Assembly: GCA_003247575.1 (NCBI GenBank)
Contig: QJZC01000058.1
Location: 101,021-165,020 of the forward strand
Length of the DNA: 64,000 nt
DNA from: Pseudomonadota bacterium
GTDB taxonomy: Bacteria; Myxococcota_A; UBA9160; SZUA-336
Direction of reading: 5' to 3'
Below, piece after piece: positions 1 through 64,000 of the stretch; position 1 is the first letter of the stretch, and every line of letters begins with the position of its first letter. Position numbers and translations under genes: made by a program. The notes below the pieces were generated by a model. That model did not search any database. It was given only the letters and a program-made list of their open reading frames with translations, and was not told the DNA's origin.

Positions 1-1496
1 GCGAAGTCGGCCAGCTGCGGATGCTGGCCTGCGGCATCCGCAGTCGCCGGTAACGCGAACTCCGGCACGGCCGCCCAGCGGAGCATCCACTGACGCCCGA
101 GCTGAATCGAGCGGCGCCACAGCTCGCGCAGCGAGCCCCCGGAGTCGTCCCCTGCGAGAAGCGCCTCCAGCTCCCGCCGAGCGCCCGCGTGGGCTAGGTG
201 AGACAGCTCCCAGTCGGCGTAGACGCGCCGGCTCTCTTCCTCCGTCAGGGCAGCCTCCAGATGGGGCCAGACATCGACTGAGTCGGAGGCAGGTAGGCGC
301 TCCCGAGCCGCAACGATCAGGCTGTCCAGATCCGCTCCCGCCCAGACAGACTCGGGCGAGCCAGAAGTCACGGCCTCGTGACCGGACTCGGCAGCCGGCT
401 GCACGAACCGCGGCACCCCTTCCGTCGCCTCTCCGCACCCTCGAAGCTCGAAACCATCCGCTCCGAGCGTGTGGAGCTCGAAGTGATCGAAGTGCGTAGC
501 AAGCCACTCGCGCTCCCACTCGGCGAGCCCGACTGCACCGGCGACCTGCTCCGACGAGCGCGCCGCGCGCAGACCTCGGCGCAGCTGACGCCGGGAGATG
601 ACCAGTACTCCGCGCTCTCCCGCGCACGCGGTCAGGCTCGCGAGGGTTTCAGAGGTCGGTGGCGACGCGGCGCTGTCCACGGCATCGACACACACGACCA
701 GATCGAAGGGCGAAGATCCCGAAGTTTCGCGAAGCTCGGAGAGTGCGGCTACTGGCTGCTCCGCGGGACTCCGTGCAGTAGGCGCGAGCGCGCTTCGCAC
801 GACCGCGTCCGCGGACGCGACCACCTCCCGCGCCAGGTCGGCGAGCGGTGCGACACCGCAGCCGTCGCCTCCCGAGCCGTCGAGCACCCGTGCAGCGCGC
901 GCGTAGCGCGCTGCGAATGCGTACTGTCGGGCAGCCACCAGCCGCGGAGCGCGCGCGCCTGCACACGCGTCGCGAGGAGCGTAGACGTGGGCTCCGGCTG
1001 CGACGAAGCGCAGTAGCACACCCCGTCGCGCCACTGCCCCACTCGCCCCGAGTCCCGTGCTCCAACAGCTCTCGATCCCACGAGACCGGAGCCCGTTCGA
1101 GCGCGCGGCCTGCATGAGCGCGCCGATGCGAGGCAGCAGTGCGCTCGACTGCAAAGGCGGCGCCAGGAGCGCGACTCCGAGCTCGCAGCGCACGTCTCGG
1201 GCGAGATCGCCGAGCTGCCCATCCCGAAGTGTGGCAGAGCCATCCGGATCTGGAATCCAGAGCAGGTAGGGGACTCCGGAGCCGACCTCGGCACCCCAGA
1301 ACGCCTCCGGCGTCGGAAACCAACACGCGGCTCTGGGGAGCGAGCGCTCCCGCCTTCCGATGACAACAACCTCACACGTGTCGAGCTCCCCGCCGGCGAG
1401 GTAGTCGAGCGCACTCTGCGGCCAGCCAGCGCCGATCCCGATCAGCTGCCGATCCTGGCGTCGCTCCGAGGTCACGTCCGTTGGCGCCGCTCGCAC
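1..1496 (-). CDS. Partial CDS (3' end runs off the left edge): hypothetical protein with a class I SAM-methyltransferase-like core
   Basis: Own translation of the minus frame is open from 1496 to 1 (about 498 codons) with GC-rich third positions. It is absent from the track because it has no stop in the window. Motif-I-like VLDGSGGDGCG, then FDLVVCVDAV...GERGVLVISRR. GTG at 1496 is preceded by GGAAAGGAG 6 nt upstream. Track ORFs 378-1414 on both strands look like shadow frames of this gene. Confidence 0.5.
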   Translation of the reverse strand, partial: MRAAPTDVTSERRQDRQLIGIGAGWPQSALDYLAGGELDTCEVVVIGRRERSLPRAACWFPTPEAFWGAEVGSGVPYLLWIPDPDGSATLRDGQLGDLARDVRCELGVALLAPPLQSSALLPRIGALMQAARSNGLRSRGIESCWSTGLGASGAVARRGVLLRFVAAGAHVYAPRDACAGARAPRLVAARQYAFAARYARAARVLDGSGGDGCGVAPLADLAREVVASADAVVRSALAPTARSPAEQPVAALSELRETSGSSPFDLVVCVDAVDSAASPPTSETLASLTACAGERGVLVISRRQLRRGLRAARSSEQVAGAVGLAEWEREWLATHFDHFELHTLGADGFELRGCGEATEGVPRFVQPAAESGHEAVTSGSPESVWAGADLDSLIVAARERLPASDSVDVWPHLEAALTEEESRRVYADWELSHLAHAGARRELEALLAGDDSGGSLRELWRRSIQLGRQWMLRWAAVPEFALPATADAAGQHPQLADF

Positions 1497-1645
1497 TCCG
1501 CACTCCTTTCCGCACAGTCTACCGCGGTCGCACGAGAGGCCAGCGCGCCGCGAGAGCCACCTCCGGCTCGGAACACGGCTGGATCAGAGCTGGTGTCACC
1601 CCGAGGCGACCCCAGCCCTCGGCGCAGCCCCAAGGGGGATCCGCT

Positions 1646-3178
1646 ATGGTTCCTGACATGGTAGATCGAGCGCAAAGCACGCCAACTCCGGGTACAGGAG
1701 CCGCGGGCACAGGAGCCGCCAGCACAGCAGCCGGAATCGGCGAGGGGGCCACGGCGAGCGAAACACTCGCCTGGTTCGGAGTGGACGAAGGAACTGTGCG
1801 GCGGGTGCTCGCAGAGCTCTCGGCGCGTGGTGCGGATGACGCGGATCTGTACTTCCAGTCGACGCGAGCGAACGCGATCCAGCTCGAGGACGGCATCGTG
1901 AGCAGCGCGAGCTCGAGCGTGGATCAGGGAGTCGGCCTTCGCTGTGTCATCGGAGATCAGGTAGGCTATGCCTACACGGAGGATCTGACCGAGGAGTCGA
2001 TGCTGAACGCGGCGCGAACGGCAGCTGCGATCGCGAACCAGTCGGCGGCGATCCCACCGCAGGCACTCTCCGCTCGGCCAGCGAGAGCCGACTACTACAA
2101 GCTCGAACGCGCCTGGCCCGATGTCGGCATCACCCAGAAGCTACCCAAGCTTCAGCAAGCCGAGAGGTTGGCGCGCGCTGCAGACCCGGCAATTCGCAAG
2201 GTCAGCATCGCCTGGAGCGACTCCGATGAACGCGTCGCGATCGCCACTCTGCGCGGACAGTTGCTGGAGGATCGGCGTCCCATGATTCGGATGTTCGTGA
2301 TGCTCACAGCAGAGAAGAACGGCGAAACGCAGGCACACAGCTCGAACATAGCGGGAAGGCGCGGGTTCGATTGGATCACCGACCTTCGCGTCGAGCAGGT
2401 GGTACGCGAGGCTGTAGACCGAACCTTGCTGCTGTTCGAAGCCAGACGCCCACCGGCGGGCGAGCTCCCGGTGGTGCTCAGCGCGGGGGCCAGCGGGATC
2501 CTGCTGCACGAAGCCATCGGCCACGGACTCGAAGCCGATTTCAATCGCAAGCAAACGAGCATCTACTCCACGATGCTCGGCAAACAGATCGCTCCCGACT
2601 TCGTCACCATCGTGGACGACGGCACGTTCGAGCACGAGCGTGGCGCGCTCAACGTGGACGACGAGGGCAACGACACAGAACGGACCGTACTCGTCGAAAA
2701 CGGAGTCTTGCGCTCGTACCTGCACGACTCGATCAGCGCTCGACACTACTCGGTGAAGAGCACCGGCTCCGGGCGACGCCAATCCTTCCGTCACATCCCG
2801 ATGCCTCGAATGCGCTGCACGCAGATGCTCGACGGCCCTCATACGCGCGACGAGATCATTGCGTCGGTGAAAGGGACTGGGATCATCGCCGAGACCTTCA
2901 CCAACGGACAGGTACAGATCGGAGCTGGCGACTACACCTTCTACATCAAGAACGGCTGGCTGATCGAGGATGGTCGGATCACGGCTCCAATCAAGGACGT
3001 AAACATCATCGGAAACGGTCCCGAGTCCCTACGCAGGGTCAGCATGGCCGCAGACGATTCCAAGCTCGACACAGGCGGATGGACCTGCGGAAAGAACGGC
3101 CAGATGGTGCCGGTGTCGCAGGGCCTCCCGACGGTGCTCGTATCGAAGATGACCGTGGGAGGCGAGAATCGTGGCTGA
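1646..3178 (+). CDS. tldD: TldD-type metalloprotease (TldD/PmbA family)
   Basis: Track ORF 1481-3178. Has the family-typical HEAIGHGLEADF motif and a conserved C-terminal GGWTCGKNGQ region. The first ATG at 1646 (MVPDMVDR) is preferred because 1481-1645 is Arg/Pro-rich and overlaps the divergent neighbour's start region. Confidence 0.9.
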   Translation: MVPDMVDRAQSTPTPGTGAAGTGAASTAAGIGEGATASETLAWFGVDEGTVRRVLAELSARGADDADLYFQSTRANAIQLEDGIVSSASSSVDQGVGLRCVIGDQVGYAYTEDLTEESMLNAARTAAAIANQSAAIPPQALSARPARADYYKLERAWPDVGITQKLPKLQQAERLARAADPAIRKVSIAWSDSDERVAIATLRGQLLEDRRPMIRMFVMLTAEKNGETQAHSSNIAGRRGFDWITDLRVEQVVREAVDRTLLLFEARRPPAGELPVVLSAGASGILLHEAIGHGLEADFNRKQTSIYSTMLGKQIAPDFVTIVDDGTFEHERGALNVDDEGNDTERTVLVENGVLRSYLHDSISARHYSVKSTGSGRRQSFRHIPMPRMRCTQMLDGPHTRDEIIASVKGTGIIAETFTNGQVQIGAGDYTFYIKNGWLIEDGRITAPIKDVNIIGNGPESLRRVSMAADDSKLDTGGWTCGKNGQMVPVSQGLPTVLVSKMTVGGENRG

Positions 3179-4490
3179 CCGAGAGCTGCTGACCCGCGCG
3201 AGCGAGATCGTCGACCTGGCCACGCGTTCGGGAGCAGACGGAGCGTGGTCGAACGCCAGCCGATCCCGCAACGTGAGCTACACCTACCGCGACGGCAAGC
3301 TCGAAGAGGTCAAGGACAGCACCTCGCGCGGCATCAGTCTGCGCCTGTACGTCGATGGACGGTTCTCCGTACACTCCACCACGGATCTGCGCCCCGCACA
3401 GCTACGCTCGTTCATCGACGAGGCCGTGGCGCTCACACGCGCCCTCGAGCCCGACCCCTACCGATCGTTGCCCGATCCATCGCTGTTCGAAGGACGCAGC
3501 GAATCCGACCTGGAGCTGGTCGATCCCGCAACGTACGCGATCGACCGCGAACGCCGGCTCGACTGGTGCCGCAACATGGACGAGCGCGTGGTGGGCAAGC
3601 CGGACGTGGTGTCCGCGAGCAGCTCCGCGGGGAATGCGGAGTACGAGTCTGCAGCCGCGAGCAGCAACGGATTCTCGGGCACCTACGCATCGACCTCAGC
3701 CTGGCTCGCATGCGAAGTCACACTGAGGGACAAAGACGATAGCCGACCCGCCGAATGGATGGCGGCGTCCGCGCGCCACCTGAGCGCCCTACCCGCCCCC
3801 GCCGAGATTGCCGACGAAGCGCTCGTACGCGCGCGTGGCCTCCTAGGATCAGTCAAGGGGCCCACTCTGCGGGGACCGATGGTCGTCGAGCGCCGCATCG
3901 CGAGCCGCTTGATCCACCGCCTGTGCGGGCCCGCCTCCGGAAGCGCTGTTCAACAGGGCAGAAGCTTCTGGAAAGATCGACTCGGCAAGCAGGTGGTTTC
4001 CGAGAAGCTGACTGTGATCGACGACCCGCTGATCGTGCGCGGTCTCGCATCCCGGCCGTTCGACGGCGAGGGCATCGCCGCGCGACCGCTCGATGTCGTC
4101 CAGAGCGGGCAGTTTGCAAACCTGTATCTCGATACCTACTACGCCAAGAAGCTCGGAATGCCGCCGACGACGGGCTCTGCTTCGAACCACGTGATCGAGC
4201 TGGGTGACAAGAGCTGCGACGAAATCCTCGGATGTGTCGGGTCCGGTATCTACGTGACCGCATGGCTAGGTGGGAACATGGACTCGACCTCTGGAGACTT
4301 CTCGCTGGGTGTGCGCGGACATCGGATCGAAGCCGGCAAGCTGGCAGCTCCGATCGGCGAGATGAACATCACCGGAAACATTCTCGAGCTGTTCTCGAAT
4401 CTCGTGGAGATCGGCAACGATCCGTGGCCCTTCTCGGCGACCCGAGCCCCCACACTGGCATTCGCCGACGTGCAGTTCAGTGGTGAGTGA
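3171..4490 (+). CDS. pmbA: PmbA/TldE-type protein (TldD/PmbA family partner)
   Basis: 439-aa ORF paralogous in layout to TldD, with no HExxxH motif. C-terminal GDFSLGVRGHRIEAGK...NITGN block typical of PmbA. GTG start has GGGAGG upstream. Its start overlaps the tldD stop (GTGGCTGA at 3171-3178), implying co-translation. Confidence 0.8.
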   Translation: MADRELLTRASEIVDLATRSGADGAWSNASRSRNVSYTYRDGKLEEVKDSTSRGISLRLYVDGRFSVHSTTDLRPAQLRSFIDEAVALTRALEPDPYRSLPDPSLFEGRSESDLELVDPATYAIDRERRLDWCRNMDERVVGKPDVVSASSSAGNAEYESAAASSNGFSGTYASTSAWLACEVTLRDKDDSRPAEWMAASARHLSALPAPAEIADEALVRARGLLGSVKGPTLRGPMVVERRIASRLIHRLCGPASGSAVQQGRSFWKDRLGKQVVSEKLTVIDDPLIVRGLASRPFDGEGIAARPLDVVQSGQFANLYLDTYYAKKLGMPPTTGSASNHVIELGDKSCDEILGCVGSGIYVTAWLGGNMDSTSGDFSLGVRGHRIEAGKLAAPIGEMNITGNILELFSNLVEIGNDPWPFSATRAPTLAFADVQFSGE

Positions 4491-4604
4491 TATGCCGCGC
4501 GCGGCGCCGGAATGAGCCCCGCGATCCGCTGATCTTGTGCACGAAGCGCGCAATCTGGATCGTTCGAACGGGCCTCCCTGGGACGCCAAAACCCCCGATC
4601 GTGC

Positions 4605-4633
4605 TTCCTAGGGGGCGCGCCAGCCTGTATAGT
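4605..4633 (+). promoter_or_regulatory. Possible sigma-70 promoter of the MFS gene (TTCCTA-N17-TATAGT)
   Basis: TATAGT at 4628-4633 and a weak -35 TTCCTA at 4605-4610 with a 17-nt spacer, about 47 nt upstream of the ATG at 4680. Pattern match only. Confidence 0.25.
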
Positions 4634-4679
4634 GCCCGCTCGACCAAGGGGCGTCGGCCCCGACTGCGAGAGGCGTTCC

Positions 4680-6080
4680 ATGAGCCAAGCCGCCGTCCGG
4701 CCGGTACCGGACCCCGACCGACCCACAGCGCCTGACACCGAGAACCCGGGCTATCGCTACTACGCGCTCGGACTACTCACGATTGCGTACATGCTCAATT
4801 TCGTGGATCGCCAGATTCTGTCGGTGGTTCAGGAGCCAATGCGCGAGGAGCTCGGGATCTCGGATACCTGGCTCGGGCTGCTTCAGGGAACTCTCTTCGC
4901 AATGTTCTACGTAACGGCGGGGATCCCCATCGCTCGTTGGGCAGACATCGGGAACCGACGCAACATCGTGGCCATCGCAGTTGGGCTCTGGAGTCTTATG
5001 ACGGCGCTTCAGGGTCTCGCACAAAACGTCGCACAGCTCGCCCTCGCTCGCTTCGGGGTCGGCGTCGGCGAGGCCGGGGGTAGTCCGCCAGCACACTCCA
5101 TGATCTCGGACCTATTCAAGCCGAGCGAGCGGGGACGCGCCCTGGCGCTCTACTCCTCTGGGGTCACGTTCGGGGTCATGCTCGCATACGTCCTCGGAGG
5201 ATGGGTCAGCGACAACTTCGGCTGGAGAATCGTATTCGTAGTCGTAGGTCTGCCAGGAGTCATACTCGGCTTGGTGATTCGCTGGACACTGCGCGAGCCC
5301 GAACGCGGGCTGCTCGACGCGAGTGGATCGGCAACGGCTGCAGCACCGGCTTTCATGACGGTCATGAAGACTCTGATGACTCGGCGCTCGTTTCTGCTGC
5401 TCTCGGTGGCCGCGGGACTGCACGCCTTCACCGCCTATGGAATCGGTGCGTTCATCGTATCGTTCTTCTATCGCAGCTACGGACTAGCCAGCATCAGTGA
5501 AGTCACAGTGCCCCTGGGTCTCATGATCGGTGGCGCCGGCGCTCTAGGAAACTTCCTGGGTGGATACCTCGCCGATCGCTGGGGTACGGATGACAAGCGC
5601 TGGTACGTCTGGGTCCCAGCGATCTCGACTCTGCTGGCAATTCCGTTCGCCTACGCCTCATTCCTTTCGAACAGCTTCTACCTCGCCATCGCGCTCTACT
5701 TCCTGCCTCTGATCTTCGGCTACATGTACCTTGGCCCGACACTTGCCCTGACACACGGCCTGGTCAGTCCGCGCATGCGCGCGGTCGCCTCCTCGATCCT
5801 GTTCTTCATCCTCAACCTGATCGGTCTCGGGCTCGGGCCTACCGCGACAGGCCTGGTCAGTGATCTGCTTCGGGACGGCGTGCAGATCGGAGCCGGTCTC
5901 CAGGGCTCCATCAGCACAGTCTTCGGCAGTGAAATCGCGCGCATGACCGTCGAGGGATTCGGAGACGAGTCGCTGCGCTACGCCATCCTGATCATGTTCT
6001 TTGCGTACTTCGCCTGCGCAATCTTCTACTTCCTGGCCGCGCGCTACATCCGCGAAGACCTCGCGAACGCACCCACGTAG
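4680..6080 (+). CDS. MFS transporter (Spinster-like subfamily)
   Basis: Track ORF 4632-6080. N-terminus YYALGLLTIAYMLNFVDRQILSVVQEPMREELGISDTWLGLL and multiple hydrophobic spans are typical of MFS_1. ATG at 4680 is preceded by GAGAGG. Confidence 0.85.
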   Translation: MSQAAVRPVPDPDRPTAPDTENPGYRYYALGLLTIAYMLNFVDRQILSVVQEPMREELGISDTWLGLLQGTLFAMFYVTAGIPIARWADIGNRRNIVAIAVGLWSLMTALQGLAQNVAQLALARFGVGVGEAGGSPPAHSMISDLFKPSERGRALALYSSGVTFGVMLAYVLGGWVSDNFGWRIVFVVVGLPGVILGLVIRWTLREPERGLLDASGSATAAAPAFMTVMKTLMTRRSFLLLSVAAGLHAFTAYGIGAFIVSFFYRSYGLASISEVTVPLGLMIGGAGALGNFLGGYLADRWGTDDKRWYVWVPAISTLLAIPFAYASFLSNSFYLAIALYFLPLIFGYMYLGPTLALTHGLVSPRMRAVASSILFFILNLIGLGLGPTATGLVSDLLRDGVQIGAGLQGSISTVFGSEIARMTVEGFGDESLRYAILIMFFAYFACAIFYFLAARYIREDLANAPT

Positions 6081-6086
6081 CCGCCC

Positions 6087-7160
6087 GTGCTGGATCTCGA
6101 CGAAGCTCTCGAACGATTTCACAAGACGGGGCCCGTCTACGCTTCCGGTCTCGTCAATCACGGGCCGATGGCTCTCGAAGCACTGTTCGCACTCGGGCAC
6201 AAGGTCCTGTCGCAGGGGCTGATCGATGTGTATCTCCCGCGGCTACGCCCTCACGCAGGCGGAACGGTCCTGACTCCTGCGGAGCAGGCGACCGCGCTCG
6301 GAGATCGAACTCGCTTCGGAGATTGGCTGGCGACCTTCGAGCGAGAGCTCGATGCGCACTCGGTTGCAGAAGTGACCACCGCACGCTGCGCGCAGTGGAT
6401 CGACGGAGTCTTCAGTGCATGTGGTCACGCATTCCTGCGCACGGCACATGCCGTGCGCGCTCTTTCACTAGGAGAGAGCGCGGCTCGCAGGCGCGAGCTG
6501 GCCCATGCACTGGCCTTCTGGGCGGCCTACCATCGCCCGCTCCCGAGCCGGGTAGACACGCCCGCGGAGCCCGTCGGCTGTGAGATCCCCGCGCTCGCAT
6601 CACTCGCACCCTGGAATCCCGAACCGCCGCTCCCCGAGCTGTTCAGCGAAGCAGCAGAACGACTCCACGAGCACGCGCCATTCATGCGATGGTCGGAATG
6701 GATTCTGAGCACTTCCTCGGCGCCGCCCTCTATTCATGACCTCTGCGTCTTTGCCGCAGAGCACTACCTGGAGGCGGAGACGCCGCGTGCGCGCCTAGCC
6801 TATAATCACGCGCTCACGATTCCGAGCGCTCTGCGCCTTCTCGAGTCGCAGCTCTCGAGCGCGACACTCACGCGTGCACGCGCGCGTCTCCATCAGGCCG
6901 TAGCGGCGCTGCACCTGCTTGCGGGAGCATCGGCGCAACACGAGACCGCAGAGCCTGGCGACGAGATCTCCAGCGACGTTCGGACTCTGGCGGAGTCCAA
7001 TGCCGAGCTGCGCTATCGCGCTGCGTGTAGCCTGGACGAGCATGTGATCAAGTTCGTCGAAGCTTGCATCCGCGAGGACGCGCACGAACCCCACGACTCC
7101 CTACGGCTAGCCGCTGCGCACGCAGCCCTGCACCAGTCGGGCATGCAGCCCCATTGCTGA
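6087..7160 (+). CDS. Hypothetical protein, tentatively questin-oxidase-like (DUF4243) family
   Basis: 357-aa ORF with a GTG start. N-terminal ...GLVNHGPMALEALFALGH... resembles the conserved opening of questin-oxidase-like proteins. The functional call is tentative. Confidence 0.5.
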   Translation: MLDLDEALERFHKTGPVYASGLVNHGPMALEALFALGHKVLSQGLIDVYLPRLRPHAGGTVLTPAEQATALGDRTRFGDWLATFERELDAHSVAEVTTARCAQWIDGVFSACGHAFLRTAHAVRALSLGESAARRRELAHALAFWAAYHRPLPSRVDTPAEPVGCEIPALASLAPWNPEPPLPELFSEAAERLHEHAPFMRWSEWILSTSSAPPSIHDLCVFAAEHYLEAETPRARLAYNHALTIPSALRLLESQLSSATLTRARARLHQAVAALHLLAGASAQHETAEPGDEISSDVRTLAESNAELRYRAACSLDEHVIKFVEACIREDAHEPHDSLRLAAAHAALHQSGMQPHC

Positions 7161-7427
7161 GCAGCAAGCGCTCCGCGGGCGGACCGAAACCTCGTCGCGA
7201 TAGCCGAGCTACCCCACAAACTGGAAAAGCTACGCGATCCAGACTCCATCAACGGATTCTGGCGACGAGGCAAATAATGCCTCGCTGAAGCTGTGAGGTC
7301 GTTCACTTCTGTGTGAGGCAGTTCCGAACTCGCACCGTTCCCATCTGCAAATCACTCTGAGTGAGAGGAAGGGCCCTTCGCCAGATCGGCGAGCCGGCTC
7401 GCCTTTCCGAAAGAAGTAGATGGAAGA

Positions 7428-8402
7428 ATGGAGCGTGACATGCGACCGAGCAGACTGATCCACACTTTGACCACCGCATGCGGAGTGCTCGCCTTCGGCG
7501 TACTTCCAGTGCCAGGGACCGCACGGGCGGAGACGAGCACCGTCAAGATCCCCAAGAGCCTCGTAGTCACCGCGGTAAACGCCGCCCTTTCTGGCTTCGA
7601 GATCAACCTCGACAACTGGGGCACCTTCCGTCCCCAGAGCAAGGGCACCTGGCACGTCGACAACTCGTACGTTCTATTTCCATCTGGGAAGAAGTACCAG
7701 ATCGAAGTCCCGAGGACTCCAGACGAGAGCGTGGGCGGACGGCGATACAATGCCTATGTCGATGACATGAAGACCCAGACGCTCGACGTCAAACTGGACG
7801 GAAACAGGGTCAGACTCCGCTCATTCTTCGAAAGCGCGGGGAACGAGATCAACATCGGCTGCATCAACAAGGCATCCGACAAGCCTTGCAAGGTTCATCC
7901 CCTCAAGCATTCGGGCGATCTCGACAATGCCTACTTCGCCGCACTCTTCGATCTGAAGTTCAATGGACCGCGAATCTCACTCGTTCCCTCGGACGTCGAG
8001 ATCGACTTCGATCTTCATCTCGATTCCAAGGTGCTCGACACTCTCAAGAACATTGCCTCTCAGTTCGTCGACATCAAGGGGATCGTGCGGCGCAACGCCC
8101 GGAAGGCATTCGTAACCGAGCTCACGAAGCCAGACTTGGAGCAGGAACTTTCCAAGGACCTAAACTCCGCCTTTCGGAAGGAGGTCAGGCAGCTTCTGGC
8201 AGGAAGGACTGGCGGAATGACCGCGCAGATGTTCATCAATCGGAACGTGTCGATCAAGAGCATCACCAGTCAGGGATCCAATTTCGTCATCTCGATCGAA
8301 CATCCCAAGCTGCGGAATGCCGTCGGACCAACGCCCTCGGGCCTAGGCGGGCTGCAAACTTCACCCAAACCCGACGCGAGCGGGGGCATCCAGCGAAGGT
8401 AG
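7428..8402 (+). CDS. Secreted hypothetical protein (no recognisable domain)
   Basis: 324-aa ORF with a Sec-type signal peptide (...LAFGVLPVPGTARA/ETS). The coding region is visibly less GC-rich than its neighbours and Lys/Asn/Asp-rich. No motif recognised. Confidence 0.7.
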   Translation: MERDMRPSRLIHTLTTACGVLAFGVLPVPGTARAETSTVKIPKSLVVTAVNAALSGFEINLDNWGTFRPQSKGTWHVDNSYVLFPSGKKYQIEVPRTPDESVGGRRYNAYVDDMKTQTLDVKLDGNRVRLRSFFESAGNEINIGCINKASDKPCKVHPLKHSGDLDNAYFAALFDLKFNGPRISLVPSDVEIDFDLHLDSKVLDTLKNIASQFVDIKGIVRRNARKAFVTELTKPDLEQELSKDLNSAFRKEVRQLLAGRTGGMTAQMFINRNVSIKSITSQGSNFVISIEHPKLRNAVGPTPSGLGGLQTSPKPDASGGIQRR

Positions 8403-8449
8403 CCCGCGGATCCAGTCATCTTGGCTCGACGAATCCGAAGCAAGCTCGA

Positions 8450-8485
8450 AGCCCGCTGCCGCGTGCTCACAGGCGGCAGCGGGCT
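8450..8485. terminator. Strong GC hairpin between convergent genes (probable bidirectional terminator)
   Basis: Perfect 13-bp stem agcccgctgccgc (8450-8462) / gcggcagcgggct (8473-8485) with a 10-nt loop. It lies between the stops at 8402 (+) and 8562 (-). There is no clean U-tract on either side. Confidence 0.5.
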
Positions 8486-8561
8486 GATCGCGCCTCTGAC
8501 GGAGATTCACCGAGAATGCACCACGGAGCGGGGATGCGGTGGCGCGACGAATGCCGCTCGT

Positions 8562-10049
8562 CTAGCGCTGGTACGGAACGTCTACCGCGATCTTGATCGG
8601 CATGCCGCCCTGGATGCGATCGCTGGCGAGCAAGCCGTTCGCTACTGCGACTTCGTCTGGAGTCCACGCGCTACCTGCGCGCGAGCAGAGCGCAGCGAGT
8701 GATTCGCCTGAACGCGCCGACACGACTCGCAAGCGGCGATCGCGAATGCTCGACAGCTCATCGGCGCCGAGCACGTGGAAGCTTCGAATCGCGGACTGAA
8801 GCTCGCGGCGACGGCGATCATAGGTCGAGCTCGAGCTGAGGGAGCTGATCTGATAGATGCCATTTGGGTGCTCGACGAACACCCACTCGCCGACGACGGG
8901 ACCCTGCTGCGACTGAACCTCTGCCAGCAGCCGGTAGGCATCGAGCGACCCCAGCCGAACTCGCTCGGCAATCTGGGGCGAGAAGCGGGCATTGTCGAGA
9001 AACGCCTGAGCATAGGCTGCAGGATCTCCACGGGAGCCGACCGCTTCGAGTGTGATCAACGCATCTTGCTCGGTTGACTGCGCGCCGACGAAGCTGCGCT
9101 GATTCGTCGTCTGCCAACCGCGCGGAAAGGTCATCCCGAACTGCAGGCCACCGTGCAGGAACGCGCTCTCGACGAACACTCCCTCCGCTGGATCCGGGCC
9201 GATGCGCAGACCGTCGAAACTACTCACAAATGCGTCGCGTGTCGGCAGGAAGGGCGAGACTGAGGGCGCCTGCTGGAGTGTGCGTGCACGCTCACTGGTC
9301 GTGCGCACGCGCTCGTCCGTCACGGGATGCGAATCGAGAAAGGTCGGACGCCGCTTCGTCCCGAGGCGCAGGGTCGTGTCGCGCCCGAGGGTGCGTAGGA
9401 ACTCGGAGATTCCACCGGGCTCATAACCCGCCGCTGCCGCCATCCGTTGGCCTACGTCGTCAGACTGTCGCTCCTGATCCCGACTGTAGGATGCGATGAA
9501 GCCGGCACCCGCCACCTGCCCGAGTTGGGCCGCCGCCTGTCCCATCTCAGCTCCGCCGAGCGCCGCTCCCGCGAGTACACCGAGCATGGTCAGCACCCCA
9601 ACTCCCGTCGCGCGCGTCTGCCGCTGTGCCGCGTGGCGCGCGGCAACGTGGCCGATCTCGTGCCCGATGACGCCTGCCAGCTCGGCTTCGGAGTTCGTCA
9701 GCGCCAACAACCCGCGCGACACGTAGATGTAGCCACCGGGAAGTGCAAAGGCGTTCGGCTCCTCCATGTCGGCGACATAGAAGCGATAGCGCACGTCCTT
9801 GCGCGGGGAGAACGCGGCGACTCGCTCGCCTACACGCGACACGTATTCCGTGAGCTTGGCATCTCGAACGAGACCGATCTGCTGCTCGACCTTCGAGGCT
9901 TCCTCGCGTCCGATCGCTGCCTCCTGGGCCGGTGACATCAACGAGATCTCGGAACGCCCAGTGACCGGATTGGTGACACACGCGCACAGCAAAGCCAGCA
10001 GCGCACAGCTGGTATTCCGTCTCCACTGCTTCACGACGTATTTGCTCAT
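8562..10049 (-). CDS. M48-family zinc metalloprotease lipoprotein with a C-terminal LysM-like domain
   Basis: GVIGHEIGHVAARH (HExxH). Lipoprotein-type signal ...LLALLCAC. C-terminal SGESLAALCSRAG...VAVANGL...GGMPIKIA resembles LysM. Confidence 0.85.
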   Translation of the reverse strand: MSKYVVKQWRRNTSCALLALLCACVTNPVTGRSEISLMSPAQEAAIGREEASKVEQQIGLVRDAKLTEYVSRVGERVAAFSPRKDVRYRFYVADMEEPNAFALPGGYIYVSRGLLALTNSEAELAGVIGHEIGHVAARHAAQRQTRATGVGVLTMLGVLAGAALGGAEMGQAAAQLGQVAGAGFIASYSRDQERQSDDVGQRMAAAAGYEPGGISEFLRTLGRDTTLRLGTKRRPTFLDSHPVTDERVRTTSERARTLQQAPSVSPFLPTRDAFVSSFDGLRIGPDPAEGVFVESAFLHGGLQFGMTFPRGWQTTNQRSFVGAQSTEQDALITLEAVGSRGDPAAYAQAFLDNARFSPQIAERVRLGSLDAYRLLAEVQSQQGPVVGEWVFVEHPNGIYQISSLSSSSTYDRRRRELQSAIRSFHVLGADELSSIRDRRLRVVSARSGESLAALCSRAGSAWTPDEVAVANGLLASDRIQGGMPIKIAVDVPYQR

Positions 10050-10349
10050 GCCTCGACCTCCGCTCTCGAGCCTGGGAGTTCTCTAGCCCGTCGCCACCAT
10101 TCGGGCAACGCCGGACGACACAGCCTGTTGGGACTTCGACGGCATGCACACTCCAACCGAATTCCCTGGCGGTGCGTCCATGGGCCACTACTATCCCGGG
10201 CGGGATCGCCTTGCTCAAGGGGCCTCGACCTCTGCCGGAGCCTACTCTACCTGGACCCACTCTACGTGGACCCAGAATGGACGCGGCATGTCCATCGTCG
10301 GATCACAAGGGATCGGACAGAACTGGCTCGCAGAACTGGATCGGAGTCT

Positions 10350-11399
10350 ATGCTCTTCTGGTTGGGACAAGAACTTTCTGACGTCTGGGGCCCCTTCCGC
10401 CTGCTCACCTCCTATCTCTTCCTGGCGGGCTCGGGGGCTGCAACGGCTGCCGCACTGACCTGGATCCTTCTCCCGAAGATATGGGGTCTTCTGCCTACAG
10501 ACCAAGGCAGAGCGCACGCTGTCGGCGCGGAGGGCAGCATCGGCAAGCCCGTAGCAGCGGGCGCGATCTTCATCCCGCTCTTTCTGGTGATCGCACTGCT
10601 GTTCGTCCCTTGGAGCGCGCGCATTCTGGAGGCCCTGGCATGCGTGCTGGCAGCGATGTTGGTGGGGTTCATCGACGACCGCACGCGTGGGGGCCTCAGC
10701 GAGTACGTGCTCGCCGTCTTCGATGCCGCGATCGCCGTCGCAGGCGCAGCCATCGTGTGTCAGTTCGAGAGCACGCGCCTGTGGCTCCCGTTCCTCTCGG
10801 GCGCGATCGAGATCTCGCCGGTGTTCGCGATCCCGGCGGGGGCCGGTCTGATCTGGGTTTCGATCAACGCCACGAATTGCTCCGATGGAGTCGATGGCCT
10901 CTCGGGCAGCCTGTGCGCGCTGGCGTTCATCTTCCTCGGAGTCATCCTCTATGGGATCGTCGGCCACCTCGAGATCTCTGCGTACTTGCTCGTGCCGCAC
11001 TATCCCCGCGCCGCCCAGTGGGCCATGCTCGCGTTCATCATGGTCGGCTGCCTGACGGGCTACCTCTGGTACAACGCTCCCCCGAGTGCGGTCCTGATGG
11101 GCGACGCCGGATCGCGGCCGCTGGGACTCCTCGTCGGACTGCTCGTGCTCGCCAGCGGAAACCCCTTCCTGATCTTCGTCGTCGCGGGTGTCGTCGTGGC
11201 GAACGGAGCCACCGGTCTACTCAAGGTAGCTCTACTGCGCTTCCTGAACATCGGGATCTTTCGCAGTGTCCGCTACCCCCTACACGACCATGTGCGCCAC
11301 AAGTATGGTTGGTCGAACACTCAAGTCCTGGTACGTTTCATGCTCGTGCAAGCCGTCGCCACGCCCTTGCTACTCATGGTCCTCATGAAGATCCGCTGA
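10350..11399 (+). CDS. MraY-like polyprenyl-phosphate sugar-phosphate transferase (glycosyltransferase family 4 paralogue)
   Basis: Track ORF 10128-11399; ATG at 10350 (MLFWLGQELSD...) matches MraY-type N-termini. Motifs GFIDD, NATNCSDGVDGLSG, MGDAGSRPLG and PLHDHVRHKYGWS (MraY has PxHHHFE here). About 10 hydrophobic spans. No mur/fts neighbours. Confidence 0.8.
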   Translation: MLFWLGQELSDVWGPFRLLTSYLFLAGSGAATAAALTWILLPKIWGLLPTDQGRAHAVGAEGSIGKPVAAGAIFIPLFLVIALLFVPWSARILEALACVLAAMLVGFIDDRTRGGLSEYVLAVFDAAIAVAGAAIVCQFESTRLWLPFLSGAIEISPVFAIPAGAGLIWVSINATNCSDGVDGLSGSLCALAFIFLGVILYGIVGHLEISAYLLVPHYPRAAQWAMLAFIMVGCLTGYLWYNAPPSAVLMGDAGSRPLGLLVGLLVLASGNPFLIFVVAGVVVANGATGLLKVALLRFLNIGIFRSVRYPLHDHVRHKYGWSNTQVLVRFMLVQAVATPLLLMVLMKIR

Positions 11400-12589
11400 T
11401 GGATCGATCTCTCCCACGCACTCCGTCCCGCGGCTCGCGGCTGCTGATCGGGTCGCTCTGCATACCCACCGCGATGGTTGTCGCGGTCACTACAGCCATC
11501 CTGTTGGCAAGCAGTAGACCGACCTACGCACAGTCCTCCTCCGCCGTGCAGGACGATGGCCGTGCCGGCGAAGTCAGTGGACGAGCAGACGACTCGCGGC
11601 TGCGAGTCGGGATTCGCGAAGCCCCACCCTTTGCCATTCGCGAGCCGGACGGCTCCTGGTCGGGAATCGCGGTCGAGCTGTGGAAGGCGGTCGCGACCGA
11701 CCTGGGCCGCAGCTTCCAGCTCGAAGAGCGCGAGCTCGAAGAGCTGTTCTCGGGCCTCGCGTCTGGAGAGCTTCAGGTAGCCATCGGTGCACTCACGGTG
11801 ACACGGGGTCGTGAGACACGAGCAGACTTCACCCACCCGTTCTACAGCTCGGGTCTCGGTATCGCGGTGCGCACCCAGGGCGGCAACCCGCTTGCTGGCG
11901 TCGTCGCGCGTGTCTTCTCCACCGCGTTCCTGCAGGCACTCGCGGCGCTCGTGTTCGTACTGCTGTTCACAGGGCTGCTCATGTGGGTGGTGGAACGGAA
12001 GCGAAATCCGGAAGAGTTCGGAGGCAGCGCCCTGCGTGGCATTGCGGAGGGCTTCTGGTGGTCTGCCGTAACCATGACGACGGTCGGCTACGGCGACCGC
12101 ACCCCGCGCAGCGGCATCGGGCGCTTGATCGCGCTCGTATGGATGTTCGCCAGCGTGATCACGATCTCGGGGTTCACGGCCGCGATCGCCTCGACCTTGA
12201 CGATCGGTAGCCTGGAGTCCGGGGTGCAGGGACCTCAAGACCTGGGAAGCGTGCGCGTGGGCGGAGTCTCCAATACGACCGGGGCGAGCTACCTCGAGTC
12301 CCGAGATCTGCGCGTCCTCGAGTACGAGAACACCCGCGCCGCGCTCGAGGCTCTCTCCGGCGGAGAGGTCGAGGCCGTCGTACAGGACGAACCGATCCTA
12401 CGCTACTGGGCCCGCCGCGACTTCGAAAGCAAGGTCCAGCTCCTAGCCAGCACGTTCGAGCCCCAGCAGTACGCGATCGCCCTGCGCAACGAGAGCGAGC
12501 TACGCGAGGCGGCGACCCGAGCCGTCCTCGCAACCCTCGAAAGCCCGCTCTGGCAGCGAATCCTACGCAGCTATCTCGGGGGCGACTGA
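11399..12589 (+). CDS. GluR0-type ligand-gated potassium channel (periplasmic binding-protein lobes flanking a K+ pore)
   Basis: This is the C-terminal 396 codons of track ORF 10481-12589. ATG at 11399 overlaps the upstream stop (TGATG). Layout: SBP-like lobe 1 (LRVGIREAPPFAI...FTHPFYSSGLGIAV), M1, pore with TTVGYGD (12077-12097), M2, then lobe 2 (VGGVSNTTGASYL...AVVQDEPIL). Confidence 0.85.
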   Translation: MDRSLPRTPSRGSRLLIGSLCIPTAMVVAVTTAILLASSRPTYAQSSSAVQDDGRAGEVSGRADDSRLRVGIREAPPFAIREPDGSWSGIAVELWKAVATDLGRSFQLEERELEELFSGLASGELQVAIGALTVTRGRETRADFTHPFYSSGLGIAVRTQGGNPLAGVVARVFSTAFLQALAALVFVLLFTGLLMWVVERKRNPEEFGGSALRGIAEGFWWSAVTMTTVGYGDRTPRSGIGRLIALVWMFASVITISGFTAAIASTLTIGSLESGVQGPQDLGSVRVGGVSNTTGASYLESRDLRVLEYENTRAALEALSGGEVEAVVQDEPILRYWARRDFESKVQLLASTFEPQQYAIALRNESELREAATRAVLATLESPLWQRILRSYLGGD

Positions 12590-12597
12590 GGCCCACA

Positions 12598-13311
12598 CTA
12601 GCGCGGCGAATGGGCCGCCAGATGCCGAACCGTCTGATCCTGCCGTCGTGCGAGATCGAACAGCATACGTCGCGCAAGAAGCGATGCCGCCACCCCGGCA
12701 GAAGACCCTAGAACCACCAACAGACTCAGCAGGTCCCTGGACGCAGGGGTCGCCACGCTCGAGAAGCTCACCATCCGATCGAGAAAGTTCATCGCGATCC
12801 AGAGGATCCACCAGAGCTTGAGATAGGCGGGCGTCGCCGGCGCGCCGACGGGATCGACTGCGCTGCACTCGAATACGTTGCGCACGGCGCGATACGGGAT
12901 CAGCAGGTTCGCGAACGGCACGAAGAACCACCAGATCATCGAACTTGGACTGAAGGCGACCTCACGGATGCCGAAGGCGCGAGCGTTCTGATTGGCTCTA
13001 TACAAGAAGCGAGCAAACAGGAAGGTCGTGACGAGGAACAGCACGATGCCGAAACCGCCCAGCCAGAGCTCCGCAGGTCCTTTGTCCTGGTCGCCACCCG
13101 CCTCGAGCAGACCGAGCACGCCATCGAGATGCCCCTGCAGCACGGACACACAGAGCACTACCGCGAATGCCGCGTAAACCTGCAGCCAGAAGCCGAGAAC
13201 GTGCGCCTGCCCCTGTAGCGATCGATAGGGGGGCGGTTCGAGCGCCGGCGCGGACTCGACCACGGAGCTCGGCGGCTGGTAGGGATTCGAGAGTTGTGAT
13301 GTAGCCGACAT
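12598..13311 (-). CDS. DUF4328-like integral membrane protein
   Basis: Track ORF 12598-13344. ATG at 13311 gives MSATSQLSNPYQPP.... SSMIWWFFVPFANLLIPYRAVRNVFE resembles the DUF4328 signature. Has 4-5 hydrophobic spans. Confidence 0.65.
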   Translation of the reverse strand: MSATSQLSNPYQPPSSVVESAPALEPPPYRSLQGQAHVLGFWLQVYAAFAVVLCVSVLQGHLDGVLGLLEAGGDQDKGPAELWLGGFGIVLFLVTTFLFARFLYRANQNARAFGIREVAFSPSSMIWWFFVPFANLLIPYRAVRNVFECSAVDPVGAPATPAYLKLWWILWIAMNFLDRMVSFSSVATPASRDLLSLLVVLGSSAGVAASLLARRMLFDLARRQDQTVRHLAAHSPR

Positions 13312-13413
13312 CCCGAATCCATTATCCGGACTCGTCCGCCGCACGACAACTCAGACGGTGCTCCCGAGCGGGTCTGATCCCAAGCCAGATGGCCCCCCGA
13401 GCGCCTCGCTGGG

Positions 13414-14259
13414 TCAGAATCCCTTGCTGCGCACCGACTCCACACGCGAGTCGCTCGCAGCTGCCGGGCTGGGCCCGAAGAGCGCGGCGCGGGCGTCGGG
13501 GTCCGCATAGAGGACGGCCTGCGTGTACGCGGCCACGAGGGCTGCGTAGAGGCCTCCATTCCCGGTCGGAGAGCCGACGCCCGTATGCGTGGCTCCCTTC
13601 ACCGAGAGCTGCGTCACCGGCACGTTCGCCTGATTGAAGAGACCGGATCCGTTGGCGCGCGAGCGACTGGCCCCACAAGGTGCGAGCCGATCATCCGAGC
13701 CACACAGCACCAGTGCAGGCCCCACCATGTCGCGACCATCGGACCGAGCCGTGAAGCGATTGTCCGGCTGCACCGCGATCGTGCAGACCACGCGTTCGTT
13801 GATCCGCGAAGCATTCACCGCTCCAGAGCCGCCCTGGGAGTGACCAGCGGCGCAGAAGCGATCCTGCACGTTGAACCCGCCGCTCGCGAGCTGATCGATG
13901 CAGTCGGAGAGGTCCGTTCCGTCGCCCGCCTGGGGCGAGTTCGCAGCCGTGACCTGTACGCCGAAGGAAGCGATACGAGTGAGGAGACCGGCGTACGTAC
14001 TCGGCGAGGCTCCGGTCCCGTTCGCCCAGCCCAGGCCTGGCTTGGGATCTCCAGCAGTCGAGCTCAGGAAGAGGGTGCAGCGGCCCGAGCGCAGGATCCG
14101 CACCGGTTGGGGCCCGAGCTGCTCGAACTTCGTGATCCCCACCGGCCGGCTCGCGCCACGCCCCAGGAACAGACCGTCCTCATCGCAGGCGGTCAGCAAG
14201 GCCGCACTCGCTGCTGCCAAGGCGCTTGCGACTGCACGACGCCGAATCAGACCGCTCAT
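13414..14259 (-). CDS. Lipoprotein alpha/beta hydrolase (lipase/cutinase/dienelactone-hydrolase-like)
   Basis: Track ORF 13414-14361. ATG at 14259 gives MSGLIRRRAV...ALLTAC (lipobox). Nucleophile elbow AAGHSQGGSG. A later GSDD and an ATHTG-containing segment are consistent with the Asp/His of a triad. It starts about 50 nt after the PKS stop. Confidence 0.75.
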   Translation of the reverse strand: MSGLIRRRAVASALAAASAALLTACDEDGLFLGRGASRPVGITKFEQLGPQPVRILRSGRCTLFLSSTAGDPKPGLGWANGTGASPSTYAGLLTRIASFGVQVTAANSPQAGDGTDLSDCIDQLASGGFNVQDRFCAAGHSQGGSGAVNASRINERVVCTIAVQPDNRFTARSDGRDMVGPALVLCGSDDRLAPCGASRSRANGSGLFNQANVPVTQLSVKGATHTGVGSPTGNGGLYAALVAAYTQAVLYADPDARAALFGPSPAAASDSRVESVRSKGF

Positions 14260-14312
14260 ACCCCCAGGCGTACCCGACACAACGCTACAGAGCAAGCGCG
14301 AAAGACGAGCAC

Positions 14313-17300
14313 CTAGTGCAGATCCGCCCGCTGGGACGGGCGCGTGACCGGTACGGTCCACTCAGCCGGAGCCGAGCGCATCAGGATCACCTCCACGTGA
14401 GCGCGCTCGCCGAATCGAAGCTCGTCGAGCAGGCACTGGACGCCGTCTTCGGGGTCGATCAGGCCGATCCCGCGGCGCGCATATTCACGTTCGAGCTCCG
14501 GAGAGACCATGCCGCCTCCGGCCCAGGGTCCCCAGGCCATCGTCACGACGCGCGCCCCCACTCGTTCCGCAAGTTGGCGCGAGTAGAGCGACAGAGCTTC
14601 GTTCGCGGCGGCATAATCGACCTGCCCACGGTTCCCGAACGTGCCTGCGACGCTGCCGAAGCTGACGAAGAACGCGAGGTCCGGGCGAAGCTCCGTGGCG
14701 AGGGTGCGGAACGCGCTCACCTTGGTTTCGAAGACACGCCGGAACGACTCCACGGTCTTGTCACGAATGAGCTTGTCCTCGAGCACGCCGGCCGCGTGAA
14801 CGACGCCATCGATGCGTCCGCGCTGCGTGTAGACCGCTCGAAGGACCGCCGCCAACGCATGTGGATCGCGCACGTCCACGCGGTGGTACTCGACACTCGC
14901 GGCGAGCTCCTCGAGAGCCGCGAGATTCGCCCGGATCTCGCGCGCGGCCAGCACCCTCGCCACTTCGGCCTCGATCTCTGCGGGCTTCCGAAGCCCGGCC
15001 GCTTCGATGATGGCGCGGCGCAGCTCGGGGGCGCCGGTCGCATGCGCGTAGTTCTCGGGCTCGGGCTCGCTCGGAAGCGCCGAACGACCGCAGAGCACGA
15101 CGTGGGCTCCGCTCCGCTCCGCGAGCGCGAGTGCAGCCCGGGCGCCGATCCCACGTGCTCCGCCGGTCACAAGAATCACGGCATCCGAGCCGAGCTGGAG
15201 CTGGTCGGAACGGGTCACATCGAGAGGCTCTTCCCGCAATAGCAGGGTCCGCCGCACGCCACCGGCACAGCCGACGTCCACACGATGATCCCCGTGCGAG
15301 AGCTCCGCGAGCAGTGCTTTCGCAATCGAATTCGGTGCATCCTCGGGATCCAGGTCGACAGCGCTCACGTGCGTGTCGGGGAACTCGCGGGCCAAGGTCC
15401 GGACGAGCCCGCGCACGCCGGCCGCCGCCTCGACCTCGCTCGCACGTAGCCCGTGCAGCAGCCCGAAACCACCTCCGAGACCCGTCGCTACGACCAGCTC
15501 GGTCGCGTAGGTCAGGGCACCACGCTTCAGATCCACGAAGATTCGATCCACCGGATAGCGCGGGCTCGCGCTCAACGCCCCGAGGTGTATCCAGGCTTCC
15601 CCTTCGGAGGCGGGATCGTCGGCTCCACACTCCGACACTCGCCCTCCACTCTGCTCGATCTGGAGCTCGAGCGCCTTCCGAAGCTCCTCCGCTCCACCGA
15701 GGATCCGGATGCTGCGCCCAGCCAGCGCCCGAGAGCCATCGGCACGGGATCCACGCGCAGCGATCTCTCCCGCCAGAGCCAGCTCGTAGCGAAAGCGGAG
15801 CGTACTTCCAGGCACCACGCGACCCGAGTCGATCTCCACCGGCTCCGGGGACGGACTTCGTGTGTCCAACACTGAGTTCGGCGAATCTTCGACCCCAGCC
15901 TGATCGGACTCGCGCGGTTCCTCCCCGTGCGCGTCGATCCAAGAGACCACCGCGCGCAACGTCTTGAGTCGAGCCAGCTCTTCGACGACGGCCTCGTCCA
16001 GCTCGCCATCTGCACCTCCCGGAAGCGCGACCCGTTCGGCAAGCTCTGCCAGGATCTCCATGCGCTTGATCGAATCGATGCTCAGGTCCGCTTCGAGATC
16101 CAGGTCGGGCTCGAGCATCTCGGCCGGGTATCCAGTCCGCTCGCTCACGATCTCGAGCACGGCTCGCATCAGCGCATCGCCGCTCAGGGTCGGATTCGCG
16201 GGCGCAGCGAGCTCATCGGGCGACGGCAGTGCTGAAGCAGCCGCTTCGGATGACGACGCGAAGGCGTGCGCGCCTGGAGTGGCGATCGGGCTCCCGCTCG
16301 CGGCGACTGCGGCGCGCTCCCGGGGTGCGGCAACCTCGGAGACCACCCGGACCTCGATCGGCTCTCCCAGATACCCCAGCATGACCTCACGCTGAGCAGA
16401 GATCAACTCGCGCATACCACGCAGGTACGTCTGTACGGCGACCTCACGATCGTCGCTTCCCGACTGCGACCCAGTGCGGGTGAGGACCACCGGAACGAGA
16501 GCGTTCGCAGGCCGCAGAGCCCCTTCGACCACCTCGCCGGAAGCGTCGCGCACAGTAAATCCGTTCAGCCGGTAGTGAGGCCGCGTCGCCGCGATGAGCG
16601 CCGAGTCGAGCTGGCACGCGCTGCGCCCTTCGAAGAGCGCCTGCGTGCGAATCGGTACGTCGAGCACCGCGAGTCGAGCAACGGCCCGCAAGACGGACTC
16701 GAGCGCGGGCTCACCGGGGACGTCGCAGCACACCGTGACGTGCGGTCGCTCTCCCAGAACCTTCTTCACCAAGCCCGTGAGCACCCGCCCGGGGCCTGCC
16801 TCGACGAAGATCCTGACCCCGTCCGCGTACATGTTCTCGATCTCTTCGCGAAACCGGACTGGACGCGCGACCTGCTGAGCCAGCAGCTCGGCCAGCGCAT
16901 CTGGATCGCGCGGATACTCTCGCGCGTTGCTGTTCGACCAAACCGGAAACTCGGGCGCCTGGACGCGAGTCTCGGCCAGACGTTTGCCCAGGCGCTCGGC
17001 TGCACCCGCCACGATCGGACTGTGGAATGCGCACGCGACCGGCAGCCGCCGTGCCGCGAATCCGGCGAGCTCCAGGAGCTCGAGCGCGCGGTCGATCGCT
17101 TCCGTGGTGCCCGAGATCACGATCTGGCGAGGGGCATTGTCGTTGGCGAGCACGACGTCGGAGACTCCCTCGAGCGCTAGCTCCACCTCGCCCGCGGATG
17201 CCTGCACAGCTACCATCGCGCCGGGATCGGCTCCCGCCGCCTCCAGGATCGCCAGAGCACGCTCGGAGCTCAGGGTGACGAGATCGGCTGGGGAGAAAGC

Positions 17301-20300
17301 TCCGGCAGCGCACAAGGCCACCAGCTCGCCATAGCTGTGCCCGGCGGCTACATCGGGCCGGATGCCGAACTCGCCGAGCAGAGCGTTGATCGCGAGCCCC
17401 ATGATACCGAGCGCCGGCTGCGCCACGCGCGTGTCGGTGACCGCCTGCTGCTGCGCTCGCTGCTCCTCGGGCGCGAACGCGGATGCGGGAAAGACGAGGT
17501 CTGTATACTCGGGCGCCAGCTCGAGGAAGCCTTGCAATTCGGGGAAGGCCACGAAGAGATCGGCGAGCATGCCCACACGCTGGCTGCCCTGCCCCGGAAA
17601 CAGGAAGCCGATCTTGCCTCGCCCGCTTTCCGAGCCAGCCTGCGGGCTGGCGATCGATGCCGCCGCGGCAGGATCGATCGCGTCCTCGCGGACGAATACG
17701 TTCGGCGCGCTACGGAACGCGGCCATCGGCTCCAGCTGATCGCGTAGCTCGTCCAGGCTCGAGGCGAGGGCGGCGATCTGAACCGGCGCCGCGGATCGTG
17801 TCGCGCAGGTGTAGGCGATGTCGCGTAGTCGCCACGGCCTCCCGAGCTGATCGTTTCGATCGAGTAGGCTGCGGAGCGCTGCCACCGAAGCCCGTGCAGC
17901 CTCGCGATCCTCTCCACACAGCAGCACGATCTCCACAGGCCAGTGCTTCAGGCCGCGCGCGGGCGCGTCCGCACCAGCATATGCGGAGAGCACCGAATGA
18001 AAGTTGCTGCCGCCGAAACCGAACGCACTCACCGCGGCATGCCGCCGTTCCGCGATCCACGGACGCGGCGAATGCGCGAAGTGGAACGGGCTCGTGCGTG
18101 GCTCGTAGTATGGATTCGGATGAGAGAGGTTCGCTGTCGGCGTACGCACGCGCGCGTAGAGTGAAAGCGATGCCTTGATGAGACCTGCGAGTCCCGCGGT
18201 GCACTTGGTGTGGCCGATCTGCGACTTGACCGATCCGAGCGTGCAGCTCGCGGCCTCGGAGCCCGCGTCCAGATAGAGCTCGGTGAGCGCAGCCAACTCC
18301 GTCCGGTCCCCAACCACGGTTCCAGTGCCATGGGCCTCCACCAGCCCCACTTCGCTGGGTGAAATACCCGCCTGCTCGTAGGCTCGAGCGAGCGCGAGCC
18401 GCTGCCCCTCCGGCCGCGGCGCAGTAAGTCCCAGGCTACGACCATCGCTCGAGGCACCCGAGCCACGCAGGACGGCATAGATGCGATCACCATCTCGCTC
18501 CGCATCCTCGAGTCGCTTGAGCACGATACAGGCGACCCCTTCTCCCAACGCAATCCCATCCGCGTCGCGGTCGAAAGTGCGACAGCGACCGCGACGCGAG
18601 AGTGCGTGCACACTGGAGAAGAGCAGGTAGTCTGCGATTCCATTGTGGAGATCCGCCGCTCCGCAGAGCACCATGTCGCAGGCTCCGCTGCGCAGCTCCT
18701 TGCACGACTGATCGACCGCCGCCATCGAGGTCGCACACGCAGCATCGACGGTGAAATTTGCGCCGCCTAGATCCAGCCGATTCGCTATGCGGCCAGCGAT
18801 CACGTTCGTCAAGACACCAGGAAACGAATCCTCCGTCAGGCGCGGAAGCTGAGCATCGAGATCGTCCGGCATTTCGCCACAGAACTGCGTAAACAGGGAG
18901 CGCAGTCCATAGGCGCCGCTCAGATCGGTCCCCGACTCCGCTCCGAAGATGACCGCGGTGCGCGATCGATCGAACTCGCGCTTTGCATATCCTGCGTCCG
19001 AGAGTGCGCGTCGCGCCATCTCCAGGCTGAGCAGCTGCACGGGGTCGATCGAGGCCAAGGAGCGTGGTGGAATTCCATAGTCCAGTGCGTCGAAAGGAAT
19101 CTCGGGCAGGAACCCACCCCACTTCGAGAGCGACTTCTCGCCGGCTCGCTTGCCCGTCGCCTCGGGATCATAGTAGGCGTCGATCGACCAACGCTCGGGT
19201 GGCACCTCGGAGATGGCGTCGTGCCCGTATACGATATTGGACCAGTACGTGTCGACGTCTTCTGCCTGCGGGAAGCATCCCGCCAATCCGACGATTGCAA
19301 TATCGAGTGGGCGTGCGGTCTCGGGAGACTCGAACACAGGCGTCTCGGACGCGAGAAATCGACTCCCGTCGCGGCTCACCCTAGCGTGTAGGTCTGCGAT
19401 GGCGACGACCTCATCATGCAAGGTCGCAATCTGGCCGATCATGAACATGCCATCGCTCAGCTGCTGCTCGGCGCTCACCTCGACGAGCGCTCCGCCATCG
19501 CGGCGCACTCCCTTGGTGGCAATGCGCAGCCGCCCGAGATTCAGCTCCTCGAGCGCAGCCCAGACCTCGTGTACGCTCGCCCCCTTGGCTGCGAGCTCCC
19601 GCTTCTGAGCATAGAACTGCTCGATATATGGGCTGTCGAGCACGCGGATCGCATGTCCCGGAGACGTCTCCAGCAAGACCGTACGCTCGGCCGCACAGAC
19701 CTGCTCCTGAAAGAGAGACTGCACGGCTCCCGAGAGCACGGCCTCGCGCGTCAAGATGTACGCCGACCCCATCAAAACACCGACCTTGGCACCACGCTCT
19801 GCAATCGCACCCGCAAGCGCGGCAACCATTGCCGCAGACCTTGCATCATGGATTCCGCCCGCGAACAGAACACACACGTCGGACAGGTCTCCGTACCGCA
19901 AGAGCTCCTGCGTCTGTGCCTCCCACAAGGCGAAGCTCGAACGCGGTCCAACGTGCCCACCACACTCGCGCCCCTCGAAGACGAAGCGACGTGCGCCGTC
20001 TTTGTAGAAGCTAGCCAGAAGTCCCGACGACGGTACGTGCAGGTAGGTAGGGATCCCGTCCTTCTCGAGCGCGCGCGCCTGCGATGGCCGTCCGCCCGCG
20101 ATCAGCGCGAACGGCGGACGCACACGGCGCACTTCGTCCAGCTGCGCTTCGCGGACCTCGGCAGGTACGAATCCGAGGATCCCGACGCCCCACGGGTTGT
20201 CGCCGAGCTGCGCGACCGTCTCGTCGAGCAACTGGCGTACATCCGAACCGGACATCAGGGCGAGCGCCAAGAATGGGAGGCCACCCGCTTCTGCGACCGC

Positions 20301-21293
20301 GGCGGCGAACTCCGCCTTGTCGCTCACTCGCGTCATCGGCCCCTGAGCGATCGGGTACTGGGCACCGTGCTCGCGAGCGAGCGGTGAGCCGGGACCGATG
20401 GGATCGAGGATGCGCGCCGAGTCGATGTTCAACCTTATCTGTCGCTGGATCGCGACGACGACTCCACCGGCGGTCTTGAAACGCTCCGCGAGAGGGCGCG
20501 CGAACGCACCGTCCTGGCCAACTGGAATCCAGCGTTCGCGCAGGTCACTGCCGCCGAGGCGCTCCGCCGCCTCAGCTTCCGAGGCCTCACGCACGCGGGC
20601 AATCGGGAGATCCGGACGCGTGTATACGCGATGATTCCCGAGCAGGGTGGTCTCGCTGCCATCCATGGATCGAATCGCAGCGCGCACCGGCGCAGGCAGA
20701 GCGTCCTCCGACTCCTCCGATTCGCGCACACATGCGAGCTGTGCGTCGATCACGACACCTGCTGCACCACCGGCCACCGCGGCGGCCGCAGTGTGCAAGC
20801 CGATTCCCCCCTGCGCAAAGACGGGGAGCTGCGTCATCGCGAGCAGCTGCTGAATCAACACGTAGCAGGTAGACTCACCGACACGTCCACCGCTCTCGGC
20901 CCCCTTCGCAACGAGAGCTGTAGCTCCGAGAGAGATCGCCTCGCGCGCTTCTTCGCGCGAGGTCACCTCGACCCAGAGCTCGGTATCGGGATTGGATTCG
21001 AGTAGAACGCTCACTGCACCGCGTGGGACACGCGAGCTCAGTGGAGCAAGCACGACACGCACTCGCTCGGGCAATACGATTCGCGAGCACATCGACGCGT
21101 CGGAGATCCTGACTCCAAACTCGCCCGCGGTGCGTGCCTCGATTCGGTCGAGGCAACTCTCCGCGAGTCGTAGATCGCGGCCGAGATCCAGCACGCCCAA
21201 GGCTCCAGCGCGAACGAGAGCGACGACGAGATCCGCGTTCGGATGCTCGAACGGCGTGACTCCAACGACCCAGTTGCGCTCTCTAACGCTCAT
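14313..21293 (-). CDS. Type I PKS, PUFA/heterocyst-glycolipid-synthase-like: NMO/PfaD-like ER x2 - KS - AT - ACP - KR (2326 aa)
   Basis: Track ORF 14313-21551. ATG at 21293 is preceded by GGAGGTGGA. Motifs: FEGRECGGHVG (about 19945-19975); KS VDAACATS (Cys codon 18735-18737), EAHGTGT, GHTKCTAG; AT GHSYGE (Ser codon 17334-17336), AFHSP; ACP DLSIDSIK (Ser codon 16071-16073); KR TGGARGIGA (about 15141-15170), YAAAN. No DH or TE motifs were seen. Confidence 0.9.
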   Translation of the reverse strand: MSVRERNWVVGVTPFEHPNADLVVALVRAGALGVLDLGRDLRLAESCLDRIEARTAGEFGVRISDASMCSRIVLPERVRVVLAPLSSRVPRGAVSVLLESNPDTELWVEVTSREEAREAISLGATALVAKGAESGGRVGESTCYVLIQQLLAMTQLPVFAQGGIGLHTAAAAVAGGAAGVVIDAQLACVRESEESEDALPAPVRAAIRSMDGSETTLLGNHRVYTRPDLPIARVREASEAEAAERLGGSDLRERWIPVGQDGAFARPLAERFKTAGGVVVAIQRQIRLNIDSARILDPIGPGSPLAREHGAQYPIAQGPMTRVSDKAEFAAAVAEAGGLPFLALALMSGSDVRQLLDETVAQLGDNPWGVGILGFVPAEVREAQLDEVRRVRPPFALIAGGRPSQARALEKDGIPTYLHVPSSGLLASFYKDGARRFVFEGRECGGHVGPRSSFALWEAQTQELLRYGDLSDVCVLFAGGIHDARSAAMVAALAGAIAERGAKVGVLMGSAYILTREAVLSGAVQSLFQEQVCAAERTVLLETSPGHAIRVLDSPYIEQFYAQKRELAAKGASVHEVWAALEELNLGRLRIATKGVRRDGGALVEVSAEQQLSDGMFMIGQIATLHDEVVAIADLHARVSRDGSRFLASETPVFESPETARPLDIAIVGLAGCFPQAEDVDTYWSNIVYGHDAISEVPPERWSIDAYYDPEATGKRAGEKSLSKWGGFLPEIPFDALDYGIPPRSLASIDPVQLLSLEMARRALSDAGYAKREFDRSRTAVIFGAESGTDLSGAYGLRSLFTQFCGEMPDDLDAQLPRLTEDSFPGVLTNVIAGRIANRLDLGGANFTVDAACATSMAAVDQSCKELRSGACDMVLCGAADLHNGIADYLLFSSVHALSRRGRCRTFDRDADGIALGEGVACIVLKRLEDAERDGDRIYAVLRGSGASSDGRSLGLTAPRPEGQRLALARAYEQAGISPSEVGLVEAHGTGTVVGDRTELAALTELYLDAGSEAASCTLGSVKSQIGHTKCTAGLAGLIKASLSLYARVRTPTANLSHPNPYYEPRTSPFHFAHSPRPWIAERRHAAVSAFGFGGSNFHSVLSAYAGADAPARGLKHWPVEIVLLCGEDREAARASVAALRSLLDRNDQLGRPWRLRDIAYTCATRSAAPVQIAALASSLDELRDQLEPMAAFRSAPNVFVREDAIDPAAAASIASPQAGSESGRGKIGFLFPGQGSQRVGMLADLFVAFPELQGFLELAPEYTDLVFPASAFAPEEQRAQQQAVTDTRVAQPALGIMGLAINALLGEFGIRPDVAAGHSYGELVALCAAGAFSPADLVTLSSERALAILEAAGADPGAMVAVQASAGEVELALEGVSDVVLANDNAPRQIVISGTTEAIDRALELLELAGFAARRLPVACAFHSPIVAGAAERLGKRLAETRVQAPEFPVWSNSNAREYPRDPDALAELLAQQVARPVRFREEIENMYADGVRIFVEAGPGRVLTGLVKKVLGERPHVTVCCDVPGEPALESVLRAVARLAVLDVPIRTQALFEGRSACQLDSALIAATRPHYRLNGFTVRDASGEVVEGALRPANALVPVVLTRTGSQSGSDDREVAVQTYLRGMRELISAQREVMLGYLGEPIEVRVVSEVAAPRERAAVAASGSPIATPGAHAFASSSEAAASALPSPDELAAPANPTLSGDALMRAVLEIVSERTGYPAEMLEPDLDLEADLSIDSIKRMEILAELAERVALPGGADGELDEAVVEELARLKTLRAVVSWIDAHGEEPRESDQAGVEDSPNSVLDTRSPSPEPVEIDSGRVVPGSTLRFRYELALAGEIAARGSRADGSRALAGRSIRILGGAEELRKALELQIEQSGGRVSECGADDPASEGEAWIHLGALSASPRYPVDRIFVDLKRGALTYATELVVATGLGGGFGLLHGLRASEVEAAAGVRGLVRTLAREFPDTHVSAVDLDPEDAPNSIAKALLAELSHGDHRVDVGCAGGVRRTLLLREEPLDVTRSDQLQLGSDAVILVTGGARGIGARAALALAERSGAHVVLCGRSALPSEPEPENYAHATGAPELRRAIIEAAGLRKPAEIEAEVARVLAAREIRANLAALEELAASVEYHRVDVRDPHALAAVLRAVYTQRGRIDGVVHAAGVLEDKLIRDKTVESFRRVFETKVSAFRTLATELRPDLAFFVSFGSVAGTFGNRGQVDYAAANEALSLYSRQLAERVGARVVTMAWGPWAGGGMVSPELEREYARRGIGLIDPEDGVQCLLDELRFGERAHVEVILMRSAPAEWTVPVTRPSQRADLH

Positions 21294-21674
21294 TCCACCT
21301 CCGTGGCACAGCTCGAGCGAGCAGCTCACATGTCCGACGGCGCGGGACATCGTCGGGCACCCGACGCCGCACCGACCACGCGCGCCCTCGGTCGAGCCCA
21401 TCGAATCGGCGATCATCGCAGTGTGTCGAAAACATCGAACACACCCTTTGCTGCGGATGCCAGTGCTCAGCCGACCACTCTCGAATCGATCGTCCTGGCT
21501 TCCAGCTGCAACACCAGTTACTGCAAGACGAGAGAACCGCAGCTTTCGCAACTCGCCTCGTTCAGCCTACCGTCCTGGCAGATGGGGACATCATAAGGAC
21601 CGGATAAAGTTTCCCTAACTAGTGGGACCTGCGAGAGCGAAGAACCGAATAATCCTTCACCGAGCGCGAGAGAC

Positions 21675-22358
21675 TCAGGCGGCGCTGCTGACGAGCCGGC
21701 CCTTTTCAAGCTGCACCAAACGCCCGGCAGCTTCCGCGGCTCGAGGATCGTGCGTCACCATGACGAAGGTCTTTCCTGACTCCCGGTTCAGAAGTTGCAT
21801 CAGTGCCAGAATCTCGTCCGCACTATCCCCATCGAGGTCGCCCGTAGGCTCGTCAGCGAGAAACAGCAGCGGATCGGTCACCAACGCGCGCGCGATCGCA
21901 ACCCGTTGCTGCTCGCCACCGGAAAGCTCCGTCGGTCGGTGATTGAAGCGATGCCCCAAGCCCACGATCCGCAAGGCCGCACCTGCACGCTCCCGGCGCT
22001 CTCGCGAGCTGAAAGAACGCAATAGTAACGGCAGCTCGACGTTCTCGATCGCACTCAACACCGGCACGAGATTGTAGAACTGAAAGACGAAACCGATCGA
22101 TCGGTTTCGCCAGACGTCGAGCTCCGGCCCGGTCAGATCCTGGATATCGTGCCCACCGATGCGCAAGCGTCCGGATGTCGGCTGATCCAGTCCTGCAATC
22201 AGATTCAGCAGGGTGGACTTCCCCGAACCGGATGGCCCCATGAGCGCGACGAACTCGCCCGCCTCGATCGTGAGCGAAAGGTCGCGCAGCACCGGAACTT
22301 CACTCCCACCGCGCTCGTATACCTTTTCGAGACCCGAGATTTCGACGAGTGCACTCAA
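21675..22358 (-). CDS. ABC transporter ATP-binding protein (MacB/LolD-type)
   Basis: C-terminal 227 codons of track ORF 21675-22844. Walker A GPSGSGKST, signature LSGGEQQR, Walker B LFLADEPTG. Proposed TTG start at 22358 forms TTGA with the upstream gene's stop. The exact start is uncertain. Confidence 0.85.
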   Translation of the reverse strand: MSALVEISGLEKVYERGGSEVPVLRDLSLTIEAGEFVALMGPSGSGKSTLLNLIAGLDQPTSGRLRIGGHDIQDLTGPELDVWRNRSIGFVFQFYNLVPVLSAIENVELPLLLRSFSSRERRERAGAALRIVGLGHRFNHRPTELSGGEQQRVAIARALVTDPLLFLADEPTGDLDGDSADEILALMQLLNRESGKTFVMVTHDPRAAEAAGRLVQLEKGRLVSSAA

Positions 22359-23926
22359 GGGGCTACCCGTACCTGGCTCCCGGTATCGAGATTGGGCGAC
22401 GGATTCTCGATGATGTACGTGCCCTCGGGCGGGCCCTCGACGAGCGCGACGTACGAAACCTCGTCTTCGCTGGCCGAATCCGTTCCGGATCCATCCGCGT
22501 CGTCGCCAGAGTCCGTGTCTCGGACTGCGCCGCCTGACGTACCTGAAACCGAAGCCTCCGCAACGGCGACTGCGGAGAAGCTCGCTCCATCCACGAGCGG
22601 CGGCCTCTCCGCGCGATCCGAGCTCACGTCGGCACTCTGCACGCGCGCCGTCCGTACGGGAATCCTCTGCACTCGACCCTCTTCGACCTTGAAGACGACC
22701 TCGCTTCCCTCTCTCTTCACCACCGACGAGGTCGGGACTGCGCGCGCCACACGAATCTCCTGGCGCGGCGCATAGCGCAGGAAGCGCACCTTGGAGGTCA
22801 TGCCAGGAAGCAGATCGCCGTCTGGCTCGGCGATGCGCACCCACGCCTGAACCGTCCCCTTGACCCGATCGGCCTGCGAGCTCACCCGAGCCAAGCGACC
22901 GACATAGCGGCTATTTGGCAGAGCCTCGGGCAGAACGAGCGCCGACATTCCCACCTCGAGCTTCCGCAGCTCGGTCTCATTGATCTCGAGTTCGATGTTG
23001 AGCTGATCCAGGTCTGCCAGCTCGACGACCGCGGTGCCCGGCATACCATCGGGCGTGATCGCGAGATTCAAGAACTCGCCCACGTCGCTCAGCTTACGCA
23101 CGACGGTGCCATCAAAGGGCGCCCTCAGCACGCGGTCCTCGAGCGCGACCTGCGCGACCTTGATGCGAGCCTGCGCTCGATCGAAGGTCGTCTGCGCACG
23201 ATCGAGGGCCGTCTGCGGGCGCACACCGCGCCGGAACAACTGGCGTGTGAGACTCAGCTCACGCTCGGCGTCCGCCGCCTCGGCCTGAACCAGTGCGAGA
23301 TTCGCGCGCGCCTCTTCGTCCTCGAGTCGGACGAGCAGGTCACCCCGCCGGACCGGCTGGTTCTCCTCGATTGGCATCTCGATGATGCGCCCCTGCGCCT
23401 TGCTGCTCACCACGATGCTGCGCAAGGGCGTGACATAACCGACTGCCGTCAGCACCACCGGCGGCACACCCAGATCTCGGCGCGTCACCGCGGTGAGCCG
23501 AACCTCGGGAATCTCGAGACGATCCCCGCGAAGCACGTACGAGCCACCGGCGAACACTCCCGAGCCGATGAGCAACAGCCAGAGCGAGCGCCGCAGGAAC
23601 CCGCGCTTCTTTCCCTTGGGAGCGCGGCGCTCTCGGCGGCGAGAGCGCTTGCCACCGGCGGATGCAGCGACGCCGAACGGCGAAGCCGAGCCGTCGCCCC
23701 CGGGGCTGGAGGACTCCTCGCCAGCAGGGCCCACGATGCGCAACTGCTTGAGATCTTCGCGAAGCTGTCCTTCGCTGCGTGCCGGCCGGTCAGCCATGGG
23801 CGCTACCGCGTCGTAGTTCGGACCAGCAGGAACGTAGGTCGAACCGGCAGAAACCGCTCCGAGCACCGGTAGCTGGTTCACCACGAGGGACCCGCGCCCA
23901 GCTGCGCTCGCACTGGACTCGACCAC
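22355..23926 (-). CDS. HlyD/MacA-type membrane fusion (periplasmic adaptor) protein with a long acidic C-terminal tail
   Basis: N-terminal basic stretch plus a TM span (LWLLLIGSGVFAGG). Lipoyl/hairpin motifs (GRIIEMPIEENQPVRRGDLLVRLEDEEA...LRAPFDGTVV). The tail is rich in D/S/G (DTDSGDDADGSGTDSASEDE). Start is GTG 23926 or ATG 23797. Confidence 0.8.
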   Translation of the reverse strand: MVESSASAAGRGSLVVNQLPVLGAVSAGSTYVPAGPNYDAVAPMADRPARSEGQLREDLKQLRIVGPAGEESSSPGGDGSASPFGVAASAGGKRSRRRERRAPKGKKRGFLRRSLWLLLIGSGVFAGGSYVLRGDRLEIPEVRLTAVTRRDLGVPPVVLTAVGYVTPLRSIVVSSKAQGRIIEMPIEENQPVRRGDLLVRLEDEEARANLALVQAEAADAERELSLTRQLFRRGVRPQTALDRAQTTFDRAQARIKVAQVALEDRVLRAPFDGTVVRKLSDVGEFLNLAITPDGMPGTAVVELADLDQLNIELEINETELRKLEVGMSALVLPEALPNSRYVGRLARVSSQADRVKGTVQAWVRIAEPDGDLLPGMTSKVRFLRYAPRQEIRVARAVPTSSVVKREGSEVVFKVEEGRVQRIPVRTARVQSADVSSDRAERPPLVDGASFSAVAVAEASVSGTSGGAVRDTDSGDDADGSGTDSASEDEVSYVALVEGPPEGTYIIENPSPNLDTGSQVRVAP

Positions 23927-24341
23927 TGCTCGCGTTTGCCGACGTATCTATCATCCTAATGAGTCATCCCTGCGATCGAAGCCGCAAGATCGCGTCCGTC
24001 ACGGAGAAACCGCGGTGGCGGACAGCGGACATTGCACAGCGACCCGTGGGACAGTCGCCGACCTTGGGGCCCGGCAAACCAGAATACCCCATCGACCCGT
24101 AGACTAGGCGATCTGCACGGCGGGCGGTAAAAATTGGTCCCTCGGTGCTCGCCTCTTCCGAAGCGCTGCACCCCCCTAGCAGCGGAAGCTTGAATCCCAA
24201 GCCCTGACGGTATCATCGACTCCCTCGCGGGGCGTTGAATTCGAGCTGAAATCTGCCTAACCCGGGCCCCGCTGCGCAGATCGCCGCCCGAGGCACGCGA
24301 GCCGCTCGCGCCGAGCGCGCGACCGCCCCGCATTCGCTCTG

Positions 24342-24375
24342 CACCTCCGGTCTCGGTCCACCTCCGGTCTCGGTC
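24342..24375. repeat. Perfect 17-bp tandem duplication (cacctccggtctcggtc x2)
   Basis: Read directly: 24342-24358 and 24359-24375 are identical. It lies in the 490-bp non-coding region upstream of the MFP gene. Confidence 0.9.
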
Positions 24376-24418
24376 GGACCTTCTGGCCCTGTCGCTCCGG
24401 GCCCATCGAGCTCGACGG

Positions 24419-25192
24419 TCACCTCGAGGCGCGCTCCTCCGAGCCCTTGGCTGCGCCCTGGGCAGAGCTCGGAGTGCGTGGCATCACACTGAACTGGTCC
24501 GATTCGTCGAAGATCCTCACGGGCTCCCAATCCCGCAGCTTCGAGAGCCGCGTTGGCTTGCGTGCCAGGAAGCCTGTAGGGTCCAGCACCCAGGGGTCAC
24601 CAGGCCGTACGGCCGAGAACCAAAACGTGACCATGTGGTAGTCGAACACCTGCGCGTCCGACCCGCGGCGCGAGCGCAGAATCGCGCGATAGATCTCTCC
24701 GCGCACAAAGCCCTGCTCGCGCAGGACCGAGAACGTCAGCAGCTCCCAGCCGTCGCAGTCGTCACGCCCCCCTGCCAACAGCTCGTCGAGGATCGGCCAG
24801 TCCTCGCCCTCGACATCGCGCCGATAGCCCACTCGGCTCGCGCGCTGCACGAAGCCCAGAGTGCGGGCGACGATGCGTTCCTTCAAATCTTGACGGAACT
24901 CGACCAGTGCCGCTTGCAGCTTCGAGTCCGGCCCCTGGGGCGGACCCTCGAGCGCCAGCTGCCGCTTCGTCGCCTCCGCGAGCCGTTCCGATGCCTGCCA
25001 CAGGCGGATGCGAGCATGGAATCCCAGAACATCAGGATCGGACCCCGCGAAAAACTCCCACTCGGCCGCGGACTGCGGCACATCGGAGGGAAGCTGCACG
25101 CACGCTCCGAGTAGAGCGAACCCGACTAGGCCGTACGCGCGTCCACAACGGAGGAGATGCGACCACGAATGAAGCAAGATTCCTTCCCCCAT
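24419..25192 (-). CDS. Lipoprotein, tentatively transglutaminase-fold cysteine peptidase-like
   Basis: Lipobox FALLGAC. Ordered Cys/His/Asp candidates DDCDGWELL ... DYHMVTFWF ... VLDPTG match the transglutaminase-like C-H-D pattern. The assignment rests on pattern only. Confidence 0.45.
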   Translation of the reverse strand: MGEGILLHSWSHLLRCGRAYGLVGFALLGACVQLPSDVPQSAAEWEFFAGSDPDVLGFHARIRLWQASERLAEATKRQLALEGPPQGPDSKLQAALVEFRQDLKERIVARTLGFVQRASRVGYRRDVEGEDWPILDELLAGGRDDCDGWELLTFSVLREQGFVRGEIYRAILRSRRGSDAQVFDYHMVTFWFSAVRPGDPWVLDPTGFLARKPTRLSKLRDWEPVRIFDESDQFSVMPRTPSSAQGAAKGSEERASR

Positions 25193-25240
25193 AGACGTGA
25201 GTTGCTCGCAGGCGGTGGTCGGACGCTACGATAGGGCACC

Positions 25241-25993
25241 ATGAGCTTCACGCATCACCCGGAAACGCGCGACCAGACCATCGGCTGTGGACGCCCCGTC
25301 GAGGCGGCGCCCTCCCGAGGTGATTCTCTCCCATTTTCATCAGAGGCGGGCCCCGGACGCGCGGCCGTGCACCGCATAGGAGCCCACGCCTCTGGCTCTT
25401 GCACGATTCGCCGAACCTGGGGCATCCACAACTGGCTGCTGGCCAGCCTGATCGCGTGGTCGCTCGTGGCCCACGCTCTACCGGTTCGCGCCGAGTCGAT
25501 CGAGGGCGTTCAGTTCTCCCCGCTGGTCGAGTCGGGGGGCGTCGAGCTCGAACTGAACTCCGTAGGCCTGCTCCGCTACATGGTCTTCATCAAGGCCTAC
25601 GTCGCCGGCCTCTACCTGGGGCCGGGCGTCGAGCCCGAACAGATTCTCCAGGACGTCCCGCGCCGCCTCGAGATCGAGTACTTCTACGCGATCGACAAGG
25701 AGGACTTCGCCTCCTCGACGATCGAGGCCATCCGTCGGAACGTCGGTAGCGAAGCCTTCGGCCAGATCGAGGACAGCGTACAGCAATTCGCACGGCTCTA
25801 TCGCTCCGTGAAGCCTGGTGATCGCTACGCGCTGACCTATCTACCCGGAACTGGCACCGAGCTCGCGCTCAACGGCGAGCCGCTCGGTGTCGTCGCCGGA
25901 GCCGAGTTCGGGAGCGCAGTCTTCGCCATCTGGTTCGGCCCGCAGGAGATCGACGAAGATCTGAAGGACAGCCTGCTCAAGAAGCGGCGCTGA
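25241..25993 (+). CDS. Chalcone-isomerase-fold (CHI-like) family protein, secreted
   Basis: GVELELNSVGLLRYMVFIKAYVAGLYLG plus the downstream EIEYFYAIDKEDF pattern is typical of CHI-like domain proteins. Signal-like WLLASLIAWSLVAHALPVRA/E. The true start may be internal (for example GTG 25367). Confidence 0.65.
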   Translation: MSFTHHPETRDQTIGCGRPVEAAPSRGDSLPFSSEAGPGRAAVHRIGAHASGSCTIRRTWGIHNWLLASLIAWSLVAHALPVRAESIEGVQFSPLVESGGVELELNSVGLLRYMVFIKAYVAGLYLGPGVEPEQILQDVPRRLEIEYFYAIDKEDFASSTIEAIRRNVGSEAFGQIEDSVQQFARLYRSVKPGDRYALTYLPGTGTELALNGEPLGVVAGAEFGSAVFAIWFGPQEIDEDLKDSLLKKRR

Positions 25994-26057
25994 GCCTCAC
26001 CTCGCTCCGGGTTCGGCGCGGGCACGGGGATTCGCACCCGGCTCCGCGCGCTCGCGC

Positions 26058-26945
26058 TCACCCCTCGCGAGGGCCGACCGACGAAAGCGACTCGAGGGCC
26101 AGGTAGAGCGCGTGGGTGCCCTTGCGCCCTTTCCCCTGCGCGCGGAGCGCCACGTAGAGCTGATGCACCAGTGCGAGCCCAGGCAGCGCGAGGCCCATGC
26201 GCGCGCTCTCGGCCAAGGCGATCTCCATGTCCTTGATGAAGTGCTCTACGAAGAAGCCCGGCTCGAAATTGCCGTCGAGCACGCGCGGCGCCAGGTTCTC
26301 GAGCGTCCAGCAGCCCGCGGCTCCACCACCGATCGAAGCGAGCACCTGGCTCAGATCGAGGCCGGCTCGGCGCCCGTAGAGCAAGCTCTCGCAGACTCCG
26401 ATCATGGTGCCCGCGATCGTGATCTGATTACACATCTTTGCATGCTGCCCGGCGCCCGGACCGCCCTGAAACACGATCTGTTTGCCGAGGCATTCGAGCA
26501 GCGGCCGCACGCGCTCGAACACCTCACGCTCGCCGCCGACCATGATCGACAGCGATGCATTGCGCGCACCGACATCCCCGCCGGAAACCGGCGCATCCAA
26601 GACGTGCCCGCCACGCGGAGTCGCTGCCTGCGCGATCTCGCGCGCCAAGCTCGGGCGCGTGGTCGTCATATCGATCGCGACCGCACCGGGAGCCAGCGCG
26701 CCGAGAATCCCTGCTTCACCGAGGTAGATCGCGCGCACGTCATCGGGGAATCCGACCATCGAGAACACGACCTCGGCCTCCTGCGCCGCAGCGGCAGCCG
26801 ACGAGGCCCAGATCGCACCCTGCTCGAGCAACGGCTCCGCGCGAGCGCGCGTACGCGAGAAGACGCACAGCGAATGCCCCGCTCGCAGCAGATGCTCGCA
26901 CATGGGCAGTCCCATGACGCCGGTCCCCACCCAACCGATGCGCAT
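26058..26945 (-). CDS. NAD(P)-dependent 3-hydroxyisobutyrate/6-phosphogluconate-dehydrogenase-family oxidoreductase
   Basis: [24 protein letters not shown] (Rossmann GxGxxG) and DAPVSGG are hallmark motifs of the family. 295 aa. Confidence 0.85.
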
Positions 26946-27222
26946 ATTCCCTCCGCGTGCTGCGCTCGCTTCGAGCCGGAGCTCGAAGCCGACCTTCCCG
27001 AATCGGTGCGAGTCTCCCGCATCGGAAGAGACCCCGCTACCGTGCCCAGCGCGCGGGGGTGCTACCCTGCTGCGCGAAGGGACCTTCCACGGCCATGCTC
27101 ACCGGAGACAGCAACCGCACCGAACGAGCCGTAGCCAGCCGGCTCGAGGTGGCCTCTACCGCCTCCACGAGGCTCCCCGACCCGAGAGGCGAGGCGAACT
27201 CGTCCCCGCAGAAGCTCTCGCC

Positions 27223-28065
27223 GTGATTCGCCAGGGCCTCCGCTCGGTCGGGCTCCTGCTCGGGCTCGCAGTCGGATCCGTACTCGGCCCCGCATCCGCG
27301 GGGCTCGCCCAGGAAGCGAATGCCACGGGTGCGTCCGACCCAGACACAGTCTCCACGGCTGCGACCGGTGCACTCGGGCGCATCGAACCGGACCGCGGCG
27401 TGCGCAGCATCGCCGGGCCGCCGCGACCTGCCGTAGTGATCGACGAGCTTCGTGTCGAAGAAGGCGACGTCGTGAAGCGCGGCGATGTGCTCGCACTGCT
27501 GCAGGGCATCTCGCTGCAACAGGCCGATGTCGAGCGGGCCCAGGCGGAGCTCGCGCAGGCCGAGCGCGAGCTTTCTCGGCGGGAGGGATTGCGGCGCGGC
27601 GGCGCAGCTCCGGACACGGAGCTCGAGGCCGCGCGCCTCGCGCGCGACGTTGCGCGGGCTACCTTGGCCAAGGCCCAGGCGGAGCTCGAGCTGTCTCGGG
27701 TGCGGGCACCGCTCGACGGACAAGTGCTCGAGATCCATGCGCGCGAAGGCGAGCGCGTGGGTCCGGAGGGGATCCTCGATCTCGGCGACACGTCCGCCAT
27801 GTTCGTCGTGGCCGAGGTATACGAGACCGAGATCGGCGGGATCCAGATCGGGCAGCGCGCACGGATCCAGAGCCCGGCGCTACCCCGAACTCTGCGCGGC
27901 AAGGTCGAGCGCATCGGCCTCAAGATCGGCAAGAAGGACGTCCTGGGTACCGATCCGGTGGCCGACACCGACGCGCGTGTGGTCGAGGTCGAGATTCGGC
28001 TGGACGACCCGACTCCGGCGGCACGGCTCACCAACCTGCGAGTAGACGTCGTCTTCGAGCCCTGA
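27223..28065 (+). CDS. devB: DevB-family ABC-exporter membrane fusion protein
   Basis: Track ORF 26902-28065. Its 5' part overlaps the divergent dehydrogenase gene, so the in-frame GTG at 27223 (VIRQGLRSVGLLLGLAV..., TM) is proposed as the start. GALGRIEP...VRAPLDGQVLEIHAREGE...DARVVEVEIRLD is typical of DevB-type adaptors. Confidence 0.75.
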   Translation: MIRQGLRSVGLLLGLAVGSVLGPASAGLAQEANATGASDPDTVSTAATGALGRIEPDRGVRSIAGPPRPAVVIDELRVEEGDVVKRGDVLALLQGISLQQADVERAQAELAQAERELSRREGLRRGGAAPDTELEAARLARDVARATLAKAQAELELSRVRAPLDGQVLEIHAREGERVGPEGILDLGDTSAMFVVAEVYETEIGGIQIGQRARIQSPALPRTLRGKVERIGLKIGKKDVLGTDPVADTDARVVEVEIRLDDPTPAARLTNLRVDVVFEP

Positions 28066-28075
28066 GGAGCACCGC

Positions 28076-29233
28076 GTGGCGCGTCACATCCCGATCGCGT
28101 GGCTGCAGCTACGTCGCGACAAGCTCCGGCTCCTGGTCGGCGTCGCCGGAGTCACCTTTGCCGTCATTCTCATCTTCATGCAGCTCGGCTTTCAGAGTGC
28201 CGTTTACGAGAGTGCGACCCGCTATCACCGCAGCTTCGACTACGACCTGGTACTGGTCAGCCCCAAGACGCCGTTCATCGGCTTCCCCGAGGGCTTCTCT
28301 CGCCGTCGCCTCTACCAGGCCCTGGGCGTCGCCAAGGTCGAGAGCGTGAGCCCGGTCTACATCCAACAAGGCTTCTGGAAGAACCCGTGGACCTTCGGCG
28401 CACGCAACATCGTCGTCATCGGAGTGGACCCCGCCCGGCGCAACTTCGCGCGTTCCGACATCGCCGACCAGCTGCGGCGGGTCCGACGCGAAGACGTCGT
28501 CCTGTTCGACGGTCGCTCCAGGCCCGAGTTCGGTCCCGTGGCCGCGCGCTTCGCGGAGCAGGGAGGAGTTCGCACCGAGGTCAACGACCGCCGCATCCGT
28601 GTCGATGGCATCTTCGAGCTGGGTACGTCGTTCGGCATCGACGGCAGCTTGATCACCAGCGACCTCAACTTCCGCCGGCTCTTTCCCGATCGCGCGCCGG
28701 GCCGAATCGATCTCGGCCTGATCCAGCTGACCGAGGGCGCCGACATCCGTGCGGTCCGCGCGGACCTCGAGGGCGCGCTCGAGGACGACGTGCAGGTTCT
28801 GACTCGGAAGCAGTTCATCGAGCGCGAGGTCGCCTATTGGTCCAGTACCACGCCGATCGGATACGTCTTCGGGTTCGGGGCGATCATGGGGCTCGTGGTA
28901 GGCGCCGTGATCGTCTACCAGATCCTGTTCGCAGACGTCTCTCAGCATCTGCGCGAATACGCGACCCTCAAGGCAATGGGCTACTCGAACCGCTTCCTCT
29001 CGAACGTCGTTCTCCAGGAGTCGGCGATCCTGTCGATCTTGGGCTATGCACCCGGAATCGCCGTGACCTGTGGGCTCTATGCCGTGACCGCGGACGCGAC
29101 GCGTCTACCGGTGGAGATGACGGCCCCGCGGGCGTTGGCCGTCTTCGCCCTCACCTGCGGAATGTGCGGCGGCGCCGCGCTCATGGCCCTGCGCAAGGTG
29201 CGAGCTGCCGATCCAGCGGAGATCTTCGGTTGA
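28076..29233 (+). CDS. devC: DevC-family ABC-exporter permease (FtsX-like)
   Basis: MARHIPIAWLQLRRDKLRLLVGVAGVTFAVILIFMQLGF, then a large periplasmic loop and three C-terminal TM spans (FtsX topology). GTG start has GAGGAG 6 nt upstream. Confidence 0.85.
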   Translation: MARHIPIAWLQLRRDKLRLLVGVAGVTFAVILIFMQLGFQSAVYESATRYHRSFDYDLVLVSPKTPFIGFPEGFSRRRLYQALGVAKVESVSPVYIQQGFWKNPWTFGARNIVVIGVDPARRNFARSDIADQLRRVRREDVVLFDGRSRPEFGPVAARFAEQGGVRTEVNDRRIRVDGIFELGTSFGIDGSLITSDLNFRRLFPDRAPGRIDLGLIQLTEGADIRAVRADLEGALEDDVQVLTRKQFIEREVAYWSSTTPIGYVFGFGAIMGLVVGAVIVYQILFADVSQHLREYATLKAMGYSNRFLSNVVLQESAILSILGYAPGIAVTCGLYAVTADATRLPVEMTAPRALAVFALTCGMCGGAALMALRKVRAADPAEIFG

Positions 29234-30621
29234 GCGCGCCGCCGATCGAGATCGAGCAGGTGAACTACGCGTACGGCGAGGGCAACCTGCGCCGTCAGGT
29301 GCTCTTCGATGTGAGCGCGATCATCCGCACCGGCGAGATCGTGATCTTGAGCGGGCCCTCTGGGTCCGGCAAGACGACCCTGCTGACCCTGATCGGTGCA
29401 CTTCGCTCGGGTCAAAAAGGCAGTCTCCGCATCTTGGGTCACGAGCTCCGCGACGCCGACGAGCAGACCTTGACGGAGGTACGCCGCGAGATCGGCTACG
29501 TGTTCCAAGCGCACAACCTGCTCGAAGCCCTGACCGCGGCGCAGAACGTCGAGTTGGGCCTGCAGCTCCACGACGGCTGGGCCGCCGACGCACGCAAAAA
29601 ACGTGCGGAGGAGCTCCTCGAGAGTGTCGGTCTCGAGGGCTTCGCAGCGCGCCACCCCTCGCAGATGTCGGGTGGCCAGCGACAGCGCGTAGCCGTCGCT
29701 CGCGCGCTGGCCGGCGAGCCGCGCATCCTGCTGGCCGACGAGCCGACCGCTTCGCTGGATCGCCACACGGGGCGCGAGATCGTCTCTCTGATCCAGCGAC
29801 TCGCGCGCGAGCGCGGCGTGACCGTCGTGCTCGTCACCCACGACTCTCGCATCCTGGACATCGCCGATCGCATCCTCTCGCTGGAGGACGGGCGACTGAG
29901 CTCGTTCATGAGTGCGGTCACGACCGACACCCAGCATCTCTGGAGCCTATTGGCTCGGGACATCCAGCACGGCGAGCTGGTGCGGCGCGTCCGAGAGATC
30001 GAGGCCGACCGCTTCGCCGATCTGCTCAAGCAGGTCACGGAGGAGACGCAGGAGCTGGTGGCCATGGTGGACCTCGCTCAGAGCCAGACGTTCGACAGCA
30101 TGCTCGCTCAGGTGCTCGACGCCTTCGCGCTCAAGGCGGGCGAGCTGCTCGGCGCCTCGCAAACGCGCGTCTACCTGATGGACGAAGCCAAGCGCGAGCT
30201 CTTCTCGCTGGCCTCTGGATCCGACTCTGGATCAGAGACACCGCTCGAGATGCGCGTCTCGCAGGAAGCGGGGATCGCCGGCAAGGTCGCCGCGTCGGGG
30301 ACGACCCTGCTCCTCGACGACGTAGGCTCCGACCCCGCGTTCCATCCGGGCGCCGATCTCGGACAGCCCGGCCAGCGGCTTCTGACGACCCCACTCTCCG
30401 ACTCTACGGGCAGCGTTTTCGCGGTACTCGAGTTGGGACGACCGCAGCAGGCGCCCACTTTCACGCACGAGGATGAACAGCGGATCCAGGACCTGACGCA
30501 CTCGCTGTCTACCGTGCTGGAGTCGTGGTTCCGGATGAGTTGCAGCTGTCGCGTGGATCGAGGACTGCGGGAGGGCCGCTGCTGCGGCCAGCCCCATCCA
30601 CCCGGGACGGAGTGCCCCTGA
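29230..30621 (+). CDS. devA: DevA-family ABC ATPase fused to a C-terminal GAF domain and a Cys-rich tail
   Basis: C-terminal 463 codons of track ORF 28099-30621. TTG at 29230 forms TTGA with the devC stop. Walker A GPSGSGKTT, signature MSGGQRQR, Walker B LLADEPT. After about residue 270 there is a GAF-like pattern (...TRVYLMDEAKRELFS...GIAGKVAASGTTLLLDDV..DP.F......LLTTPL...GSVFAVLEL). The tail is SCSCRVDRGLREGRCCGQPHPPGTECP. Confidence 0.8.
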   Translation: MSAPPIEIEQVNYAYGEGNLRRQVLFDVSAIIRTGEIVILSGPSGSGKTTLLTLIGALRSGQKGSLRILGHELRDADEQTLTEVRREIGYVFQAHNLLEALTAAQNVELGLQLHDGWAADARKKRAEELLESVGLEGFAARHPSQMSGGQRQRVAVARALAGEPRILLADEPTASLDRHTGREIVSLIQRLARERGVTVVLVTHDSRILDIADRILSLEDGRLSSFMSAVTTDTQHLWSLLARDIQHGELVRRVREIEADRFADLLKQVTEETQELVAMVDLAQSQTFDSMLAQVLDAFALKAGELLGASQTRVYLMDEAKRELFSLASGSDSGSETPLEMRVSQEAGIAGKVAASGTTLLLDDVGSDPAFHPGADLGQPGQRLLTTPLSDSTGSVFAVLELGRPQQAPTFTHEDEQRIQDLTHSLSTVLESWFRMSCSCRVDRGLREGRCCGQPHPPGTECP

Positions 30622-30699
30622 TCCTGATCGCGATCCCGAGACGGTCCACGGGTGCTTCGCGCGATTCGACCATCGGCGGTCCCTCCTGGACTCCGTGGA

Positions 30700-30735
30700 T
30701 TGACAATTTGTAAGACTGATACTTACACTTTGTCA
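30700..30735 (+). promoter_or_regulatory. AT-rich promoter plus imperfect palindromic operator immediately upstream of padR
   Basis: TTGACA (30700-30705), 18-nt spacer, TACACT (30724-29). Inverted repeat tgacaatttgtaag (30701-14) / cttacactttgtca (30722-35), 12 of 14 positions complementary. The ATG at 30737 has no Shine-Dalgarno sequence. Confidence 0.55.
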
Positions 30736-30736
30736 C

Positions 30737-31039
30737 ATGAAGCCCCCCAGACTCTCGCGCAAGGAATTCCTGATCCTCGACCTGCTCACCTCGAACGGTG
30801 AGTGCTTCGGCCTCGAGCTGGTGCGCGAATCCGCCGGTCAACTCAAGCGCGGCACGGTGTACGTGACCCTCCAGCGCATGGAGGAGAAGGGGCTGGTCGA
30901 GTCCCGCCTCGAGCAGCCCAGCGAGCCGCGTGCCGGTCTGCCGCGGCGCCTGTTTCGTCCGACCCGACACGGCCTCGCGCTTCTGCGAGCCATGGAGCTC
31001 GCAGCCGCCCACCTGAACACAGCGGAGGTACTCCCATGA
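30737..31039 (+). CDS. PadR-family transcriptional regulator
   Basis: 100 aa. KEFLILDLLTSNGECFGLELVRES...GTVYVTLQRMEEKGLVESR is the classic PadR winged-helix pattern. Confidence 0.9.
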   Translation: MKPPRLSRKEFLILDLLTSNGECFGLELVRESAGQLKRGTVYVTLQRMEEKGLVESRLEQPSEPRAGLPRRLFRPTRHGLALLRAMELAAAHLNTAEVLP

Positions 31040-31950
31040 GTTCGATTCGACCCCATGCCAACGCGCGAGCAGCACGCCAGGCGGTCATCGATCCCAAGAT
31101 CTTCGAGCAGATGCCGGGTAGGCGCTGGCGCGCCGTGCTCGCGGTCCTGCTTCCTGGGGAGATGCTCGGTCACGTGATCGACCCCATCCTGGCGGACCTG
31201 CATGCGGAGTGGTGCGATAGCCCGGAGCACTCGCTCGAACGCGCGCGGGCCTACCTGCGCTTCGCTCGCGACGTGCTCCGCGCGTGCGCGTACCTGATGG
31301 TGGGCACTGCGCTGCGCTCGTCGCGGAAGCGCGTGGCGACCACCAGCGGCGCCGCCATCATCACCCTGAGTCTGTACTTCGTGATGCAGAGCCTGATCGC
31401 GGCTCCCGCGACTCCCCTCAAGCCGCAAGCGCCGCCGCTCGGCTCGCTTCGAATCACGCCCCCGTGGGTCGAACCTCCGCCCCCCAAGCGCTTGGAGGCG
31501 TGCTGGGAGGCCGTTCCGGAACGGCCTGGGCCCTTGGATCTCCCGGAGACCACCCCGCCGGTAGACTTTCGCTCACCCCCGAGTCGGAACCAGACTCCAT
31601 TCCCCAAGCTCTCTCCACTCCCGAATCCCGGTCCGCCCCGCATCGCAGGCTTCTCGCCGGATCTCCGTGTAGATACCTGCCTCCCGTCCGCACGCGTCGA
31701 GCCGGAGTACCCCATGCGGGCGCGCGAGCGCGGCATCGTGGGGAAGGTCTGGGTCGAGCTCGAGGTCCAGCCAAACGGAAGCGTGGACCAGGTACGCATC
31801 CTCGACTCGCCCCATCCGTTGCTGAGCCGCGCGACGGAGAGAGCGGTGCGCAAGTGGCGCTACCGACCCAGTCGCGCTTCGGAAGCGGCGCCCGAGCGTT
31901 CGGCCTGCGGCACAGTGCAGGTCGTGCTGACGTTCGAGCTCCCGGAGTGA
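31036..31950 (+). CDS. Membrane protein with a PadR-associated N-terminal prefix region, Pro-rich linker and TonB C-terminal domain
   Basis: C-terminal 304 codons of track ORF 30802-31950. ATG at 31036 overlaps the padR stop (ATGA) and has GGAGGT upstream. Two TM spans and a Pro-rich spacer. C-terminus VEPEYPMRARERGIVGKVWVELEVQPNGSV..VRILDS...A..AVRKWRYRP matches the TonB_C pattern. Confidence 0.75.
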   Translation: MSSIRPHANARAARQAVIDPKIFEQMPGRRWRAVLAVLLPGEMLGHVIDPILADLHAEWCDSPEHSLERARAYLRFARDVLRACAYLMVGTALRSSRKRVATTSGAAIITLSLYFVMQSLIAAPATPLKPQAPPLGSLRITPPWVEPPPPKRLEACWEAVPERPGPLDLPETTPPVDFRSPPSRNQTPFPKLSPLPNPGPPRIAGFSPDLRVDTCLPSARVEPEYPMRARERGIVGKVWVELEVQPNGSVDQVRILDSPHPLLSRATERAVRKWRYRPSRASEAAPERSACGTVQVVLTFELPE

Positions 31951-32041
31951 TGCCGGGCCAGCACGGGCAGTCGCCAGTCAGCGCGCGGCCGATGCCCTCG
32001 CACGGTTGACACTGTCGGAGACGCCGGAGTACGAAGGGCCT

Positions 32042-32533
32042 ATGACACAGCTACGAGACTTCACACCCAAGGGCATCGACGGAGCTCCACACTCACTCTC
32101 CAGCTACGCGAATCAGGTCTGCTTGATCGTGAACGTAGCCAGCAAGTGTGGACTCACCCCGCACTACAAGGGTCTGCAGGCACTGTACGAGAAGTACAAG
32201 GACCGCGGCTTCTCCGTCCTCGGATTCCCCTGCAACCAGTTCGCGGGGCAGGAGCCGGGCACGGAAGCCGAGATCCAGCAGTTCTGCGAGGCTCGGTACG
32301 GGGTCTCATTCCCGCTGTTCTCGAAGATCGAGGTCAACGGCCCCGGTCAGGATCCCCTGTTTACCTGGCTCACCTCGATCGACGCGGCGCCCGAAGGAGC
32401 AGGCGCGATCAAGTGGAACTTCGGCAAGTTTCTGGTTGGGCGCGATGGCGCGTTGCTCGCCCGATTCGGCCCGCGCACCGAGCCCGAAGCACCCGAGCTG
32501 GTTCAGGCGATCGAATCCGCGCTCGCAGACTAG
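32042..32533 (+). CDS. Glutathione peroxidase (Cys-type)
   Basis: VNVASKCGLTPHYKGLQALYEKYKDRGFSVLGFPCNQFAGQEPG and WNFGKFLV are hallmark motifs. The active-site codon is TGT (Cys), not TGA. ATG at 32042 is preferred over the track's TTG at 32006. Confidence 0.9.
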   Translation: MTQLRDFTPKGIDGAPHSLSSYANQVCLIVNVASKCGLTPHYKGLQALYEKYKDRGFSVLGFPCNQFAGQEPGTEAEIQQFCEARYGVSFPLFSKIEVNGPGQDPLFTWLTSIDAAPEGAGAIKWNFGKFLVGRDGALLARFGPRTEPEAPELVQAIESALAD

Positions 32534-32551
32534 TGTCCTCAGTCAGGACAC
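32533..32551. terminator. Short hairpin between convergent gpx and DUF4124 genes
   Basis: gtgtcct (32533-39) / aggacac (32545-51), a perfect 7-bp stem with a 5-nt loop that overlaps the gpx stop. No U-tract. Confidence 0.3.
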
Positions 32552-32585
32552 TCGCCGCGCGCCGAGGCCAAGAGCTCTGCGCGAA

Positions 32586-33140
32586 TCAGCGCAGCCAGCC
32601 GGGCGGAACACCCAGCTCGCGCGCACGCTCCTCGAAGCGCTCGAAAGCATCACGCGCCGCCTCGAGCTTGCGCTCGAGGCGGTTCACGCGTCGTTGGTAG
32701 ATGGCAGCCCGTCCGAGGGCGTAGGCACTGCTCAGCTGATCCTCGGCGTGCTCCAGCTGGCTCTCGAGCGATTCCACCTTCTGCTCGAGCGAGCGCGCCC
32801 GCGAGCGCCATTGCCCTTCGCGCATCCCTCCCAACGAGGTGGGCTCCTGCTCCTCGAGCTTGCGTAGACGTCGCGCCGCGTCGGTCTCCGGGCGGCGCCG
32901 TCCGCGCGTAGGCGCCGTGCTGGCCATCGGGTCGCCGACACCCGAGACGATGTTCACCTCGGCAGAGCTCTTGCTCGAATCGAGCCCCCGAACCTGGCGC
33001 GCGTCGGGTGGCGGGTTGCTTCCGTAGTGAACTCTGCCCTGAGGATCGATCCACTGATAGATCGTATCCGCGTGCACGACCTGCACGACAGGAGTCAACA
33101 GCAGTACGATCGAGAACAGCCAGGGCCTACACGAGCACAT
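32586..33140 (-). CDS. DUF4124 domain-containing periplasmic protein with a coiled-coil C-terminus
   Basis: Signal peptide, then DTIYQWIDPQGRVHYGSNPP (DUF4124 signature). The C-terminal half is a heptad-like, E/R/L-rich coiled coil. Confidence 0.75.
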   Translation of the reverse strand: MCSCRPWLFSIVLLLTPVVQVVHADTIYQWIDPQGRVHYGSNPPPDARQVRGLDSSKSSAEVNIVSGVGDPMASTAPTRGRRRPETDAARRLRKLEEQEPTSLGGMREGQWRSRARSLEQKVESLESQLEHAEDQLSSAYALGRAAIYQRRVNRLERKLEAARDAFERFEERARELGVPPGWLR

Positions 33141-33241
33141 ACGCTCGGAATCGTCCCCGACGACGAGTCGCTTTATCCAGATCGCCGCAACCTTCGCAGA
33201 ACTCCGGAAGCGCGAATGCGTGCAAGCTCGCTCGTGGCCGG

Positions 33242-33331
33242 TGGCGGAGAGAGGGGGATTCGAACCCCCGGACGCCTTGCGACGTCAACGGTTTTCGAGA
33301 CCGCCCCGTTCAACCGCTCCGGCATCTCTCC
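33242..33331 (-). tRNA. tRNA-Ser (anticodon CGA), CCA encoded
   Basis: Reverse complement reads GGAGAGATGCCGGAGCGGTTGAACGGGGCGGTCTCGAAAACCGTTGACGTCGCAAGGCGTCCGGGGGTTCGAATCCCCCTCTCTCCGCCA. It has a 7-bp acceptor stem, anticodon loop CTCGAAA, a long variable arm, and a GGTTCGAATCC T-loop. Confidence 0.95.
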
Positions 33332-33462
33332 GCGGCGGAGCATAGCAAGCACGACCGCTGCCTGCAGCGCCTGATCGCGACAACTCGAGCCGGAGTCGCG
33401 CTCCGCAGGCTGACGCGGGGGCACGCTGGACAGCACGCGCTAGCACGCTCGGGCCAGCGCGG

Positions 33463-36400
33463 CTAGCAGAGCCGCCGGATCATCTGCGAGAGGACCGCGA
33501 GCGGTGCGAGGCCACGTCGTTCCTCGGCTTCGATCTCCTGCGCGGCTTCCGCAATCGTCTGGAGCGCGGTCGCCTGATCGTGGCAGAGGTGCTCGAACGG
33601 CGCCTGCTCGCCGGTTCCCTCGAGGAGGCGGGCGGTGATGCGTCGCTGCGTCTCCAACAGCTCGAGCACCAGGGCCTCGGCGGCCACGCGATCCCAACCG
33701 CCACGTCGCTCCAGGTCGCCCAAGCGGTCGAGTAGCCAGCTGACCCGCGTGACCTGTCCCACCTCGGTGTGCAGCCGCACCGCGATCGGCAGGGCGACGT
33801 CCGCACGAATCGCGATCGAGACGACCCCGAGGGATCGCACCACGAATGGAAGCTGCTCGATCTCGTTCGCGAGTTCGGGGTCGAGCCCTCGCTCGACCAG
33901 CCGCTCCGCGCGAACTCGGATCTTCGCGCGCTCCGACTCGGAGACGTCTCCGTTCGCTCCTTCGTTCACGACACCCCGGAGCCGCCGCACCAAGCCCGTC
34001 CAGTGCGCGAGCTCGCCAGGCTCGAGGAGCACGCGCCGCTCGAGGCCGAGGCGCGTGCGGGTCCCCCAACGCACCGCAGACTCGACACGGCGAGAGGCGT
34101 GCAGCCGCAACTCCTCGGGCACGTCCTGTCGTTCGATGGCCCAGCGCAGATGCTCGGCTTCGAGCATGTGGTTGACCATGTAGTACGCGGCGATGATCTC
34201 GGGCACTGTCGCGGCGAGCGTGCGCGTGAGCTCGGGCAGCAGAGTCACGCCCGCGCGATCGAGCACCCGGTTGCTGAGCACCGTCGCGGTGATCTCGCGC
34301 CGCAACGGGTGCTCGTGAATCTCGTTCGCAAAGCACTCGCGCAGCCGGTCGGGAAAGTAGGCCTCGAGCACCGGCAGGAACGATGGATGCGTGATGAGCT
34401 CGGCCTGTGTCAGCTCGCGCTTTGCCAAGAGCTTCGAGTAGCCCAGCAGCACCGCCAGCTCGGGACGCGTGTAACCATTGGGCGAGCCTGGACGCGCTCG
34501 GCCTCGCAGCTCCTCTCGCGTGGGCAGAAACTCCAGGGAGAGGTCCAGACCGGCATTTCGCTCGAGATATCGTGCGGCCAACACCATGCGTTCCGGCGTC
34601 TCTCGACAGCGGATCAGGTCCATCGAGACTCCGTGACTCTGGGACTCGTTGTGCGCGATCACGTAGGCGTCGGCCTGACCGGCGCAGTCTCGCAGCAGGA
34701 CGTTTCGCTCAGTGTGAGTCATGCGACGCTTCTGCACGCTGCCCGAGAGCAGGATCTTGAAGTTGACCTCCAGATCCGAGAGATCTACGCCACCCGAGTT
34801 GTCGACGGCATCGGTGTTGATGCGCCCACCCGAGAGGGCGTACTCGACGCGCGCGAGCTGGGTGAATCCCAGATTGCCGCCCTCGCCGATCACGCGCGCG
34901 CGCAGGTCGCGTCCGTTCACCCGCACGGAGTCGTTTGCGCGATCTCCCACGTCGGCATCGGACTCAGCGCTGCTCTTGACGTAGGTTCCGATGCCTCCGT
35001 TCCAGAGCAGATCGACAGTCATCTTGAGGATCGAGCGGACCAGCTTCTCGCCCGACAGAGCGTCGTCGGACAGGCCGAGCATCTCGCGCACGCGCGGGGA
35101 GAGCGGGATCGATTTCGCAGACCGCTCGAAGACACCACCGCCCTCGCTGATCTTCGCGACGTCGTAATCCCGCCAACTGGATCTCTCGAGCTCAAAGAGG
35201 CGCTTGCGCTCCTGCCAGGCGACGGCGGGATCGGGATCGGGATCGAGAAAGACGTGCTCGTGATTGAAGGCAGCGAGCAGCCGAGCGTTGCGGGCCAGCA
35301 GCAGGCCGTTTCCGAAGACGTCGCCCGACATGTCCCCGATGCCGGCCATCGTGAAGGTCTCGCTCTCGATGTCGATCCCGAGCTCCAGGAAGTGGCGGCG
35401 CACGCAGATCCAGGCGCCACGCGCCGTGATGCCCTCGGCCTTGTGATCGTAGCCATCGCTACCGCCGCTCGCGAAGGCATCCCCGAGCCAGAACTCGAAC
35501 GACTGGGCCACGCGATTCGCGGTGTCCGAGAGGTGCGCCGTACCCTTGTCCGGCGCGACCACGAGATACGGGTCGTCTCCATCCTGCCGCACGACGCGCG
35601 GCGGCGGTGTCACGGCCCCGTCGTGCATGTTGTCGGTCAAGGTCAGTAGCGCCCCGACGAAGCGCGCATACTGATGATCCGCAGCGGATCGCGCTGCCTG
35701 GCGGTCGTCGAAGCGCTGGCGAAGCACGAAGCCGCCCTTGGCGCCGACGGGCACGATCAGCCCGTTCTTCACCATCTGGGTCTTCATCAGTCCAAGAACC
35801 TCTTGACGGAAATCCTGGATCCGGTCGCTCCAGCGCAGTCCTCCTCGCGCGATGGGCCCGCCGCGCAGGTGCACGCCACTCATCTGCACGGACTGCACGA
35901 ACATCTCCATGAACGGGCGCGGATGCGGTGCGAACGACAACCGCTTGGAGTCGATCTTGAACACGAGCAGGTCGTGTCCGTTCGGATCGATGTAGTACGA
36001 AGTGCGCATCGTGCAGCGGATCAGCTCTTCGAGCATGGCGAAGATCTTGTCTTCATCGGCCGTCGGAATCGGCTCGCGCTCCTCGGCGAGGCGCCGCAGC
36101 GCACTCTGCTCGAGCGGCGCGCGATCCCCTTGGAGCTCGGGATCGAAGCGAGCGGCGAACAGCCTCCAGATGCAGCGGGTCGTCTCGGGGTAGCGCAGCA
36201 GGATCTCTGCCACCACGCTCGGTCGCAATCCGATCCCGAGCTGCGCAGCGTAGGCGAAGTAGGCACGAAACAGATCGACCTGCTTCCACTCGAAGCCCAC
36301 GCCGAAGATCAGACTATTGAGCGCATCGGCTTCCATGGCCCCGCGCAAGACGGCTCGGAGTCCCTCGACGACTCGCTTCTCACGATCGCGCAGGAGCTCG

Positions 36401-38250
36401 CCGGATCGATTGTCGCGCTCGACCTCGAACGCTCCGATCCACATGCGCTCGCCCGACCCGCAGCGCACCTCGGTGAGCTTGGCATCGCGGGAGCGCAGAC
36501 CGAAGTGATCCAGCAGCGGCAGCAGATCCGTCAGATAGGGACGCTCCCGCTGATAGATCTTCAGGACGGCGGTGCCTCCGTCGCCGTCCTGTTCGATCGG
36601 GCTGAACGCGAGCTCGACACTCGACAACCCGAGCCGGACGCGCTCCAGATGCTGGATGTCGTGGATCGCCGCCTCGGGCTCGGTCAGGACGCGGTACTCA
36701 CCGGGAAAGGCGTCCGCATACTCGCTGGCCAGGCGATAGCCCTCGTCCTCGGAGTGCTGCTCGAGCAGGGACGCCTCGAAACGGTCCTCCCAGCGAAGCG
36801 CGCAACGTTCGACGTCGCGCTCCAGTAGGTCCAGCACACCGGGATCGATGTCGTCGCCGAAGGAGCAGAAGAAGTGAATCAGCGCGCAGTCGTCATCGAC
36901 GAAGGTGATGCGATGATCCAGGTAGCTGACGCGGTAGCGATCCACCAGCAGCCGGCGCAGGTCCGAACGCAGATTCTCACGATACAGAGCCCGCGGCAGG
37001 ATCACGGAGAGGAAGAACGATCGATTCAGCAGGTCGGGGATCACGACCACCTCGACCGACCGCCCCTCGTACGCACGCAGCGTTCCCAGGATCGCCTCGA
37101 TCACGTGAGGGATCTCGAACGAGAACAGGAACTCGAGCGGCAGCGAGTCGAAGGCTTCGATCGCGGCCTTGTACGTGTGCGAGCCGCGCTCCGCCGCGAT
37201 CGATTCGAGCACGTGCTCGCGGCGACGGCGGATGATCGGAATCTCGGAGGGTCGCGAGCGCACGGCTTGATACGTGAGCAGCCCCACGAACTTTCCGAAG
37301 CCGATCAGCTCGCCCTGGTCATCGAACAGCTTGATACTGACCGTGTCCACGCGGCCGGCACGATGCACGACCGACTCGGTGTTCGATTTGTCGAAGAAGA
37401 CGCGCCGCTCGTCCGCCAGTCGCTTGCGAATCAGCTCCGGGACCTGCTCGCCCACACACGGACTCGAGAAGCGAGAGGGCGCGGGGCTACGCAAGGACCC
37501 GAGCCCACTCTCGGCGTCCGCCACGACGCGCAAGTCCTGCGGAGTCTTCTCGACGTCGTAGCGACGATAGCCGAGAAAGACGAAATTGTCCGCGGCCAAC
37601 CAATACAAAAAGTCCATCAACTCTCGGGTGCGCACCGAGATCTCGCTGGATTCGGCTTTGTCGAGGCCAGCCGTGTGGGCCCGAAGCGCCTTCAGCATGG
37701 CGCCGTGGTCCGCCACCACGTCCCGTATCTGACCGAAGGTGCGCCGCAGCTCCTCGGCGTACTCCGCCCGACGCTCGGCTTCGGGAATCAGCGCGACCTC
37801 GGCGTAGAGGTACGCCTCGCGGGCAGTCCCCACACCAATCACCGCGGGCAGGCCGTCCTCCTCACGCTCGATGACGAGAGACGGATGCAGCAGCAGCTTC
37901 TCGATGAGCCCCAGGCGACGTAGGTTCAGCCGGAAGCTGTCCACCAGGAACGGCTGATCCAACAGGAGTACCTGGACCAAGGTTCGCTCGCTGCCGGAAA
38001 TCTGAGAGTTGGAAACCTCGACCCGGATCTCACCCGGCTTACGCTGACAGACGAACTCGACACCGCGCTCCGCCATCTGAAGCAGTCCGGCCTCGCCGCG
38101 TAGCCGATGCTCCTTCGGGTCGATGCCGGCTGCGAGCCGCGTGAGCAGGTACTTCGTCAGCGCTTCGTCTTCGCGCTTGCGCTCCAAGGGGTTCTCCGTG
38201 CTCGACGCCATCGCCTTGCGGTAGATTGGCTCCGAGCGCTCTCTGGTCAT
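33463..38250 (-). CDS. gdhB: Large NAD-specific glutamate dehydrogenase (about 180-kDa Bac_GDH class)
   Basis: The 1595-aa single ORF matches the size and layout of the GdhB class. The catalytic region includes ...LMKTQMVKNGLIVPVGAKGGF... and ...GGSDGYDHKAEGITARGAW... Confidence 0.9.
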   Translation of the reverse strand: MTRERSEPIYRKAMASSTENPLERKREDEALTKYLLTRLAAGIDPKEHRLRGEAGLLQMAERGVEFVCQRKPGEIRVEVSNSQISGSERTLVQVLLLDQPFLVDSFRLNLRRLGLIEKLLLHPSLVIEREEDGLPAVIGVGTAREAYLYAEVALIPEAERRAEYAEELRRTFGQIRDVVADHGAMLKALRAHTAGLDKAESSEISVRTRELMDFLYWLAADNFVFLGYRRYDVEKTPQDLRVVADAESGLGSLRSPAPSRFSSPCVGEQVPELIRKRLADERRVFFDKSNTESVVHRAGRVDTVSIKLFDDQGELIGFGKFVGLLTYQAVRSRPSEIPIIRRRREHVLESIAAERGSHTYKAAIEAFDSLPLEFLFSFEIPHVIEAILGTLRAYEGRSVEVVVIPDLLNRSFFLSVILPRALYRENLRSDLRRLLVDRYRVSYLDHRITFVDDDCALIHFFCSFGDDIDPGVLDLLERDVERCALRWEDRFEASLLEQHSEDEGYRLASEYADAFPGEYRVLTEPEAAIHDIQHLERVRLGLSSVELAFSPIEQDGDGGTAVLKIYQRERPYLTDLLPLLDHFGLRSRDAKLTEVRCGSGERMWIGAFEVERDNRSGELLRDREKRVVEGLRAVLRGAMEADALNSLIFGVGFEWKQVDLFRAYFAYAAQLGIGLRPSVVAEILLRYPETTRCIWRLFAARFDPELQGDRAPLEQSALRRLAEEREPIPTADEDKIFAMLEELIRCTMRTSYYIDPNGHDLLVFKIDSKRLSFAPHPRPFMEMFVQSVQMSGVHLRGGPIARGGLRWSDRIQDFRQEVLGLMKTQMVKNGLIVPVGAKGGFVLRQRFDDRQAARSAADHQYARFVGALLTLTDNMHDGAVTPPPRVVRQDGDDPYLVVAPDKGTAHLSDTANRVAQSFEFWLGDAFASGGSDGYDHKAEGITARGAWICVRRHFLELGIDIESETFTMAGIGDMSGDVFGNGLLLARNARLLAAFNHEHVFLDPDPDPAVAWQERKRLFELERSSWRDYDVAKISEGGGVFERSAKSIPLSPRVREMLGLSDDALSGEKLVRSILKMTVDLLWNGGIGTYVKSSAESDADVGDRANDSVRVNGRDLRARVIGEGGNLGFTQLARVEYALSGGRINTDAVDNSGGVDLSDLEVNFKILLSGSVQKRRMTHTERNVLLRDCAGQADAYVIAHNESQSHGVSMDLIRCRETPERMVLAARYLERNAGLDLSLEFLPTREELRGRARPGSPNGYTRPELAVLLGYSKLLAKRELTQAELITHPSFLPVLEAYFPDRLRECFANEIHEHPLRREITATVLSNRVLDRAGVTLLPELTRTLAATVPEIIAAYYMVNHMLEAEHLRWAIERQDVPEELRLHASRRVESAVRWGTRTRLGLERRVLLEPGELAHWTGLVRRLRGVVNEGANGDVSESERAKIRVRAERLVERGLDPELANEIEQLPFVVRSLGVVSIAIRADVALPIAVRLHTEVGQVTRVSWLLDRLGDLERRGGWDRVAAEALVLELLETQRRITARLLEGTGEQAPFEHLCHDQATALQTIAEAAQEIEAEERRGLAPLAVLSQMIRRLC

Positions 38251-38342
38251 TCACCGAAGCAACGGATCCTCTCTGAGTCTTCGGCGCAAGGGCGCTCGAA
38301 GCTGACGAACGACACCGGCCATCGAACTGGAATCGAGCCAAC

Positions 38343-38981
38343 ATGCGAAGACTGCGACAGCTCGCGGAGCCCTACTACGATCGCTGGAAGCTGATGCACT
38401 TGCGACGTCAGCTGGGGACTCGCCTGTACATGGCCTCACCAGAATGCGCACACTTCTGGGTGATCTCCCTCAGAATGGCGGCGGACGCCAGGCTGCGGAT
38501 CGGGCCGGAGCTCATCACGGAGCGACGCCCAGGCAACCATGTATGGCTGCATCCCGGAGCCGAGCTGGAGCTTGGCGAACGCGTCTGGCTGCGTACGGAG
38601 CACGGCGAGAACCAGCTCACGGCATTTCCCGGCGCTCGCATCTCGGTGGGCTCACACAGCCTACTCAACGGCGCCATGCTCCACGCCAAGGCGTCGATCA
38701 CGATCGGGCGCGACGCTCGTCTGGCCTTCGGAGTGCGCGTGTTCGACGCCGATCTTCACGATCTGGACTGCCAGACCCCAGAGCGCATCGAACCCGTTCG
38801 GATCGGCGATCGGGTCTGGCTGGGCGCGAACGTGATCGTGCTGCGCGGGGTGACGATCGGCGACGACGTCGTGGTCGGCGCGGGCTCGGTCGTCACCCAT
38901 GATCTCCCTTCGGGTGTGCTCGCGGTAGGCTCTCCAGCACGCGTGGTGCGCCCGCTGGCCTCGCGCGTGGGCTGCCGGTAG
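38343..38981 (+). CDS. Left-handed beta-helix (hexapeptide-repeat) acyl/acetyltransferase
   Basis: C-terminal IGDRVWLGANVIVLRGVTIGDDVVVGAGSVVTHDLPSGVLAVGSPARVV is the canonical LbH O-acetyltransferase pattern. Confidence 0.8.
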   Translation: MRRLRQLAEPYYDRWKLMHLRRQLGTRLYMASPECAHFWVISLRMAADARLRIGPELITERRPGNHVWLHPGAELELGERVWLRTEHGENQLTAFPGARISVGSHSLLNGAMLHAKASITIGRDARLAFGVRVFDADLHDLDCQTPERIEPVRIGDRVWLGANVIVLRGVTIGDDVVVGAGSVVTHDLPSGVLAVGSPARVVRPLASRVGCR

Positions 38982-39012
38982 CCAGGACGCCACGCGTGAT
39001 ATCCTGGCGCGC

Positions 39013-39975
39013 ATGCCGCTGCGAATTGCTCTCTTTGGTCAGGCCCCACTCGCCATCGACTGCCTCGAACGCCTGCACGGCGCGGGCCACGATGTGGTCA
39101 CGGTGTTCGCTCCACCCGACGGCCCGCGCCCCGATGCGCTGGCGGCGCGGGCGAACGCACTCGGGCTGAACGTGATTCAGCGCCGATTCTTCCAGCGAAA
39201 GGATGGCCAACCCATCCCACGGGCGCTGGCCGAGTACGCGGCGCTCCAGGTCGATCTGAACGTGCTCGCTTCGATGACCTCGTTTCTACCGACCGAGATC
39301 ACAGACAAGCCGCGCTACCGGAGCATCTGCTTCCATCCTTCGCTACTGCCTCGTTTCCGTGGCGGAAACGCCCTGCAGTGGCAGATCATGCTCGGGGAGC
39401 AGGAGACAGGTGTCTCCATATTCGTCCCCGACAGCGGCGTGGACACCGGCCCCATCGTGGTACAACGCGGCGGGGTACGAATCGAGAGCTCCGATACGAC
39501 CGCATCGCTCTTCTTCGACAAGCTCGCGCCACTCGGTGCCGAAGCCCTGCTCGACGCGGTCGAGCGTATCGACAAGGGCAGCGCTCGGCTCGAAACACAG
39601 GACGAAGGTCTCGCCACCTTCCAAGGCCTGGTCCGAGCAGAGGACGCACGCATCGACTGGTCGCGCAGCGGCCTCGAAGTCTCGCGTCAGATTCGTGGTT
39701 GCGACCCTCAGCCCGGTGCGTGGAGCAGACTCGGCGAACACACGCTGCGACTCTACGACGTCTCGCTGCAGCCCGTTCGGACGCAGAGCCAGGACTCCGG
39801 GGCGCGCAAGCGGCCACAGCCGGGCGAGATCGTCGAGATCGATACGAATGGTCTGCACATTGCCCTTGGCGACGCCGAGCTGTGCGTCTCGCGAGTCCGC
39901 GCGGATGTGGCCAAGGAGACCGCTCACGCCTTCGCAGAGCGCGCCGGCGTCAGCGTTGGAGATCGTCTCACTTAG
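39013..39975 (+). CDS. Formyltransferase-family protein (Fmt-like N- and C-terminal domains)
   Basis: MPLRIALFGQAPLAIDCLERL..., HPSLLPRFRGGNALQWQIM (Fmt has HxSLLPxxRG), and a C-terminal beta-barrel-like region. No def or other translation genes are adjacent, so it is not called fmt. Confidence 0.7.
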   Translation: MPLRIALFGQAPLAIDCLERLHGAGHDVVTVFAPPDGPRPDALAARANALGLNVIQRRFFQRKDGQPIPRALAEYAALQVDLNVLASMTSFLPTEITDKPRYRSICFHPSLLPRFRGGNALQWQIMLGEQETGVSIFVPDSGVDTGPIVVQRGGVRIESSDTTASLFFDKLAPLGAEALLDAVERIDKGSARLETQDEGLATFQGLVRAEDARIDWSRSGLEVSRQIRGCDPQPGAWSRLGEHTLRLYDVSLQPVRTQSQDSGARKRPQPGEIVEIDTNGLHIALGDAELCVSRVRADVAKETAHAFAERAGVSVGDRLT

Positions 39976-40005
39976 CCTGCGCTGCTAGCCATTTGAAAGA
40001 TGTTT

Positions 40006-40033
40006 TGCGCATCTTTGCCGGCTTTTCTGCGCA
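40006..40033. promoter_or_regulatory. Two TGCGCA palindromic cores 22 nt apart in a T-rich segment upstream of the TetR gene (possible operator, or fmt-like terminator region)
   Basis: tgcgca at 40006-40011 and 40028-40033, plus a nearby AAAGATG/CATCTTT 7-bp inverted repeat. Pattern only. Confidence 0.2.
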
Positions 40034-40137
40034 CTTTTCGCCGCTCGAGCTGTTGGCACCCGCTCCACGGTAGTGTAATACCGTGCGCCGAGGTGCGGTG
40101 GGGGAGTTGCGAACAGCGTCGCTGAGAAAGCCTAGGC

Positions 40138-40812
40138 GTGCCGGGACCGCCAAAAGACAACACTGACCCGCGTGCGCGTGCCCAGAGCGGACGCGGACGA
40201 CCCACCGGTCGCAAGGGCGACACGCGAGACTACCTGCTCGACACGGCTCGCGCCGTGATGGTGGAGCGCGGGCTCGGACGGGCAACGATGCGCGAGATCG
40301 CCGATCGCGCTGGGGTAAACCCCGCACTGCTGCACTACTACTTCGGCACCAAGACGGGGCTGTTCACCGCAATCATCGAACGCGTGCGGGAGCGCCTGAG
40401 AGGTCAGCTGGACCAGGCGCTGCAGACCGAGGGCTCGGTGAGCGAACGGCTGCGCGCGGTGATCGCAACCTACACTGCAGTGATCGCCGCTGAGCCCTAC
40501 ATTGCTCGCCTGATCATCGAGGAGCTTCTGGAGCGTCCCCACTCCGATGCGGGATTCACGCACGGGATTGAAGACCTGCTCTCGGCCCACATCCGTCGCT
40601 TGTTCGAAGAGGGAGTCTCGAAGGGCGAGTTCCGCACTCCGAACGTTCCATTCGACTTCGCCGAGCTGATGCCTCAGGTCGTCTTCTTTCTACTGATGGC
40701 ACCCCTCAGCCGCGGCGGCGCACAGGGGGTCGAACAGCTGGGGCCCTGGGCAGCCGAAGCCGCCGAGATCCTGCTCTTCGGGATTCACCGCGCCTCGCTG
40801 CCGCGCGCATAG
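40138..40812 (+). CDS. TetR/AcrR-family transcriptional regulator
   Basis: TRDYLLDTARAVMVERGLGRATMREIADRAGVNPALLHYYFGTK is the TetR_N helix-turn-helix signature. Confidence 0.9.
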   Translation: MPGPPKDNTDPRARAQSGRGRPTGRKGDTRDYLLDTARAVMVERGLGRATMREIADRAGVNPALLHYYFGTKTGLFTAIIERVRERLRGQLDQALQTEGSVSERLRAVIATYTAVIAAEPYIARLIIEELLERPHSDAGFTHGIEDLLSAHIRRLFEEGVSKGEFRTPNVPFDFAELMPQVVFFLLMAPLSRGGAQGVEQLGPWAAEAAEILLFGIHRASLPRA

Positions 40813-40821
40813 GCGACGTCG

Positions 40822-42012
40822 TCAGCCCTCTGCAGCACGCATCTCGAGCGCCAAGGTGCCCAGGCTCGCTCCGTGCTCCTCGCGTCCCAGGCCCGAGATG
40901 AGGTCGTAGAGACCAAAGAACCCTTGCGACTCGAGCAACGCCTCGAGCTGGGCGCGCGCGACGCGGGCATCGGAGCTACGCCCCGCGCCCATCAATGCTC
41001 GATGGCCCCAGTAGTGCGCCAGCGGCGATACGCCCTCGCCGGCCCGCAGGAGCTCGGGCGCGCGGCCCGGAGGTACCGGAACGAGACAGAGCCCCTGCGC
41101 TCCCCACAACACGGAGCCCGTCGGGCGCAGATAGCGGTCGATCGCGCGCTTGGCGTTTCCTTCCTCGAGCAGGTGAGTACTGCCGGCCGGGACCAGTCCG
41201 CCGCACGTGATGGCGCGCAGCGGCTCCGAGCGTGCGCGATCGAAGCCGACATAGAGCTCCTCTGCGGGCCACCAGAGGCGTTCCTCGATCGCGTCGCGAA
41301 TCATCGAGGAGCGCACGCGCAGCTTGAGAACGTGCGGATTGTTGCCCTGCAGCTCCCAGGCTCGCTCGAGATGCTCGAGTGCGATCAGTAGCCAACCGCA
41401 GAACACCGGATCCTCGATCACGAACGGATGCCCGGCACGCAGCGCCCGCGCGGGATCGAGCTGACACCCGAGCGCCGATCGCGCCAGGTTGCCCGCTTCG
41501 ACATGCCACTCTGGGCCCGGCGCAGATTCGATCACGTCCGCGAAGAGCGGGCTCGTCGGTACCCCTGATTCCGCGGGATGCAGGATCACGGGGAGCGAGG
41601 TATCCGGGGGGAGTCTCTCGCCCCAGATGGCGTCGACGTGCTGCGTTGCGCGCTCGAGCAGCGCCTCGTCCTCGAGCTGACCATCGAGCGCGAGCTGCGC
41701 CACCGCATAGGCCGCGACCGGGGGATCGATGAAGAGAGATCGACCCTCGTCCTCCGGGGGCTCGTCCTCGCTCGGCAGCCTCCGCTCACGCGAGAGCAGG
41801 CCATTCGGAAGCTGGCATGCTTCGTACAAGGTTCGAAGCTCGATGTTCGCCTGCGCCGTGTCCAAGTGACGCAGGGCCAGCGCATGGTGCGCACTCGCCC
41901 ACCCAGAGAGAACAGGCCCCTTTCCCGACTCCAGGTGAATACATCCGCCAAAGGCCTCGTACTCGAGTCCATCGAACACGGCCCGACAGGCGCGCTTCAG
42001 CTCGAATTCCAT
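40822..42012 (-). CDS. Hypothetical protein, tentatively six-hairpin (alpha/alpha)6 glycoside-hydrolase-like
   Basis: 396-aa ORF. HPAESGVPTSPLF and the C-terminal GFFGLYDLISGLG...GTLAL loosely resemble GH63/MGH1-type toroid enzymes. The assignment is weak. Confidence 0.4.
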   Translation of the reverse strand: MEFELKRACRAVFDGLEYEAFGGCIHLESGKGPVLSGWASAHHALALRHLDTAQANIELRTLYEACQLPNGLLSRERRLPSEDEPPEDEGRSLFIDPPVAAYAVAQLALDGQLEDEALLERATQHVDAIWGERLPPDTSLPVILHPAESGVPTSPLFADVIESAPGPEWHVEAGNLARSALGCQLDPARALRAGHPFVIEDPVFCGWLLIALEHLERAWELQGNNPHVLKLRVRSSMIRDAIEERLWWPAEELYVGFDRARSEPLRAITCGGLVPAGSTHLLEEGNAKRAIDRYLRPTGSVLWGAQGLCLVPVPPGRAPELLRAGEGVSPLAHYWGHRALMGAGRSSDARVARAQLEALLESQGFFGLYDLISGLGREEHGASLGTLALEMRAAEG

Positions 42013-42272
42013 GGTGGCTCAACTCCTATGGACGCCTGCGCGCGACGGTGGACTCCTACGATCCACGGGTTGGTTGGAACCTAGCGTGAGGGGGCAATCG
42101 AGCCCGGTCGCTCCGGCGATCATCACCCTCCGGCGACAATCACCGCTCGGACGTCTTCGAGAACTTCCCGGAGCAAGCCGGCTCGCCAGAATATCGGATC
42201 GCTCCCACCGAGCAACCAGCTCCTCCCGAGGCAAACGCCTCGCACGCGCCGATCTGCTACGCTTGGCTGCCG

Positions 42273-44375
42273 ATGGAGAACCATTGGTCCGACGAAGGCG
42301 CGCGTGAACTGATCGATCACTTTTCGGATGTCAGCGAGACGTTGGCATTACGTGTGTACACGTCGCGCCTCATTGGAGCGGAAGCCGATCTGGTGCTCCA
42401 CGGAGGGGGAAACACCTCAGCCAAGGCGCGCCTGAAGAACTTGTTCGGGGACGAGATCGACGTCCTGCACATCAAGGGCAGCGGCTGGGACCTCGCGAGC
42501 ATCGAGCCGGCGGGCCTACCCGCCGTCTCGCTCGAGCCCCTGCTCAGACTGCGCACGCTCGATCAGCTCGAAGACGAGACGATGATGTTCGAGCTGCGCC
42601 GCGCTCTGCTCGATCCCGCGGCGCCGAATCCGTCCGTAGAAACCTTGCTGCATGCGTTCCTGCCCCATCGCTTCATCGACCACTCTCATGCCGACGCGGT
42701 GCTCGCGCTCACCAATCAGCCCGACGGCGAGGCGCGTTGCCGCTCGCTGTTCGGGGATCGGGTCGGGTGGGTGCCGTACGTGATGCCCGGCCTGGCGCTC
42801 GCGAAGCGCGCCGCCGAGATCTACGAGAAGGCACCCGGAGTCGAGGGGCTCATCCTCGAGAAGCATGGACTGTTCACCTTCGGCGATGACGCGAAGACGA
42901 GCTACGAGCGCCATATCCAGATCGTCTCGCGCGCCGAACAAGTGATCCAAGAGGCGACCGAGAATCGCCGGCCACTGGATGCGCGCCCGGTCGTGGCTGC
43001 CCGTGAATGGCAGGAGATCGCTCCAATCGTCCGCGGTGCACTCGCCGAGACCGGTGAAGAGGGAACCGGTAGCTTCCGCCGCTTCATCCTGGCCCACCGC
43101 AGCTCGGACCTGATTTCTCACTTCGCGGCTGCTGGCGCGCGCACTCAGCACCTGGCAGAGGCTCCACCGATCACCCCGGATCACGTGATCCGCACCAAGG
43201 GCAGCTATCTCTTCGTCGAGCGCCCTCCCTACGCGAACCTGGAGGCATTTACGGAGCTGTTGCGTCAGGGCGTCGCCGAGTACCGGCAGGCGTACCGGGC
43301 CTACTTCGAGCGCAACCGGGGCCAGCGCGAGCTCAAGCCCCTCGATTCCACGCCCAGGGTCGTCATTCTTCCGGGAATCGGGATCTTCGCGGCGGGGGAT
43401 TCCGCGAAGGCAGCCAACGTCGCGGCCGACATCGCCGAGCACTCGATCCGAACGAAGCTCGCCGCGGAGGCACTGGGGAGCTACGAGGGGCTCCCCGAGA
43501 GCGACATCTTCGACATGGAGTATTGGAGCCTCGAACAAGCCAAGCTCGGCAAGCGAGCTCCAGCCCCGCTCGTCGGGCAGGTCGCCCTCGTGACCGGCGC
43601 TGCAGGCGCGATCGGCGAAGGTGTGGTCCGCAGCCTGATCGGCGCGGGGGCGCACGTCGTCGGACTCGACCTGGACGAGGCGCGACTGACCGCGGTCGCC
43701 GAACGACTCAGTGCCGCGGGACTCGACGGCAAGGCATTCGTGCCGCTCGCCTCCGACATCACCGACGAAGAGGCCGTCGACGAGGCGTTCACGCGCGCCG
43801 TGGAGCACTTCGGCGGAATAGACATCGTGGTCGCCAACGCCGGGGTTGCGATGGCGGGTGCGCTCGACAAGCTGCTACTCGAAGAGTTCGACCGCGCCAT
43901 CGACGTCAACCTTCGCGGCACTTTCCTGACCCTGCGCGCGGCGCTGCACCACATGAAGCGCCAGGGCACCGGGGGCAGCATCGTGCTCCTCTCCACCAAG
44001 AACGTATTCGCGCCCGGCGCAGAGTTCGGCGCCTACAGCAGCACGAAGGCGGGGGCCCATCAGCTCGCAAAGATCGCGGCACTGGAGGGAGCACCGAGCG
44101 GCGTGCGCGTCAACATGATCAACGCGGACGCCGTGTTCGGCGATGCGGCGAACCGCTCCGGCCTGTGGGCGCAGGTCGGCCCGGCGCGCGCAAAGGCGCG
44201 CGGCTTGGCGCCCGACGAGCTCGAAGACTTCTACCGCAACCGCAATCTACTGCGGGTGCGCGTGCGCGCAGAGGACGTGGGGAGCGCCGTCCTCTTCTTC
44301 GCAACCCAGCAGACCCCGACCACGGGTGCTGCACTACCCGTTGACGGCGGGCTGCCAGACGCCTTCCCGCGCTGA
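42273..44375 (+). CDS. Bifunctional class II aldolase/adducin-domain plus short-chain dehydrogenase protein (rhamnulose-1-phosphate aldolase/SDR-like)
   Basis: 700 aa. N-terminus LALRVYTSRLIGAEADLVLHGGGNTSAK is typical of this fusion family. The C-terminal SDR has VTGAAGAIGEG, NAGV and YSSTKAG. Confidence 0.85.
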   Translation: MENHWSDEGARELIDHFSDVSETLALRVYTSRLIGAEADLVLHGGGNTSAKARLKNLFGDEIDVLHIKGSGWDLASIEPAGLPAVSLEPLLRLRTLDQLEDETMMFELRRALLDPAAPNPSVETLLHAFLPHRFIDHSHADAVLALTNQPDGEARCRSLFGDRVGWVPYVMPGLALAKRAAEIYEKAPGVEGLILEKHGLFTFGDDAKTSYERHIQIVSRAEQVIQEATENRRPLDARPVVAAREWQEIAPIVRGALAETGEEGTGSFRRFILAHRSSDLISHFAAAGARTQHLAEAPPITPDHVIRTKGSYLFVERPPYANLEAFTELLRQGVAEYRQAYRAYFERNRGQRELKPLDSTPRVVILPGIGIFAAGDSAKAANVAADIAEHSIRTKLAAEALGSYEGLPESDIFDMEYWSLEQAKLGKRAPAPLVGQVALVTGAAGAIGEGVVRSLIGAGAHVVGLDLDEARLTAVAERLSAAGLDGKAFVPLASDITDEEAVDEAFTRAVEHFGGIDIVVANAGVAMAGALDKLLLEEFDRAIDVNLRGTFLTLRAALHHMKRQGTGGSIVLLSTKNVFAPGAEFGAYSSTKAGAHQLAKIAALEGAPSGVRVNMINADAVFGDAANRSGLWAQVGPARAKARGLAPDELEDFYRNRNLLRVRVRAEDVGSAVLFFATQQTPTTGAALPVDGGLPDAFPR

Positions 44376-44378
44376 ACG

Positions 44379-45740
44379 ATGAATCAGGTCTTCCTGGTTC
44401 TCATCGCGGGCTCCGTGCTCACCGCAGCCTTCACCGGCACCATGGCCGACGTGATGTCGGCTGCCTTTGCGTCCGCCAAGAGCGCAGTCAACATCGCCTT
44501 CGGGCTTCTGGGGGCCATGGTGCTGTTCCTGGGCATGATCCAGGTGCTGCGCGACGCTGGCGCGGTGGCCGCGGTGGCACGAGGCCTGGCCCCGGTGATG
44601 CGCCGCCTGTTCCCCGAGGTGCCCGCAGATCACCCAGCCATGGGCGCCATGGTGATGAACATTGCCGCCAACATCTTCGGCCTCGGCAACTCTGCCACGC
44701 CCTTCGGCCTGAAGGCGATGCAGGAGCTCGATCGACTGAATCCCTATCCCGGGGTCGCGACCAACGCCATGGTGCTGTTCCTAGCGATCAACACCTCGGG
44801 CGTCGCCGTGTTTCCGAGTGGGGTCATCAGCTACCGCGAGAGCCTCGGGGCTCTCGATCCCGGCGGCATCGTGATTCCGTCGATCCTGGCGACGATGACA
44901 TCGACTACCGTGGGGATCCTCGTAGCCACCCTGCTCTCGCGCCGGCCCCAGTTCGAGCCAGGGAAGTTCGCGGAGGCTGCCGCCAGCGCGCCTTCCGTGG
45001 TGAGCAGCCTGGCCTCCGGTATGCGCGAGGTCGACGCCAGCGAGCTGCTCGAGGAGGCGCGTGAGCCAGCGCCCCAGCACAGGAAGTCGATCGCCTGGCT
45101 GATCGGCTTCGCGCTACTGGTCGGCCTGGTGCTCGAATGCGTTCGCCTGGTCGGAGGCACTCCGCTCAGTCTGGCCGCGGCCCCCGACCAGACGCTCACG
45201 CTCGGCGAGTTCTTCACGAAGACGTTCTCGAGCCAGTGGTTGATTCCTCTGTTCCTGGCGTTCATCGTACTCTTCGGCTGGGCGCGCGGGGTCAAGGTGT
45301 ACGAGTCGGCCATTCGTGGCGCAAAGGAAGGCTTTCAGATCTTCGTGCTGATCGTGCCGTTCCTGGTGATGATCCTGGTCGCGGTCGGGATGTTCCGTGC
45401 GTCGGGTGCCCTGGATGCAATACAGTCGCTGCTGGCCCCTGTCACCAGCCTGATCGGCTTCCCCGTGGAAGCGTTGCCGATGGCGTTGCTACGACCGCTA
45501 TCCGGAGGGGGCGCGAGCGGCATCATGAATGAGGCCATGCAAACCTACGGTCCCGACTCTTTCGTAGGGAATCTCGTCTCGGTCCTGAACGGCAGTACAG
45601 AGACGACCTTCTACGTCCTGGCCGTCTATTTCGGGAGCGTTCAGATCCGCGCCGTCCGTCACGCCGTGATCGCATGCCTCTCTGCAGATGTTGCCGGAGT
45701 ATTGGCAGCTCTCTTCTTTACGCGACTATTCTTGAGCTAA
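44379..45740 (+). CDS. Nucleoside-recognition (Gate) domain membrane protein, SpmA/SpmB-like fusion
   Basis: 453 aa and polytopic. Two Gate-like halves (N-terminal ...AVNIAFGLLGAMVLFLGMIQVL...; C-terminal ...GGGASGIMNEAM...NGSTETTFYVLAVYFGSV). It starts 3 nt after the aldolase/SDR stop. Confidence 0.65.
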   Translation: MNQVFLVLIAGSVLTAAFTGTMADVMSAAFASAKSAVNIAFGLLGAMVLFLGMIQVLRDAGAVAAVARGLAPVMRRLFPEVPADHPAMGAMVMNIAANIFGLGNSATPFGLKAMQELDRLNPYPGVATNAMVLFLAINTSGVAVFPSGVISYRESLGALDPGGIVIPSILATMTSTTVGILVATLLSRRPQFEPGKFAEAAASAPSVVSSLASGMREVDASELLEEAREPAPQHRKSIAWLIGFALLVGLVLECVRLVGGTPLSLAAAPDQTLTLGEFFTKTFSSQWLIPLFLAFIVLFGWARGVKVYESAIRGAKEGFQIFVLIVPFLVMILVAVGMFRASGALDAIQSLLAPVTSLIGFPVEALPMALLRPLSGGGASGIMNEAMQTYGPDSFVGNLVSVLNGSTETTFYVLAVYFGSVQIRAVRHAVIACLSADVAGVLAALFFTRLFLS

Positions 45741-45792
45741 TAGAGTTGCGTCCCAAGCGCTGAACACACCACTTCTCGAGCCGTGAGGTCGC

Positions 45793-46347
45793 ATGCTGCG
45801 TCGTTTCGTCTTCGTGCTCATTCTCATGTGCCTCGCCACATCGGTGGCTAAGGCCCAGTCCACCCTTTGGGTGAGCGACCAGCTGCGCATCTCCATGCGC
45901 AGCGGCCCAGGGAACAACTTCGAGGTCGTGCGCATCCTCGCCACCGGCACCCCGCTCCAAACCAAGCAAACTCGCGGTGACTGGGCAGAGATTCGGCTCG
46001 AGGACGGCGAGACAGGCTGGGTCATCGCGCGCTATCTCGATGCGGAGAAGCCGGCTCAGTTGGAGCTTCCCCGCGTCCGCGATGCCCTCGACGGCGCCGA
46101 AGCCCGCATCGAAGAGCTAGAGAGCCAGCTCGCCAGCCTGCAGTCCAACCTCGCCGAATTCGAGGAGCTGCGCGCCCACGCGACGGAGCTCGAGGCGAGG
46201 AATGCCCAGCTCGAGACCAGCAGCGCCACCACGATGATGACGATCGGCGCCGGTATTGCGCTGGCCGGAGTCCTGCTCGGCGCGCTCTGGCCACGGCGCA
46301 GCTCGTCGCGCGGAATCAGCCTGCCGCGCAGCTACCTGCGCTCGTGA
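45793..46347 (+). CDS. SH3 domain protein (YgiM-type: signal peptide, SH3b, coiled coil, C-terminal TM)
   Basis: LWVSDQLRISMRSGPGNNFEVVRILATGTPL...GDWAEIRLEDGETGWVIARYL, then a coiled coil and the TM span MMTIGAGIALAGVLLGAL. Confidence 0.8.
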   Translation: MLRRFVFVLILMCLATSVAKAQSTLWVSDQLRISMRSGPGNNFEVVRILATGTPLQTKQTRGDWAEIRLEDGETGWVIARYLDAEKPAQLELPRVRDALDGAEARIEELESQLASLQSNLAEFEELRAHATELEARNAQLETSSATTMMTIGAGIALAGVLLGALWPRRSSSRGISLPRSYLRS

Positions 46348-47306
46348 GCGAGCGCTTGGCTTCCCATCCCCCTGCAAATCCTTCACGACCCGTGGGCCCG
46401 GGCTCGGAAGCCCGAGCGGGAGTCGAGCGCCTGCTCGAGCGTGCAGAGGGGGTGCTGGCCAAGCTCGAGCGCATCTTGGGTGCGCTGGCGCCGGTTCGCC
46501 CGGACCGAGCGACTGGGTCGCCCAGCGGAGTCGAGACCGATTTCGATGCGCTCGCCTACCGCTATCGCGCAGGCAGCTTGGAGCGCATCGATACGCCCGA
46601 CCTGTTTCCCCTGGATGGCCTGATCGGAGTCGAGGAGCCGATCGCACAATTGCGTGCCAACGCGCGCGCCTTCTGTGCCGGAAAACCGTATCTGGACGTG
46701 CTGCTCTACGGGGAGCGCGGCACCGGCAAGTCCTCAGCGCTGCGCGGCCTGCTGCGGGAATTTCAGGAGCAGGGTTTGCGGCTGATCGAGCTCGAGTCTC
46801 AGGATCTCGTGCGGATGAGTGATCTGTTCGGCCTGCTGCGCGGACGTCCCCAGAAGTTCGTGCTGATCTGCGACGACCTGAGCTTCGAGGATCACGACCC
46901 CGCCGTACGCAGGCTCAAGGCCGTCCTCGATGGCGGCGTCGAGCAGCGTCCGGCCAACGTCATGATCGCGGTAACCTCCAACCGCCGACGGCTGGTACCG
47001 GAGAGGGCGAGTGACAACAGGGACTCGTTCCGCGACGAGGCGGGCGAGCTCCATCTCTCGGAGAGGATCCACGAGAAGCTTTCGCTCTCCGATCGCTTCG
47101 GCCTCGCGCTCGCGTTCTGGGGATTCGACCAGAGGACGTATCTCGAGATCGTGCGCCATCACGCCGTGGCGCTCGGACTCGACGAGACGCATGAAGCGAT
47201 CGAGATCGAGGCGTTCGCGCTGCGCTTCGCGTTGCAGCAAGGCGGTCGGAGCGGCCGTACGGCAAAGCAAGCCTGCATCGCGCTCTCGCAGCAAGCGCCC
47301 GGGTAG
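46344..47306 (+). CDS. DUF815-family AAA-type ATPase
   Basis: Walker A LLYGERGTGKSS, Walker B FVLICDDLSF. The overall pattern is typical of DUF815 proteins. The GTG start overlaps the SH3 gene stop (GTGA at 46344-46347). Confidence 0.8.
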   Translation: MSERLASHPPANPSRPVGPGSEARAGVERLLERAEGVLAKLERILGALAPVRPDRATGSPSGVETDFDALAYRYRAGSLERIDTPDLFPLDGLIGVEEPIAQLRANARAFCAGKPYLDVLLYGERGTGKSSALRGLLREFQEQGLRLIELESQDLVRMSDLFGLLRGRPQKFVLICDDLSFEDHDPAVRRLKAVLDGGVEQRPANVMIAVTSNRRRLVPERASDNRDSFRDEAGELHLSERIHEKLSLSDRFGLALAFWGFDQRTYLEIVRHHAVALGLDETHEAIEIEAFALRFALQQGGRSGRTAKQACIALSQQAPG

Positions 47307-47347
47307 CGCGGCACTCGATCGCTCGGACACCGCAGGCCGCTCTCGGC

Positions 47348-48892
47348 TCAGGGAGAGCGGGACCCCCGCCAGAGCGCGAGCGCCTGCGCGCGATCGTCGG
47401 AAACCCGTCGGCCGCCGAACGTGGCTTCGAGCCGCCGAGTGAAGCGGTCCACTCCCTGCGGACCGAGCTCGCGCTCGATGATGCGCCGCGTCAACGGATC
47501 CTTGTCGAGCTCGGCCAGAACCTGGAGCAGCTCCGCCCGCGCTGCGATCGCATTGCGACGGCGCTTGCCGAGCTCCGAGTCGGGCAGGGTGAGGTTCTGC
47601 CTACGAAGCTCCGCCAAGGTCAGGTAGACGGGTACGTCCAGCAGCTCATCGATACGTGACAGGGTGCGCCGTGCGGCCTGCTCACGCCGCTCGAGCTCGG
47701 GGTCCGGAGCCACGACCGGCGGCTGGGCCTCGCGCCCGAGCGGCGCAACCGCGTCGAACGAACGCACCTTCGTGCCGACAGCCACGTCTTGCTTGACTGC
47801 CGCGCGGCGCTTGCTCCCGCCCTTCGGGGACGCAGCCGGCGCGGTGGCCGTCCGGGCAACCGTGCGCGCTGCGGCGTTCTCAGTGGCCTTGGGCTCGGCC
47901 CTGGGTGTCACGCGCGTGGGCACGTTTCCCAGAGGCGCCGTGCGGTCTTGCACGAGTCGCGGCTCTGGCTTGCGGCTCGGTGCACGAACCTCGTCCGACG
48001 TAGGAGTTTGAATCGCTGCGGCAACCTGACTCGGCGCTTCGGCCTCGCGCACGTCGCCCGCCCCGGCCCCCGCTTCGATCGACTCCGAGTCCGCTTCGAT
48101 CGGCTCGGAGTCCGAGTCCGAGTCCGAGTCGCCTTCGCCTTTCGAGACGCTTTCGGAGCTCGCGACACTCTCGGGGGCGGAGACACTCTCGGTCTCCGGG
48201 GCCGAGCCTTCGGAGTCCAGAGAGATCCCAGCCTCTCGGGAGCTCTCGGAGGTGCTCACAGGATCGGCTGCAAGGACGCGTTCCCTGCGAGCCAGACGGC
48301 CCGAGCGGGAGTCTCGGTAGTACGTCTGCATGAGTGCGACGATCTGACACGCTGCAGAAACCACGCTTCCGTCGTCTCTCAACGCGCGCAGCTCGGGAAT
48401 GCTGAGCTCTCGAACGCGATCGGGTACCCGCATCGCGTCGACCAGCTCGTTTCGCTTCGTGATGAAGTCGTTGATCACGAGCGCGAGATCGAAGCGCAAG
48501 TCGAAGCCAGAAACAGCAGTGCCCGAGGCATCGCCGCTCGGGTCCGCCCCTGCCTCGGCGCTGATGCCATTGCGAAGCAGCATGGCTTCGCTGACTTGCC
48601 GAGCAAAGTCAGTGGGGCAGTCTGCAACCTGGGTCACCGGGTCGGCAGCAGAGACTACGGGAGAGCCGAGCGCAAACAGCAAAGCGCCCCAAGGAAGCAC
48701 CCTTCGGAACCTTGAAGAAAAGGGGAACCTCGAAAAGAAGCAGGAAACTGCGCGGGATGCTGCCAATGAAGCGCGAGCTTCAGCGCGCTGAAGTTCGCAC
48801 CGACCCGCTCGTTCAGGACGGACATGGCGGCGACCGCCCCTCCCTCTACCCAACATGGCAGTCATCTTAGAGGTGCGCCGGTCGGTGGACAA
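47348..48892 (-). CDS. Hypothetical secreted protein with a disordered acidic Ser/Glu/Asp-rich centre
   Basis: 514-aa track ORF. Signal-like LPWGALLFALGSPVVSA/ADP, so the real start may be GTG 48700. The central region is low complexity (SESVSKGEGDSDSDSDSEPIEADSESIEA). The C-terminus is helical and basic. No domain recognised. Confidence 0.55.
   Translation of the reverse strand: MSTDRRTSKMTAMLGRGRGGRRHVRPERAGRCELQRAEARASLAASRAVSCFFSRFPFSSRFRRVLPWGALLFALGSPVVSAADPVTQVADCPTDFARQVSEAMLLRNGISAEAGADPSGDASGTAVSGFDLRFDLALVINDFITKRNELVDAMRVPDRVRELSIPELRALRDDGSVVSAACQIVALMQTYYRDSRSGRLARRERVLAADPVSTSESSREAGISLDSEGSAPETESVSAPESVASSESVSKGEGDSDSDSDSEPIEADSESIEAGAGAGDVREAEAPSQVAAAIQTPTSDEVRAPSRKPEPRLVQDRTAPLGNVPTRVTPRAEPKATENAAARTVARTATAPAASPKGGSKRRAAVKQDVAVGTKVRSFDAVAPLGREAQPPVVAPDPELERREQAARRTLSRIDELLDVPVYLTLAELRRQNLTLPDSELGKRRRNAIAARAELLQVLAELDKDPLTRRIIERELGPQGVDRFTRRLEATFGGRRVSDDRAQALALWRGSRSP
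48070..48131. repeat. In-frame tandem repeats inside the acidic protein gene: a 21-bp unit x2 followed by (GAGTCC)n
   Basis: 48070-48090 and 48091-48111 match at 19 of 21 positions. gagtcc x3 plus gagtcg lies at 48108-48131 and encodes DSDSDSDS on the minus strand. Confidence 0.85.
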
Positions 48893-49092
48893 GCCTGTAA
48901 CGATTGCTCAAGTATGCAAAAATCCGCTCAAACTGGGATCGCGAGCATTGCTTGCTGTGTCGCTGCGCTGTTTCTGCTGCACCGTTCCTATCTCTTCTTT
49001 CTGATTCGCCTGAGCCCCTCGCTCGCACCCAGACCTCGACACCACTACGAGCCAGGCAGGCCCTCGCTCAGCATCACAGGAATGAGGAATAC

Positions 49093-51324
49093 ATGCCCGT
49101 ACCTCTGCGTAGGACGAGTTGCGTGTTGATCTGCTACTTGCTAGTCGCATGCACGACCTCTACCGCCGAACTCGCTCGCCCGCTCTCCCCAGACGACGTA
49201 GAGACACCGCTTCGGCCGCAACTACCCCGGGTCGAAAGCTTCTTCCCGGAGCCCAGCTTCGACGCACCCAAGCTATCCCCCGACGGCAACCTTATCGCGG
49301 CAATTCGGCGCAGTAATGGCCAATCCAGCATCATCACGCTGGACCTCGAAAGCGGCAGCATCGTGCCGGTGACGTCGATCCTCGGCTCGAATGTGAACGA
49401 TCTATGGTGGGGCAACGAGACCCGGCTCATTCTCGGACTCACGGATCCGACAGGCCTCGTCCACCGCCTGGCTGCCGTCGATATCGACGGCAGCCGCTTC
49501 GAAGATTTCGGCTCGGAGCGCAACTTTCCCGGCGTGACTCAGCGGCGCCCCGAAAGCCAGCTCGCAGACATCATCGTAAGTCCGTTGCCGGACGATCCGA
49601 ACAACATTCTGGTTGCCTATCCGTTCCAGATTGCGCTCAAACGCATAGCAAGCAATGTATTCCGACTGAACATCTACACCGGACGGTTAACCCCGGAAGC
49701 CTCCACCCGGCTGCTCGCGCTCGAATGGTTCCCCGACGGAGAGGGAAAGATCGACGTGGGCTTCGGTTTCCTCGGGGGAGCGTCCTATCTCACGGTTCGA
49801 TCCTCGACCTTGCGCACCTGGACCAAGGTCCCGACCAGCGACGTGCCGAGCCTACTGGACGCAAGCTTGATCCCGCTCGGCACCACGAGCCAGCAGGGAG
49901 TGCTCTACGTCCGCTCGCGCGATGCGAGTGATCGATGGGAGCTCTACCGCTACGACATCGCGAGCGGAACGTTCTCTGATCGCCTGCTCGGCGATCCAGA
50001 GTTCGATGTCGAAGGGCCCCTGCTGTACTCGTCACCCCGCGCGGGCGAGCCGATGCGGGTGATCGGCGTTCGCTATACGGCCGACTATCCGCGAATCGCG
50101 TGGCTCGAGCCGAGTTGGCAGGAGATGGCAGGCACGATCGACGCCACCCTGCCCAACACGGTGAACGACATCGTATCCTGGAGTCGCGACGAGACGCGCC
50201 TGCTCGTGCTTGCGAGCAGTGACATCGATCCCGGGACGTACTATGTGTACGACCGCAGCAAGCGACGGCTCACACGCCTGTTCGATCGCTACCCCGAGCT
50301 GTCGGAGCGGCCGCTGACTCCGCTACGCTCGGTGCGATATGCGGCGCGCGATGGAGCGCGGGTGCCTGGATACCTGGCACTCCCTGGCGGAATCGATGCC
50401 AAGCTCGCGGGCGCAGCGAGCGGCGAGGCCACACAGATCCCCGCAGGAGGCGTCCCACTGATCGTCTACCCTCACGGGGGTAGCACCGGCGAACGACCCG
50501 CGGCGCTCGCAGAGATCCTCGATCCGCTATCCGCACGCGACTCCCGAGCCTTCGATTCGGAGGTGCAATTCTTCACCAGCCGTGGATACGGAGTGTTCAA
50601 GCCCAACTACCGAGGGTCCAGTGGGTTCGGGCAGGCTTACTCCAAGCTGGGGGTTGGACAATGGGACGGCCGCATTCCCGAAGACGTGATCGACGGTGTG
50701 CGCTGGCTGATCGACTCCGGTGTCGCCGACCCGGATCGAATCTGTCTCTATGCGAACGATGCGGGTGCCTACGTGAGTCTCGCAGCACTGGCGAAGCAGC
50801 CGAGTCTCTTCGCGTGCGCCGTCCTCCGAGACGGAATCTTCGACTTCGACTCCTACCTGAACGAGCGCCGGGTCCGGGCGGCCATCGAGCAACAGACACT
50901 CGAATCGAGACAGAGTCTATTTGCGGACGGGGGTAGGATCCTCGAAGCCCAGCTCGACCTCGACCGCACGCAGCCCGACGTCTCGGCTCAGCAGCCACTG
51001 ATCGACCGCGCACGGACACTCACCACACCGATCTTGATCGCCTACGGTGAGGAGAATCGTGTGGTCTCGCCGGCGCAGTCGAAGCGGCTGGCTGCCGCCC
51101 TGGCAGAGACCCCGGGGCAGATCGAGGTCGTTCCCCTCGTCGGCCAGCCGAACTTCTTCCGGGATGCAGCGCTGCGCGTCACGTTCTATCGTACTCTCGA
51201 GCGATTCCTGCTGCGCCACCTCGGAACCGGGTACCCTGACACGACATCCGATCTCGAACCCGAGCACAGTCGACACGTAGATCCGCCGCTCTTGTCGCCA
51301 GCTGCCGCGACTTTCGCAAACTAG
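49093..51324 (+). CDS. Lipoprotein with S9 (prolyl oligopeptidase/acylaminoacyl peptidase) fold; catalytic triad apparently substituted (pseudo-peptidase)
   Basis: Track ORF 48904-51324. ATG at 49093 gives MPVPLRRTSCVLICYLLVAC (lipobox). N-terminal propeller-like repeats. The C-terminal domain has FKPNYRGSSGFGQAY like S9 enzymes, but DRICLYANDAGAY replaces GGSYGGY, YGEENRVV replaces HGxxDxxV, and no His sits in the expected PLVGQPNFF segment. Confidence 0.7.
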   Translation: MPVPLRRTSCVLICYLLVACTTSTAELARPLSPDDVETPLRPQLPRVESFFPEPSFDAPKLSPDGNLIAAIRRSNGQSSIITLDLESGSIVPVTSILGSNVNDLWWGNETRLILGLTDPTGLVHRLAAVDIDGSRFEDFGSERNFPGVTQRRPESQLADIIVSPLPDDPNNILVAYPFQIALKRIASNVFRLNIYTGRLTPEASTRLLALEWFPDGEGKIDVGFGFLGGASYLTVRSSTLRTWTKVPTSDVPSLLDASLIPLGTTSQQGVLYVRSRDASDRWELYRYDIASGTFSDRLLGDPEFDVEGPLLYSSPRAGEPMRVIGVRYTADYPRIAWLEPSWQEMAGTIDATLPNTVNDIVSWSRDETRLLVLASSDIDPGTYYVYDRSKRRLTRLFDRYPELSERPLTPLRSVRYAARDGARVPGYLALPGGIDAKLAGAASGEATQIPAGGVPLIVYPHGGSTGERPAALAEILDPLSARDSRAFDSEVQFFTSRGYGVFKPNYRGSSGFGQAYSKLGVGQWDGRIPEDVIDGVRWLIDSGVADPDRICLYANDAGAYVSLAALAKQPSLFACAVLRDGIFDFDSYLNERRVRAAIEQQTLESRQSLFADGGRILEAQLDLDRTQPDVSAQQPLIDRARTLTTPILIAYGEENRVVSPAQSKRLAAALAETPGQIEVVPLVGQPNFFRDAALRVTFYRTLERFLLRHLGTGYPDTTSDLEPEHSRHVDPPLLSPAAATFAN

Positions 51325-51347
51325 ACTCGCGAGGGAGACGTCAACGC

Positions 51348-52250
51348 GTGCCCAGCTCACAGATGAAGAGGCTGATCGAATATCTCCGGGGTCTTCAACA
51401 GCCCGGCAAGGAGCTCAGCTTCGACGACATGCGCCGCGGCATGGAGGCCTCGAACGCTTGGAACTCCAGGCCGCCGGAAGAGGTGCAGACGACACCCGAG
51501 TGTCTCGCGGGGGTCCCGTGTGAATGGACTCAAGTGCCGGATGCGATGCGGGTCTCCGAGTCGGCCACGATTCTGCACTTGCACGGCGGCGGCTTCGTCA
51601 TGGGATCGATCGACAGCCATCGGGGACTGGTGGCCCGACTGGCGCTCGCCGCCCGGATCCGCGCACTCGCAGTCGGGTACCGGCTCTCACCCGAGCACCC
51701 CTACCCTGCGGCAGCAGAGGACGTACTCGGGGTCTATCGGTGCCTGCTCGATCGCGGGTACCAGGCCGAGCAGCTGTTTCTATCGGGCGACTCGGCAGGA
51801 GGCGGACTGGCACTCGCGACACTGGTGCGACTGCGCGACATGGGTCTGCCGCTCCCACGAGCCGTCGTCCTGCTGTCCCCCTGGCTGGATCTGAGCCTGA
51901 GCGGAGACTCGATGCGATCGCGGGCAGACGAAGATCCGATGGTCAGTCCGGATGATCTGGTGCGAATGTCAGCGGCGTATCGCGGAGAGCTGGACCCGAG
52001 CAATCCCGCCGTCTCACCTCTGTTCGCTTCCCTCGAGGGCTTGCCGCCCATGGTGGTGCAGGTGGGAACCGCGGAGGTGTTGCTCGATGACGCGAGACGG
52101 CTCGCGGAGCGCGCACGGAGCGCCGGCATCCCAGTAGACCTACAGGTCTTCCCTGATCTGGTGCACGTGTTCCAGTTCTTCGGCCCCTTCGTGCCCGAGG
52201 CTGGAGAGGCGATCGAGCAGATTGGCACCTTCGTGCAGAGCCACCTCTGA
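51348..52250 (+). CDS. Alpha/beta hydrolase, hormone-sensitive-lipase (family IV) esterase
   Basis: HLHGGGFVMGS (HGGG oxyanion motif), GDSAGGGLA (GDSAG nucleophile), and a later DPM and DLVHVF. GTG at 51348 has GGGAG upstream. Confidence 0.85.
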   Translation: MPSSQMKRLIEYLRGLQQPGKELSFDDMRRGMEASNAWNSRPPEEVQTTPECLAGVPCEWTQVPDAMRVSESATILHLHGGGFVMGSIDSHRGLVARLALAARIRALAVGYRLSPEHPYPAAAEDVLGVYRCLLDRGYQAEQLFLSGDSAGGGLALATLVRLRDMGLPLPRAVVLLSPWLDLSLSGDSMRSRADEDPMVSPDDLVRMSAAYRGELDPSNPAVSPLFASLEGLPPMVVQVGTAEVLLDDARRLAERARSAGIPVDLQVFPDLVHVFQFFGPFVPEAGEAIEQIGTFVQSHL

Positions 52251-52308
52251 GGAGGCCGCGGGTACTGACCGATCCGACCTTCGACCATCGCTCACGGGAG
52301 CAGGCTCT

Positions 52309-52824
52309 GTGAGAAGCAAGCTCCGCACGCGACTTCGGAGGCTCGCCCTGCGGGCGGTTCAGGGGGCCCTCGAGCGCACATTCCCGAAGGTCGATTCGAT
52401 CGAGCCGGAGGAGCTGCAACGTCTCCTACAGCGTGGCGACGAGGAGCGCCCGATCCTGCTCGACGTCCGGTCGCAGAGCGAGTTCGATTGCAGTCATCTG
52501 CACGGCGCGCTCCACGTCCCGACGCCGACCTGGGGATCCCTGGACACTCGCGGCCTGCGTGCATCCGCGGAGCGCGCCCGGTCCCGCGATCCGCACGCCA
52601 CTCTGGTGGTCTACTGCTCGGTCGGACTCCGCAGCGCACGAGTGGTCGCAGAGCTCCAGAACAGTGGGCTTGGACACGTGCTCAACCTCTCGGAAGGCAT
52701 CTTCGGCTGGGCCAACCGAGGCTTGGAGCTCGCGGGTGCCTCACGTGAGGCACCACGCGTACATCCCTTCGGGCGACCTTGGGCCTGGCTCCTCTCACCG
52801 GAGTACCGGGACCGGCCTCACTGA
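52309..52824 (+). CDS. Rhodanese-domain sulfurtransferase-like protein
   Basis: ILLDVRSQSEFDCSHLHGALHV and the active-site loop VVYCSVGLRS. Track ORF starts at 52222 and overlaps the esterase; the in-frame GTG at 52309 is proposed instead. Confidence 0.7.
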   Translation: MRSKLRTRLRRLALRAVQGALERTFPKVDSIEPEELQRLLQRGDEERPILLDVRSQSEFDCSHLHGALHVPTPTWGSLDTRGLRASAERARSRDPHATLVVYCSVGLRSARVVAELQNSGLGHVLNLSEGIFGWANRGLELAGASREAPRVHPFGRPWAWLLSPEYRDRPH

Positions 52825-52848
52825 GCGAGACCGGCCCCGGCGAGCCCC

Positions 52849-55005
52849 TCAGGGTGCCGGCGGCGGCACCATGATGAAGTTGAGCTGCTCCGGCAGCGGA
52901 CCCTGGATCGGGACCTCGAAGATCGGGCCCGGCCCATCCGGATCGATGACCGTCTGCCCATCGCTTGCGAAGAAGGCGGCGATCTGAGTCTGTCCAGCCA
53001 CACCGAGTAGCGGATTCAGGATGTTCCCAAGGAAGCCGTGCGGATTGACCGGGGTCGTATCCGGCGCCATCGCGAACAACAGATCGTTGCGCAGGAAGGT
53101 CGCGCGATCCGTCAGCTCGCCGGCGCGGATCAACGCCGAGGCCGTCGGGTTCACGACGATCTGATCACCACGCGCAAACTGGATGATGACGGGCTTGCGA
53201 CGATTGCCACGCAGAGGATCCTTGCGAATGTGGGGCGCGTAGGTCACCGGGTCGCCCGCGTTGGAGATCCACTGCGAGTTGTCGAGGAACTGCGCGATAT
53301 CGGATGCGCCGGCCACGTCGTTAACGATCGGAGGCATGTTGCGCAGCGGGACGTTCTCGTCGAAGTCCAACCCGATCGGTCCGCCGACGTTGATCAACGA
53401 CGGGGTGCGCGCCGCCAACGCCGCTCCGATCGCCGGCCGGAAGGCGGGGCTCAGCCGCGCGATGTCGATCAAGAAGCCACCGGGAACGTTGGGCACACCC
53501 GCGCGGATCTCTGGATCGGTCCCGAGCAGCATGGTTCCGTAGATCCCGCCGAGCGAGACGCCGAAGTAGAAGATGCGCTCCGGGTCGAGATCGCGGACCC
53601 CATCGGTGTCGACGTCGACCCCGCTCTTGACCACGCGCACCAGCTGCATCAGGTCGATCACGGTCTGACGCAGCCCGTCCCGGTTGGAGATCGTACGCTC
53701 GGGTGCCGCGGGGTTGGCGCTGAACCCCTCCGTGCCGCCGATCATCCCGTCTCCATTCTGGTCGATGCCCCGTCCACCGGAGGGCAGCACCACCTCGTCA
53801 CCCGAGCTGAGCGCCACCGACAAGGTCCCGAGCTCTCCGCCGCCATGCCCGGCGACGTTGATCCCCATGGTGGCGATCCCCTGCGACGCCAGGATCGCGG
53901 CGAAGATGGGCAAACCCTCCTTGTTGCCGCCGAAGCCGTGGCCGAAGAGCGCCACCGGCCAGCCATTGGCGGGCGGAGTGCCGGCGGGCAGGATCAGGTT
54001 GAAGAAGACGTCCTCGGCACCGGTCGGCCGCGGTACACCGGTTCGAGTGGGAATCTGAGTGATGAACTGGTTCTCGTTCCTGAACTCGGGAGACCTGAAG
54101 CTCCCGAAGGCGAGTGTTCCGACCGCACCCGGCCGAATCCCGAGCGCCTGGATCACCACTGGGGACGACGCGATATCGGGTGCCGTGCCCACCTGGCGGT
54201 TGAAGGTGATGGAATCGACGTCGCCGAGGGCGAACACGGTGCTCTCACCTCCCAGACCGAGCTCGAAGTCGGGTTTCGGGGCCTTCGCGCGATCCAGGCC
54301 GCGTCGGACCTTCTCGATGAACGAGGTCGTGCTCTGCGTCGTGAACACGCTGAGACCGGCCAGCTCGCGCGGAGAGAAGCCGGCGCGAGTCACCTGGACC
54401 TGCGCCTCGAGCAAGGACTCGCGGAAGGCCCGCAGCTGGATCCGATCACGGACCGAGCGGCCCTGGCTCTCCCCGAGTGCGGCGAGCACCGAGCGGCGCG
54501 CGATGCGGCGTCCGTCCGTGTCACGAATCTTGCGCGTGACGACCAGAGCGTAGCGCGTCTTCTGATCGAGCAGCTCGTCCGACTCGGCGAACAAGGTCTT
54601 GGACTCGGGATCAAAGACGACCTGATTGACCCCGATGGGATCGGCGCGCCGCGCGTCGAGGTTGATGAACAGGATCGAGTCACGCGTCACGGTTGTGACG
54701 TCGATGTCTCCGTCGAAGGCGATCGAGATGCGCGGTTGGAGATTGAAGCCATCCAGCGAGTTGAGCACGTCGATGTCGTCGCAGTCGCTCGGCCGGACAT
54801 CGCAATCCGGCTTCGGGAGATTGACTCGACGGTTCGTCTGCTGCCGCAGATCGCGCTCGGTGAAGCGGTCGCTCGGGAAGATTCCAGCGCTGGGGACGTC
54901 GGGATCGAAGCGAATCCGGACGCTGTCGGCGCGCCCGAGTGCCGGACTGCTCAGCAGGACCAGCGCGAATCCAAAGGCGAAAGTGCGGACCTTAGCGCGC
55001 AGCAT
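52849..55005 (-). CDS. Large secreted alpha/beta hydrolase (lipase/esterase-like) with an N-terminal beta-rich domain
   Basis: Track ORF 52849-55248. ATG at 55005 gives MLRAKVRTFAFGFALVLLSSPALGRA/DS. ALFGHGFGGNKEG (oxyanion region) and YFGVSLGGIYG (GxSxG). The groEL terminator lies inside the track's 5' extension, which supports the shorter model. Confidence 0.75.
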   Translation of the reverse strand: MLRAKVRTFAFGFALVLLSSPALGRADSVRIRFDPDVPSAGIFPSDRFTERDLRQQTNRRVNLPKPDCDVRPSDCDDIDVLNSLDGFNLQPRISIAFDGDIDVTTVTRDSILFINLDARRADPIGVNQVVFDPESKTLFAESDELLDQKTRYALVVTRKIRDTDGRRIARRSVLAALGESQGRSVRDRIQLRAFRESLLEAQVQVTRAGFSPRELAGLSVFTTQSTTSFIEKVRRGLDRAKAPKPDFELGLGGESTVFALGDVDSITFNRQVGTAPDIASSPVVIQALGIRPGAVGTLAFGSFRSPEFRNENQFITQIPTRTGVPRPTGAEDVFFNLILPAGTPPANGWPVALFGHGFGGNKEGLPIFAAILASQGIATMGINVAGHGGGELGTLSVALSSGDEVVLPSGGRGIDQNGDGMIGGTEGFSANPAAPERTISNRDGLRQTVIDLMQLVRVVKSGVDVDTDGVRDLDPERIFYFGVSLGGIYGTMLLGTDPEIRAGVPNVPGGFLIDIARLSPAFRPAIGAALAARTPSLINVGGPIGLDFDENVPLRNMPPIVNDVAGASDIAQFLDNSQWISNAGDPVTYAPHIRKDPLRGNRRKPVIIQFARGDQIVVNPTASALIRAGELTDRATFLRNDLLFAMAPDTTPVNPHGFLGNILNPLLGVAGQTQIAAFFASDGQTVIDPDGPGPIFEVPIQGPLPEQLNFIMVPPPAP

Positions 55006-55202
55006 ACGAAGCTCCCATGGCAATGTGGTTTGGATCGGCGCGGCGATCGCCGCTGCAGACAGGGATCTATACCAGACTGGGAGCGACACCTGGCACAAAA
55101 CGTAACAGTACGGCGTACGAAGCGATCCGTTGGAGCGTAGGCCGGATCGCCGAGACCCTGCTCGCGGTCCGCCAGGAGTCGCAGATTCCCTAGCCTTCCG
55201 AC

Positions 55203-55242
55203 TCCAAACGAAAGCGGGCCGCCCGACTGTGGGCGGCCCGCT
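55203..55242 (-). terminator. Rho-independent terminator of groEL
   Basis: On the minus strand: agcgggccgccc-acagtc-gggcggcccgct, followed by TTTCGTTTGG. A 12-bp perfect stem about 45 nt after the groEL stop. Confidence 0.8.
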
Positions 55243-55286
55243 GAGCATCGCGCTATCGAAGCGCTTCGACTCGCTTGGACGAGAGT

Positions 55287-56915
<1,629 letters not shown>

Positions 56916-56923
56916 ATTCTCGA

Positions 56924-57217
56924 CTACTCCAAGATCGCGAGGACGTCGTCCTCGGAAATGATCAGGTGCTCCTCACCCTCCAAGGTGACCTCGGTCCCCG
57001 AGTACTTCGAGAACAACACGCGGTCGCCCTTCTTGACCTCGGGGGCGATCCGCTCGCCGGAATCATCGCGCTTGCCCGGACCCGCCGCGACGACGTTGCC
57101 TTGTTGGGGTTTCTCTTTCGCGCTGTCGGGAATGATGATCCCGCCGGCGGTCTTCTCGTCCTCGTCAACCCGCCTGACGATCAAGCGGTTGTTGAGCGGA
57201 CGGATCTTCGCTGCCAT
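56924..57217 (-). CDS. groES: Co-chaperonin GroES
   Basis: [48 protein letters not shown].... 97 aa, 8 nt upstream of groEL. Confidence 0.97.
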
Positions 57218-57269
57218 CTGGACGTCCCTCCTTGGCTCTCGAGAATCGGTCGCGAGAGTTGGGTCTCAA

Positions 57270-57300
57270 AAATGGGGTCTGTGGGTTCGACAGGTTCGAT
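57270..57300 (-). promoter_or_regulatory. Possible sigma-32-type heat-shock promoter of groES-groEL
   Basis: Minus strand reads ATCGAAC-N16-CCCCATTT (CCCCATTT corresponds to 57277-57270). A TTGACA-N16-TAGTTT sigma-70-like pair also lies further upstream (about 57325-57353). No CIRCE inverted repeat is present. Confidence 0.25.
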
Positions 57301-57403
57301 CACAGGGCCGCATCGAATCGTCGCCGCAAACTAAGGCGCAGCATCCCCCTGTCAAGAGCCCCGAGCGGAGCGTTTGGCGGGTGCGGGGAGGAAGCCCCCG
57401 TGC

Positions 57404-59050
57404 TCATCCCGCCAGCAGCGCGCGGCCGATCACCTTCAGCTGCAGGATCGGCTCGACCCCCTCGAATATCGGGAGCACCTGGGCATCGACGACGTAGCGG
57501 CTGATCGGATACTCCTCGGCGTATCCCCAGCCTCCGTGCAGCAGCTGCCCGTCCTGAGTCACGGCGACCGCGACCCGGCACGCGATCAGCTTCGCCTGCG
57601 AAGCGTACGGCGACGCAGCGCGCTCGTTCTCGTCCATGGCGGCCGCAGCCGAATAGGTGATGGCGCGCGCGGCGGCCAGCTGACATGCCATCCAGCCGAG
57701 CTTGTACTGCGTCAGCTGGAAGTCAATGATCGGCTTGCCGAACTGGATCCGGTCCACGACGTACTCGGCGGTCTTCTCCAGGGCGGCCTGGGCCACGCCA
57801 CAGGCTCGCCCCGCCGTCTGCAGGCGTCCGGCCGCGAAGCCCGCCATCTGCAGGTAGAAGCCGCGACCCAGCCCTGCCTCGCCTCCGATCAGGTTCTCGG
57901 CGGGCACGAAGTAGTCCTCGAAGTTGAGCGTGTAGGAGTGCATGCCGCGGTAGCCGGGCGTGGCGTCCGCCTTGCCCACCAGGCGCCCCCCTCCGGGCTG
58001 GATGCACTCGAACTCGTGGTCGCGGGTCCGCTGCTTGGGTGCGATGAACATCGACAGGCCCTTGGGACCGAGCGAGAGATCTGGATCGGTGCGACACAGC
58101 ACCAGCAGGATGTCGGCGCGACCCGCGAAGGTGCACCAGGCCTTGGCGCCGTTGATCAGGTAGCCGGACACCCCGTCCACGACGGCGGGATCCGCCTTGC
58201 AGCGAAAGCCCGCGACGTCGCTGCCGAAGTCGGGCTCGGTCGCGGCGACCCCGACCATCAGCTCTCCCGAGGCGATCTTGGGCAGCCAGGCGCGCTTCTG
58301 CTCCTCGGTCCCCCCAGAGAGCAGCGCCTTGGCAAGGATCTCCGGACGCGTGACCAGCGAGCCCGCGCTCGCCAGCGAAGCACGCGAGAGCTCCTCGGTG
58401 GTGATCACCATCGCCACGTTGCCCATCTCGCTGCCGCCATACTCCTCTGGGATCGACAGGCCGAAGTAGGAGAGCTCTCCCATCTTCTCGAGGAACTCCT
58501 CCGGCACCGTCTCGTCGTGGCGGTGGATGCGCTCGGCGTGGGGAGCGATCTCGGCATCGGCGAACTCGCGTACCGAGTCGCGCGTCAGCTCGAGCACCTC
58601 CTCGAGCGGCGCGTTGTTGCGTCCGCGCGCCTCCGCCTCCTCGCGGCCGATCGCCCGCACGCGCTCGTCCGATAGGGCCTCACGCGCGAAGGCCTCGTCG
58701 GCAGGATCCAGCGAGACCGCCTCGAGACCGTGCTCAGGGCCATTGTCGCGCACCAGCCGGCCGCACTCAGACACCACGAAGCCCGCGAACACCGCCGCCT
58801 TCTCGGCGAAGCTGCCCCCTGCTTCGGCAGCGTAGGTCGCGAGATCCTGCGCGGCTCGGTGCTGCGTCGCGAGGTTCGAGAGGCGCACCACAGCCACCTG
58901 CTGCTCGTCGATGTCGCGCCCGCGCGCATGGGCGATGGCCGTCTCGATCACGCGCGCCACGCGCGCCAGGGTCTCTTGGGTGTCTTTGAGGGGGATGGGG
59001 CGCATCACGATATGGGCTCCTGTGTATTCGGTTCGTTGTCCATTCGTCAC
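57404..59050 (-). CDS. Acyl-CoA dehydrogenase family protein (long form with an N-terminal extension of about 160 aa)
   Basis: The ACAD core has ...YFGLSIPEEYGGSEMGN..., ...TEPDFGSDVAG..., ...AKAWCTFAGRADIL... and a C-terminal ...QLLHGGWGYAEEYPISRYVVDAQVLPIFEGV.... Confidence 0.85.
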   Translation of the reverse strand: MTNGQRTEYTGAHIVMRPIPLKDTQETLARVARVIETAIAHARGRDIDEQQVAVVRLSNLATQHRAAQDLATYAAEAGGSFAEKAAVFAGFVVSECGRLVRDNGPEHGLEAVSLDPADEAFAREALSDERVRAIGREEAEARGRNNAPLEEVLELTRDSVREFADAEIAPHAERIHRHDETVPEEFLEKMGELSYFGLSIPEEYGGSEMGNVAMVITTEELSRASLASAGSLVTRPEILAKALLSGGTEEQKRAWLPKIASGELMVGVAATEPDFGSDVAGFRCKADPAVVDGVSGYLINGAKAWCTFAGRADILLVLCRTDPDLSLGPKGLSMFIAPKQRTRDHEFECIQPGGGRLVGKADATPGYRGMHSYTLNFEDYFVPAENLIGGEAGLGRGFYLQMAGFAAGRLQTAGRACGVAQAALEKTAEYVVDRIQFGKPIIDFQLTQYKLGWMACQLAAARAITYSAAAAMDENERAASPYASQAKLIACRVAVAVTQDGQLLHGGWGYAEEYPISRYVVDAQVLPIFEGVEPILQLKVIGRALLAG

Positions 59051-59276
59051 TTCGCCGGGCGAATCGCATCACCGGCGAGCGTCCGCTCGATCCTCTGGAA
59101 GCGGTGTCTGACGGCGCTGCCGCAGGCCGCGTCCGGAACGAGATCGGAGTCCGCAGCCCTCTGGCAGAACCGCTGCCGATGGGCGGCAACGAGGCACGCG
59201 GAGGCCCCGCGCGCGCTTCGAGGAGCGAACCGGCGGGGATCATACCTCGTCCGGACGGGTCCAGCTGCCCCGCAGG

Positions 59277-59300
59277 CTTTTCCGAGGCCGGAAAAGTTTT
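59277..59300 (+). terminator. Orphan intrinsic-terminator-like hairpin in the divergent intergenic region
   Basis: cttttccg (59277-84), aggc loop, cggaaaag (59289-96), then TTTT (59297-59300). Perfect 8-bp stem plus U-tract on the plus strand. No plus-strand CDS ends upstream of it. Confidence 0.5.
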
Positions 59301-59364
59301 CTGGACAGATCGGCTGAATCGCGTCCGAAACGAGTGAACAAGGTCGCTGGCGGCCGCGGGGGGC

Positions 59365-59380
59365 GGGCACGTGCCTTGCT
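59365..59380 (+). promoter_or_regulatory. Sigma-54 (-24/-12) promoter of the minor-pilin operon
   Basis: GGGCACGtgccTTGCT compared with consensus TGGCACG-N4-TTGCW. GG at 59366-67 and GC at 59378-79 have the canonical spacing. It lies about 30 nt upstream of the ATG at 59410. Confidence 0.6.
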
Positions 59381-59409
59381 CTCCGAGATCGGGAGCCGGG
59401 GAGAGAGCC

Positions 59410-60159
59410 ATGCAGTCGAAGTCTACGCAAGCTGGGTTCACCTTGATCGAGACCCTCCTGGTCCTGGCCATGGTCGGGATCCTGGTCGCCATCGCCGTGC
59501 CCAACTTCAGTCGCTACCAGACCCGGGAACAAGCCAAGACGGAAGTGACCCGGGTGGCTGGATTCCTGCGCGAAGCGCGCGCGCGTGCGATCAAGGAAGG
59601 CATCGGGCACATCGTCGTCTTCATTCCTGACGATGCGTCGTACAGCAGCCCTCCAGGCAATACGGACGTCCCACAGAACATCGTGGCCAGGATGATTCGC
59701 GACACCGACGGCGACTGGCGCGAGACCACCGGAGAGCTCGCGATCAACCTGACGAGCGATATCGTCTTCAATGAGCCGGCGCCGATCGCGAATGGAAACG
59801 GCACCGGCGTCACTCGATACGGCCGAGGCGTGGCCACACCGATGAGTACCAGCTCGTTGGTGCGCACGGACGACAAGTTCACCAACGGGGGAGCCACGCT
59901 CACGAGTGTCACGTTCGCGCAGAACGCGGGCGCCAGCTTCTACCGGGATCCCACGATCACGGGCCTACCCGGCTCTCAGTTCCCGGCCGTCGCCTTCACT
60001 CCGCGCGGAGTCGCCGTGCGAACGACGGCGACCGCTTCGATCGGCTCCGGGGCTGGGTCGTTCTACATCACCGACAACCAGAACGCCGTGTATGCGGCGA
60101 GCGTGAGCCCTCTCGGAGAGGTGCGCGTGACTGCGCTGAGCATGAACCAGTGGAGGTAG
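59410..60159 (+). CDS. Type IV minor pilin, FimT/FimU (GspH-domain) type
   Basis: Track ORF 59371-60159. ATG at 59410 gives MQSKSTQAGFTLIETLLVLAMVGILVAIAVPNF (prepilin cleavage/methylation motif G/FTLIE). The downstream ...EVTRVAGFLREARARAIKEG... is GspH/FimT-like. Confidence 0.8.
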   Translation: MQSKSTQAGFTLIETLLVLAMVGILVAIAVPNFSRYQTREQAKTEVTRVAGFLREARARAIKEGIGHIVVFIPDDASYSSPPGNTDVPQNIVARMIRDTDGDWRETTGELAINLTSDIVFNEPAPIANGNGTGVTRYGRGVATPMSTSSLVRTDDKFTNGGATLTSVTFAQNAGASFYRDPTITGLPGSQFPAVAFTPRGVAVRTTATASIGSGAGSFYITDNQNAVYAASVSPLGEVRVTALSMNQWR

Positions 60160-60161
60160 CC

Positions 60162-60620
60162 GTGGAGAAACACGAACTCGAACCGATCCAGGAAGCCGGG
60201 ACGAGCGAGAGCGGCTTCACCCTGCTCGAAGTCGTCATGGCGATGATGCTGCTGCTCGTCGGGATGACGGGCGTGGCTCTGGCCCAGATTCAGGCACTCC
60301 GTTCCGGAGCCAACTCGGGCAACCGCTCCAAGGCCCTCTACCTGGCAGAGGCCCAGCTCGAGACCTTCCAGGCGATGGCGACGAACAATCCCGCGGTGAC
60401 CACACCGGGAACGGGCAAGGACCCCGATCCGCTCAGCCTCGACCCGAGCGGAACCGACCTGACCCAGTACTACCGCTGCTGGGCGATCGTTCCCAACGAT
60501 CCAACGGTGAGCGGTCTAACGCGGATAACGGTCGAGGTACGCGTCGGAACCGATACCTGCGACGCGACCGCACCCAGCTTTCCGGTCACCAATACAGTTC
60601 GCATCACGGGTGTGAAATGA
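60162..60620 (+). CDS. pilV: Type IV minor pilin PilV-like
   Basis: SGFTLLEVVMAMMLLLVGMTGVALAQIQALRS (prepilin motif plus PilV-type helix). GTG at 60162 is preceded by GGAGG with a 5-nt spacer; the track start at 60150 is also possible. Confidence 0.75.
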   Translation: MEKHELEPIQEAGTSESGFTLLEVVMAMMLLLVGMTGVALAQIQALRSGANSGNRSKALYLAEAQLETFQAMATNNPAVTTPGTGKDPDPLSLDPSGTDLTQYYRCWAIVPNDPTVSGLTRITVEVRVGTDTCDATAPSFPVTNTVRITGVK

Positions 60621-61675
60621 GCACCGTGCGCTCGAAACGATGCGCTGAAGCGGGATTCTCTCTGCTCGAGCTGATGATCGCACTGGTGATCCTCGGCGTG
60701 ATCACGTCGCAGATGTTCGTCATGCTCTCGGCACAGCAGCGCGGCTTCCGTACCGAGTCACGCACGCTCGACCTGCAGGAGACCACTCGCCTGATCATCG
60801 ATCTGATCGCGGTGGACACCCGCAATGCGGGCATGCTCGTCCCGCGTCAGGCGGCCATCGCCAGTGCGGACGGTGGAACCGGGGCCCCGGATCGGCTCTG
60901 CCTGAGCGACGGCAGCTTCTTCCCGATCCCGGACCCGGGCGTCTCGGATCCATTCTGGGACAACCGGGGCGACCGCTTCCCCGGCAGCCAGGTCATTGGA
61001 GCCGGCTCCTCAGCTACCCAGCTCGTCGTGGATACACTCGACATCGATGAGGGGCAAATCCCTGCGAACGACTTCGACCGGAACCCAGGCGAGCCCCCGA
61101 TCGGCGTGATCGTCGCGCGCACGGATGGCCTAGGGGCTCACTGCGCGCGCATCGTGAGCGTCAACGCTGGGAGCAAGACCATCACGATCGACGACGGCGT
61201 GCCCTTCTTTTCGGCGGCCCTCTCGATGATCGTGGTGCCCGCGATCATCTACCAGATCGAGCCCAGCGGCGATCCATTCGCCCCTACGAAGCTCACCCGA
61301 AATGGCATCACGATCTCCCAGGACGTGGAAGACCTACAGGTAGAGTACTGGGTCGACAGCTTCGGACTGGCACCCGACGGGATCCAGCACGACAAGGAGT
61401 TTCCGCTCGACGAGCTCAGCCTGAACGGGGGCCGCGGCGGGACGAGCACTCCATGGATCAACACGGCGCGCATCCGCCGCGTGCAGATCTCGATCGTCGG
61501 CATCTCACGGCTGGCGGAAGAGGCCGTGACCGGAGCGGCAGCAAACCGGAACTCCTACCCGGGAGTCGCAAACCGGACTCCAGGAGCCAAGGACGCATTC
61601 GCGCGCAAGCTCTTCACCACCAGCATTCTGCCCCGGAACCTGCTGAATCCGGACGAGGTCCCCAACGTTCCCTAG
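60617..61675 (+). CDS. pilW: Type IV minor pilin PilW-like
   Basis: AGFSLLELMIALVILGVITSQMFVMLSAQQRGF. 352 aa. The start overlaps the pilV stop (ATGA at 60617-60620). Confidence 0.75.
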   Translation: MSTVRSKRCAEAGFSLLELMIALVILGVITSQMFVMLSAQQRGFRTESRTLDLQETTRLIIDLIAVDTRNAGMLVPRQAAIASADGGTGAPDRLCLSDGSFFPIPDPGVSDPFWDNRGDRFPGSQVIGAGSSATQLVVDTLDIDEGQIPANDFDRNPGEPPIGVIVARTDGLGAHCARIVSVNAGSKTITIDDGVPFFSAALSMIVVPAIIYQIEPSGDPFAPTKLTRNGITISQDVEDLQVEYWVDSFGLAPDGIQHDKEFPLDELSLNGGRGGTSTPWINTARIRRVQISIVGISRLAEEAVTGAAANRNSYPGVANRTPGAKDAFARKLFTTSILPRNLLNPDEVPNVP

Positions 61676-61709
61676 GCTCGAACTGCCCCGGGAATCTCTA
61701 GGAGAAAGC

Positions 61710-62249
61710 ATGACTCCAGTCGAAACCGAGCTTCTGAACGAGCTTCTGAACGACGCATCCCCTTCCCACTGCTCGAACGACCCGAACGCGAGCGAGTCGG
61801 GAATCGCACTGCTGCTGGCCATTCTCATGCTGCTCATGGTGAGCGCCATCGGGATCTCTGCCCTCAATCGGGCAGAGGACGAGTCGTTCGTCTCCGGTGC
61901 GTCCCGCCGCCAGGTCACCAACGTCGCTGCGGCCGAGGCCGCTCTCAAGCTCGTAGGCGCGCAGCTGCAGACCGCGCAAGCCGGATCGGCTCCTCCCAGC
62001 ACGCCCATCAGCGTCAGCGCGTTTACCACCGAGATCAGCGGCATGCCGATCGCGCTGCGATCCGGCGTCATCGGCGATCCCACGGCGCACCAGATCACCC
62101 CGATCGGAACCGCATCAGTCAGCGGAGGGGACCTGCGCGTCGGCTACGGCGCTGCGCCGCGCTTGATCTATCGAATCAACGTGGTCGCATCCGACCCGAC
62201 CGGCGGCAGCGTCCAGCTACAGGCCCAGTACGCCGTACGTCAGAACTGA
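61710..62249 (+). CDS. pilX: PilX-like pilus assembly protein (PilX N-terminal domain)
   Basis: ESGIALLLAILMLLMVSAIGISALNRAEDE matches the PilX_N pattern. GGAG lies upstream of the ATG at 61710. Confidence 0.65.
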   Translation: MTPVETELLNELLNDASPSHCSNDPNASESGIALLLAILMLLMVSAIGISALNRAEDESFVSGASRRQVTNVAAAEAALKLVGAQLQTAQAGSAPPSTPISVSAFTTEISGMPIALRSGVIGDPTAHQITPIGTASVSGGDLRVGYGAAPRLIYRINVVASDPTGGSVQLQAQYAVRQN

Positions 62250-62323
62250 CGGCCGGGTAAAAGTCGATCAACAGAGCGCAGTGTCGCTGGAGTGGTGCGA
62301 CGACTCTGACGTCGGCCTTGGGC

Positions 62324-62794
62324 CTAGACCCCGTTCGACTCGCGCGACTCCGCCGGCTTGTCGGGATCCGGGACCTGTTCCTGCGCCCACGTCATGAAGT
62401 CGCGGAACTCGCGACCCGGCTCCTGGATCGCCACGCCGAATCCCTCGATACCGGACTCGGCGGCCGTGGAGCCGGGTAATCGCGTGGTCCAGCGCACATC
62501 CCCCCGTGCATCGACCAGGGGCCCGAGCGGAGACTTGAACTGGATTGCGACGACCGATCCCAGGCGCGGCAACTCACTCGCTTGTACGAAGAGCCCCGCA
62601 CGCGACACGTTGAGCAACTGCCCCACGGCTTCCGAGCACTCCGAGACATATCGGACACGGATGTCGTTGAGCTCCAGCCGGCTGCGGACTCGTGCAGATC
62701 GGTTCACGCACGATACAATCGGTGCGCCCGTCCGCAGGCTTGAGGCAGGCGAAGGAGTAGCCCGATGCGCATCGCAGAGCTGTTCGACCAGCAA
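62324..62794 (-). CDS. PilZ domain-containing protein (putative c-di-GMP binding)
   Basis: RSARVRSRLEL (RxxxR) followed by LNVSRAGLFV (D/NxSxxG). The TTG start at 62794 would overlap metF by 30 nt, so the true start is probably internal. Confidence 0.65.
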   Translation of the reverse strand: MLVEQLCDAHRATPSPASSLRTGAPIVSCVNRSARVRSRLELNDIRVRYVSECSEAVGQLLNVSRAGLFVQASELPRLGSVVAIQFKSPLGPLVDARGDVRWTTRLPGSTAAESGIEGFGVAIQEPGREFRDFMTWAQEQVPDPDKPAESRESNGV

Positions 62795-63622
62795 CAGCCC
62801 GTCATCTCGTTCGAATTTTTTCCGCCACGTACAGAGGCCGGCTACGCCTCGCTGTTCCGCACGATCGCAGAGCTACGAGAGCTGAGTCCAGCCTACGTAT
62901 CCGTCACGTGGGGTGCCGGTGGCTCCACGCGCCGCAAGACGGTGGAGCTCGTCGAGCGCATTCAACGCGAGATCGGCCTGACTGCGATGGCACACCTGAC
63001 TTGCGTCGGCTCGTCGCAGCAGGAGCTCGCCGGGACGCTCGACGCGCTCGAGCGTGCGGGCATCGAGAACGTGCTCGCACTCGGAGGAGATCGGCCAACC
63101 GACTACACGCCCCCGCCCGACGCACTCGAGCACGCAAACGAGCTCGCAGCCTTCATCCAGAAGCATTGGAGCTTCTGCTTGGGAGGGGCCTGCTATCCCG
63201 AGACTCATCCGCGCGCCACGTCACGGGGCGCAGACCTCGACCATCTCGCCGCCAAGGTCGATGCGGGCATCTCCTTTCTCATCACACAGCTGTTCTTCGA
63301 CAACCAGGACTACTACCGCTTCGTCGAAGAGGTGCGCCAACGTGGCATCCGCGTGCCCATCGTTCCCGGGATCATGCCGGTGGTGAGCAAGGCGAGCATT
63401 CGGCGCATGGCGCAGCTCTCTGGCGCGCACATCCCCGCCGAGCTCGAGCAGCAACTCGACCTCGCGCAGAGCGACGAGGCCGTAGAAGAGCTCGGAATCC
63501 GCTGGGCAACGGCTCAGTGTCAGGATCTGCTTCGAAACGAAGCCCCGGGACTCCACTTCTACACACTGAACCGATCCCCCGCGACGCGGCAGATCTGGAC
63601 ACAAGTGGCCGCCGGCGACTGA
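62765..63622 (+). CDS. metF: 5,10-methylenetetrahydrofolate reductase
   Basis: MRIAELFDQQQPVISFEFFPPRTEAG...VSVTWGAGGSTR...AMAHLTC...ITQLFFD: canonical MetF. Confidence 0.92.
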   Translation: MRIAELFDQQQPVISFEFFPPRTEAGYASLFRTIAELRELSPAYVSVTWGAGGSTRRKTVELVERIQREIGLTAMAHLTCVGSSQQELAGTLDALERAGIENVLALGGDRPTDYTPPPDALEHANELAAFIQKHWSFCLGGACYPETHPRATSRGADLDHLAAKVDAGISFLITQLFFDNQDYYRFVEEVRQRGIRVPIVPGIMPVVSKASIRRMAQLSGAHIPAELEQQLDLAQSDEAVEELGIRWATAQCQDLLRNEAPGLHFYTLNRSPATRQIWTQVAAGD

Positions 63623-63679
63623 AACCCGCCCCCGCGAGGTCGCCCCAGCACCGCAGTTCGCAGGCTCGAAGCTTGCGCG

Positions 63680-64000
63680 TCAGCGCTCGGGCGCACGCAC
63701 GGGTGGTGCCGAACGTGTCGAGATCGCCTGGAATCGCTGCTCGATCTCACCCTGATGCTGCGGGTGGGTCAGGATGTAGAAGGTTCGCTCTCGCATGCCC
63801 TCGAGCACGATCTCTCCAACGGTCTCCGGAGGCATCCCCGACTCTGCGAAGAACTTGAGCGCCATGGCCCGGCGCGCCTCGAGTCCCTCGATGTTCGGCA
63901 TGGGCGCGTCAGGCTGGAGATGCTGCGGCCGGTTGCGCGCCGACTCCACGATCCTCGTTGCCACCAGCCCCGGACACAGCACGCTCACACCGATGCGTGC
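63680..64000 (-). CDS. Short-chain dehydrogenase/reductase, C-terminal part (5' end beyond the right edge)
   Basis: The reading frame continues upstream of the track's M at 63988 (…RIGVSVLCPGLVATRI…), a typical SDR post-catalytic segment. The stop is at 63680. Confidence 0.7.
   Translation of the reverse strand, partial: ARIGVSVLCPGLVATRIVESARNRPQHLQPDAPMPNIEGLEARRAMALKFFAESGMPPETVGEIVLEGMRERTFYILTHPQHQGEIEQRFQAISTRSAPPVRAPER

Follow-up and report, generated by a model that had tools for sequence, protein, structure and literature searches.

A bacterial locus that probably combines the eroded core of a two-subunit lipid synthase cluster with unrelated neighbours

The region at positions 12598–30621 of the 64-kb stretch of DNA analysed here (the window) is probably a composite, in which the eroded core of a lipid synthase cluster, consisting of the genes MFP1, ATPase1 and PKS1, lies beside unrelated neighbours, and not a single system. 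The core likely derives, by gene loss, from a two-subunit 'secondary lipid synthase' cluster of PfaA/HglE/ArsA-like type, a kind that is widespread, and the locus is an unremarkable, degenerate example of a class that is known but uncharacterised. MFP1, ATPase1 and PKS1 are the sole cluster genes retained in the window; each is intact, and constraint is not visibly relaxed.

Absent from the window, even as fragments, are the permease, PKS2, the small ACP, the releasing hydrolase, the GT1 glycosyltransferase and the methyltransferase. The ACP, alpha/beta-hydrolase, GT1 and methyltransferase of the cluster gave no tblastn match in the window at E<0.01, and no KS, CLF or DH gene besides PKS1 was found within the 64 kb. 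These absences cover 64 kb of a 168.6-kb contig, and the rest of the genome could hold PKS2, the FtsX genes, GT1 or a thioesterase. With no permeases, no PKS2 (the carrier of DH and PPTase) and none of the ACP, releasing hydrolase, GT1 and methyltransferase genes, the locus is by itself insufficient to make or export a lipid. A first-pass annotation had read the region as one lipid synthesis-and-export island. This is not borne out, as the hydrolase, DUF4328, CHI-like and DevBCA genes are unlinked to the PKS in relatives and partners are missing. Its gene positions do hold, as do most of its domain calls, according to profile searches, and the gene calls for the PKS, DUF4328, ATPase, CHI-like, DevC and DevA-GAF proteins match the public record exactly.

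The PKS1 protein

PKS1 (14313–21293, minus strand, as are its domains) is an intact gene for an iterative type I FAS/PKS subunit of 2326 aa, identified by Pfam and NCBIfam matches, with the domain order ER1-ER2-KS-AT-ACP-(psiKR)-KR. ER1 (aa ~20–270; 20484–21236) is the first of two FabK/NMO-like domains and has PDB FabK matches (E 2e-11). Its FabK catalytic His is replaced by Arg, and the motif ESGGR is found family-wide. ER2 (aa 311–638; 19380–20363) is a FabK/PfaD-like enoyl reductase domain (TIGR03151 FabK, PF03060 NMO) with an invariant ECGGH motif. The KS (aa 664–1056; 18126–19304; PF00109, PF02801) has its Cys-His-His triad in place, in the motifs DAAC, EAHGTG and KSQIGH. The AT (aa 1230–1521; 16731–17606; PF00698, E 1e-37) is predicted to be malonyl-type by its motifs GHSYG and AFHS, and the single ACP (aa 1711–1755; 16029–16163; PF00550) carries the PUFA-type motif LSIDSIKR. 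Ahead of the KR catalytic domain (aa 2038–2258; 14520–15182; PF08659, E 1e-36) lies a KR structural subdomain rather than a DH; the last 782 aa of PKS1 match only KRs in the PDB. No DH, TE, R or PPTase domain was found in PKS1.

The description of PKS1 as PUFA/Hgl-style and as having no TE or R domain thus stands, but the N-terminus has two FabK/NMO-type domains where one had been called. The PfaA/HglE likeness is also upheld, in that the top NCBIfam match is PfaA, although TIGR02813, at 923.7 bits, falls short of its 1010.1 cut-off, and the match is confined to KS-AT (aa 663–1547). Neither the four to six tandem ACPs of PfaA nor the partner genes PfaB, PfaC and PfaD are found in the window.

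All the catalytic motifs of PKS1 are intact. With respect to the sister locus L001, dN/dS is 0.18 overall (KS 0.07, ER2 0.08, ACP 0.09), compared with 0.17–0.20 in neighbouring genes; these values are rough because dS is saturated (about 1.2), and that of PKS1 mostly reflects the period that predates the gene losses. Among 519 near-invariant family columns, seven are altered in PKS1, where the spread across 44 sequences is 0–22. There are 152 unique substitutions on the window branch vs 122 on the L001 branch, an acceleration that is not significant (relative-rate chi-square 3.3).

The cluster in related genomes

The best 120 homologs of PKS1 have the same architecture and align over their full length with 48–71% identity; at least 588 genome stretches match PKS1, across Actinomycetota, Myxococcota, Bacteroidota and Holophagae. 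The usual cluster, as found in 102 related loci, pairs PKS1 with PKS2 (KS-AT-DH-PPTase); its further genes encode a small ACP, an alpha/beta-hydrolase, a GT1 glycosyltransferase and a methyltransferase. PKS2, the sole carrier of DH and PPTase in the cluster, is present in 92 of these loci, the hydrolase in 70, GT1 in 68–69, the ACP in 67 and the methyltransferase in 43. PKS1 has the N-terminal ER followed by KS-AT-ACP-KR that typifies the two-subunit synthase; the adjacent PKS2 and the accessory set of ACP, hydrolase, GT1 and methyltransferase are not in the window.

PKS1 matches subunit 1 of the two-subunit secondary lipid synthases of types M/N (Shulse and Allen, 2011), a putative assignment by shared organisms and architecture. 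Taxa of types M and N include Frankia/Parafrankia, Streptomyces, Chryseobacterium and Chitinophagales (PMC3098273), and homologs from these same taxa share the PKS1 architecture. The class is probably that termed hglE-KS by antiSMASH, a name taken from the literature.

Readable context is limited to a few close relatives, namely L001, L082, L083 and L106. In an NJ tree, L082, L083, L106 and the window form one clade, in which the cluster additionally encodes an MFP and a LolD-like ATPase, with two FtsX permeases as well where these are visible (L082). The gene order in L082 is MFP-ATPase-FtsX-FtsX-PKS1-ACP-hydrolase-GT-MT, with PKS2 further on, detached and inverted; in L083 it is PKS1-PKS2-MFP-ATPase, and in L106 PKS1-PKS2-ACP-hydrolase-GT-MT-MFP-ATPase.

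The sister locus L001, whose PKS is 71% identical to PKS1, carries this PKS cluster in a decaying state. The 3′ end of its ATPase gene (97% identical) lies directly upstream of the PKS, and a frameshifted 3′ piece of FtsX2 occupies the slot of a 381-bp gap in the window. In L001 the hydrolase is reduced to its C-terminal third, GT1 is intact and the methyltransferase is a fragment; beyond this fragment come the ion channel, GT4 and M48 genes that the window likewise has.

The exporter genes and the sequence upstream of PKS1

MFP1 (22355–23926, minus strand) encodes an intact membrane-fusion (periplasmic adaptor) protein (TIGR01730, 154 bits vs a cut-off of 95), whose real start is probably at 23797. 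Over its full length it can be aligned with the L082, L083 and L106 MFPs, and it has two low-complexity insertions that are lineage-specific. ATPase1 (21675–22358, minus strand; PF00005, E 9e-37) is a LolD/MacB/DevA-like ABC ATPase that falls under every curated cut-off (LolD 243 bits, DevA 218 bits). Its Walker A, LSGGE, Walker B and H-loop motifs are all present, and dN/dS relative to L082 is 0.15.

The link of the PKS to these two genes is real and conserved. Orthologs of both are found within the PKS clusters of L082, L083 and L106, where the ATPases are 76–77% and the MFPs 47–59% identical. Of the two exporter sets previously described, only the second is complete, since this one has no FtsX/MacB permease. 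The intergenic gap of 381 bp (21294–21674, minus strand) is at the position of two FtsX permease genes (about 2.3 kb) in L082, and tblastn with the L082 FtsX1 and FtsX2 proteins found no permease remnant in the window (E<0.01). Of the ATPase, permease(s) and MFP that make up a MacB/Lol-type (type VII) exporter, the permease is thus absent from the window.

Within the gap is a conserved element (21557–21618, minus strand) of the form GGGAAACTTTATC - about 32 nt - TAGGCT, in which the starts of the boxes are about 45 nt apart. L001 has the two boxes at equal spacing, as does L082 between FtsX2 and the PKS; the element is absent from L083 and L106. It may be a promoter or a regulator site of the PKS gene.

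Neighbouring genes

Downstream of PKS1 is a gene for a lipoprotein alpha/beta hydrolase (13414–14259, minus strand) with the lipobox LLTAC, a weak PETase-like Pfam match, and similarity to the 2FX5 lipase and PETases (1e-21). It is of the secreted cutinase/lipase/PETase-like type and lies outside the PKS cluster, and is dissimilar to the hydrolase of the usual cluster. The gene for a DUF4328 membrane protein (12598–13311, minus strand; PF14219, E 7e-20) is likewise outside the cluster. Together the two fill the slot that holds the GT1 segment in L001. Their identities and coordinates were correctly given at first; their membership in a PKS system was not, as neither has a homolog near a PKS in the related loci examined.

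On the other side of MFP1 is a lipoprotein of unassigned fold (24419–25192, minus strand; lipobox LLGAC), earlier called transglutaminase-like. It has no Pfam or PDB match up to E = 5 and an unusable AlphaFold model (pLDDT 37), so that only the lipobox and a Cys/His/Asp pattern seen by eye speak for that putative fold. The CHI-fold call at 25241–25993 (plus strand) proved sound (Chalcone_3, PF16036, E 1e-34; 120.2 bits vs a gathering threshold of 27); the long open reading frame has a signal-peptide-like stretch at aa 61–84. This gene is not near a PKS in the 102 related loci, nor is it found in related DevBCA loci. Between it and devB sits a gene for a HIBADH-type NAD(P) dehydrogenase (26058–26945, minus strand; PF03446, PF14833) that the first-pass annotation omitted.

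The devB-devC-devA(GAF) operon (26902–30621, plus strand) consists of three contiguous genes and is, as had been proposed, a complete ABC exporter with a GAF domain on its ATPase. All three proteins score above the NCBIfam cut-offs: DevB (26902–28065; TIGR02971, 211.3 bits vs 129), whose real start is probably further downstream, DevC (28076–29233; TIGR01185, 451.8 vs 290.35) and DevA-GAF (29230–30621; TIGR02982, 318.1 vs 295.8, plus GAF_2). No outer-membrane factor (TolC partner) was seen among the window open reading frames scanned. DevBCA-GAF is common elsewhere. In the three closest DevA-GAF loci (L103, L104 and L105) the three-gene unit is kept, the flanks differ and no PKS is nearby. The suggestion that DevBCA is tied to the PKS, as in the hgl-dev system of Nostocales, does not appear to hold, with no PKS-DevBCA adjacency in any related locus. 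Conserved PKS-exporter synteny is therefore found for MFP1 and ATPase1, but not for DevBCA-GAF, DevB and DevC homologs being never near the PKS in the 102 loci. The CHI-like, HIBADH and DevBCA-GAF genes are neighbours independent of the PKS.

Possible function and fate of the core

No product of types M/N or of the hglE-KS-like class is known in the literature searched, and because of this we infer both the chemistry and what the exporter does. In complete clusters, PKS1 (ER-ER-KS-AT-ACP-KR) and PKS2 (KS-AT-DH-PPTase) would iteratively extend a long, largely reduced acyl chain, built from malonyl units on the ACP. The small ACP and the alpha/beta-hydrolase would pass on or release the chain, and GT1 and the methyltransferase would decorate it. 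In the clade of the window, a MacB/Lol-type pump of MFP, LolD-like ATPase and two FtsX permeases may take the amphiphile out of the inner membrane. As complete relatives have GT1, a glycolipid that is made and pumped out is a reasonable reading for the family.

That everything here works as a single island, with the PKS producing a long-chain (hydroxy)lipid for export by MFP1/ATPase1 or by DevBCA-GAF, is very improbable. DevC, which is just 4 kb from MFP1, could here stand in for the permease, and the hydrolase, DUF4328 and CHI-like proteins could be accessory lipid-handling factors. All the genes fit into 18 kb, five of them share one orientation, the PKS-hydrolase gap is only 53 bp, and the DevBCA is bona fide. 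ATPase1 and MFP1 are intact with no adjacent permease and may for this reason use a permease encoded elsewhere. However, homologs of the hydrolase, DUF4328, CHI-like, DevB and DevC proteins are never near the PKS in related loci, and in L103, L104 and L105 the DevBCA-GAF genes form a self-contained trio whose flanks are unrelated. L103, which shares its sample of origin with the sister PKS contig L001, has no MFP1, CHI-like or HIBADH gene within 5.6 kb of devB. Being of secreted cutinase/lipase type, the hydrolase is unable to release a cytoplasmic ACP thioester. DH, PPTase and GT1 are absent from the window.

For the eroded core, we lean slightly towards a PKS1 that is still functional and is helped by dehydratase, PPTase and release functions encoded elsewhere in the genome. 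Somewhat less probably, PKS1, ATPase1 and MFP1 have lost their function as this lineage sheds the cluster, and owe their intact state solely to deletions that were recent and clean. The partners for a full reduction cycle, ACP activation, release and transport are all missing from the window, and L001 is visibly losing the same cluster, which therefore appears dispensable in this clade; the slight excess of unique substitutions on the window branch points the same way. Against this are the uninterrupted 6.98-kb open reading frame with every catalytic motif, the conservation of near-invariant columns at a level typical of the family, the lack of a significant rate acceleration, the conserved upstream element, the equally intact ATPase and MFP genes, and the retention of ATPase and PKS1 in the window and L001 alike. 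Perhaps, but this is unlikely, a minimal, stand-alone PKS1 outlived the loss of PKS2, is kept by selection and borrows the dehydratase and PPTase of primary FAS, with MFP1/ATPase1 re-wired to another permease, e.g. DevC; if true, this would represent a new, reduced lipid synthesis-and-export module.

Comparison with known systems

DevBCA of cyanobacteria exports a PKS-derived glycolipid. The Nostocales system (HglE/D/C/G with HglT, and DevBCA-TolC) resembles L082 and L106 in having a PfaA-like iterative synthase, a glycosyltransferase and a MacB-type exporter with an MFP. The window differs in that its true DevBCA homolog, 5.6 kb from PKS1, is not conserved with the PKS and is GAF-bearing, and in that PKS1 has a tandem, N-terminally fused ER and one ACP. 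In addition, the cluster's own exporter is LolD/FtsX-like and not DevBCA, and GT1 is absent from the window.

The likeness to the PUFA synthase PfaABCD is seen in the best NCBIfam match of KS-AT, the ACP motif and the FabK/PfaD-type ER. PKS1 differs from it by the single ACP and by the lack of DH/isomerase domains, a CLF subunit and PfaB.

The type I fatty acid synthase ArsA/ArsD (type P) of Azotobacter vinelandii makes C22–C26 acyl chains for the phenolic lipids of cysts. It shares with PKS1/PKS2 relatives a single-ACP PfaA-like subunit and a second subunit with a PPTase, a putative likeness by organisms and architecture, with the ArsA and ArsD domain order as reportedly given by Miyanaga et al. 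(2008). In contrast to ArsA/ArsD, there are no type III PKS partners in the window or relatives, which have GT1 and a methyltransferase instead, and no type III PKS or ArsD-like gene was found among the annotated window open reading frames. Types M to T cluster together by KS phylogeny and PPTase motif (PMC3098273).

With respect to MacAB-TolC and LolCDE (type VII), the window has no permease gene and no visible outer-membrane factor. An MFP is present, ATPase1 is nearest to LolD, MacB and DevA, and the orthologous operon of L082 has two MacB_PCD+FtsX permeases, like LolC/LolE.

Gene organization and the polyketide synthase

The window locus is a degenerate member of a known, chemically uncharacterised class of gene clusters. 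The gene layout described in the first-pass annotation is real. Five minus-strand genes encode a membrane-fusion protein (MFP1; 22355–23926), a LolD/MacB/DevA-like ABC ATPase (ATPase1; 21675–22358), a PKS of 2326 aa (PKS1; 14313–21293), an alpha/beta hydrolase with a lipobox (13414–14259) and a DUF4328 protein (12598–13311). Further on are a lipoprotein (24419–25192), a Chalcone_3/CHI-like protein (25241–25993), a HIBADH-type dehydrogenase missing from that annotation (26058–26945, minus strand) and, beyond it, devB-devC-devA, all three of which score above the NCBIfam cut-offs, with a GAF domain at the DevA C-terminus. Six of these genes are called in the same way in the public record. The lipoprotein, earlier assigned a transglutaminase fold, has no family match, and an AlphaFold run without an alignment gave a pLDDT of 37.6.

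PKS1 has the domain order ER1-ER2-KS-AT-ACP-psiKR-KR, where psiKR is the KR structural subdomain, and contains no DH, TE, R or PPTase domain. Its last 782 residues match KR structures alone, which rules out a hidden DH between the ACP and the KR. Instead of the single N-terminal NMO domain first described, there are two FabK/NMO-type domains (aa ~20–270 and 311–638; ER1 at 20484–21236 and ER2 at 19380–20363, minus strand), and this tandem didomain is common to the whole PKS family. The ECGGH motif of ER2 is invariant. ER1 evolves about three times faster and reads ESGG-R at the position of the catalytic His, with Leu or Gly in some members and His only rarely; ER1 may be non-catalytic or have another role.

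The best curated family for PKS1 is PfaA, with a score under the cut-off and with KS-AT alone covered. The best 120 homologs have a common architecture, are 48–71% identical to PKS1, and come from Streptomyces, Nocardia, Actinomadura, Parafrankia, Myxococcota, Acidimicrobiales and Sulfidibacter. Species-representative genomes gave at least 600 pattern matches, at least 588 of which encode a relative, and the matches listed include Bacteroidota (Chryseobacterium, Pedobacter, Chitinophagales), Holophagaceae and Oligoflexus. A metagenome scan with the PKS found nothing closer than 54%. The taxa of the PKS1 homologs are those in which secondary lipid synthases of ‘type M’ and ‘type N’, both uncharacterised, were described; the same study placed these with the type P ars system of Azotobacter (Shulse and Allen, 2011; PMC3098273). 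Genome-mining papers report clusters of this kind as ‘hglE-KS’ with the product unassigned, and in a 2026 overview the list of known secondary lipids still amounts to a handful.

The canonical gene cluster

Cluster content was determined over 102 loci by clustering the ORFs of the fetched loci (a filtered ORF set) and then searching with reference genes. The partner subunit PKS2 (~1430 aa; KS, AT-like, PS-DH and PPTase) is present in 92 of the 102 loci, an alpha/beta-hydrolase (Abhydrolase_1/Thioesterase-like) in 70, a GT1 glycosyltransferase (UDPGT/EryCIII-like) in 68–69, a small ACP of ~100 aa in 67 and a large methyltransferase protein in 43; these counts are minima, because contig ends cut many loci. 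What emerges is a very common cluster class with a well-defined core of PKS1, PKS2, ACP, hydrolase, GT1 and methyltransferase.

Judging from PfaA/Hgl/Ars-type synthases and MacB/Lol-type pumps, whose workings are established, a complete cluster would assemble a long reduced acyl chain on its ACP; this chain would be released or transferred, and then glycosylated and methylated. In the window's clade an MFP-coupled type VII ABC pump would expel the product.

Further genes, namely Acyl_transf_3, SDR and WS/DGAT genes, PapA_C-type genes or condensation-type acyltransferase genes, occur in some of the complete relatives (17475–21123 in locus L082, 617–4357 in L106 and 24760–27311 in L080), and therefore the family products may be acylated sugars or esters, not simple glycosides.

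The exporter of the window's clade

In an NJ tree the window PKS groups with five homologs (P0002, P0003, P0004, P0005 and P0006), and orthologs of MFP1 and ATPase1 lie inside the cluster in every member of this clade with readable context. Locus L082 (PKS 60% identical) has the order MFP-ATPase-FtsX-FtsX-PKS1-ACP-hydrolase-GT1-MT-acyltransferase-SDR-WS/DGAT, with PKS2 inverted and further on; L083 (56%) has PKS1-PKS2-MFP-ATPase, and L106 (56%) has PKS1-PKS2-ACP-hydrolase-GT1-MT-MFP-ATPase. Their ATPases are 76–77% identical to ATPase1, and their MFPs 47–59% identical to MFP1. The first-pass annotation had staked its reading on synteny between the PKS and an exporter in relatives, and for MFP1 and ATPase1 such synteny is found in all three loci. 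Of the two exporter sets it described, the MFP1-ATPase1 set is without a permease. In one clade the cluster has gained a Lol/MacB-type pump dedicated to it, in support of an amphiphilic (glyco)lipid product that is exported.

MFP1 carries two low-complexity insertions (aa ~70–105 and ~425–490) that are lineage-specific and not found in the orthologs, and its translation probably begins 43 codons downstream of the annotated start.

Cluster erosion

Both flanks of the sister locus L001 (PKS 71% identical) match the window in synteny. Upstream is the 3′ end of the ATPase gene (97% over 38 aa), and downstream are the GluR0-like channel gene, the GT4 gene (92%) and the M48 peptidase gene. L001 is a snapshot of cluster decay, in which PKS1 and GT1 are intact amid pseudogene fragments, i.e. 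a frameshifted 3′ remnant of FtsX2 (170–649), the C-terminal third only of the cluster hydrolase (8092–8361) and a 77-residue piece of the methyltransferase (9559–9789). The fragments are 50–62% similar to L082, about the same as the intact genes of L001, and from this we infer that the decay of L001 is recent and that the same genes were lost independently in the window's lineage.

In the window, the 381-bp gap between the ATPase and PKS genes shows no permease trace, and the slot after the PKS is occupied by the lipoprotein hydrolase and DUF4328 genes, which resemble nothing in L001 or the other related loci. The hydrolase is similar to secreted enzymes of the lipase, cutinase and PETase types (2FX5, 1e-21). 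As a secreted lipoprotein of the cutinase family it does not serve a cytoplasmic ACP as thioesterase, and it was rejected in that role for the PKS. The remaining ORFs of the 64-kb window contain no DH, PPTase, GT1, KS or outer-membrane factor, and FtsX is found in DevC only. The window locus is not self-sufficient, because it is without a DH, a PPTase, a release enzyme and permeases. Together, the window and L001 illustrate the course of cluster erosion, in which the largest gene survives longest. The window locus is a degenerate copy in an uncultured Gram-negative genome and offers little as a model for identifying the product.

The present state of PKS1

The three surviving cluster genes are intact. 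ATPase1 has the full set of ABC motifs, MFP1 aligns end-to-end with its orthologs, and all catalytic motifs of PKS1 are in place (KS Cys-His-His; AT GHSYG and AFHS; ACP DSI; the KR Rossmann motif with Lys, Ser, Tyr and Asn; ER2 ECGGH). With dS saturated, PKS1 dN/dS against L001 is 0.18 (KS 0.07, ER2 0.08, ACP 0.09), and values for neighbouring genes are similar (M48 0.17, channel 0.20). Near-invariant family columns are changed at 7 of 519 positions in the window PKS1, within a range of 0–22 over 44 sequences (leave-one-out). A relative-rate test of the window against L001, with L082 as outgroup, gives 152 versus 122 unique changes (chi-square 3.3, not significant). These sequence comparisons point to a PKS1 under no relaxed constraint, which does not by itself prove present-day function.

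We lean slightly towards a PKS1 that still works with partners encoded elsewhere. That PKS1 is instead a recently orphaned relic has a little under an even chance.

Upstream of PKS1, the boxes GGGAAACTTTATC and TAGGCT, separated by ~32 nt (starts ~45 nt apart), are kept in the window (21557–21618, minus strand), L001 (689–750) and L082 (~6467–6516) and are absent in L083 and L106; the element is possibly a promoter or a regulator site. Hits in a promoter/terminator scan do not exceed those in shuffled sequence. The sole match in an Rfam search is a tRNA, and therefore no known leader or riboswitch lies 5′ of the PKS.

DevBCA-GAF and other neighbours

The ‘two-exporter lipid island’ of the first-pass annotation combines one eroded cluster with neighbours unrelated to it. 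In none of the 102 family loci is a homolog of DevB, DevC or CHI encoded within 10 kb of the PKS, and therefore the adjacency of the PKS and DevBCA-GAF genes in the window is best read as coincidence. In the three closest DevA-GAF loci with context (L103, L104 and L105), devC and devA(GAF) are adjacent. L103 and L105 each have a clear DevB upstream of this pair, whereas in L104 it is detected only in part. These loci have different flanks, and no PKS, MFP1, CHI or HIBADH gene is nearby. L103 and L001 come from the same sample.

DevA ATPases that end in a GAF domain (window 29230–30621) form a large, widespread family of ~450-aa proteins. Such fusions are common, with at least 120 protein clusters matching at no less than 49% identity and 93% query coverage, some of them named from Planctomycetota and Myxococcota. 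The family suggests ligand-gated control of DevBCA-type pumps.

The block at 8562–12589, which encodes the M48 peptidase, the GT4 (MraY/WecA-like) enzyme and the GluR0-like ligand-gated ion channel (SBP_bac_3 domain), is syntenic with L001 and is flanking genome outside the lipid cluster. A tRNA-Ser(CGA) gene (33242–33331) and genes for a 1595-aa NAD-glutamate dehydrogenase (33463–38250), GroEL (55287–56915) and two pilin-like proteins with an N-terminal methylation motif (59371–61675) are ordinary Gram-negative chromosomal context.

The long devB ORF (26902–28065, plus strand) shares 44 bp with the start of the HIBADH-like gene, which is divergent to it. The 100-aa N-terminus encoded by the devB ORF is not conserved, the DevB of L103 is 263 aa in length, and the true devB start is probably downstream of the ORF start.

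Follow-up and report, generated by a model that had tools for sequence, protein, structure and literature searches.

A megasynthase that carries enoyl reductase (ER) domains, with no dehydratase (DH) encoded in cis or nearby, raises the question of where its enoyl substrate would come from. Such a protein is encoded in the 64-kb stretch of DNA that we analysed (the window). The original prediction had described it as a polyketide synthase (PKS) of unusual architecture, in which two N-terminal barrels precede ketosynthase (KS), acyltransferase (AT), acyl carrier protein (ACP), and ketoreductase (KR) domains, and had left two alternatives: either essential partners are encoded elsewhere, or the barrels catalyse something other than enoyl reduction.

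A Complete Gene for a Fused Synthase Subunit

The fused ER1-ER2-KS-AT-ACP-ψKR-KR ('PfaDA'-type) gene occupies 14313-21293 on the minus strand, as do all domain coordinates below, and is complete as judged from its open reading frame, Pfam and NCBIfam matches, and full-length homologues. The open frame spans 14313-21551; within it, the ATG at 21291-21293 agrees with the N-termini of homologues (MSVRERNWVVGVTPFE in the window protein, MSAKERKWVVGVTPFE in homologue P0002), and a GGAGG ribosome-binding site, read from the sequence, lies 5 nt upstream (21298-21302, minus strand). With the stop codon at 14313-14315, the product is 2326 aa long. Pfam, NCBIfam, and the structure models bear out the domain order and motifs originally proposed (two barrels, KS, AT, one ACP, and KR), and Pfam together with the AF2 model confirms that the ACP is single. 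The active-site codons given for KS Cys853 (18735-18737), AT Ser1320 (17334-17336), and ACP Ser1741 (16071-16073) are exact.

The KS comprises residues 664-1056 (18126-19304; Pfam PF00109 and PF02801), and its triad of Cys853, His988 (18330-18332), and His1028 (18210-18212) is invariant in 30 homologues. The top NCBIfam model over the KS-AT stretch is PfaA (TIGR02813). A KS-AT linker domain (residues 1067-1149, 17847-18095; Pfam KAsynt_C_assoc) leads to the AT (residues 1230-1521, 16731-17606; Pfam PF00698; FabD TIGR00128, E = 9e-58), which has a malonyl-type fingerprint and in which Ser1320 of GHSYG, Arg1345, and His1424 of AFHS are invariant across the same number of homologues. The ACP (residues about 1706-1789, 15927-16178) is a helical bundle in the AF2 model with a Pfam PP-binding match at 1711-1755, and Ser1741 of its DSIK motif is again invariant in 30 homologues. 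The C-terminal part consists of a structural (pseudo-KR) subdomain (residues about 1819-2029, 15207-15839), recognized by its α/β fold in the AF2 model and by Foldseek, and a catalytic KR (residues 2038-2310, 14364-15182; Pfam KR at 2038-2258, Foldseek); together, the approximately 500 residues match the complete KR didomains 4hxy, 5ktk, and 2fr0 with TM scores of 0.78-0.81. The catalytic subdomain has TGGARGIG, Lys2191, Ser2214, Tyr2227 (14613-14615), and Asn2231, of which Lys2191, Ser2214, and Tyr2227 are invariant in 30 homologues and Asn2231 is kept in at least 90%. An 'LED' motif indicates that the KR would be B-type.

A DH or thioesterase (TE) hidden in the linkers, which the original prediction had named as a possible refutation, can be eliminated: Pfam and NCBIfam models find only ACP and KR in residues 1520-2326, and the AlphaFold models and Foldseek likewise give neither. 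In these models, segments within residues 1571-1613, plus 1641-1698 and 1793-1815, are linker of low confidence. Between them lies a confidently predicted, conserved post-AT helix (residues 1615-1641, 16371-16451; helix 96-122 of the AF2 fragment model) with the consensus RDAAVLEYLR..RELVAAQREVMLGYLG. The polypeptide thus has the N-terminal TIM-barrel ER and the PfaA-like KS-AT-ACP-KR of a fused pfaDA-type subunit and, by sequence, the KS, AT, ACP, and KR motifs of a functional PKS/FAS condensing module.

One Degenerate and One FabK-Type Reductase Barrel

Pfam matches the NMO family in three stretches of the fused protein. The two barrels had been called PfaD/NMO-type; our comparisons place them with FabK instead. 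The second, ER2 (residues about 305-655, 19329-20381), is a FabK-type FMN/NAD(P)H enoyl-ACP reductase domain by HMM, PDB, and Foldseek matches. Residues 301-665 match FabK with E = 8.5e-26, PDB sequence searches also lead to FabK, and the model superposes on FabK with TM scores of 0.83-0.84 (E = 3e-17) versus 0.39-0.48 for the PfaD structures 4z9r, 6lkc, and 4yx6. At E ≤ 0.1, NCBIfam reports no PfaD-family match in the reductase region, only FabK and one spurious cytochrome match, from a library that may hold no PfaD model; with the low TM scores to PfaD structures, this places ER2 outside the PfaD family. Its FabK score of 90.9 is below the equivalog cut-off of 453, as expected of a fused, divergent domain. 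With motifs I and III and the GG/G-T FMN-phosphate motifs taken as defined in PMC13311796, ER2 has the motif I Met, motif III with its His, and the FMN-phosphate GG and G-T, so that activity is predicted from sequence. The residues concerned, in QGPM (M320), ECGGH (H447, the catalytic His, codon 19953-19955), AGGI (G479, G480), and MG(S/T) (M508, G509), are invariant in 30 homologues.

The first barrel, ER1 (residues about 5-300, 20394-21281; HMM, AF2), consists of a divergent TIM barrel of FabK/NMO-like type and a lid, with eight β/α units in its AF2 model. Residues 1-300 match FabK TIGR03151 with E = 3e-15 and Pfam NMO with 42 bits (gathering threshold, 28), and hhalign aligns ER1 with ER2 at 94% probability and 26% identity. 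Arg137 (codon 20883-20885) stands at the position of the catalytic His, a site that varies among R, L, G, and H in the family; the motif I Met is missing (GVTPFE is found there), and the G-T phosphate pair is replaced by D183-A. Only E-x-G-G and Q-G-G-I remain of the catalytic and FMN motifs of FabK, which puts ER1 outside the FabK type. The original prediction had called for structure models to see whether both barrels retain their cofactor sites: ER2 keeps the catalytic and FMN motifs, and ER1 has lost Met, His, and G-T. ER1 is nevertheless conserved family-wide, including conserved polar residues, with E133, D183, D211, E214, and R222 among its conserved positions, and sequences like it occur solely at the N-termini of such fused proteins (153 clusters, E < 1e-30). 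It is a probable pseudo-reductase on the basis of these residues.

The two-barrel AF2 model has a pTM of 0.90, so the relative packing of ER1 and ER2 is confident. We infer, independently of any comparison of inter-barrel geometry with the FabK dimer, that the role of ER1 is structural, as a pseudo-dimer partner of ER2. FabK shares with ER2 the fold, motifs I and III, the catalytic His, and the FMN-phosphate motifs, but its polypeptide of about 320 aa stands alone and forms a homodimer, whereas the window protein carries two FabK-like units in tandem on a megasynthase, the first of them degenerate. ER domains have been reported as dimers, with one heterodimer structure solved (PMC13311796), and that pair, ERb/ERc of the thraustochytrid PUFA synthase, provides a precedent for the pairing of non-identical ERs. 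ERb and ERc are both PfaD-type, both bind FMN, and lie on different subunits (PMC13311796), in contrast to the FabK-type pair inferred here, which shares one chain and has one apparently inactive member.

A Widespread Family of Uncharacterised Lipid Synthases

The architecture proves not to be unusual. Its Pfam domain set recurs in over 100 full-length homologues with identities of 48-71%, a few of them without a scored NMO or ACP match, and in a species-representative genome collection the double-barrel N-terminus was verified in at least 556 of 599 pattern-matched stretches, from which 80 loci were kept. The family ranges over Actinomycetota, Myxococcota, Bacteroidota, Planctomycetota, Acidobacteriota, and Gammaproteobacteria; the whole double-barrel N-terminus aligns in homologues from Frankia, Chryseobacterium, Pedobacter, Aquimarina, Nocardia, Actinomadura, and Myxococcota. 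The best match in the species-representative collection, among the matches listed, has 59% identity. A metagenome scan with the full protein returned relatives at 36-54% identity only; because it missed the homologues at 71% and 67%, it says nothing on the stability of the orphan state described below in the nearest clade.

Clusters of 'fused pfaDA' and 'pfaBC with PPTase' are already described, in portions of two earlier papers, as uncharacterised secondary lipid synthases (PMC3098273; PMC13291983). The text of Shulse & Allen 2011 places Type M in Frankia, Renibacterium, S. avermitilis, and Actinosynnema and Type N in Chitinophaga and Chryseobacterium (PMC3098273), and that of a 2026 paper reports the fused form in Aquimarina/Flavobacterium hybrids and describes a Renibacterium cluster (PMC13291983). 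The shared genera and the 2026 Renibacterium description, rather than the 2011 figure, suggest that the family corresponds to Types M/N. The portions of text in these two papers, figures aside, speak of a single 'ER' and do not mention a tandem of pseudo-ER and ER, and the literature searched beyond them yielded no characterised product for any family member. With homologues so abundant and fused pfaDA clusters published, the protein is, at the level of the family, essentially the fused pfaD-pfaA variant that the original prediction had allowed for as its own refutation. In the window, this widespread and still uncharacterised lipid-synthase subunit is encoded by an intact gene.

Most Relatives Encode the Dehydratase Next Door

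Among the 57 relatives with enough flank, the gene directly downstream encodes a KS-AT-DH-PPTase protein in 47, which resolves the puzzle of an ER without a DH at the family level. Four more loci (L018, L025, L038, and L040) have a DH-PPTase without KS, another four have a second KS with weak or partial DH-PPTase matches only, and just two of the 57 have no partner nearby. The active-site Cys of the partner KS is present. After the KS-AT-DH-PPTase gene come a small free-standing ACP-like protein and one or two α/β-hydrolases (one thioesterase-like), followed, where the flank is long enough, by a glycosyltransferase and, in some loci, by a methyltransferase. These observations support the first of the two original alternatives, partners encoded elsewhere; the second, other NMO chemistry, finds no support, as ER2 keeps all FabK motifs. 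A word-indexed search with the DH-PPTase part of the L005 partner gave 85 matches, mostly fragmentary, and missed the full-length protein from which the query was taken.

The arrangement is not fixed. At L005 the partner gene is displaced by 8.5 kb and inverted, and in the MAG bin.105 an orphan copy (L077) coexists with a complete cluster (L056). Both cases are precedents for a split or paralogous arrangement. At L001, the locus of the closest relative, an 89-aa C-terminal hydrolase fragment and a 99-aa methyltransferase fragment remain, and these eroded remnants fit a cluster in decay.

The Window Copy Is a Local Orphan

The absence of a second KS or chain-length factor, DH, PPTase, and PKS-type TE from the window, as originally claimed, is borne out by tblastn and Pfam. 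When 35 proteins encoded by partner and neighbour genes of L001, L002, L003, and L005 were searched against the 64 kb (tblastn, E ≤ 1), no partner remnants were found, and three KS-AT-DH-PPTase proteins matched only the KS-AT of the fused gene itself. The Pfam scans covered about 40 of the larger window ORFs, with a few ORFs at about 60.1-64 kb covered by tblastn alone; no FabZ/FabA or PPTase gene is present in the scanned ORFs. Partner genes are thus absent within 14 kb downstream and 42 kb upstream: the locus has no adjacent pfaBC homologue with DH and C-terminal PPTase, and no tblastn match to the downstream free ACP and thioesterase-like α/β-hydrolase genes. The protein counts as a pfaDA-type member and the locus as incomplete, since the presence of partners concerns the cluster and not the protein. 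The feature that remains unusual is that the window copy is a local orphan, a state that is atypical because only two of the 57 surveyed relatives are without a nearby partner.

The adjacent 281-aa α/β-hydrolase (13414-14259) was considered as the missing thioesterase and rejected. It is a predicted lipoprotein (LLTAC lipobox) with a weak PETase-like match only, and it has no homologue across 103 fetched loci.

Upstream of the synthase, Pfam and tblastn against L005 identify an ABC ATPase (21681-22349) and a HlyD-family adaptor (22355-23926), which together occupy 21681-23926 on the minus strand. The pair is a conserved left flank, with tblastn identities to L005 of 76% for the ABC ATPase and 46% for HlyD. 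The two FtsX permease genes of L005 have no tblastn match beside the HlyD/ABC genes of the window.

The Orphan Copy Has Been under Purifying Selection

Against the closest homologue, which likewise is without an adjacent partner, the overall dN/dS is 0.18 at a dS of about 1.3. By domain, the values are 0.23 for ER1, 0.086 for ER2, 0.073 for KS, and 0.094 for ACP, making ER2 the second most strongly conserved domain; neighbouring housekeeping genes give 0.05-0.36. The window protein departs from 21 of 362 near-invariant columns, which is near the family median, and all of the changes are conservative. Because dS is near 1.3, the ratio is an average over a long period and is compatible with a recent loss of function.

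What the Orphan Copy Might Do

On balance, we consider it likely that the gene codes for a working 'PfaDA'-type subunit of an iterative PUFA-synthase-like (secondary lipid) synthase made up of two proteins, with partners most likely elsewhere in the genome. The persistence of purifying selection suggests that the partner functions have most likely not been lost but are provided from another site, by a split cluster or by a complete second one. In such a synthase, a PPTase would activate the ACP, and the KS, AT, and KR of the fused protein would build a 3R-hydroxyacyl-ACP, which the partner DH would dehydrate and of which ER2, with FMN and NAD(P)H, would reduce the resulting enoyl. Repeated cycles would give a long, mostly saturated chain to be released by a hydrolase, after which complete clusters would glycosylate or methylate it and probably export it. 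ER1 would be non-catalytic and would pair with ER2 in one polypeptide, replacing the homodimer partner that FabK/PfaD-type reductases normally need. A locus rearrangement would have removed all partner genes from the neighbourhood in this genome. Counting against this view are the window without a partner, the L001 remnants, and the atypical orphan state.

A bolder combination, which we put forward tentatively, as possible rather than likely, takes ER1 as a family-wide pseudo-enzyme in an intramolecular FabK-like pseudo-dimer with ER2, a design undescribed for FAS, PKS, or PUFA synthases, and supposes in addition that the orphan copy produces a lipid other than that of complete clusters, with partners that are distant or not dedicated to it.

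It is unlikely, in our estimation, that we are dealing with a relic, a gene that survives as the one intact remainder of a secondary-lipid cluster in decay, makes no product, and has not yet been disabled by mutation. Such an origin would fit a window without any accessory genes, the FtsX permeases missing from the flanking exporter relative to L005, the truncated hydrolase and methyltransferase at the closest relative's locus, and the rarity of the orphan state (2/57). A relic would not, however, be expected to keep an intact 2326-codon ORF with a good ribosome-binding site and all catalytic residues, to be free of excess substitutions at near-invariant positions, or to hold an overall dN/dS of 0.18, and 0.07-0.09 in KS, ER2, and ACP, across a dS of about 1.3 to an equally partnerless relative.

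Less plausibly still, and in our judgment quite improbably, the protein has no dedicated PKS partner and either borrows type II FabZ/FabA and a housekeeping or Sfp-type PPTase or skips dehydration to yield 3-hydroxy or polyhydroxy chains, as is reported for heterocyst glycolipid synthases that have no DH. Two lineages in which the protein is kept under purifying selection with no partner beside it are consistent with this, as are the four loci whose partners have no KS, which imply that the partner KS is dispensable, and the Type F hgl (heterocyst glycolipid) cluster, without DH domains in the portion of the 2011 paper that describes it (PMC3098273). Against it, the low dN/dS of ER2 implies that an enoyl substrate is made, and a DH-PPTase adjacent in 51 of 57 relatives, with weaker DH-like matches in four more, argues for a dedicated DH; the window also offers no FabZ/FabA or PPTase gene, and a type II DH is not known to serve a type I ACP in the family.

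The [4Fe-4S] cluster of FabX-type enzymes needs four Cys. That the NMO-like domains carry out other chemistry (nitronate oxidation, or FabX-like dehydrogenation/isomerisation adding double bonds) is very improbable: members of the NMO superfamily have diverse functions, the Foldseek matches include FabX and nitronate monooxygenases, and ER1 has its conserved polar residues, but the best matches of ER2 in sequence and structure are to FabK, with FabX at TM scores of only 0.56-0.59, Cys444 is the sole invariant Cys in ER2, and the KR and DH on the two proteins of the family supply a normal enoyl substrate.

Comparison with Known Synthases

The Type M/N synthases of fused pfaDA and pfaBC-PPTase share their ER-KS-AT-ACP-KR subunit with the window gene, which differs from those clusters in that genes for KS-AT-DH-PPTase, ACP, hydrolase, glycosyltransferase, and methyltransferase are all missing next to it. 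With canonical PfaA and PfaD (Shewanella, Moritella), the window protein has in common the PfaA-like KS-AT, the order of ACP before KR, and an FMN TIM-barrel ER. Its score against PfaA TIGR02813, 923.7 bits, falls short of the cut-off of 1010.1 and thus of canonical PfaA; unlike PfaA, which has 4-6 ACPs, it carries just one and lacks a C-terminal DH, and unlike PfaD, its ER is fused, duplicated, and FabK-like.

These results define the gene set of the family as the fused ER-ER-KS-AT-ACP-KR protein, the KS-AT-DH-PPTase protein, ACP, hydrolases, and, where seen, a glycosyltransferase. For a family flagged in 2011, the finding of a FabK-like rather than PfaD-like reductase, in a tandem of one degenerate and one active barrel, should aid characterisation. 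The window also holds a lesson for annotation, in that a lone 'PKS' with an ER and without a DH is here a detached subunit and not a new type of assembly line, and an orphan copy under selection is a natural experiment on which of the partner functions are genuinely dedicated.

The hgl (Type F) heterocyst glycolipid synthase is PfaA-like too, and complete clusters of the present family add a glycosyltransferase; hgl clusters, unlike the fused pfaDA family, have neither a fused ER nor a PPTase-bearing partner. By analogy with hgl, a glycolipid product may be suggested for complete clusters, a suggestion not directly applicable to the orphan copy. HlyD/ABC/FtsX exporter genes adjoin the synthase in L005 and in the window, and are found at 26.9-30.6 kb; this exporter may be comparable to the DevBCA exporter of hgl.

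Domain Content of the Synthase

The synthase gene lies on the minus strand of the window, in an ORF spanning 14313−21551. The ATG at 21293 picked in the original prediction is the real start; a GGAGG lies 5 nt upstream, and homologue N-termini coincide, with the window protein (MSVRERNWVVGVTPFE) and a 71% identical homologue (MSAKERKWVVGVTPFE) starting at the same position. Pfam places NMO matches in three stretches of the 2326-aa protein, a KS at residues 664−1056, a KS-AT linker domain at 1067−1149, an AT at 1230−1521, a single PP-binding domain at 1711−1755, and a KR at 2038−2258. The top NCBIfam model is PfaA (TIGR02813) at 923.7 bits, under its cutoff of 1010.1. The codons assigned to the catalytic residues are exact and correspond to Cys853 (KS), Ser1320 (AT), and Ser1741 (ACP), and the domains and motifs read from the translation are borne out by these scans and the residue numbering. 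In the motif printout the KR has an LED (LDD-type) fingerprint, which from established PKS knowledge we take to denote a B-type KR that makes the usual substrate of a DH, and the AT has an AFHS motif and is presumably malonyl-type on the same grounds.

The linkers of the C-terminal half had been named as places where a cryptic DH or TE might lie. An AlphaFold model of residues 1520−2326 from a 29-sequence alignment (pLDDT 77.7) runs from a low-confidence linker through one conserved helix (1615−1641) and a disordered Ala/Pro-rich stretch to a single helical ACP, a short disordered stretch, and two Rossmann-type subdomains. With Foldseek, the C-terminus aligns over ∼500 columns to complete PKS KR didomains (TM 0.80 for PlmKR1, 4hxy; 0.81 for the bacillaene KR, 5ktk; 0.78 for EryKR1, 2fr0), and the "linker" 1780−2030 is therefore the structural subdomain of the KR. 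Neither a hot-dog DH nor an α/β-hydrolase TE was found in residues 1520−2326 by AlphaFold and Foldseek, so the absence of both from the synthase holds.

Tandem Reductase-like Domains

The N-terminus had been described as two PfaD/NMO-type ER domains. Two NMO-type barrels, here ER1 and ER2, are indeed present, but the PfaD assignment does not stand. Residues 1−665 are modeled confidently (pLDDT 88.6, pTM 0.90) as one body of two packed β/α-barrel-plus-lid units. The closest structures in Foldseek are FabK enoyl-ACP reductases (target-normalized TM 0.83−0.84, E ∼ 3e-17), as compared with TM 0.56−0.59 for FabX, ∼0.5 for trans-AT PKS reductases, and 0.39−0.48 for PfaD structures. Scanned alone, residues 1−300 match FabK (TIGR03151) at E = 3e-15 and Pfam NMO at 42 bits (threshold 28), residues 301−665 match FabK at E = 8.5e-26, and no PfaD-family NCBIfam model is among the matches at E ≤ 0.1. 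By predicted fold and profile match, the reductase domains are FabK-type, not PfaD-type.

ER2 retains all the hallmarks of its enzyme class (motif I Met, motif III His, and the FMN-phosphate motifs; PMC13311796), each invariant across 30 homologues: the FMN-contacting M320 in QGPM (motif I), the catalytic H447 in ECGGH (motif III), G479 and G480 of the GG FMN-phosphate motif, and G509 of the G-(S/T) FMN-phosphate motif. ER1 is genuinely homologous to ER2 (profile−profile probability 94%, E = 1e-7, 26% identity, 189 columns) and is kept family-wide, with invariant E133, Q148, G162, G163, D183, D211, E214, and R222. It is without the motif I Met, carries Arg137 at the catalytic His position (R, L, G, or H across homologues), and has D-A where a G-T pair is expected. 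A sensitive search against 1.84 billion protein representatives showed ER1 only N-terminally in proteins of this kind (153 clusters at E < 1e-30, many short ones probably being contig-end fragments). Dimers are the reported active form of such reductases, and one solved structure pairs two ER domains as a heterodimer (PMC13311796); we therefore infer that ER1 may be a pseudo-reductase acting as a built-in dimer partner for ER2. A tandem pseudo-ER/ER of FabK type seems undescribed in the accessible literature text.

Family Membership and Partner Genes

The architecture, originally called unusual for a PKS, is widespread and already in the literature. More than 100 full-length homologues (∼2200−2800 aa, 48−71% identity) share the Pfam domain set of the window protein, a scored NMO or ACP match being absent in a few; their sources include Nocardia, Actinomadura, Pseudonocardiales, Acidimicrobiales, Frankia, Myxococcota, Sulfidibacter, and Limnocylindria, among others. 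When one genome per species was scanned for relatives with the N-terminus alignment, at least 556 of 599 pattern-matched stretches were confirmed. Both barrels are matched in almost all of the best 80 loci kept from these, which add Chryseobacterium, Pedobacter, Aquimarina, Brocadiaceae, Planctomycetota, Gemmatimonadota, Bryobacteraceae, and a gammaproteobacterium. Shulse and Allen 2011 (PMC3098273) list uncharacterized secondary lipid synthases of "Type M" (Frankia, Renibacterium, S. avermitilis, Actinosynnema) and "Type N" (Chitinophaga, Chryseobacterium). The present family is equated with Types M/N on the strength of shared genera and a 2026 statement (PMC13291983), not of domain orders. 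The window synthase is a further member of a known, widespread, still uncharacterized family.

An ER without a DH had been considered puzzling, and at the family level this is resolved by a partner gene. A Nocardia genome and a 3.4-Mb contig from a metagenome show the same series: directly 3′ of the synthase gene comes a gene for a ∼1450-aa KS-AT-(PS-DH)-PPTase protein, then genes for a ∼100-aa ACP-like protein, a pair of α/β-hydrolases of which one is thioesterase-like, a glycosyltransferase, and a methyltransferase. The partner KS is not a chain-length factor, since the active Cys and both His are present. Among 57 fetched loci with at least 4.3 kb of DNA 3′ of the synthase gene, a KS + DH-PPTase gene is immediately downstream in 47. 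Four have a DH-PPTase without a KS; four have a second KS with weak or partial DH-PPTase matches only, three of them with a DH-like match straight after the KR; and in two (L077 and L080) no partner was found. Jointly, synthase and partner complete an iterative FAS-like set (KS, AT, ACP, KR, DH, ER, and PPTase), which removes the paradox for the family. In some lineages a DH may be fused to, or directly behind, the pfaDA-type protein.

The four KS-less partners (L018, L025, L038, and L040, from three actinomycete MAGs and one "delta proteobacterium" MAG), where the synthase end is only ∼1.2−1.3 kb from the DH, indicate that the partner KS is dispensable in part of the family. A weak DH-like match starts directly after the KR in L030, L063, and L070, and likewise in L059, whose flank is too short for the survey. 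The Brocadia locus L080 has a longer synthase ORF (2777 aa).

Orphan State of the Window Locus

No partner gene was found in the 64-kb window: tblastn with the partner proteins of four loci returned only the synthase's own KS-AT, and Pfam scans of ∼40 of the larger ORFs gave no DH, FabA/FabZ, PPTase, KS, or PKS-type TE. The reported lack of a DH, second KS, TE, or PPTase gene in the window is thus confirmed at this scope.

The flanks are syntenic with relatives. Downstream of the synthase, a ligand-gated channel (64%), a GT4 (92%), an M48 peptidase (76%), a 357-aa protein (52%), and an MFS transporter (72%) match L001, the locus of the closest homologue. Upstream, the HlyD and ABC ATPase genes have counterparts in L005, another relative's locus, at 46% and 76%. 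In L005 HlyD-ABC-FtsX-FtsX precedes the synthase; when window 21294−21680 is set against L005 4070−6402, the two FtsX permease genes are absent from the window. Its ABC ATPase ends 387 nt before the synthase begins, and a deletion is suggested on the upstream side as well.

The degree of cluster loss varies. L005 (synthase 60% identical to that of the window) has a complete, rearranged cluster, with the partner gene 8.5 kb off on the opposite strand; L001 (71%) is reduced to an 89-aa fragment of the hydrolase, a 99-aa fragment of the methyltransferase, and a glycosyltransferase that is still intact; the window has no cluster gene besides the synthase. The L001 fragments (8101−8370 and 9583−9882), on either side of the glycosyltransferase, are the C-terminal end of the cluster α/β-hydrolase and a piece of the cluster methyltransferase; the accessory genes there are eroded and the 2337-aa synthase is intact.

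Between the window synthase and the channel lie an unrelated predicted lipoprotein α/β-hydrolase and a DUF4328 protein, neither with a homologue in the 103 fetched loci. The former (281 aa, 13414−14259, minus strand, 54 nt 3′ of the synthase stop) has a lipoprotein signal peptide (…LLTAC lipobox), an α/β-hydrolase core, and a GHSQGG nucleophile elbow; its sole family match is weak (PET hydrolase-like PF12740, E = 0.0017).

Selection on the Orphan Copy

Against the L001 homologue (dS ∼1.26), the whole synthase gene has dN/dS 0.18, with 0.073 for KS, 0.086 for ER2, 0.094 for ACP, 0.18 for both AT and KR, 0.23 for ER1, and 0.31 for the ψKR. Neighboring genes give 0.05 (GT4), 0.17 (M48), 0.21 (MFS), and 0.36 (357-aa protein), so the synthase falls within the range of neighboring housekeeping genes. 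At 21 of the 362 near-invariant columns the window protein differs from the family consensus, a number near the family median, and the changes are all conservative. At the sequence level, the gene does not look like a decaying one.

The Acidimicrobiales MAG M3-S_metawrap_bin.105 carries two fused synthase copies of ∼54% mutual identity, L056 with a full partner set and L077, an intact 2361-aa orphan with a methyltransferase directly after it. It is a precedent for an orphan copy beside a full cluster in one genome. The dN/dS values, the conserved columns, and this precedent favor the explanation that the partners of the window synthase are encoded elsewhere in the genome, which we consider probable. 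That the synthase is a relic would fit a locus stripped of its cluster and is unlikely beside these ratios and columns. Self-sufficiency with type II FAS help would likewise suit a partnerless locus, and seems quite unlikely in a family so often accompanied by a partner gene. Other chemistry by the duplicated NMO-like domains, for which conserved polar residues of ER1 might speak, is very improbable next to the intact hallmarks of ER2. Worth carrying forward are an orphan yet apparently selectively maintained synthase copy and the putative FabK-type tandem pseudo-ER/ER.

Other Genes in the Window

A second exporter operon (26902−30621, plus strand) has devBCA-like order: an HlyD adaptor (26902−28065), an FtsX permease (28076−29233), and an ABC ATPase with a C-terminal GAF in one 458-aa ORF (29245−30621), an unusual fusion. 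Placed between the two exporter operons are a chalcone-isomerase-like gene (25241−25993, plus strand; PF16036, E = 1e-34) and an adjoining 257-aa ORF without a family match (24419−25192, minus strand); both proteins lack homologues in the fetched loci. The window also encodes a large, 1595-aa NAD-specific glutamate dehydrogenase made up of Bac_GDH catalytic, ACT, and helical-motif domains (33463−38250, minus strand), a 700-aa protein in which a class II aldolase domain is fused to a short-chain dehydrogenase (42273−44375, plus strand), and TonB, DUF4124, and type IV pilin-like proteins, at a GC of 62−70%. The host is probably Gram-negative, uncultured, and a relative of the Myxococcota. The GroEL encoded in the window comes closest to metagenomic sequences (up to 91% identity), and its best named matches, at 75−78%, are from Myxococcota or "Deltaproteobacteria" MAGs.
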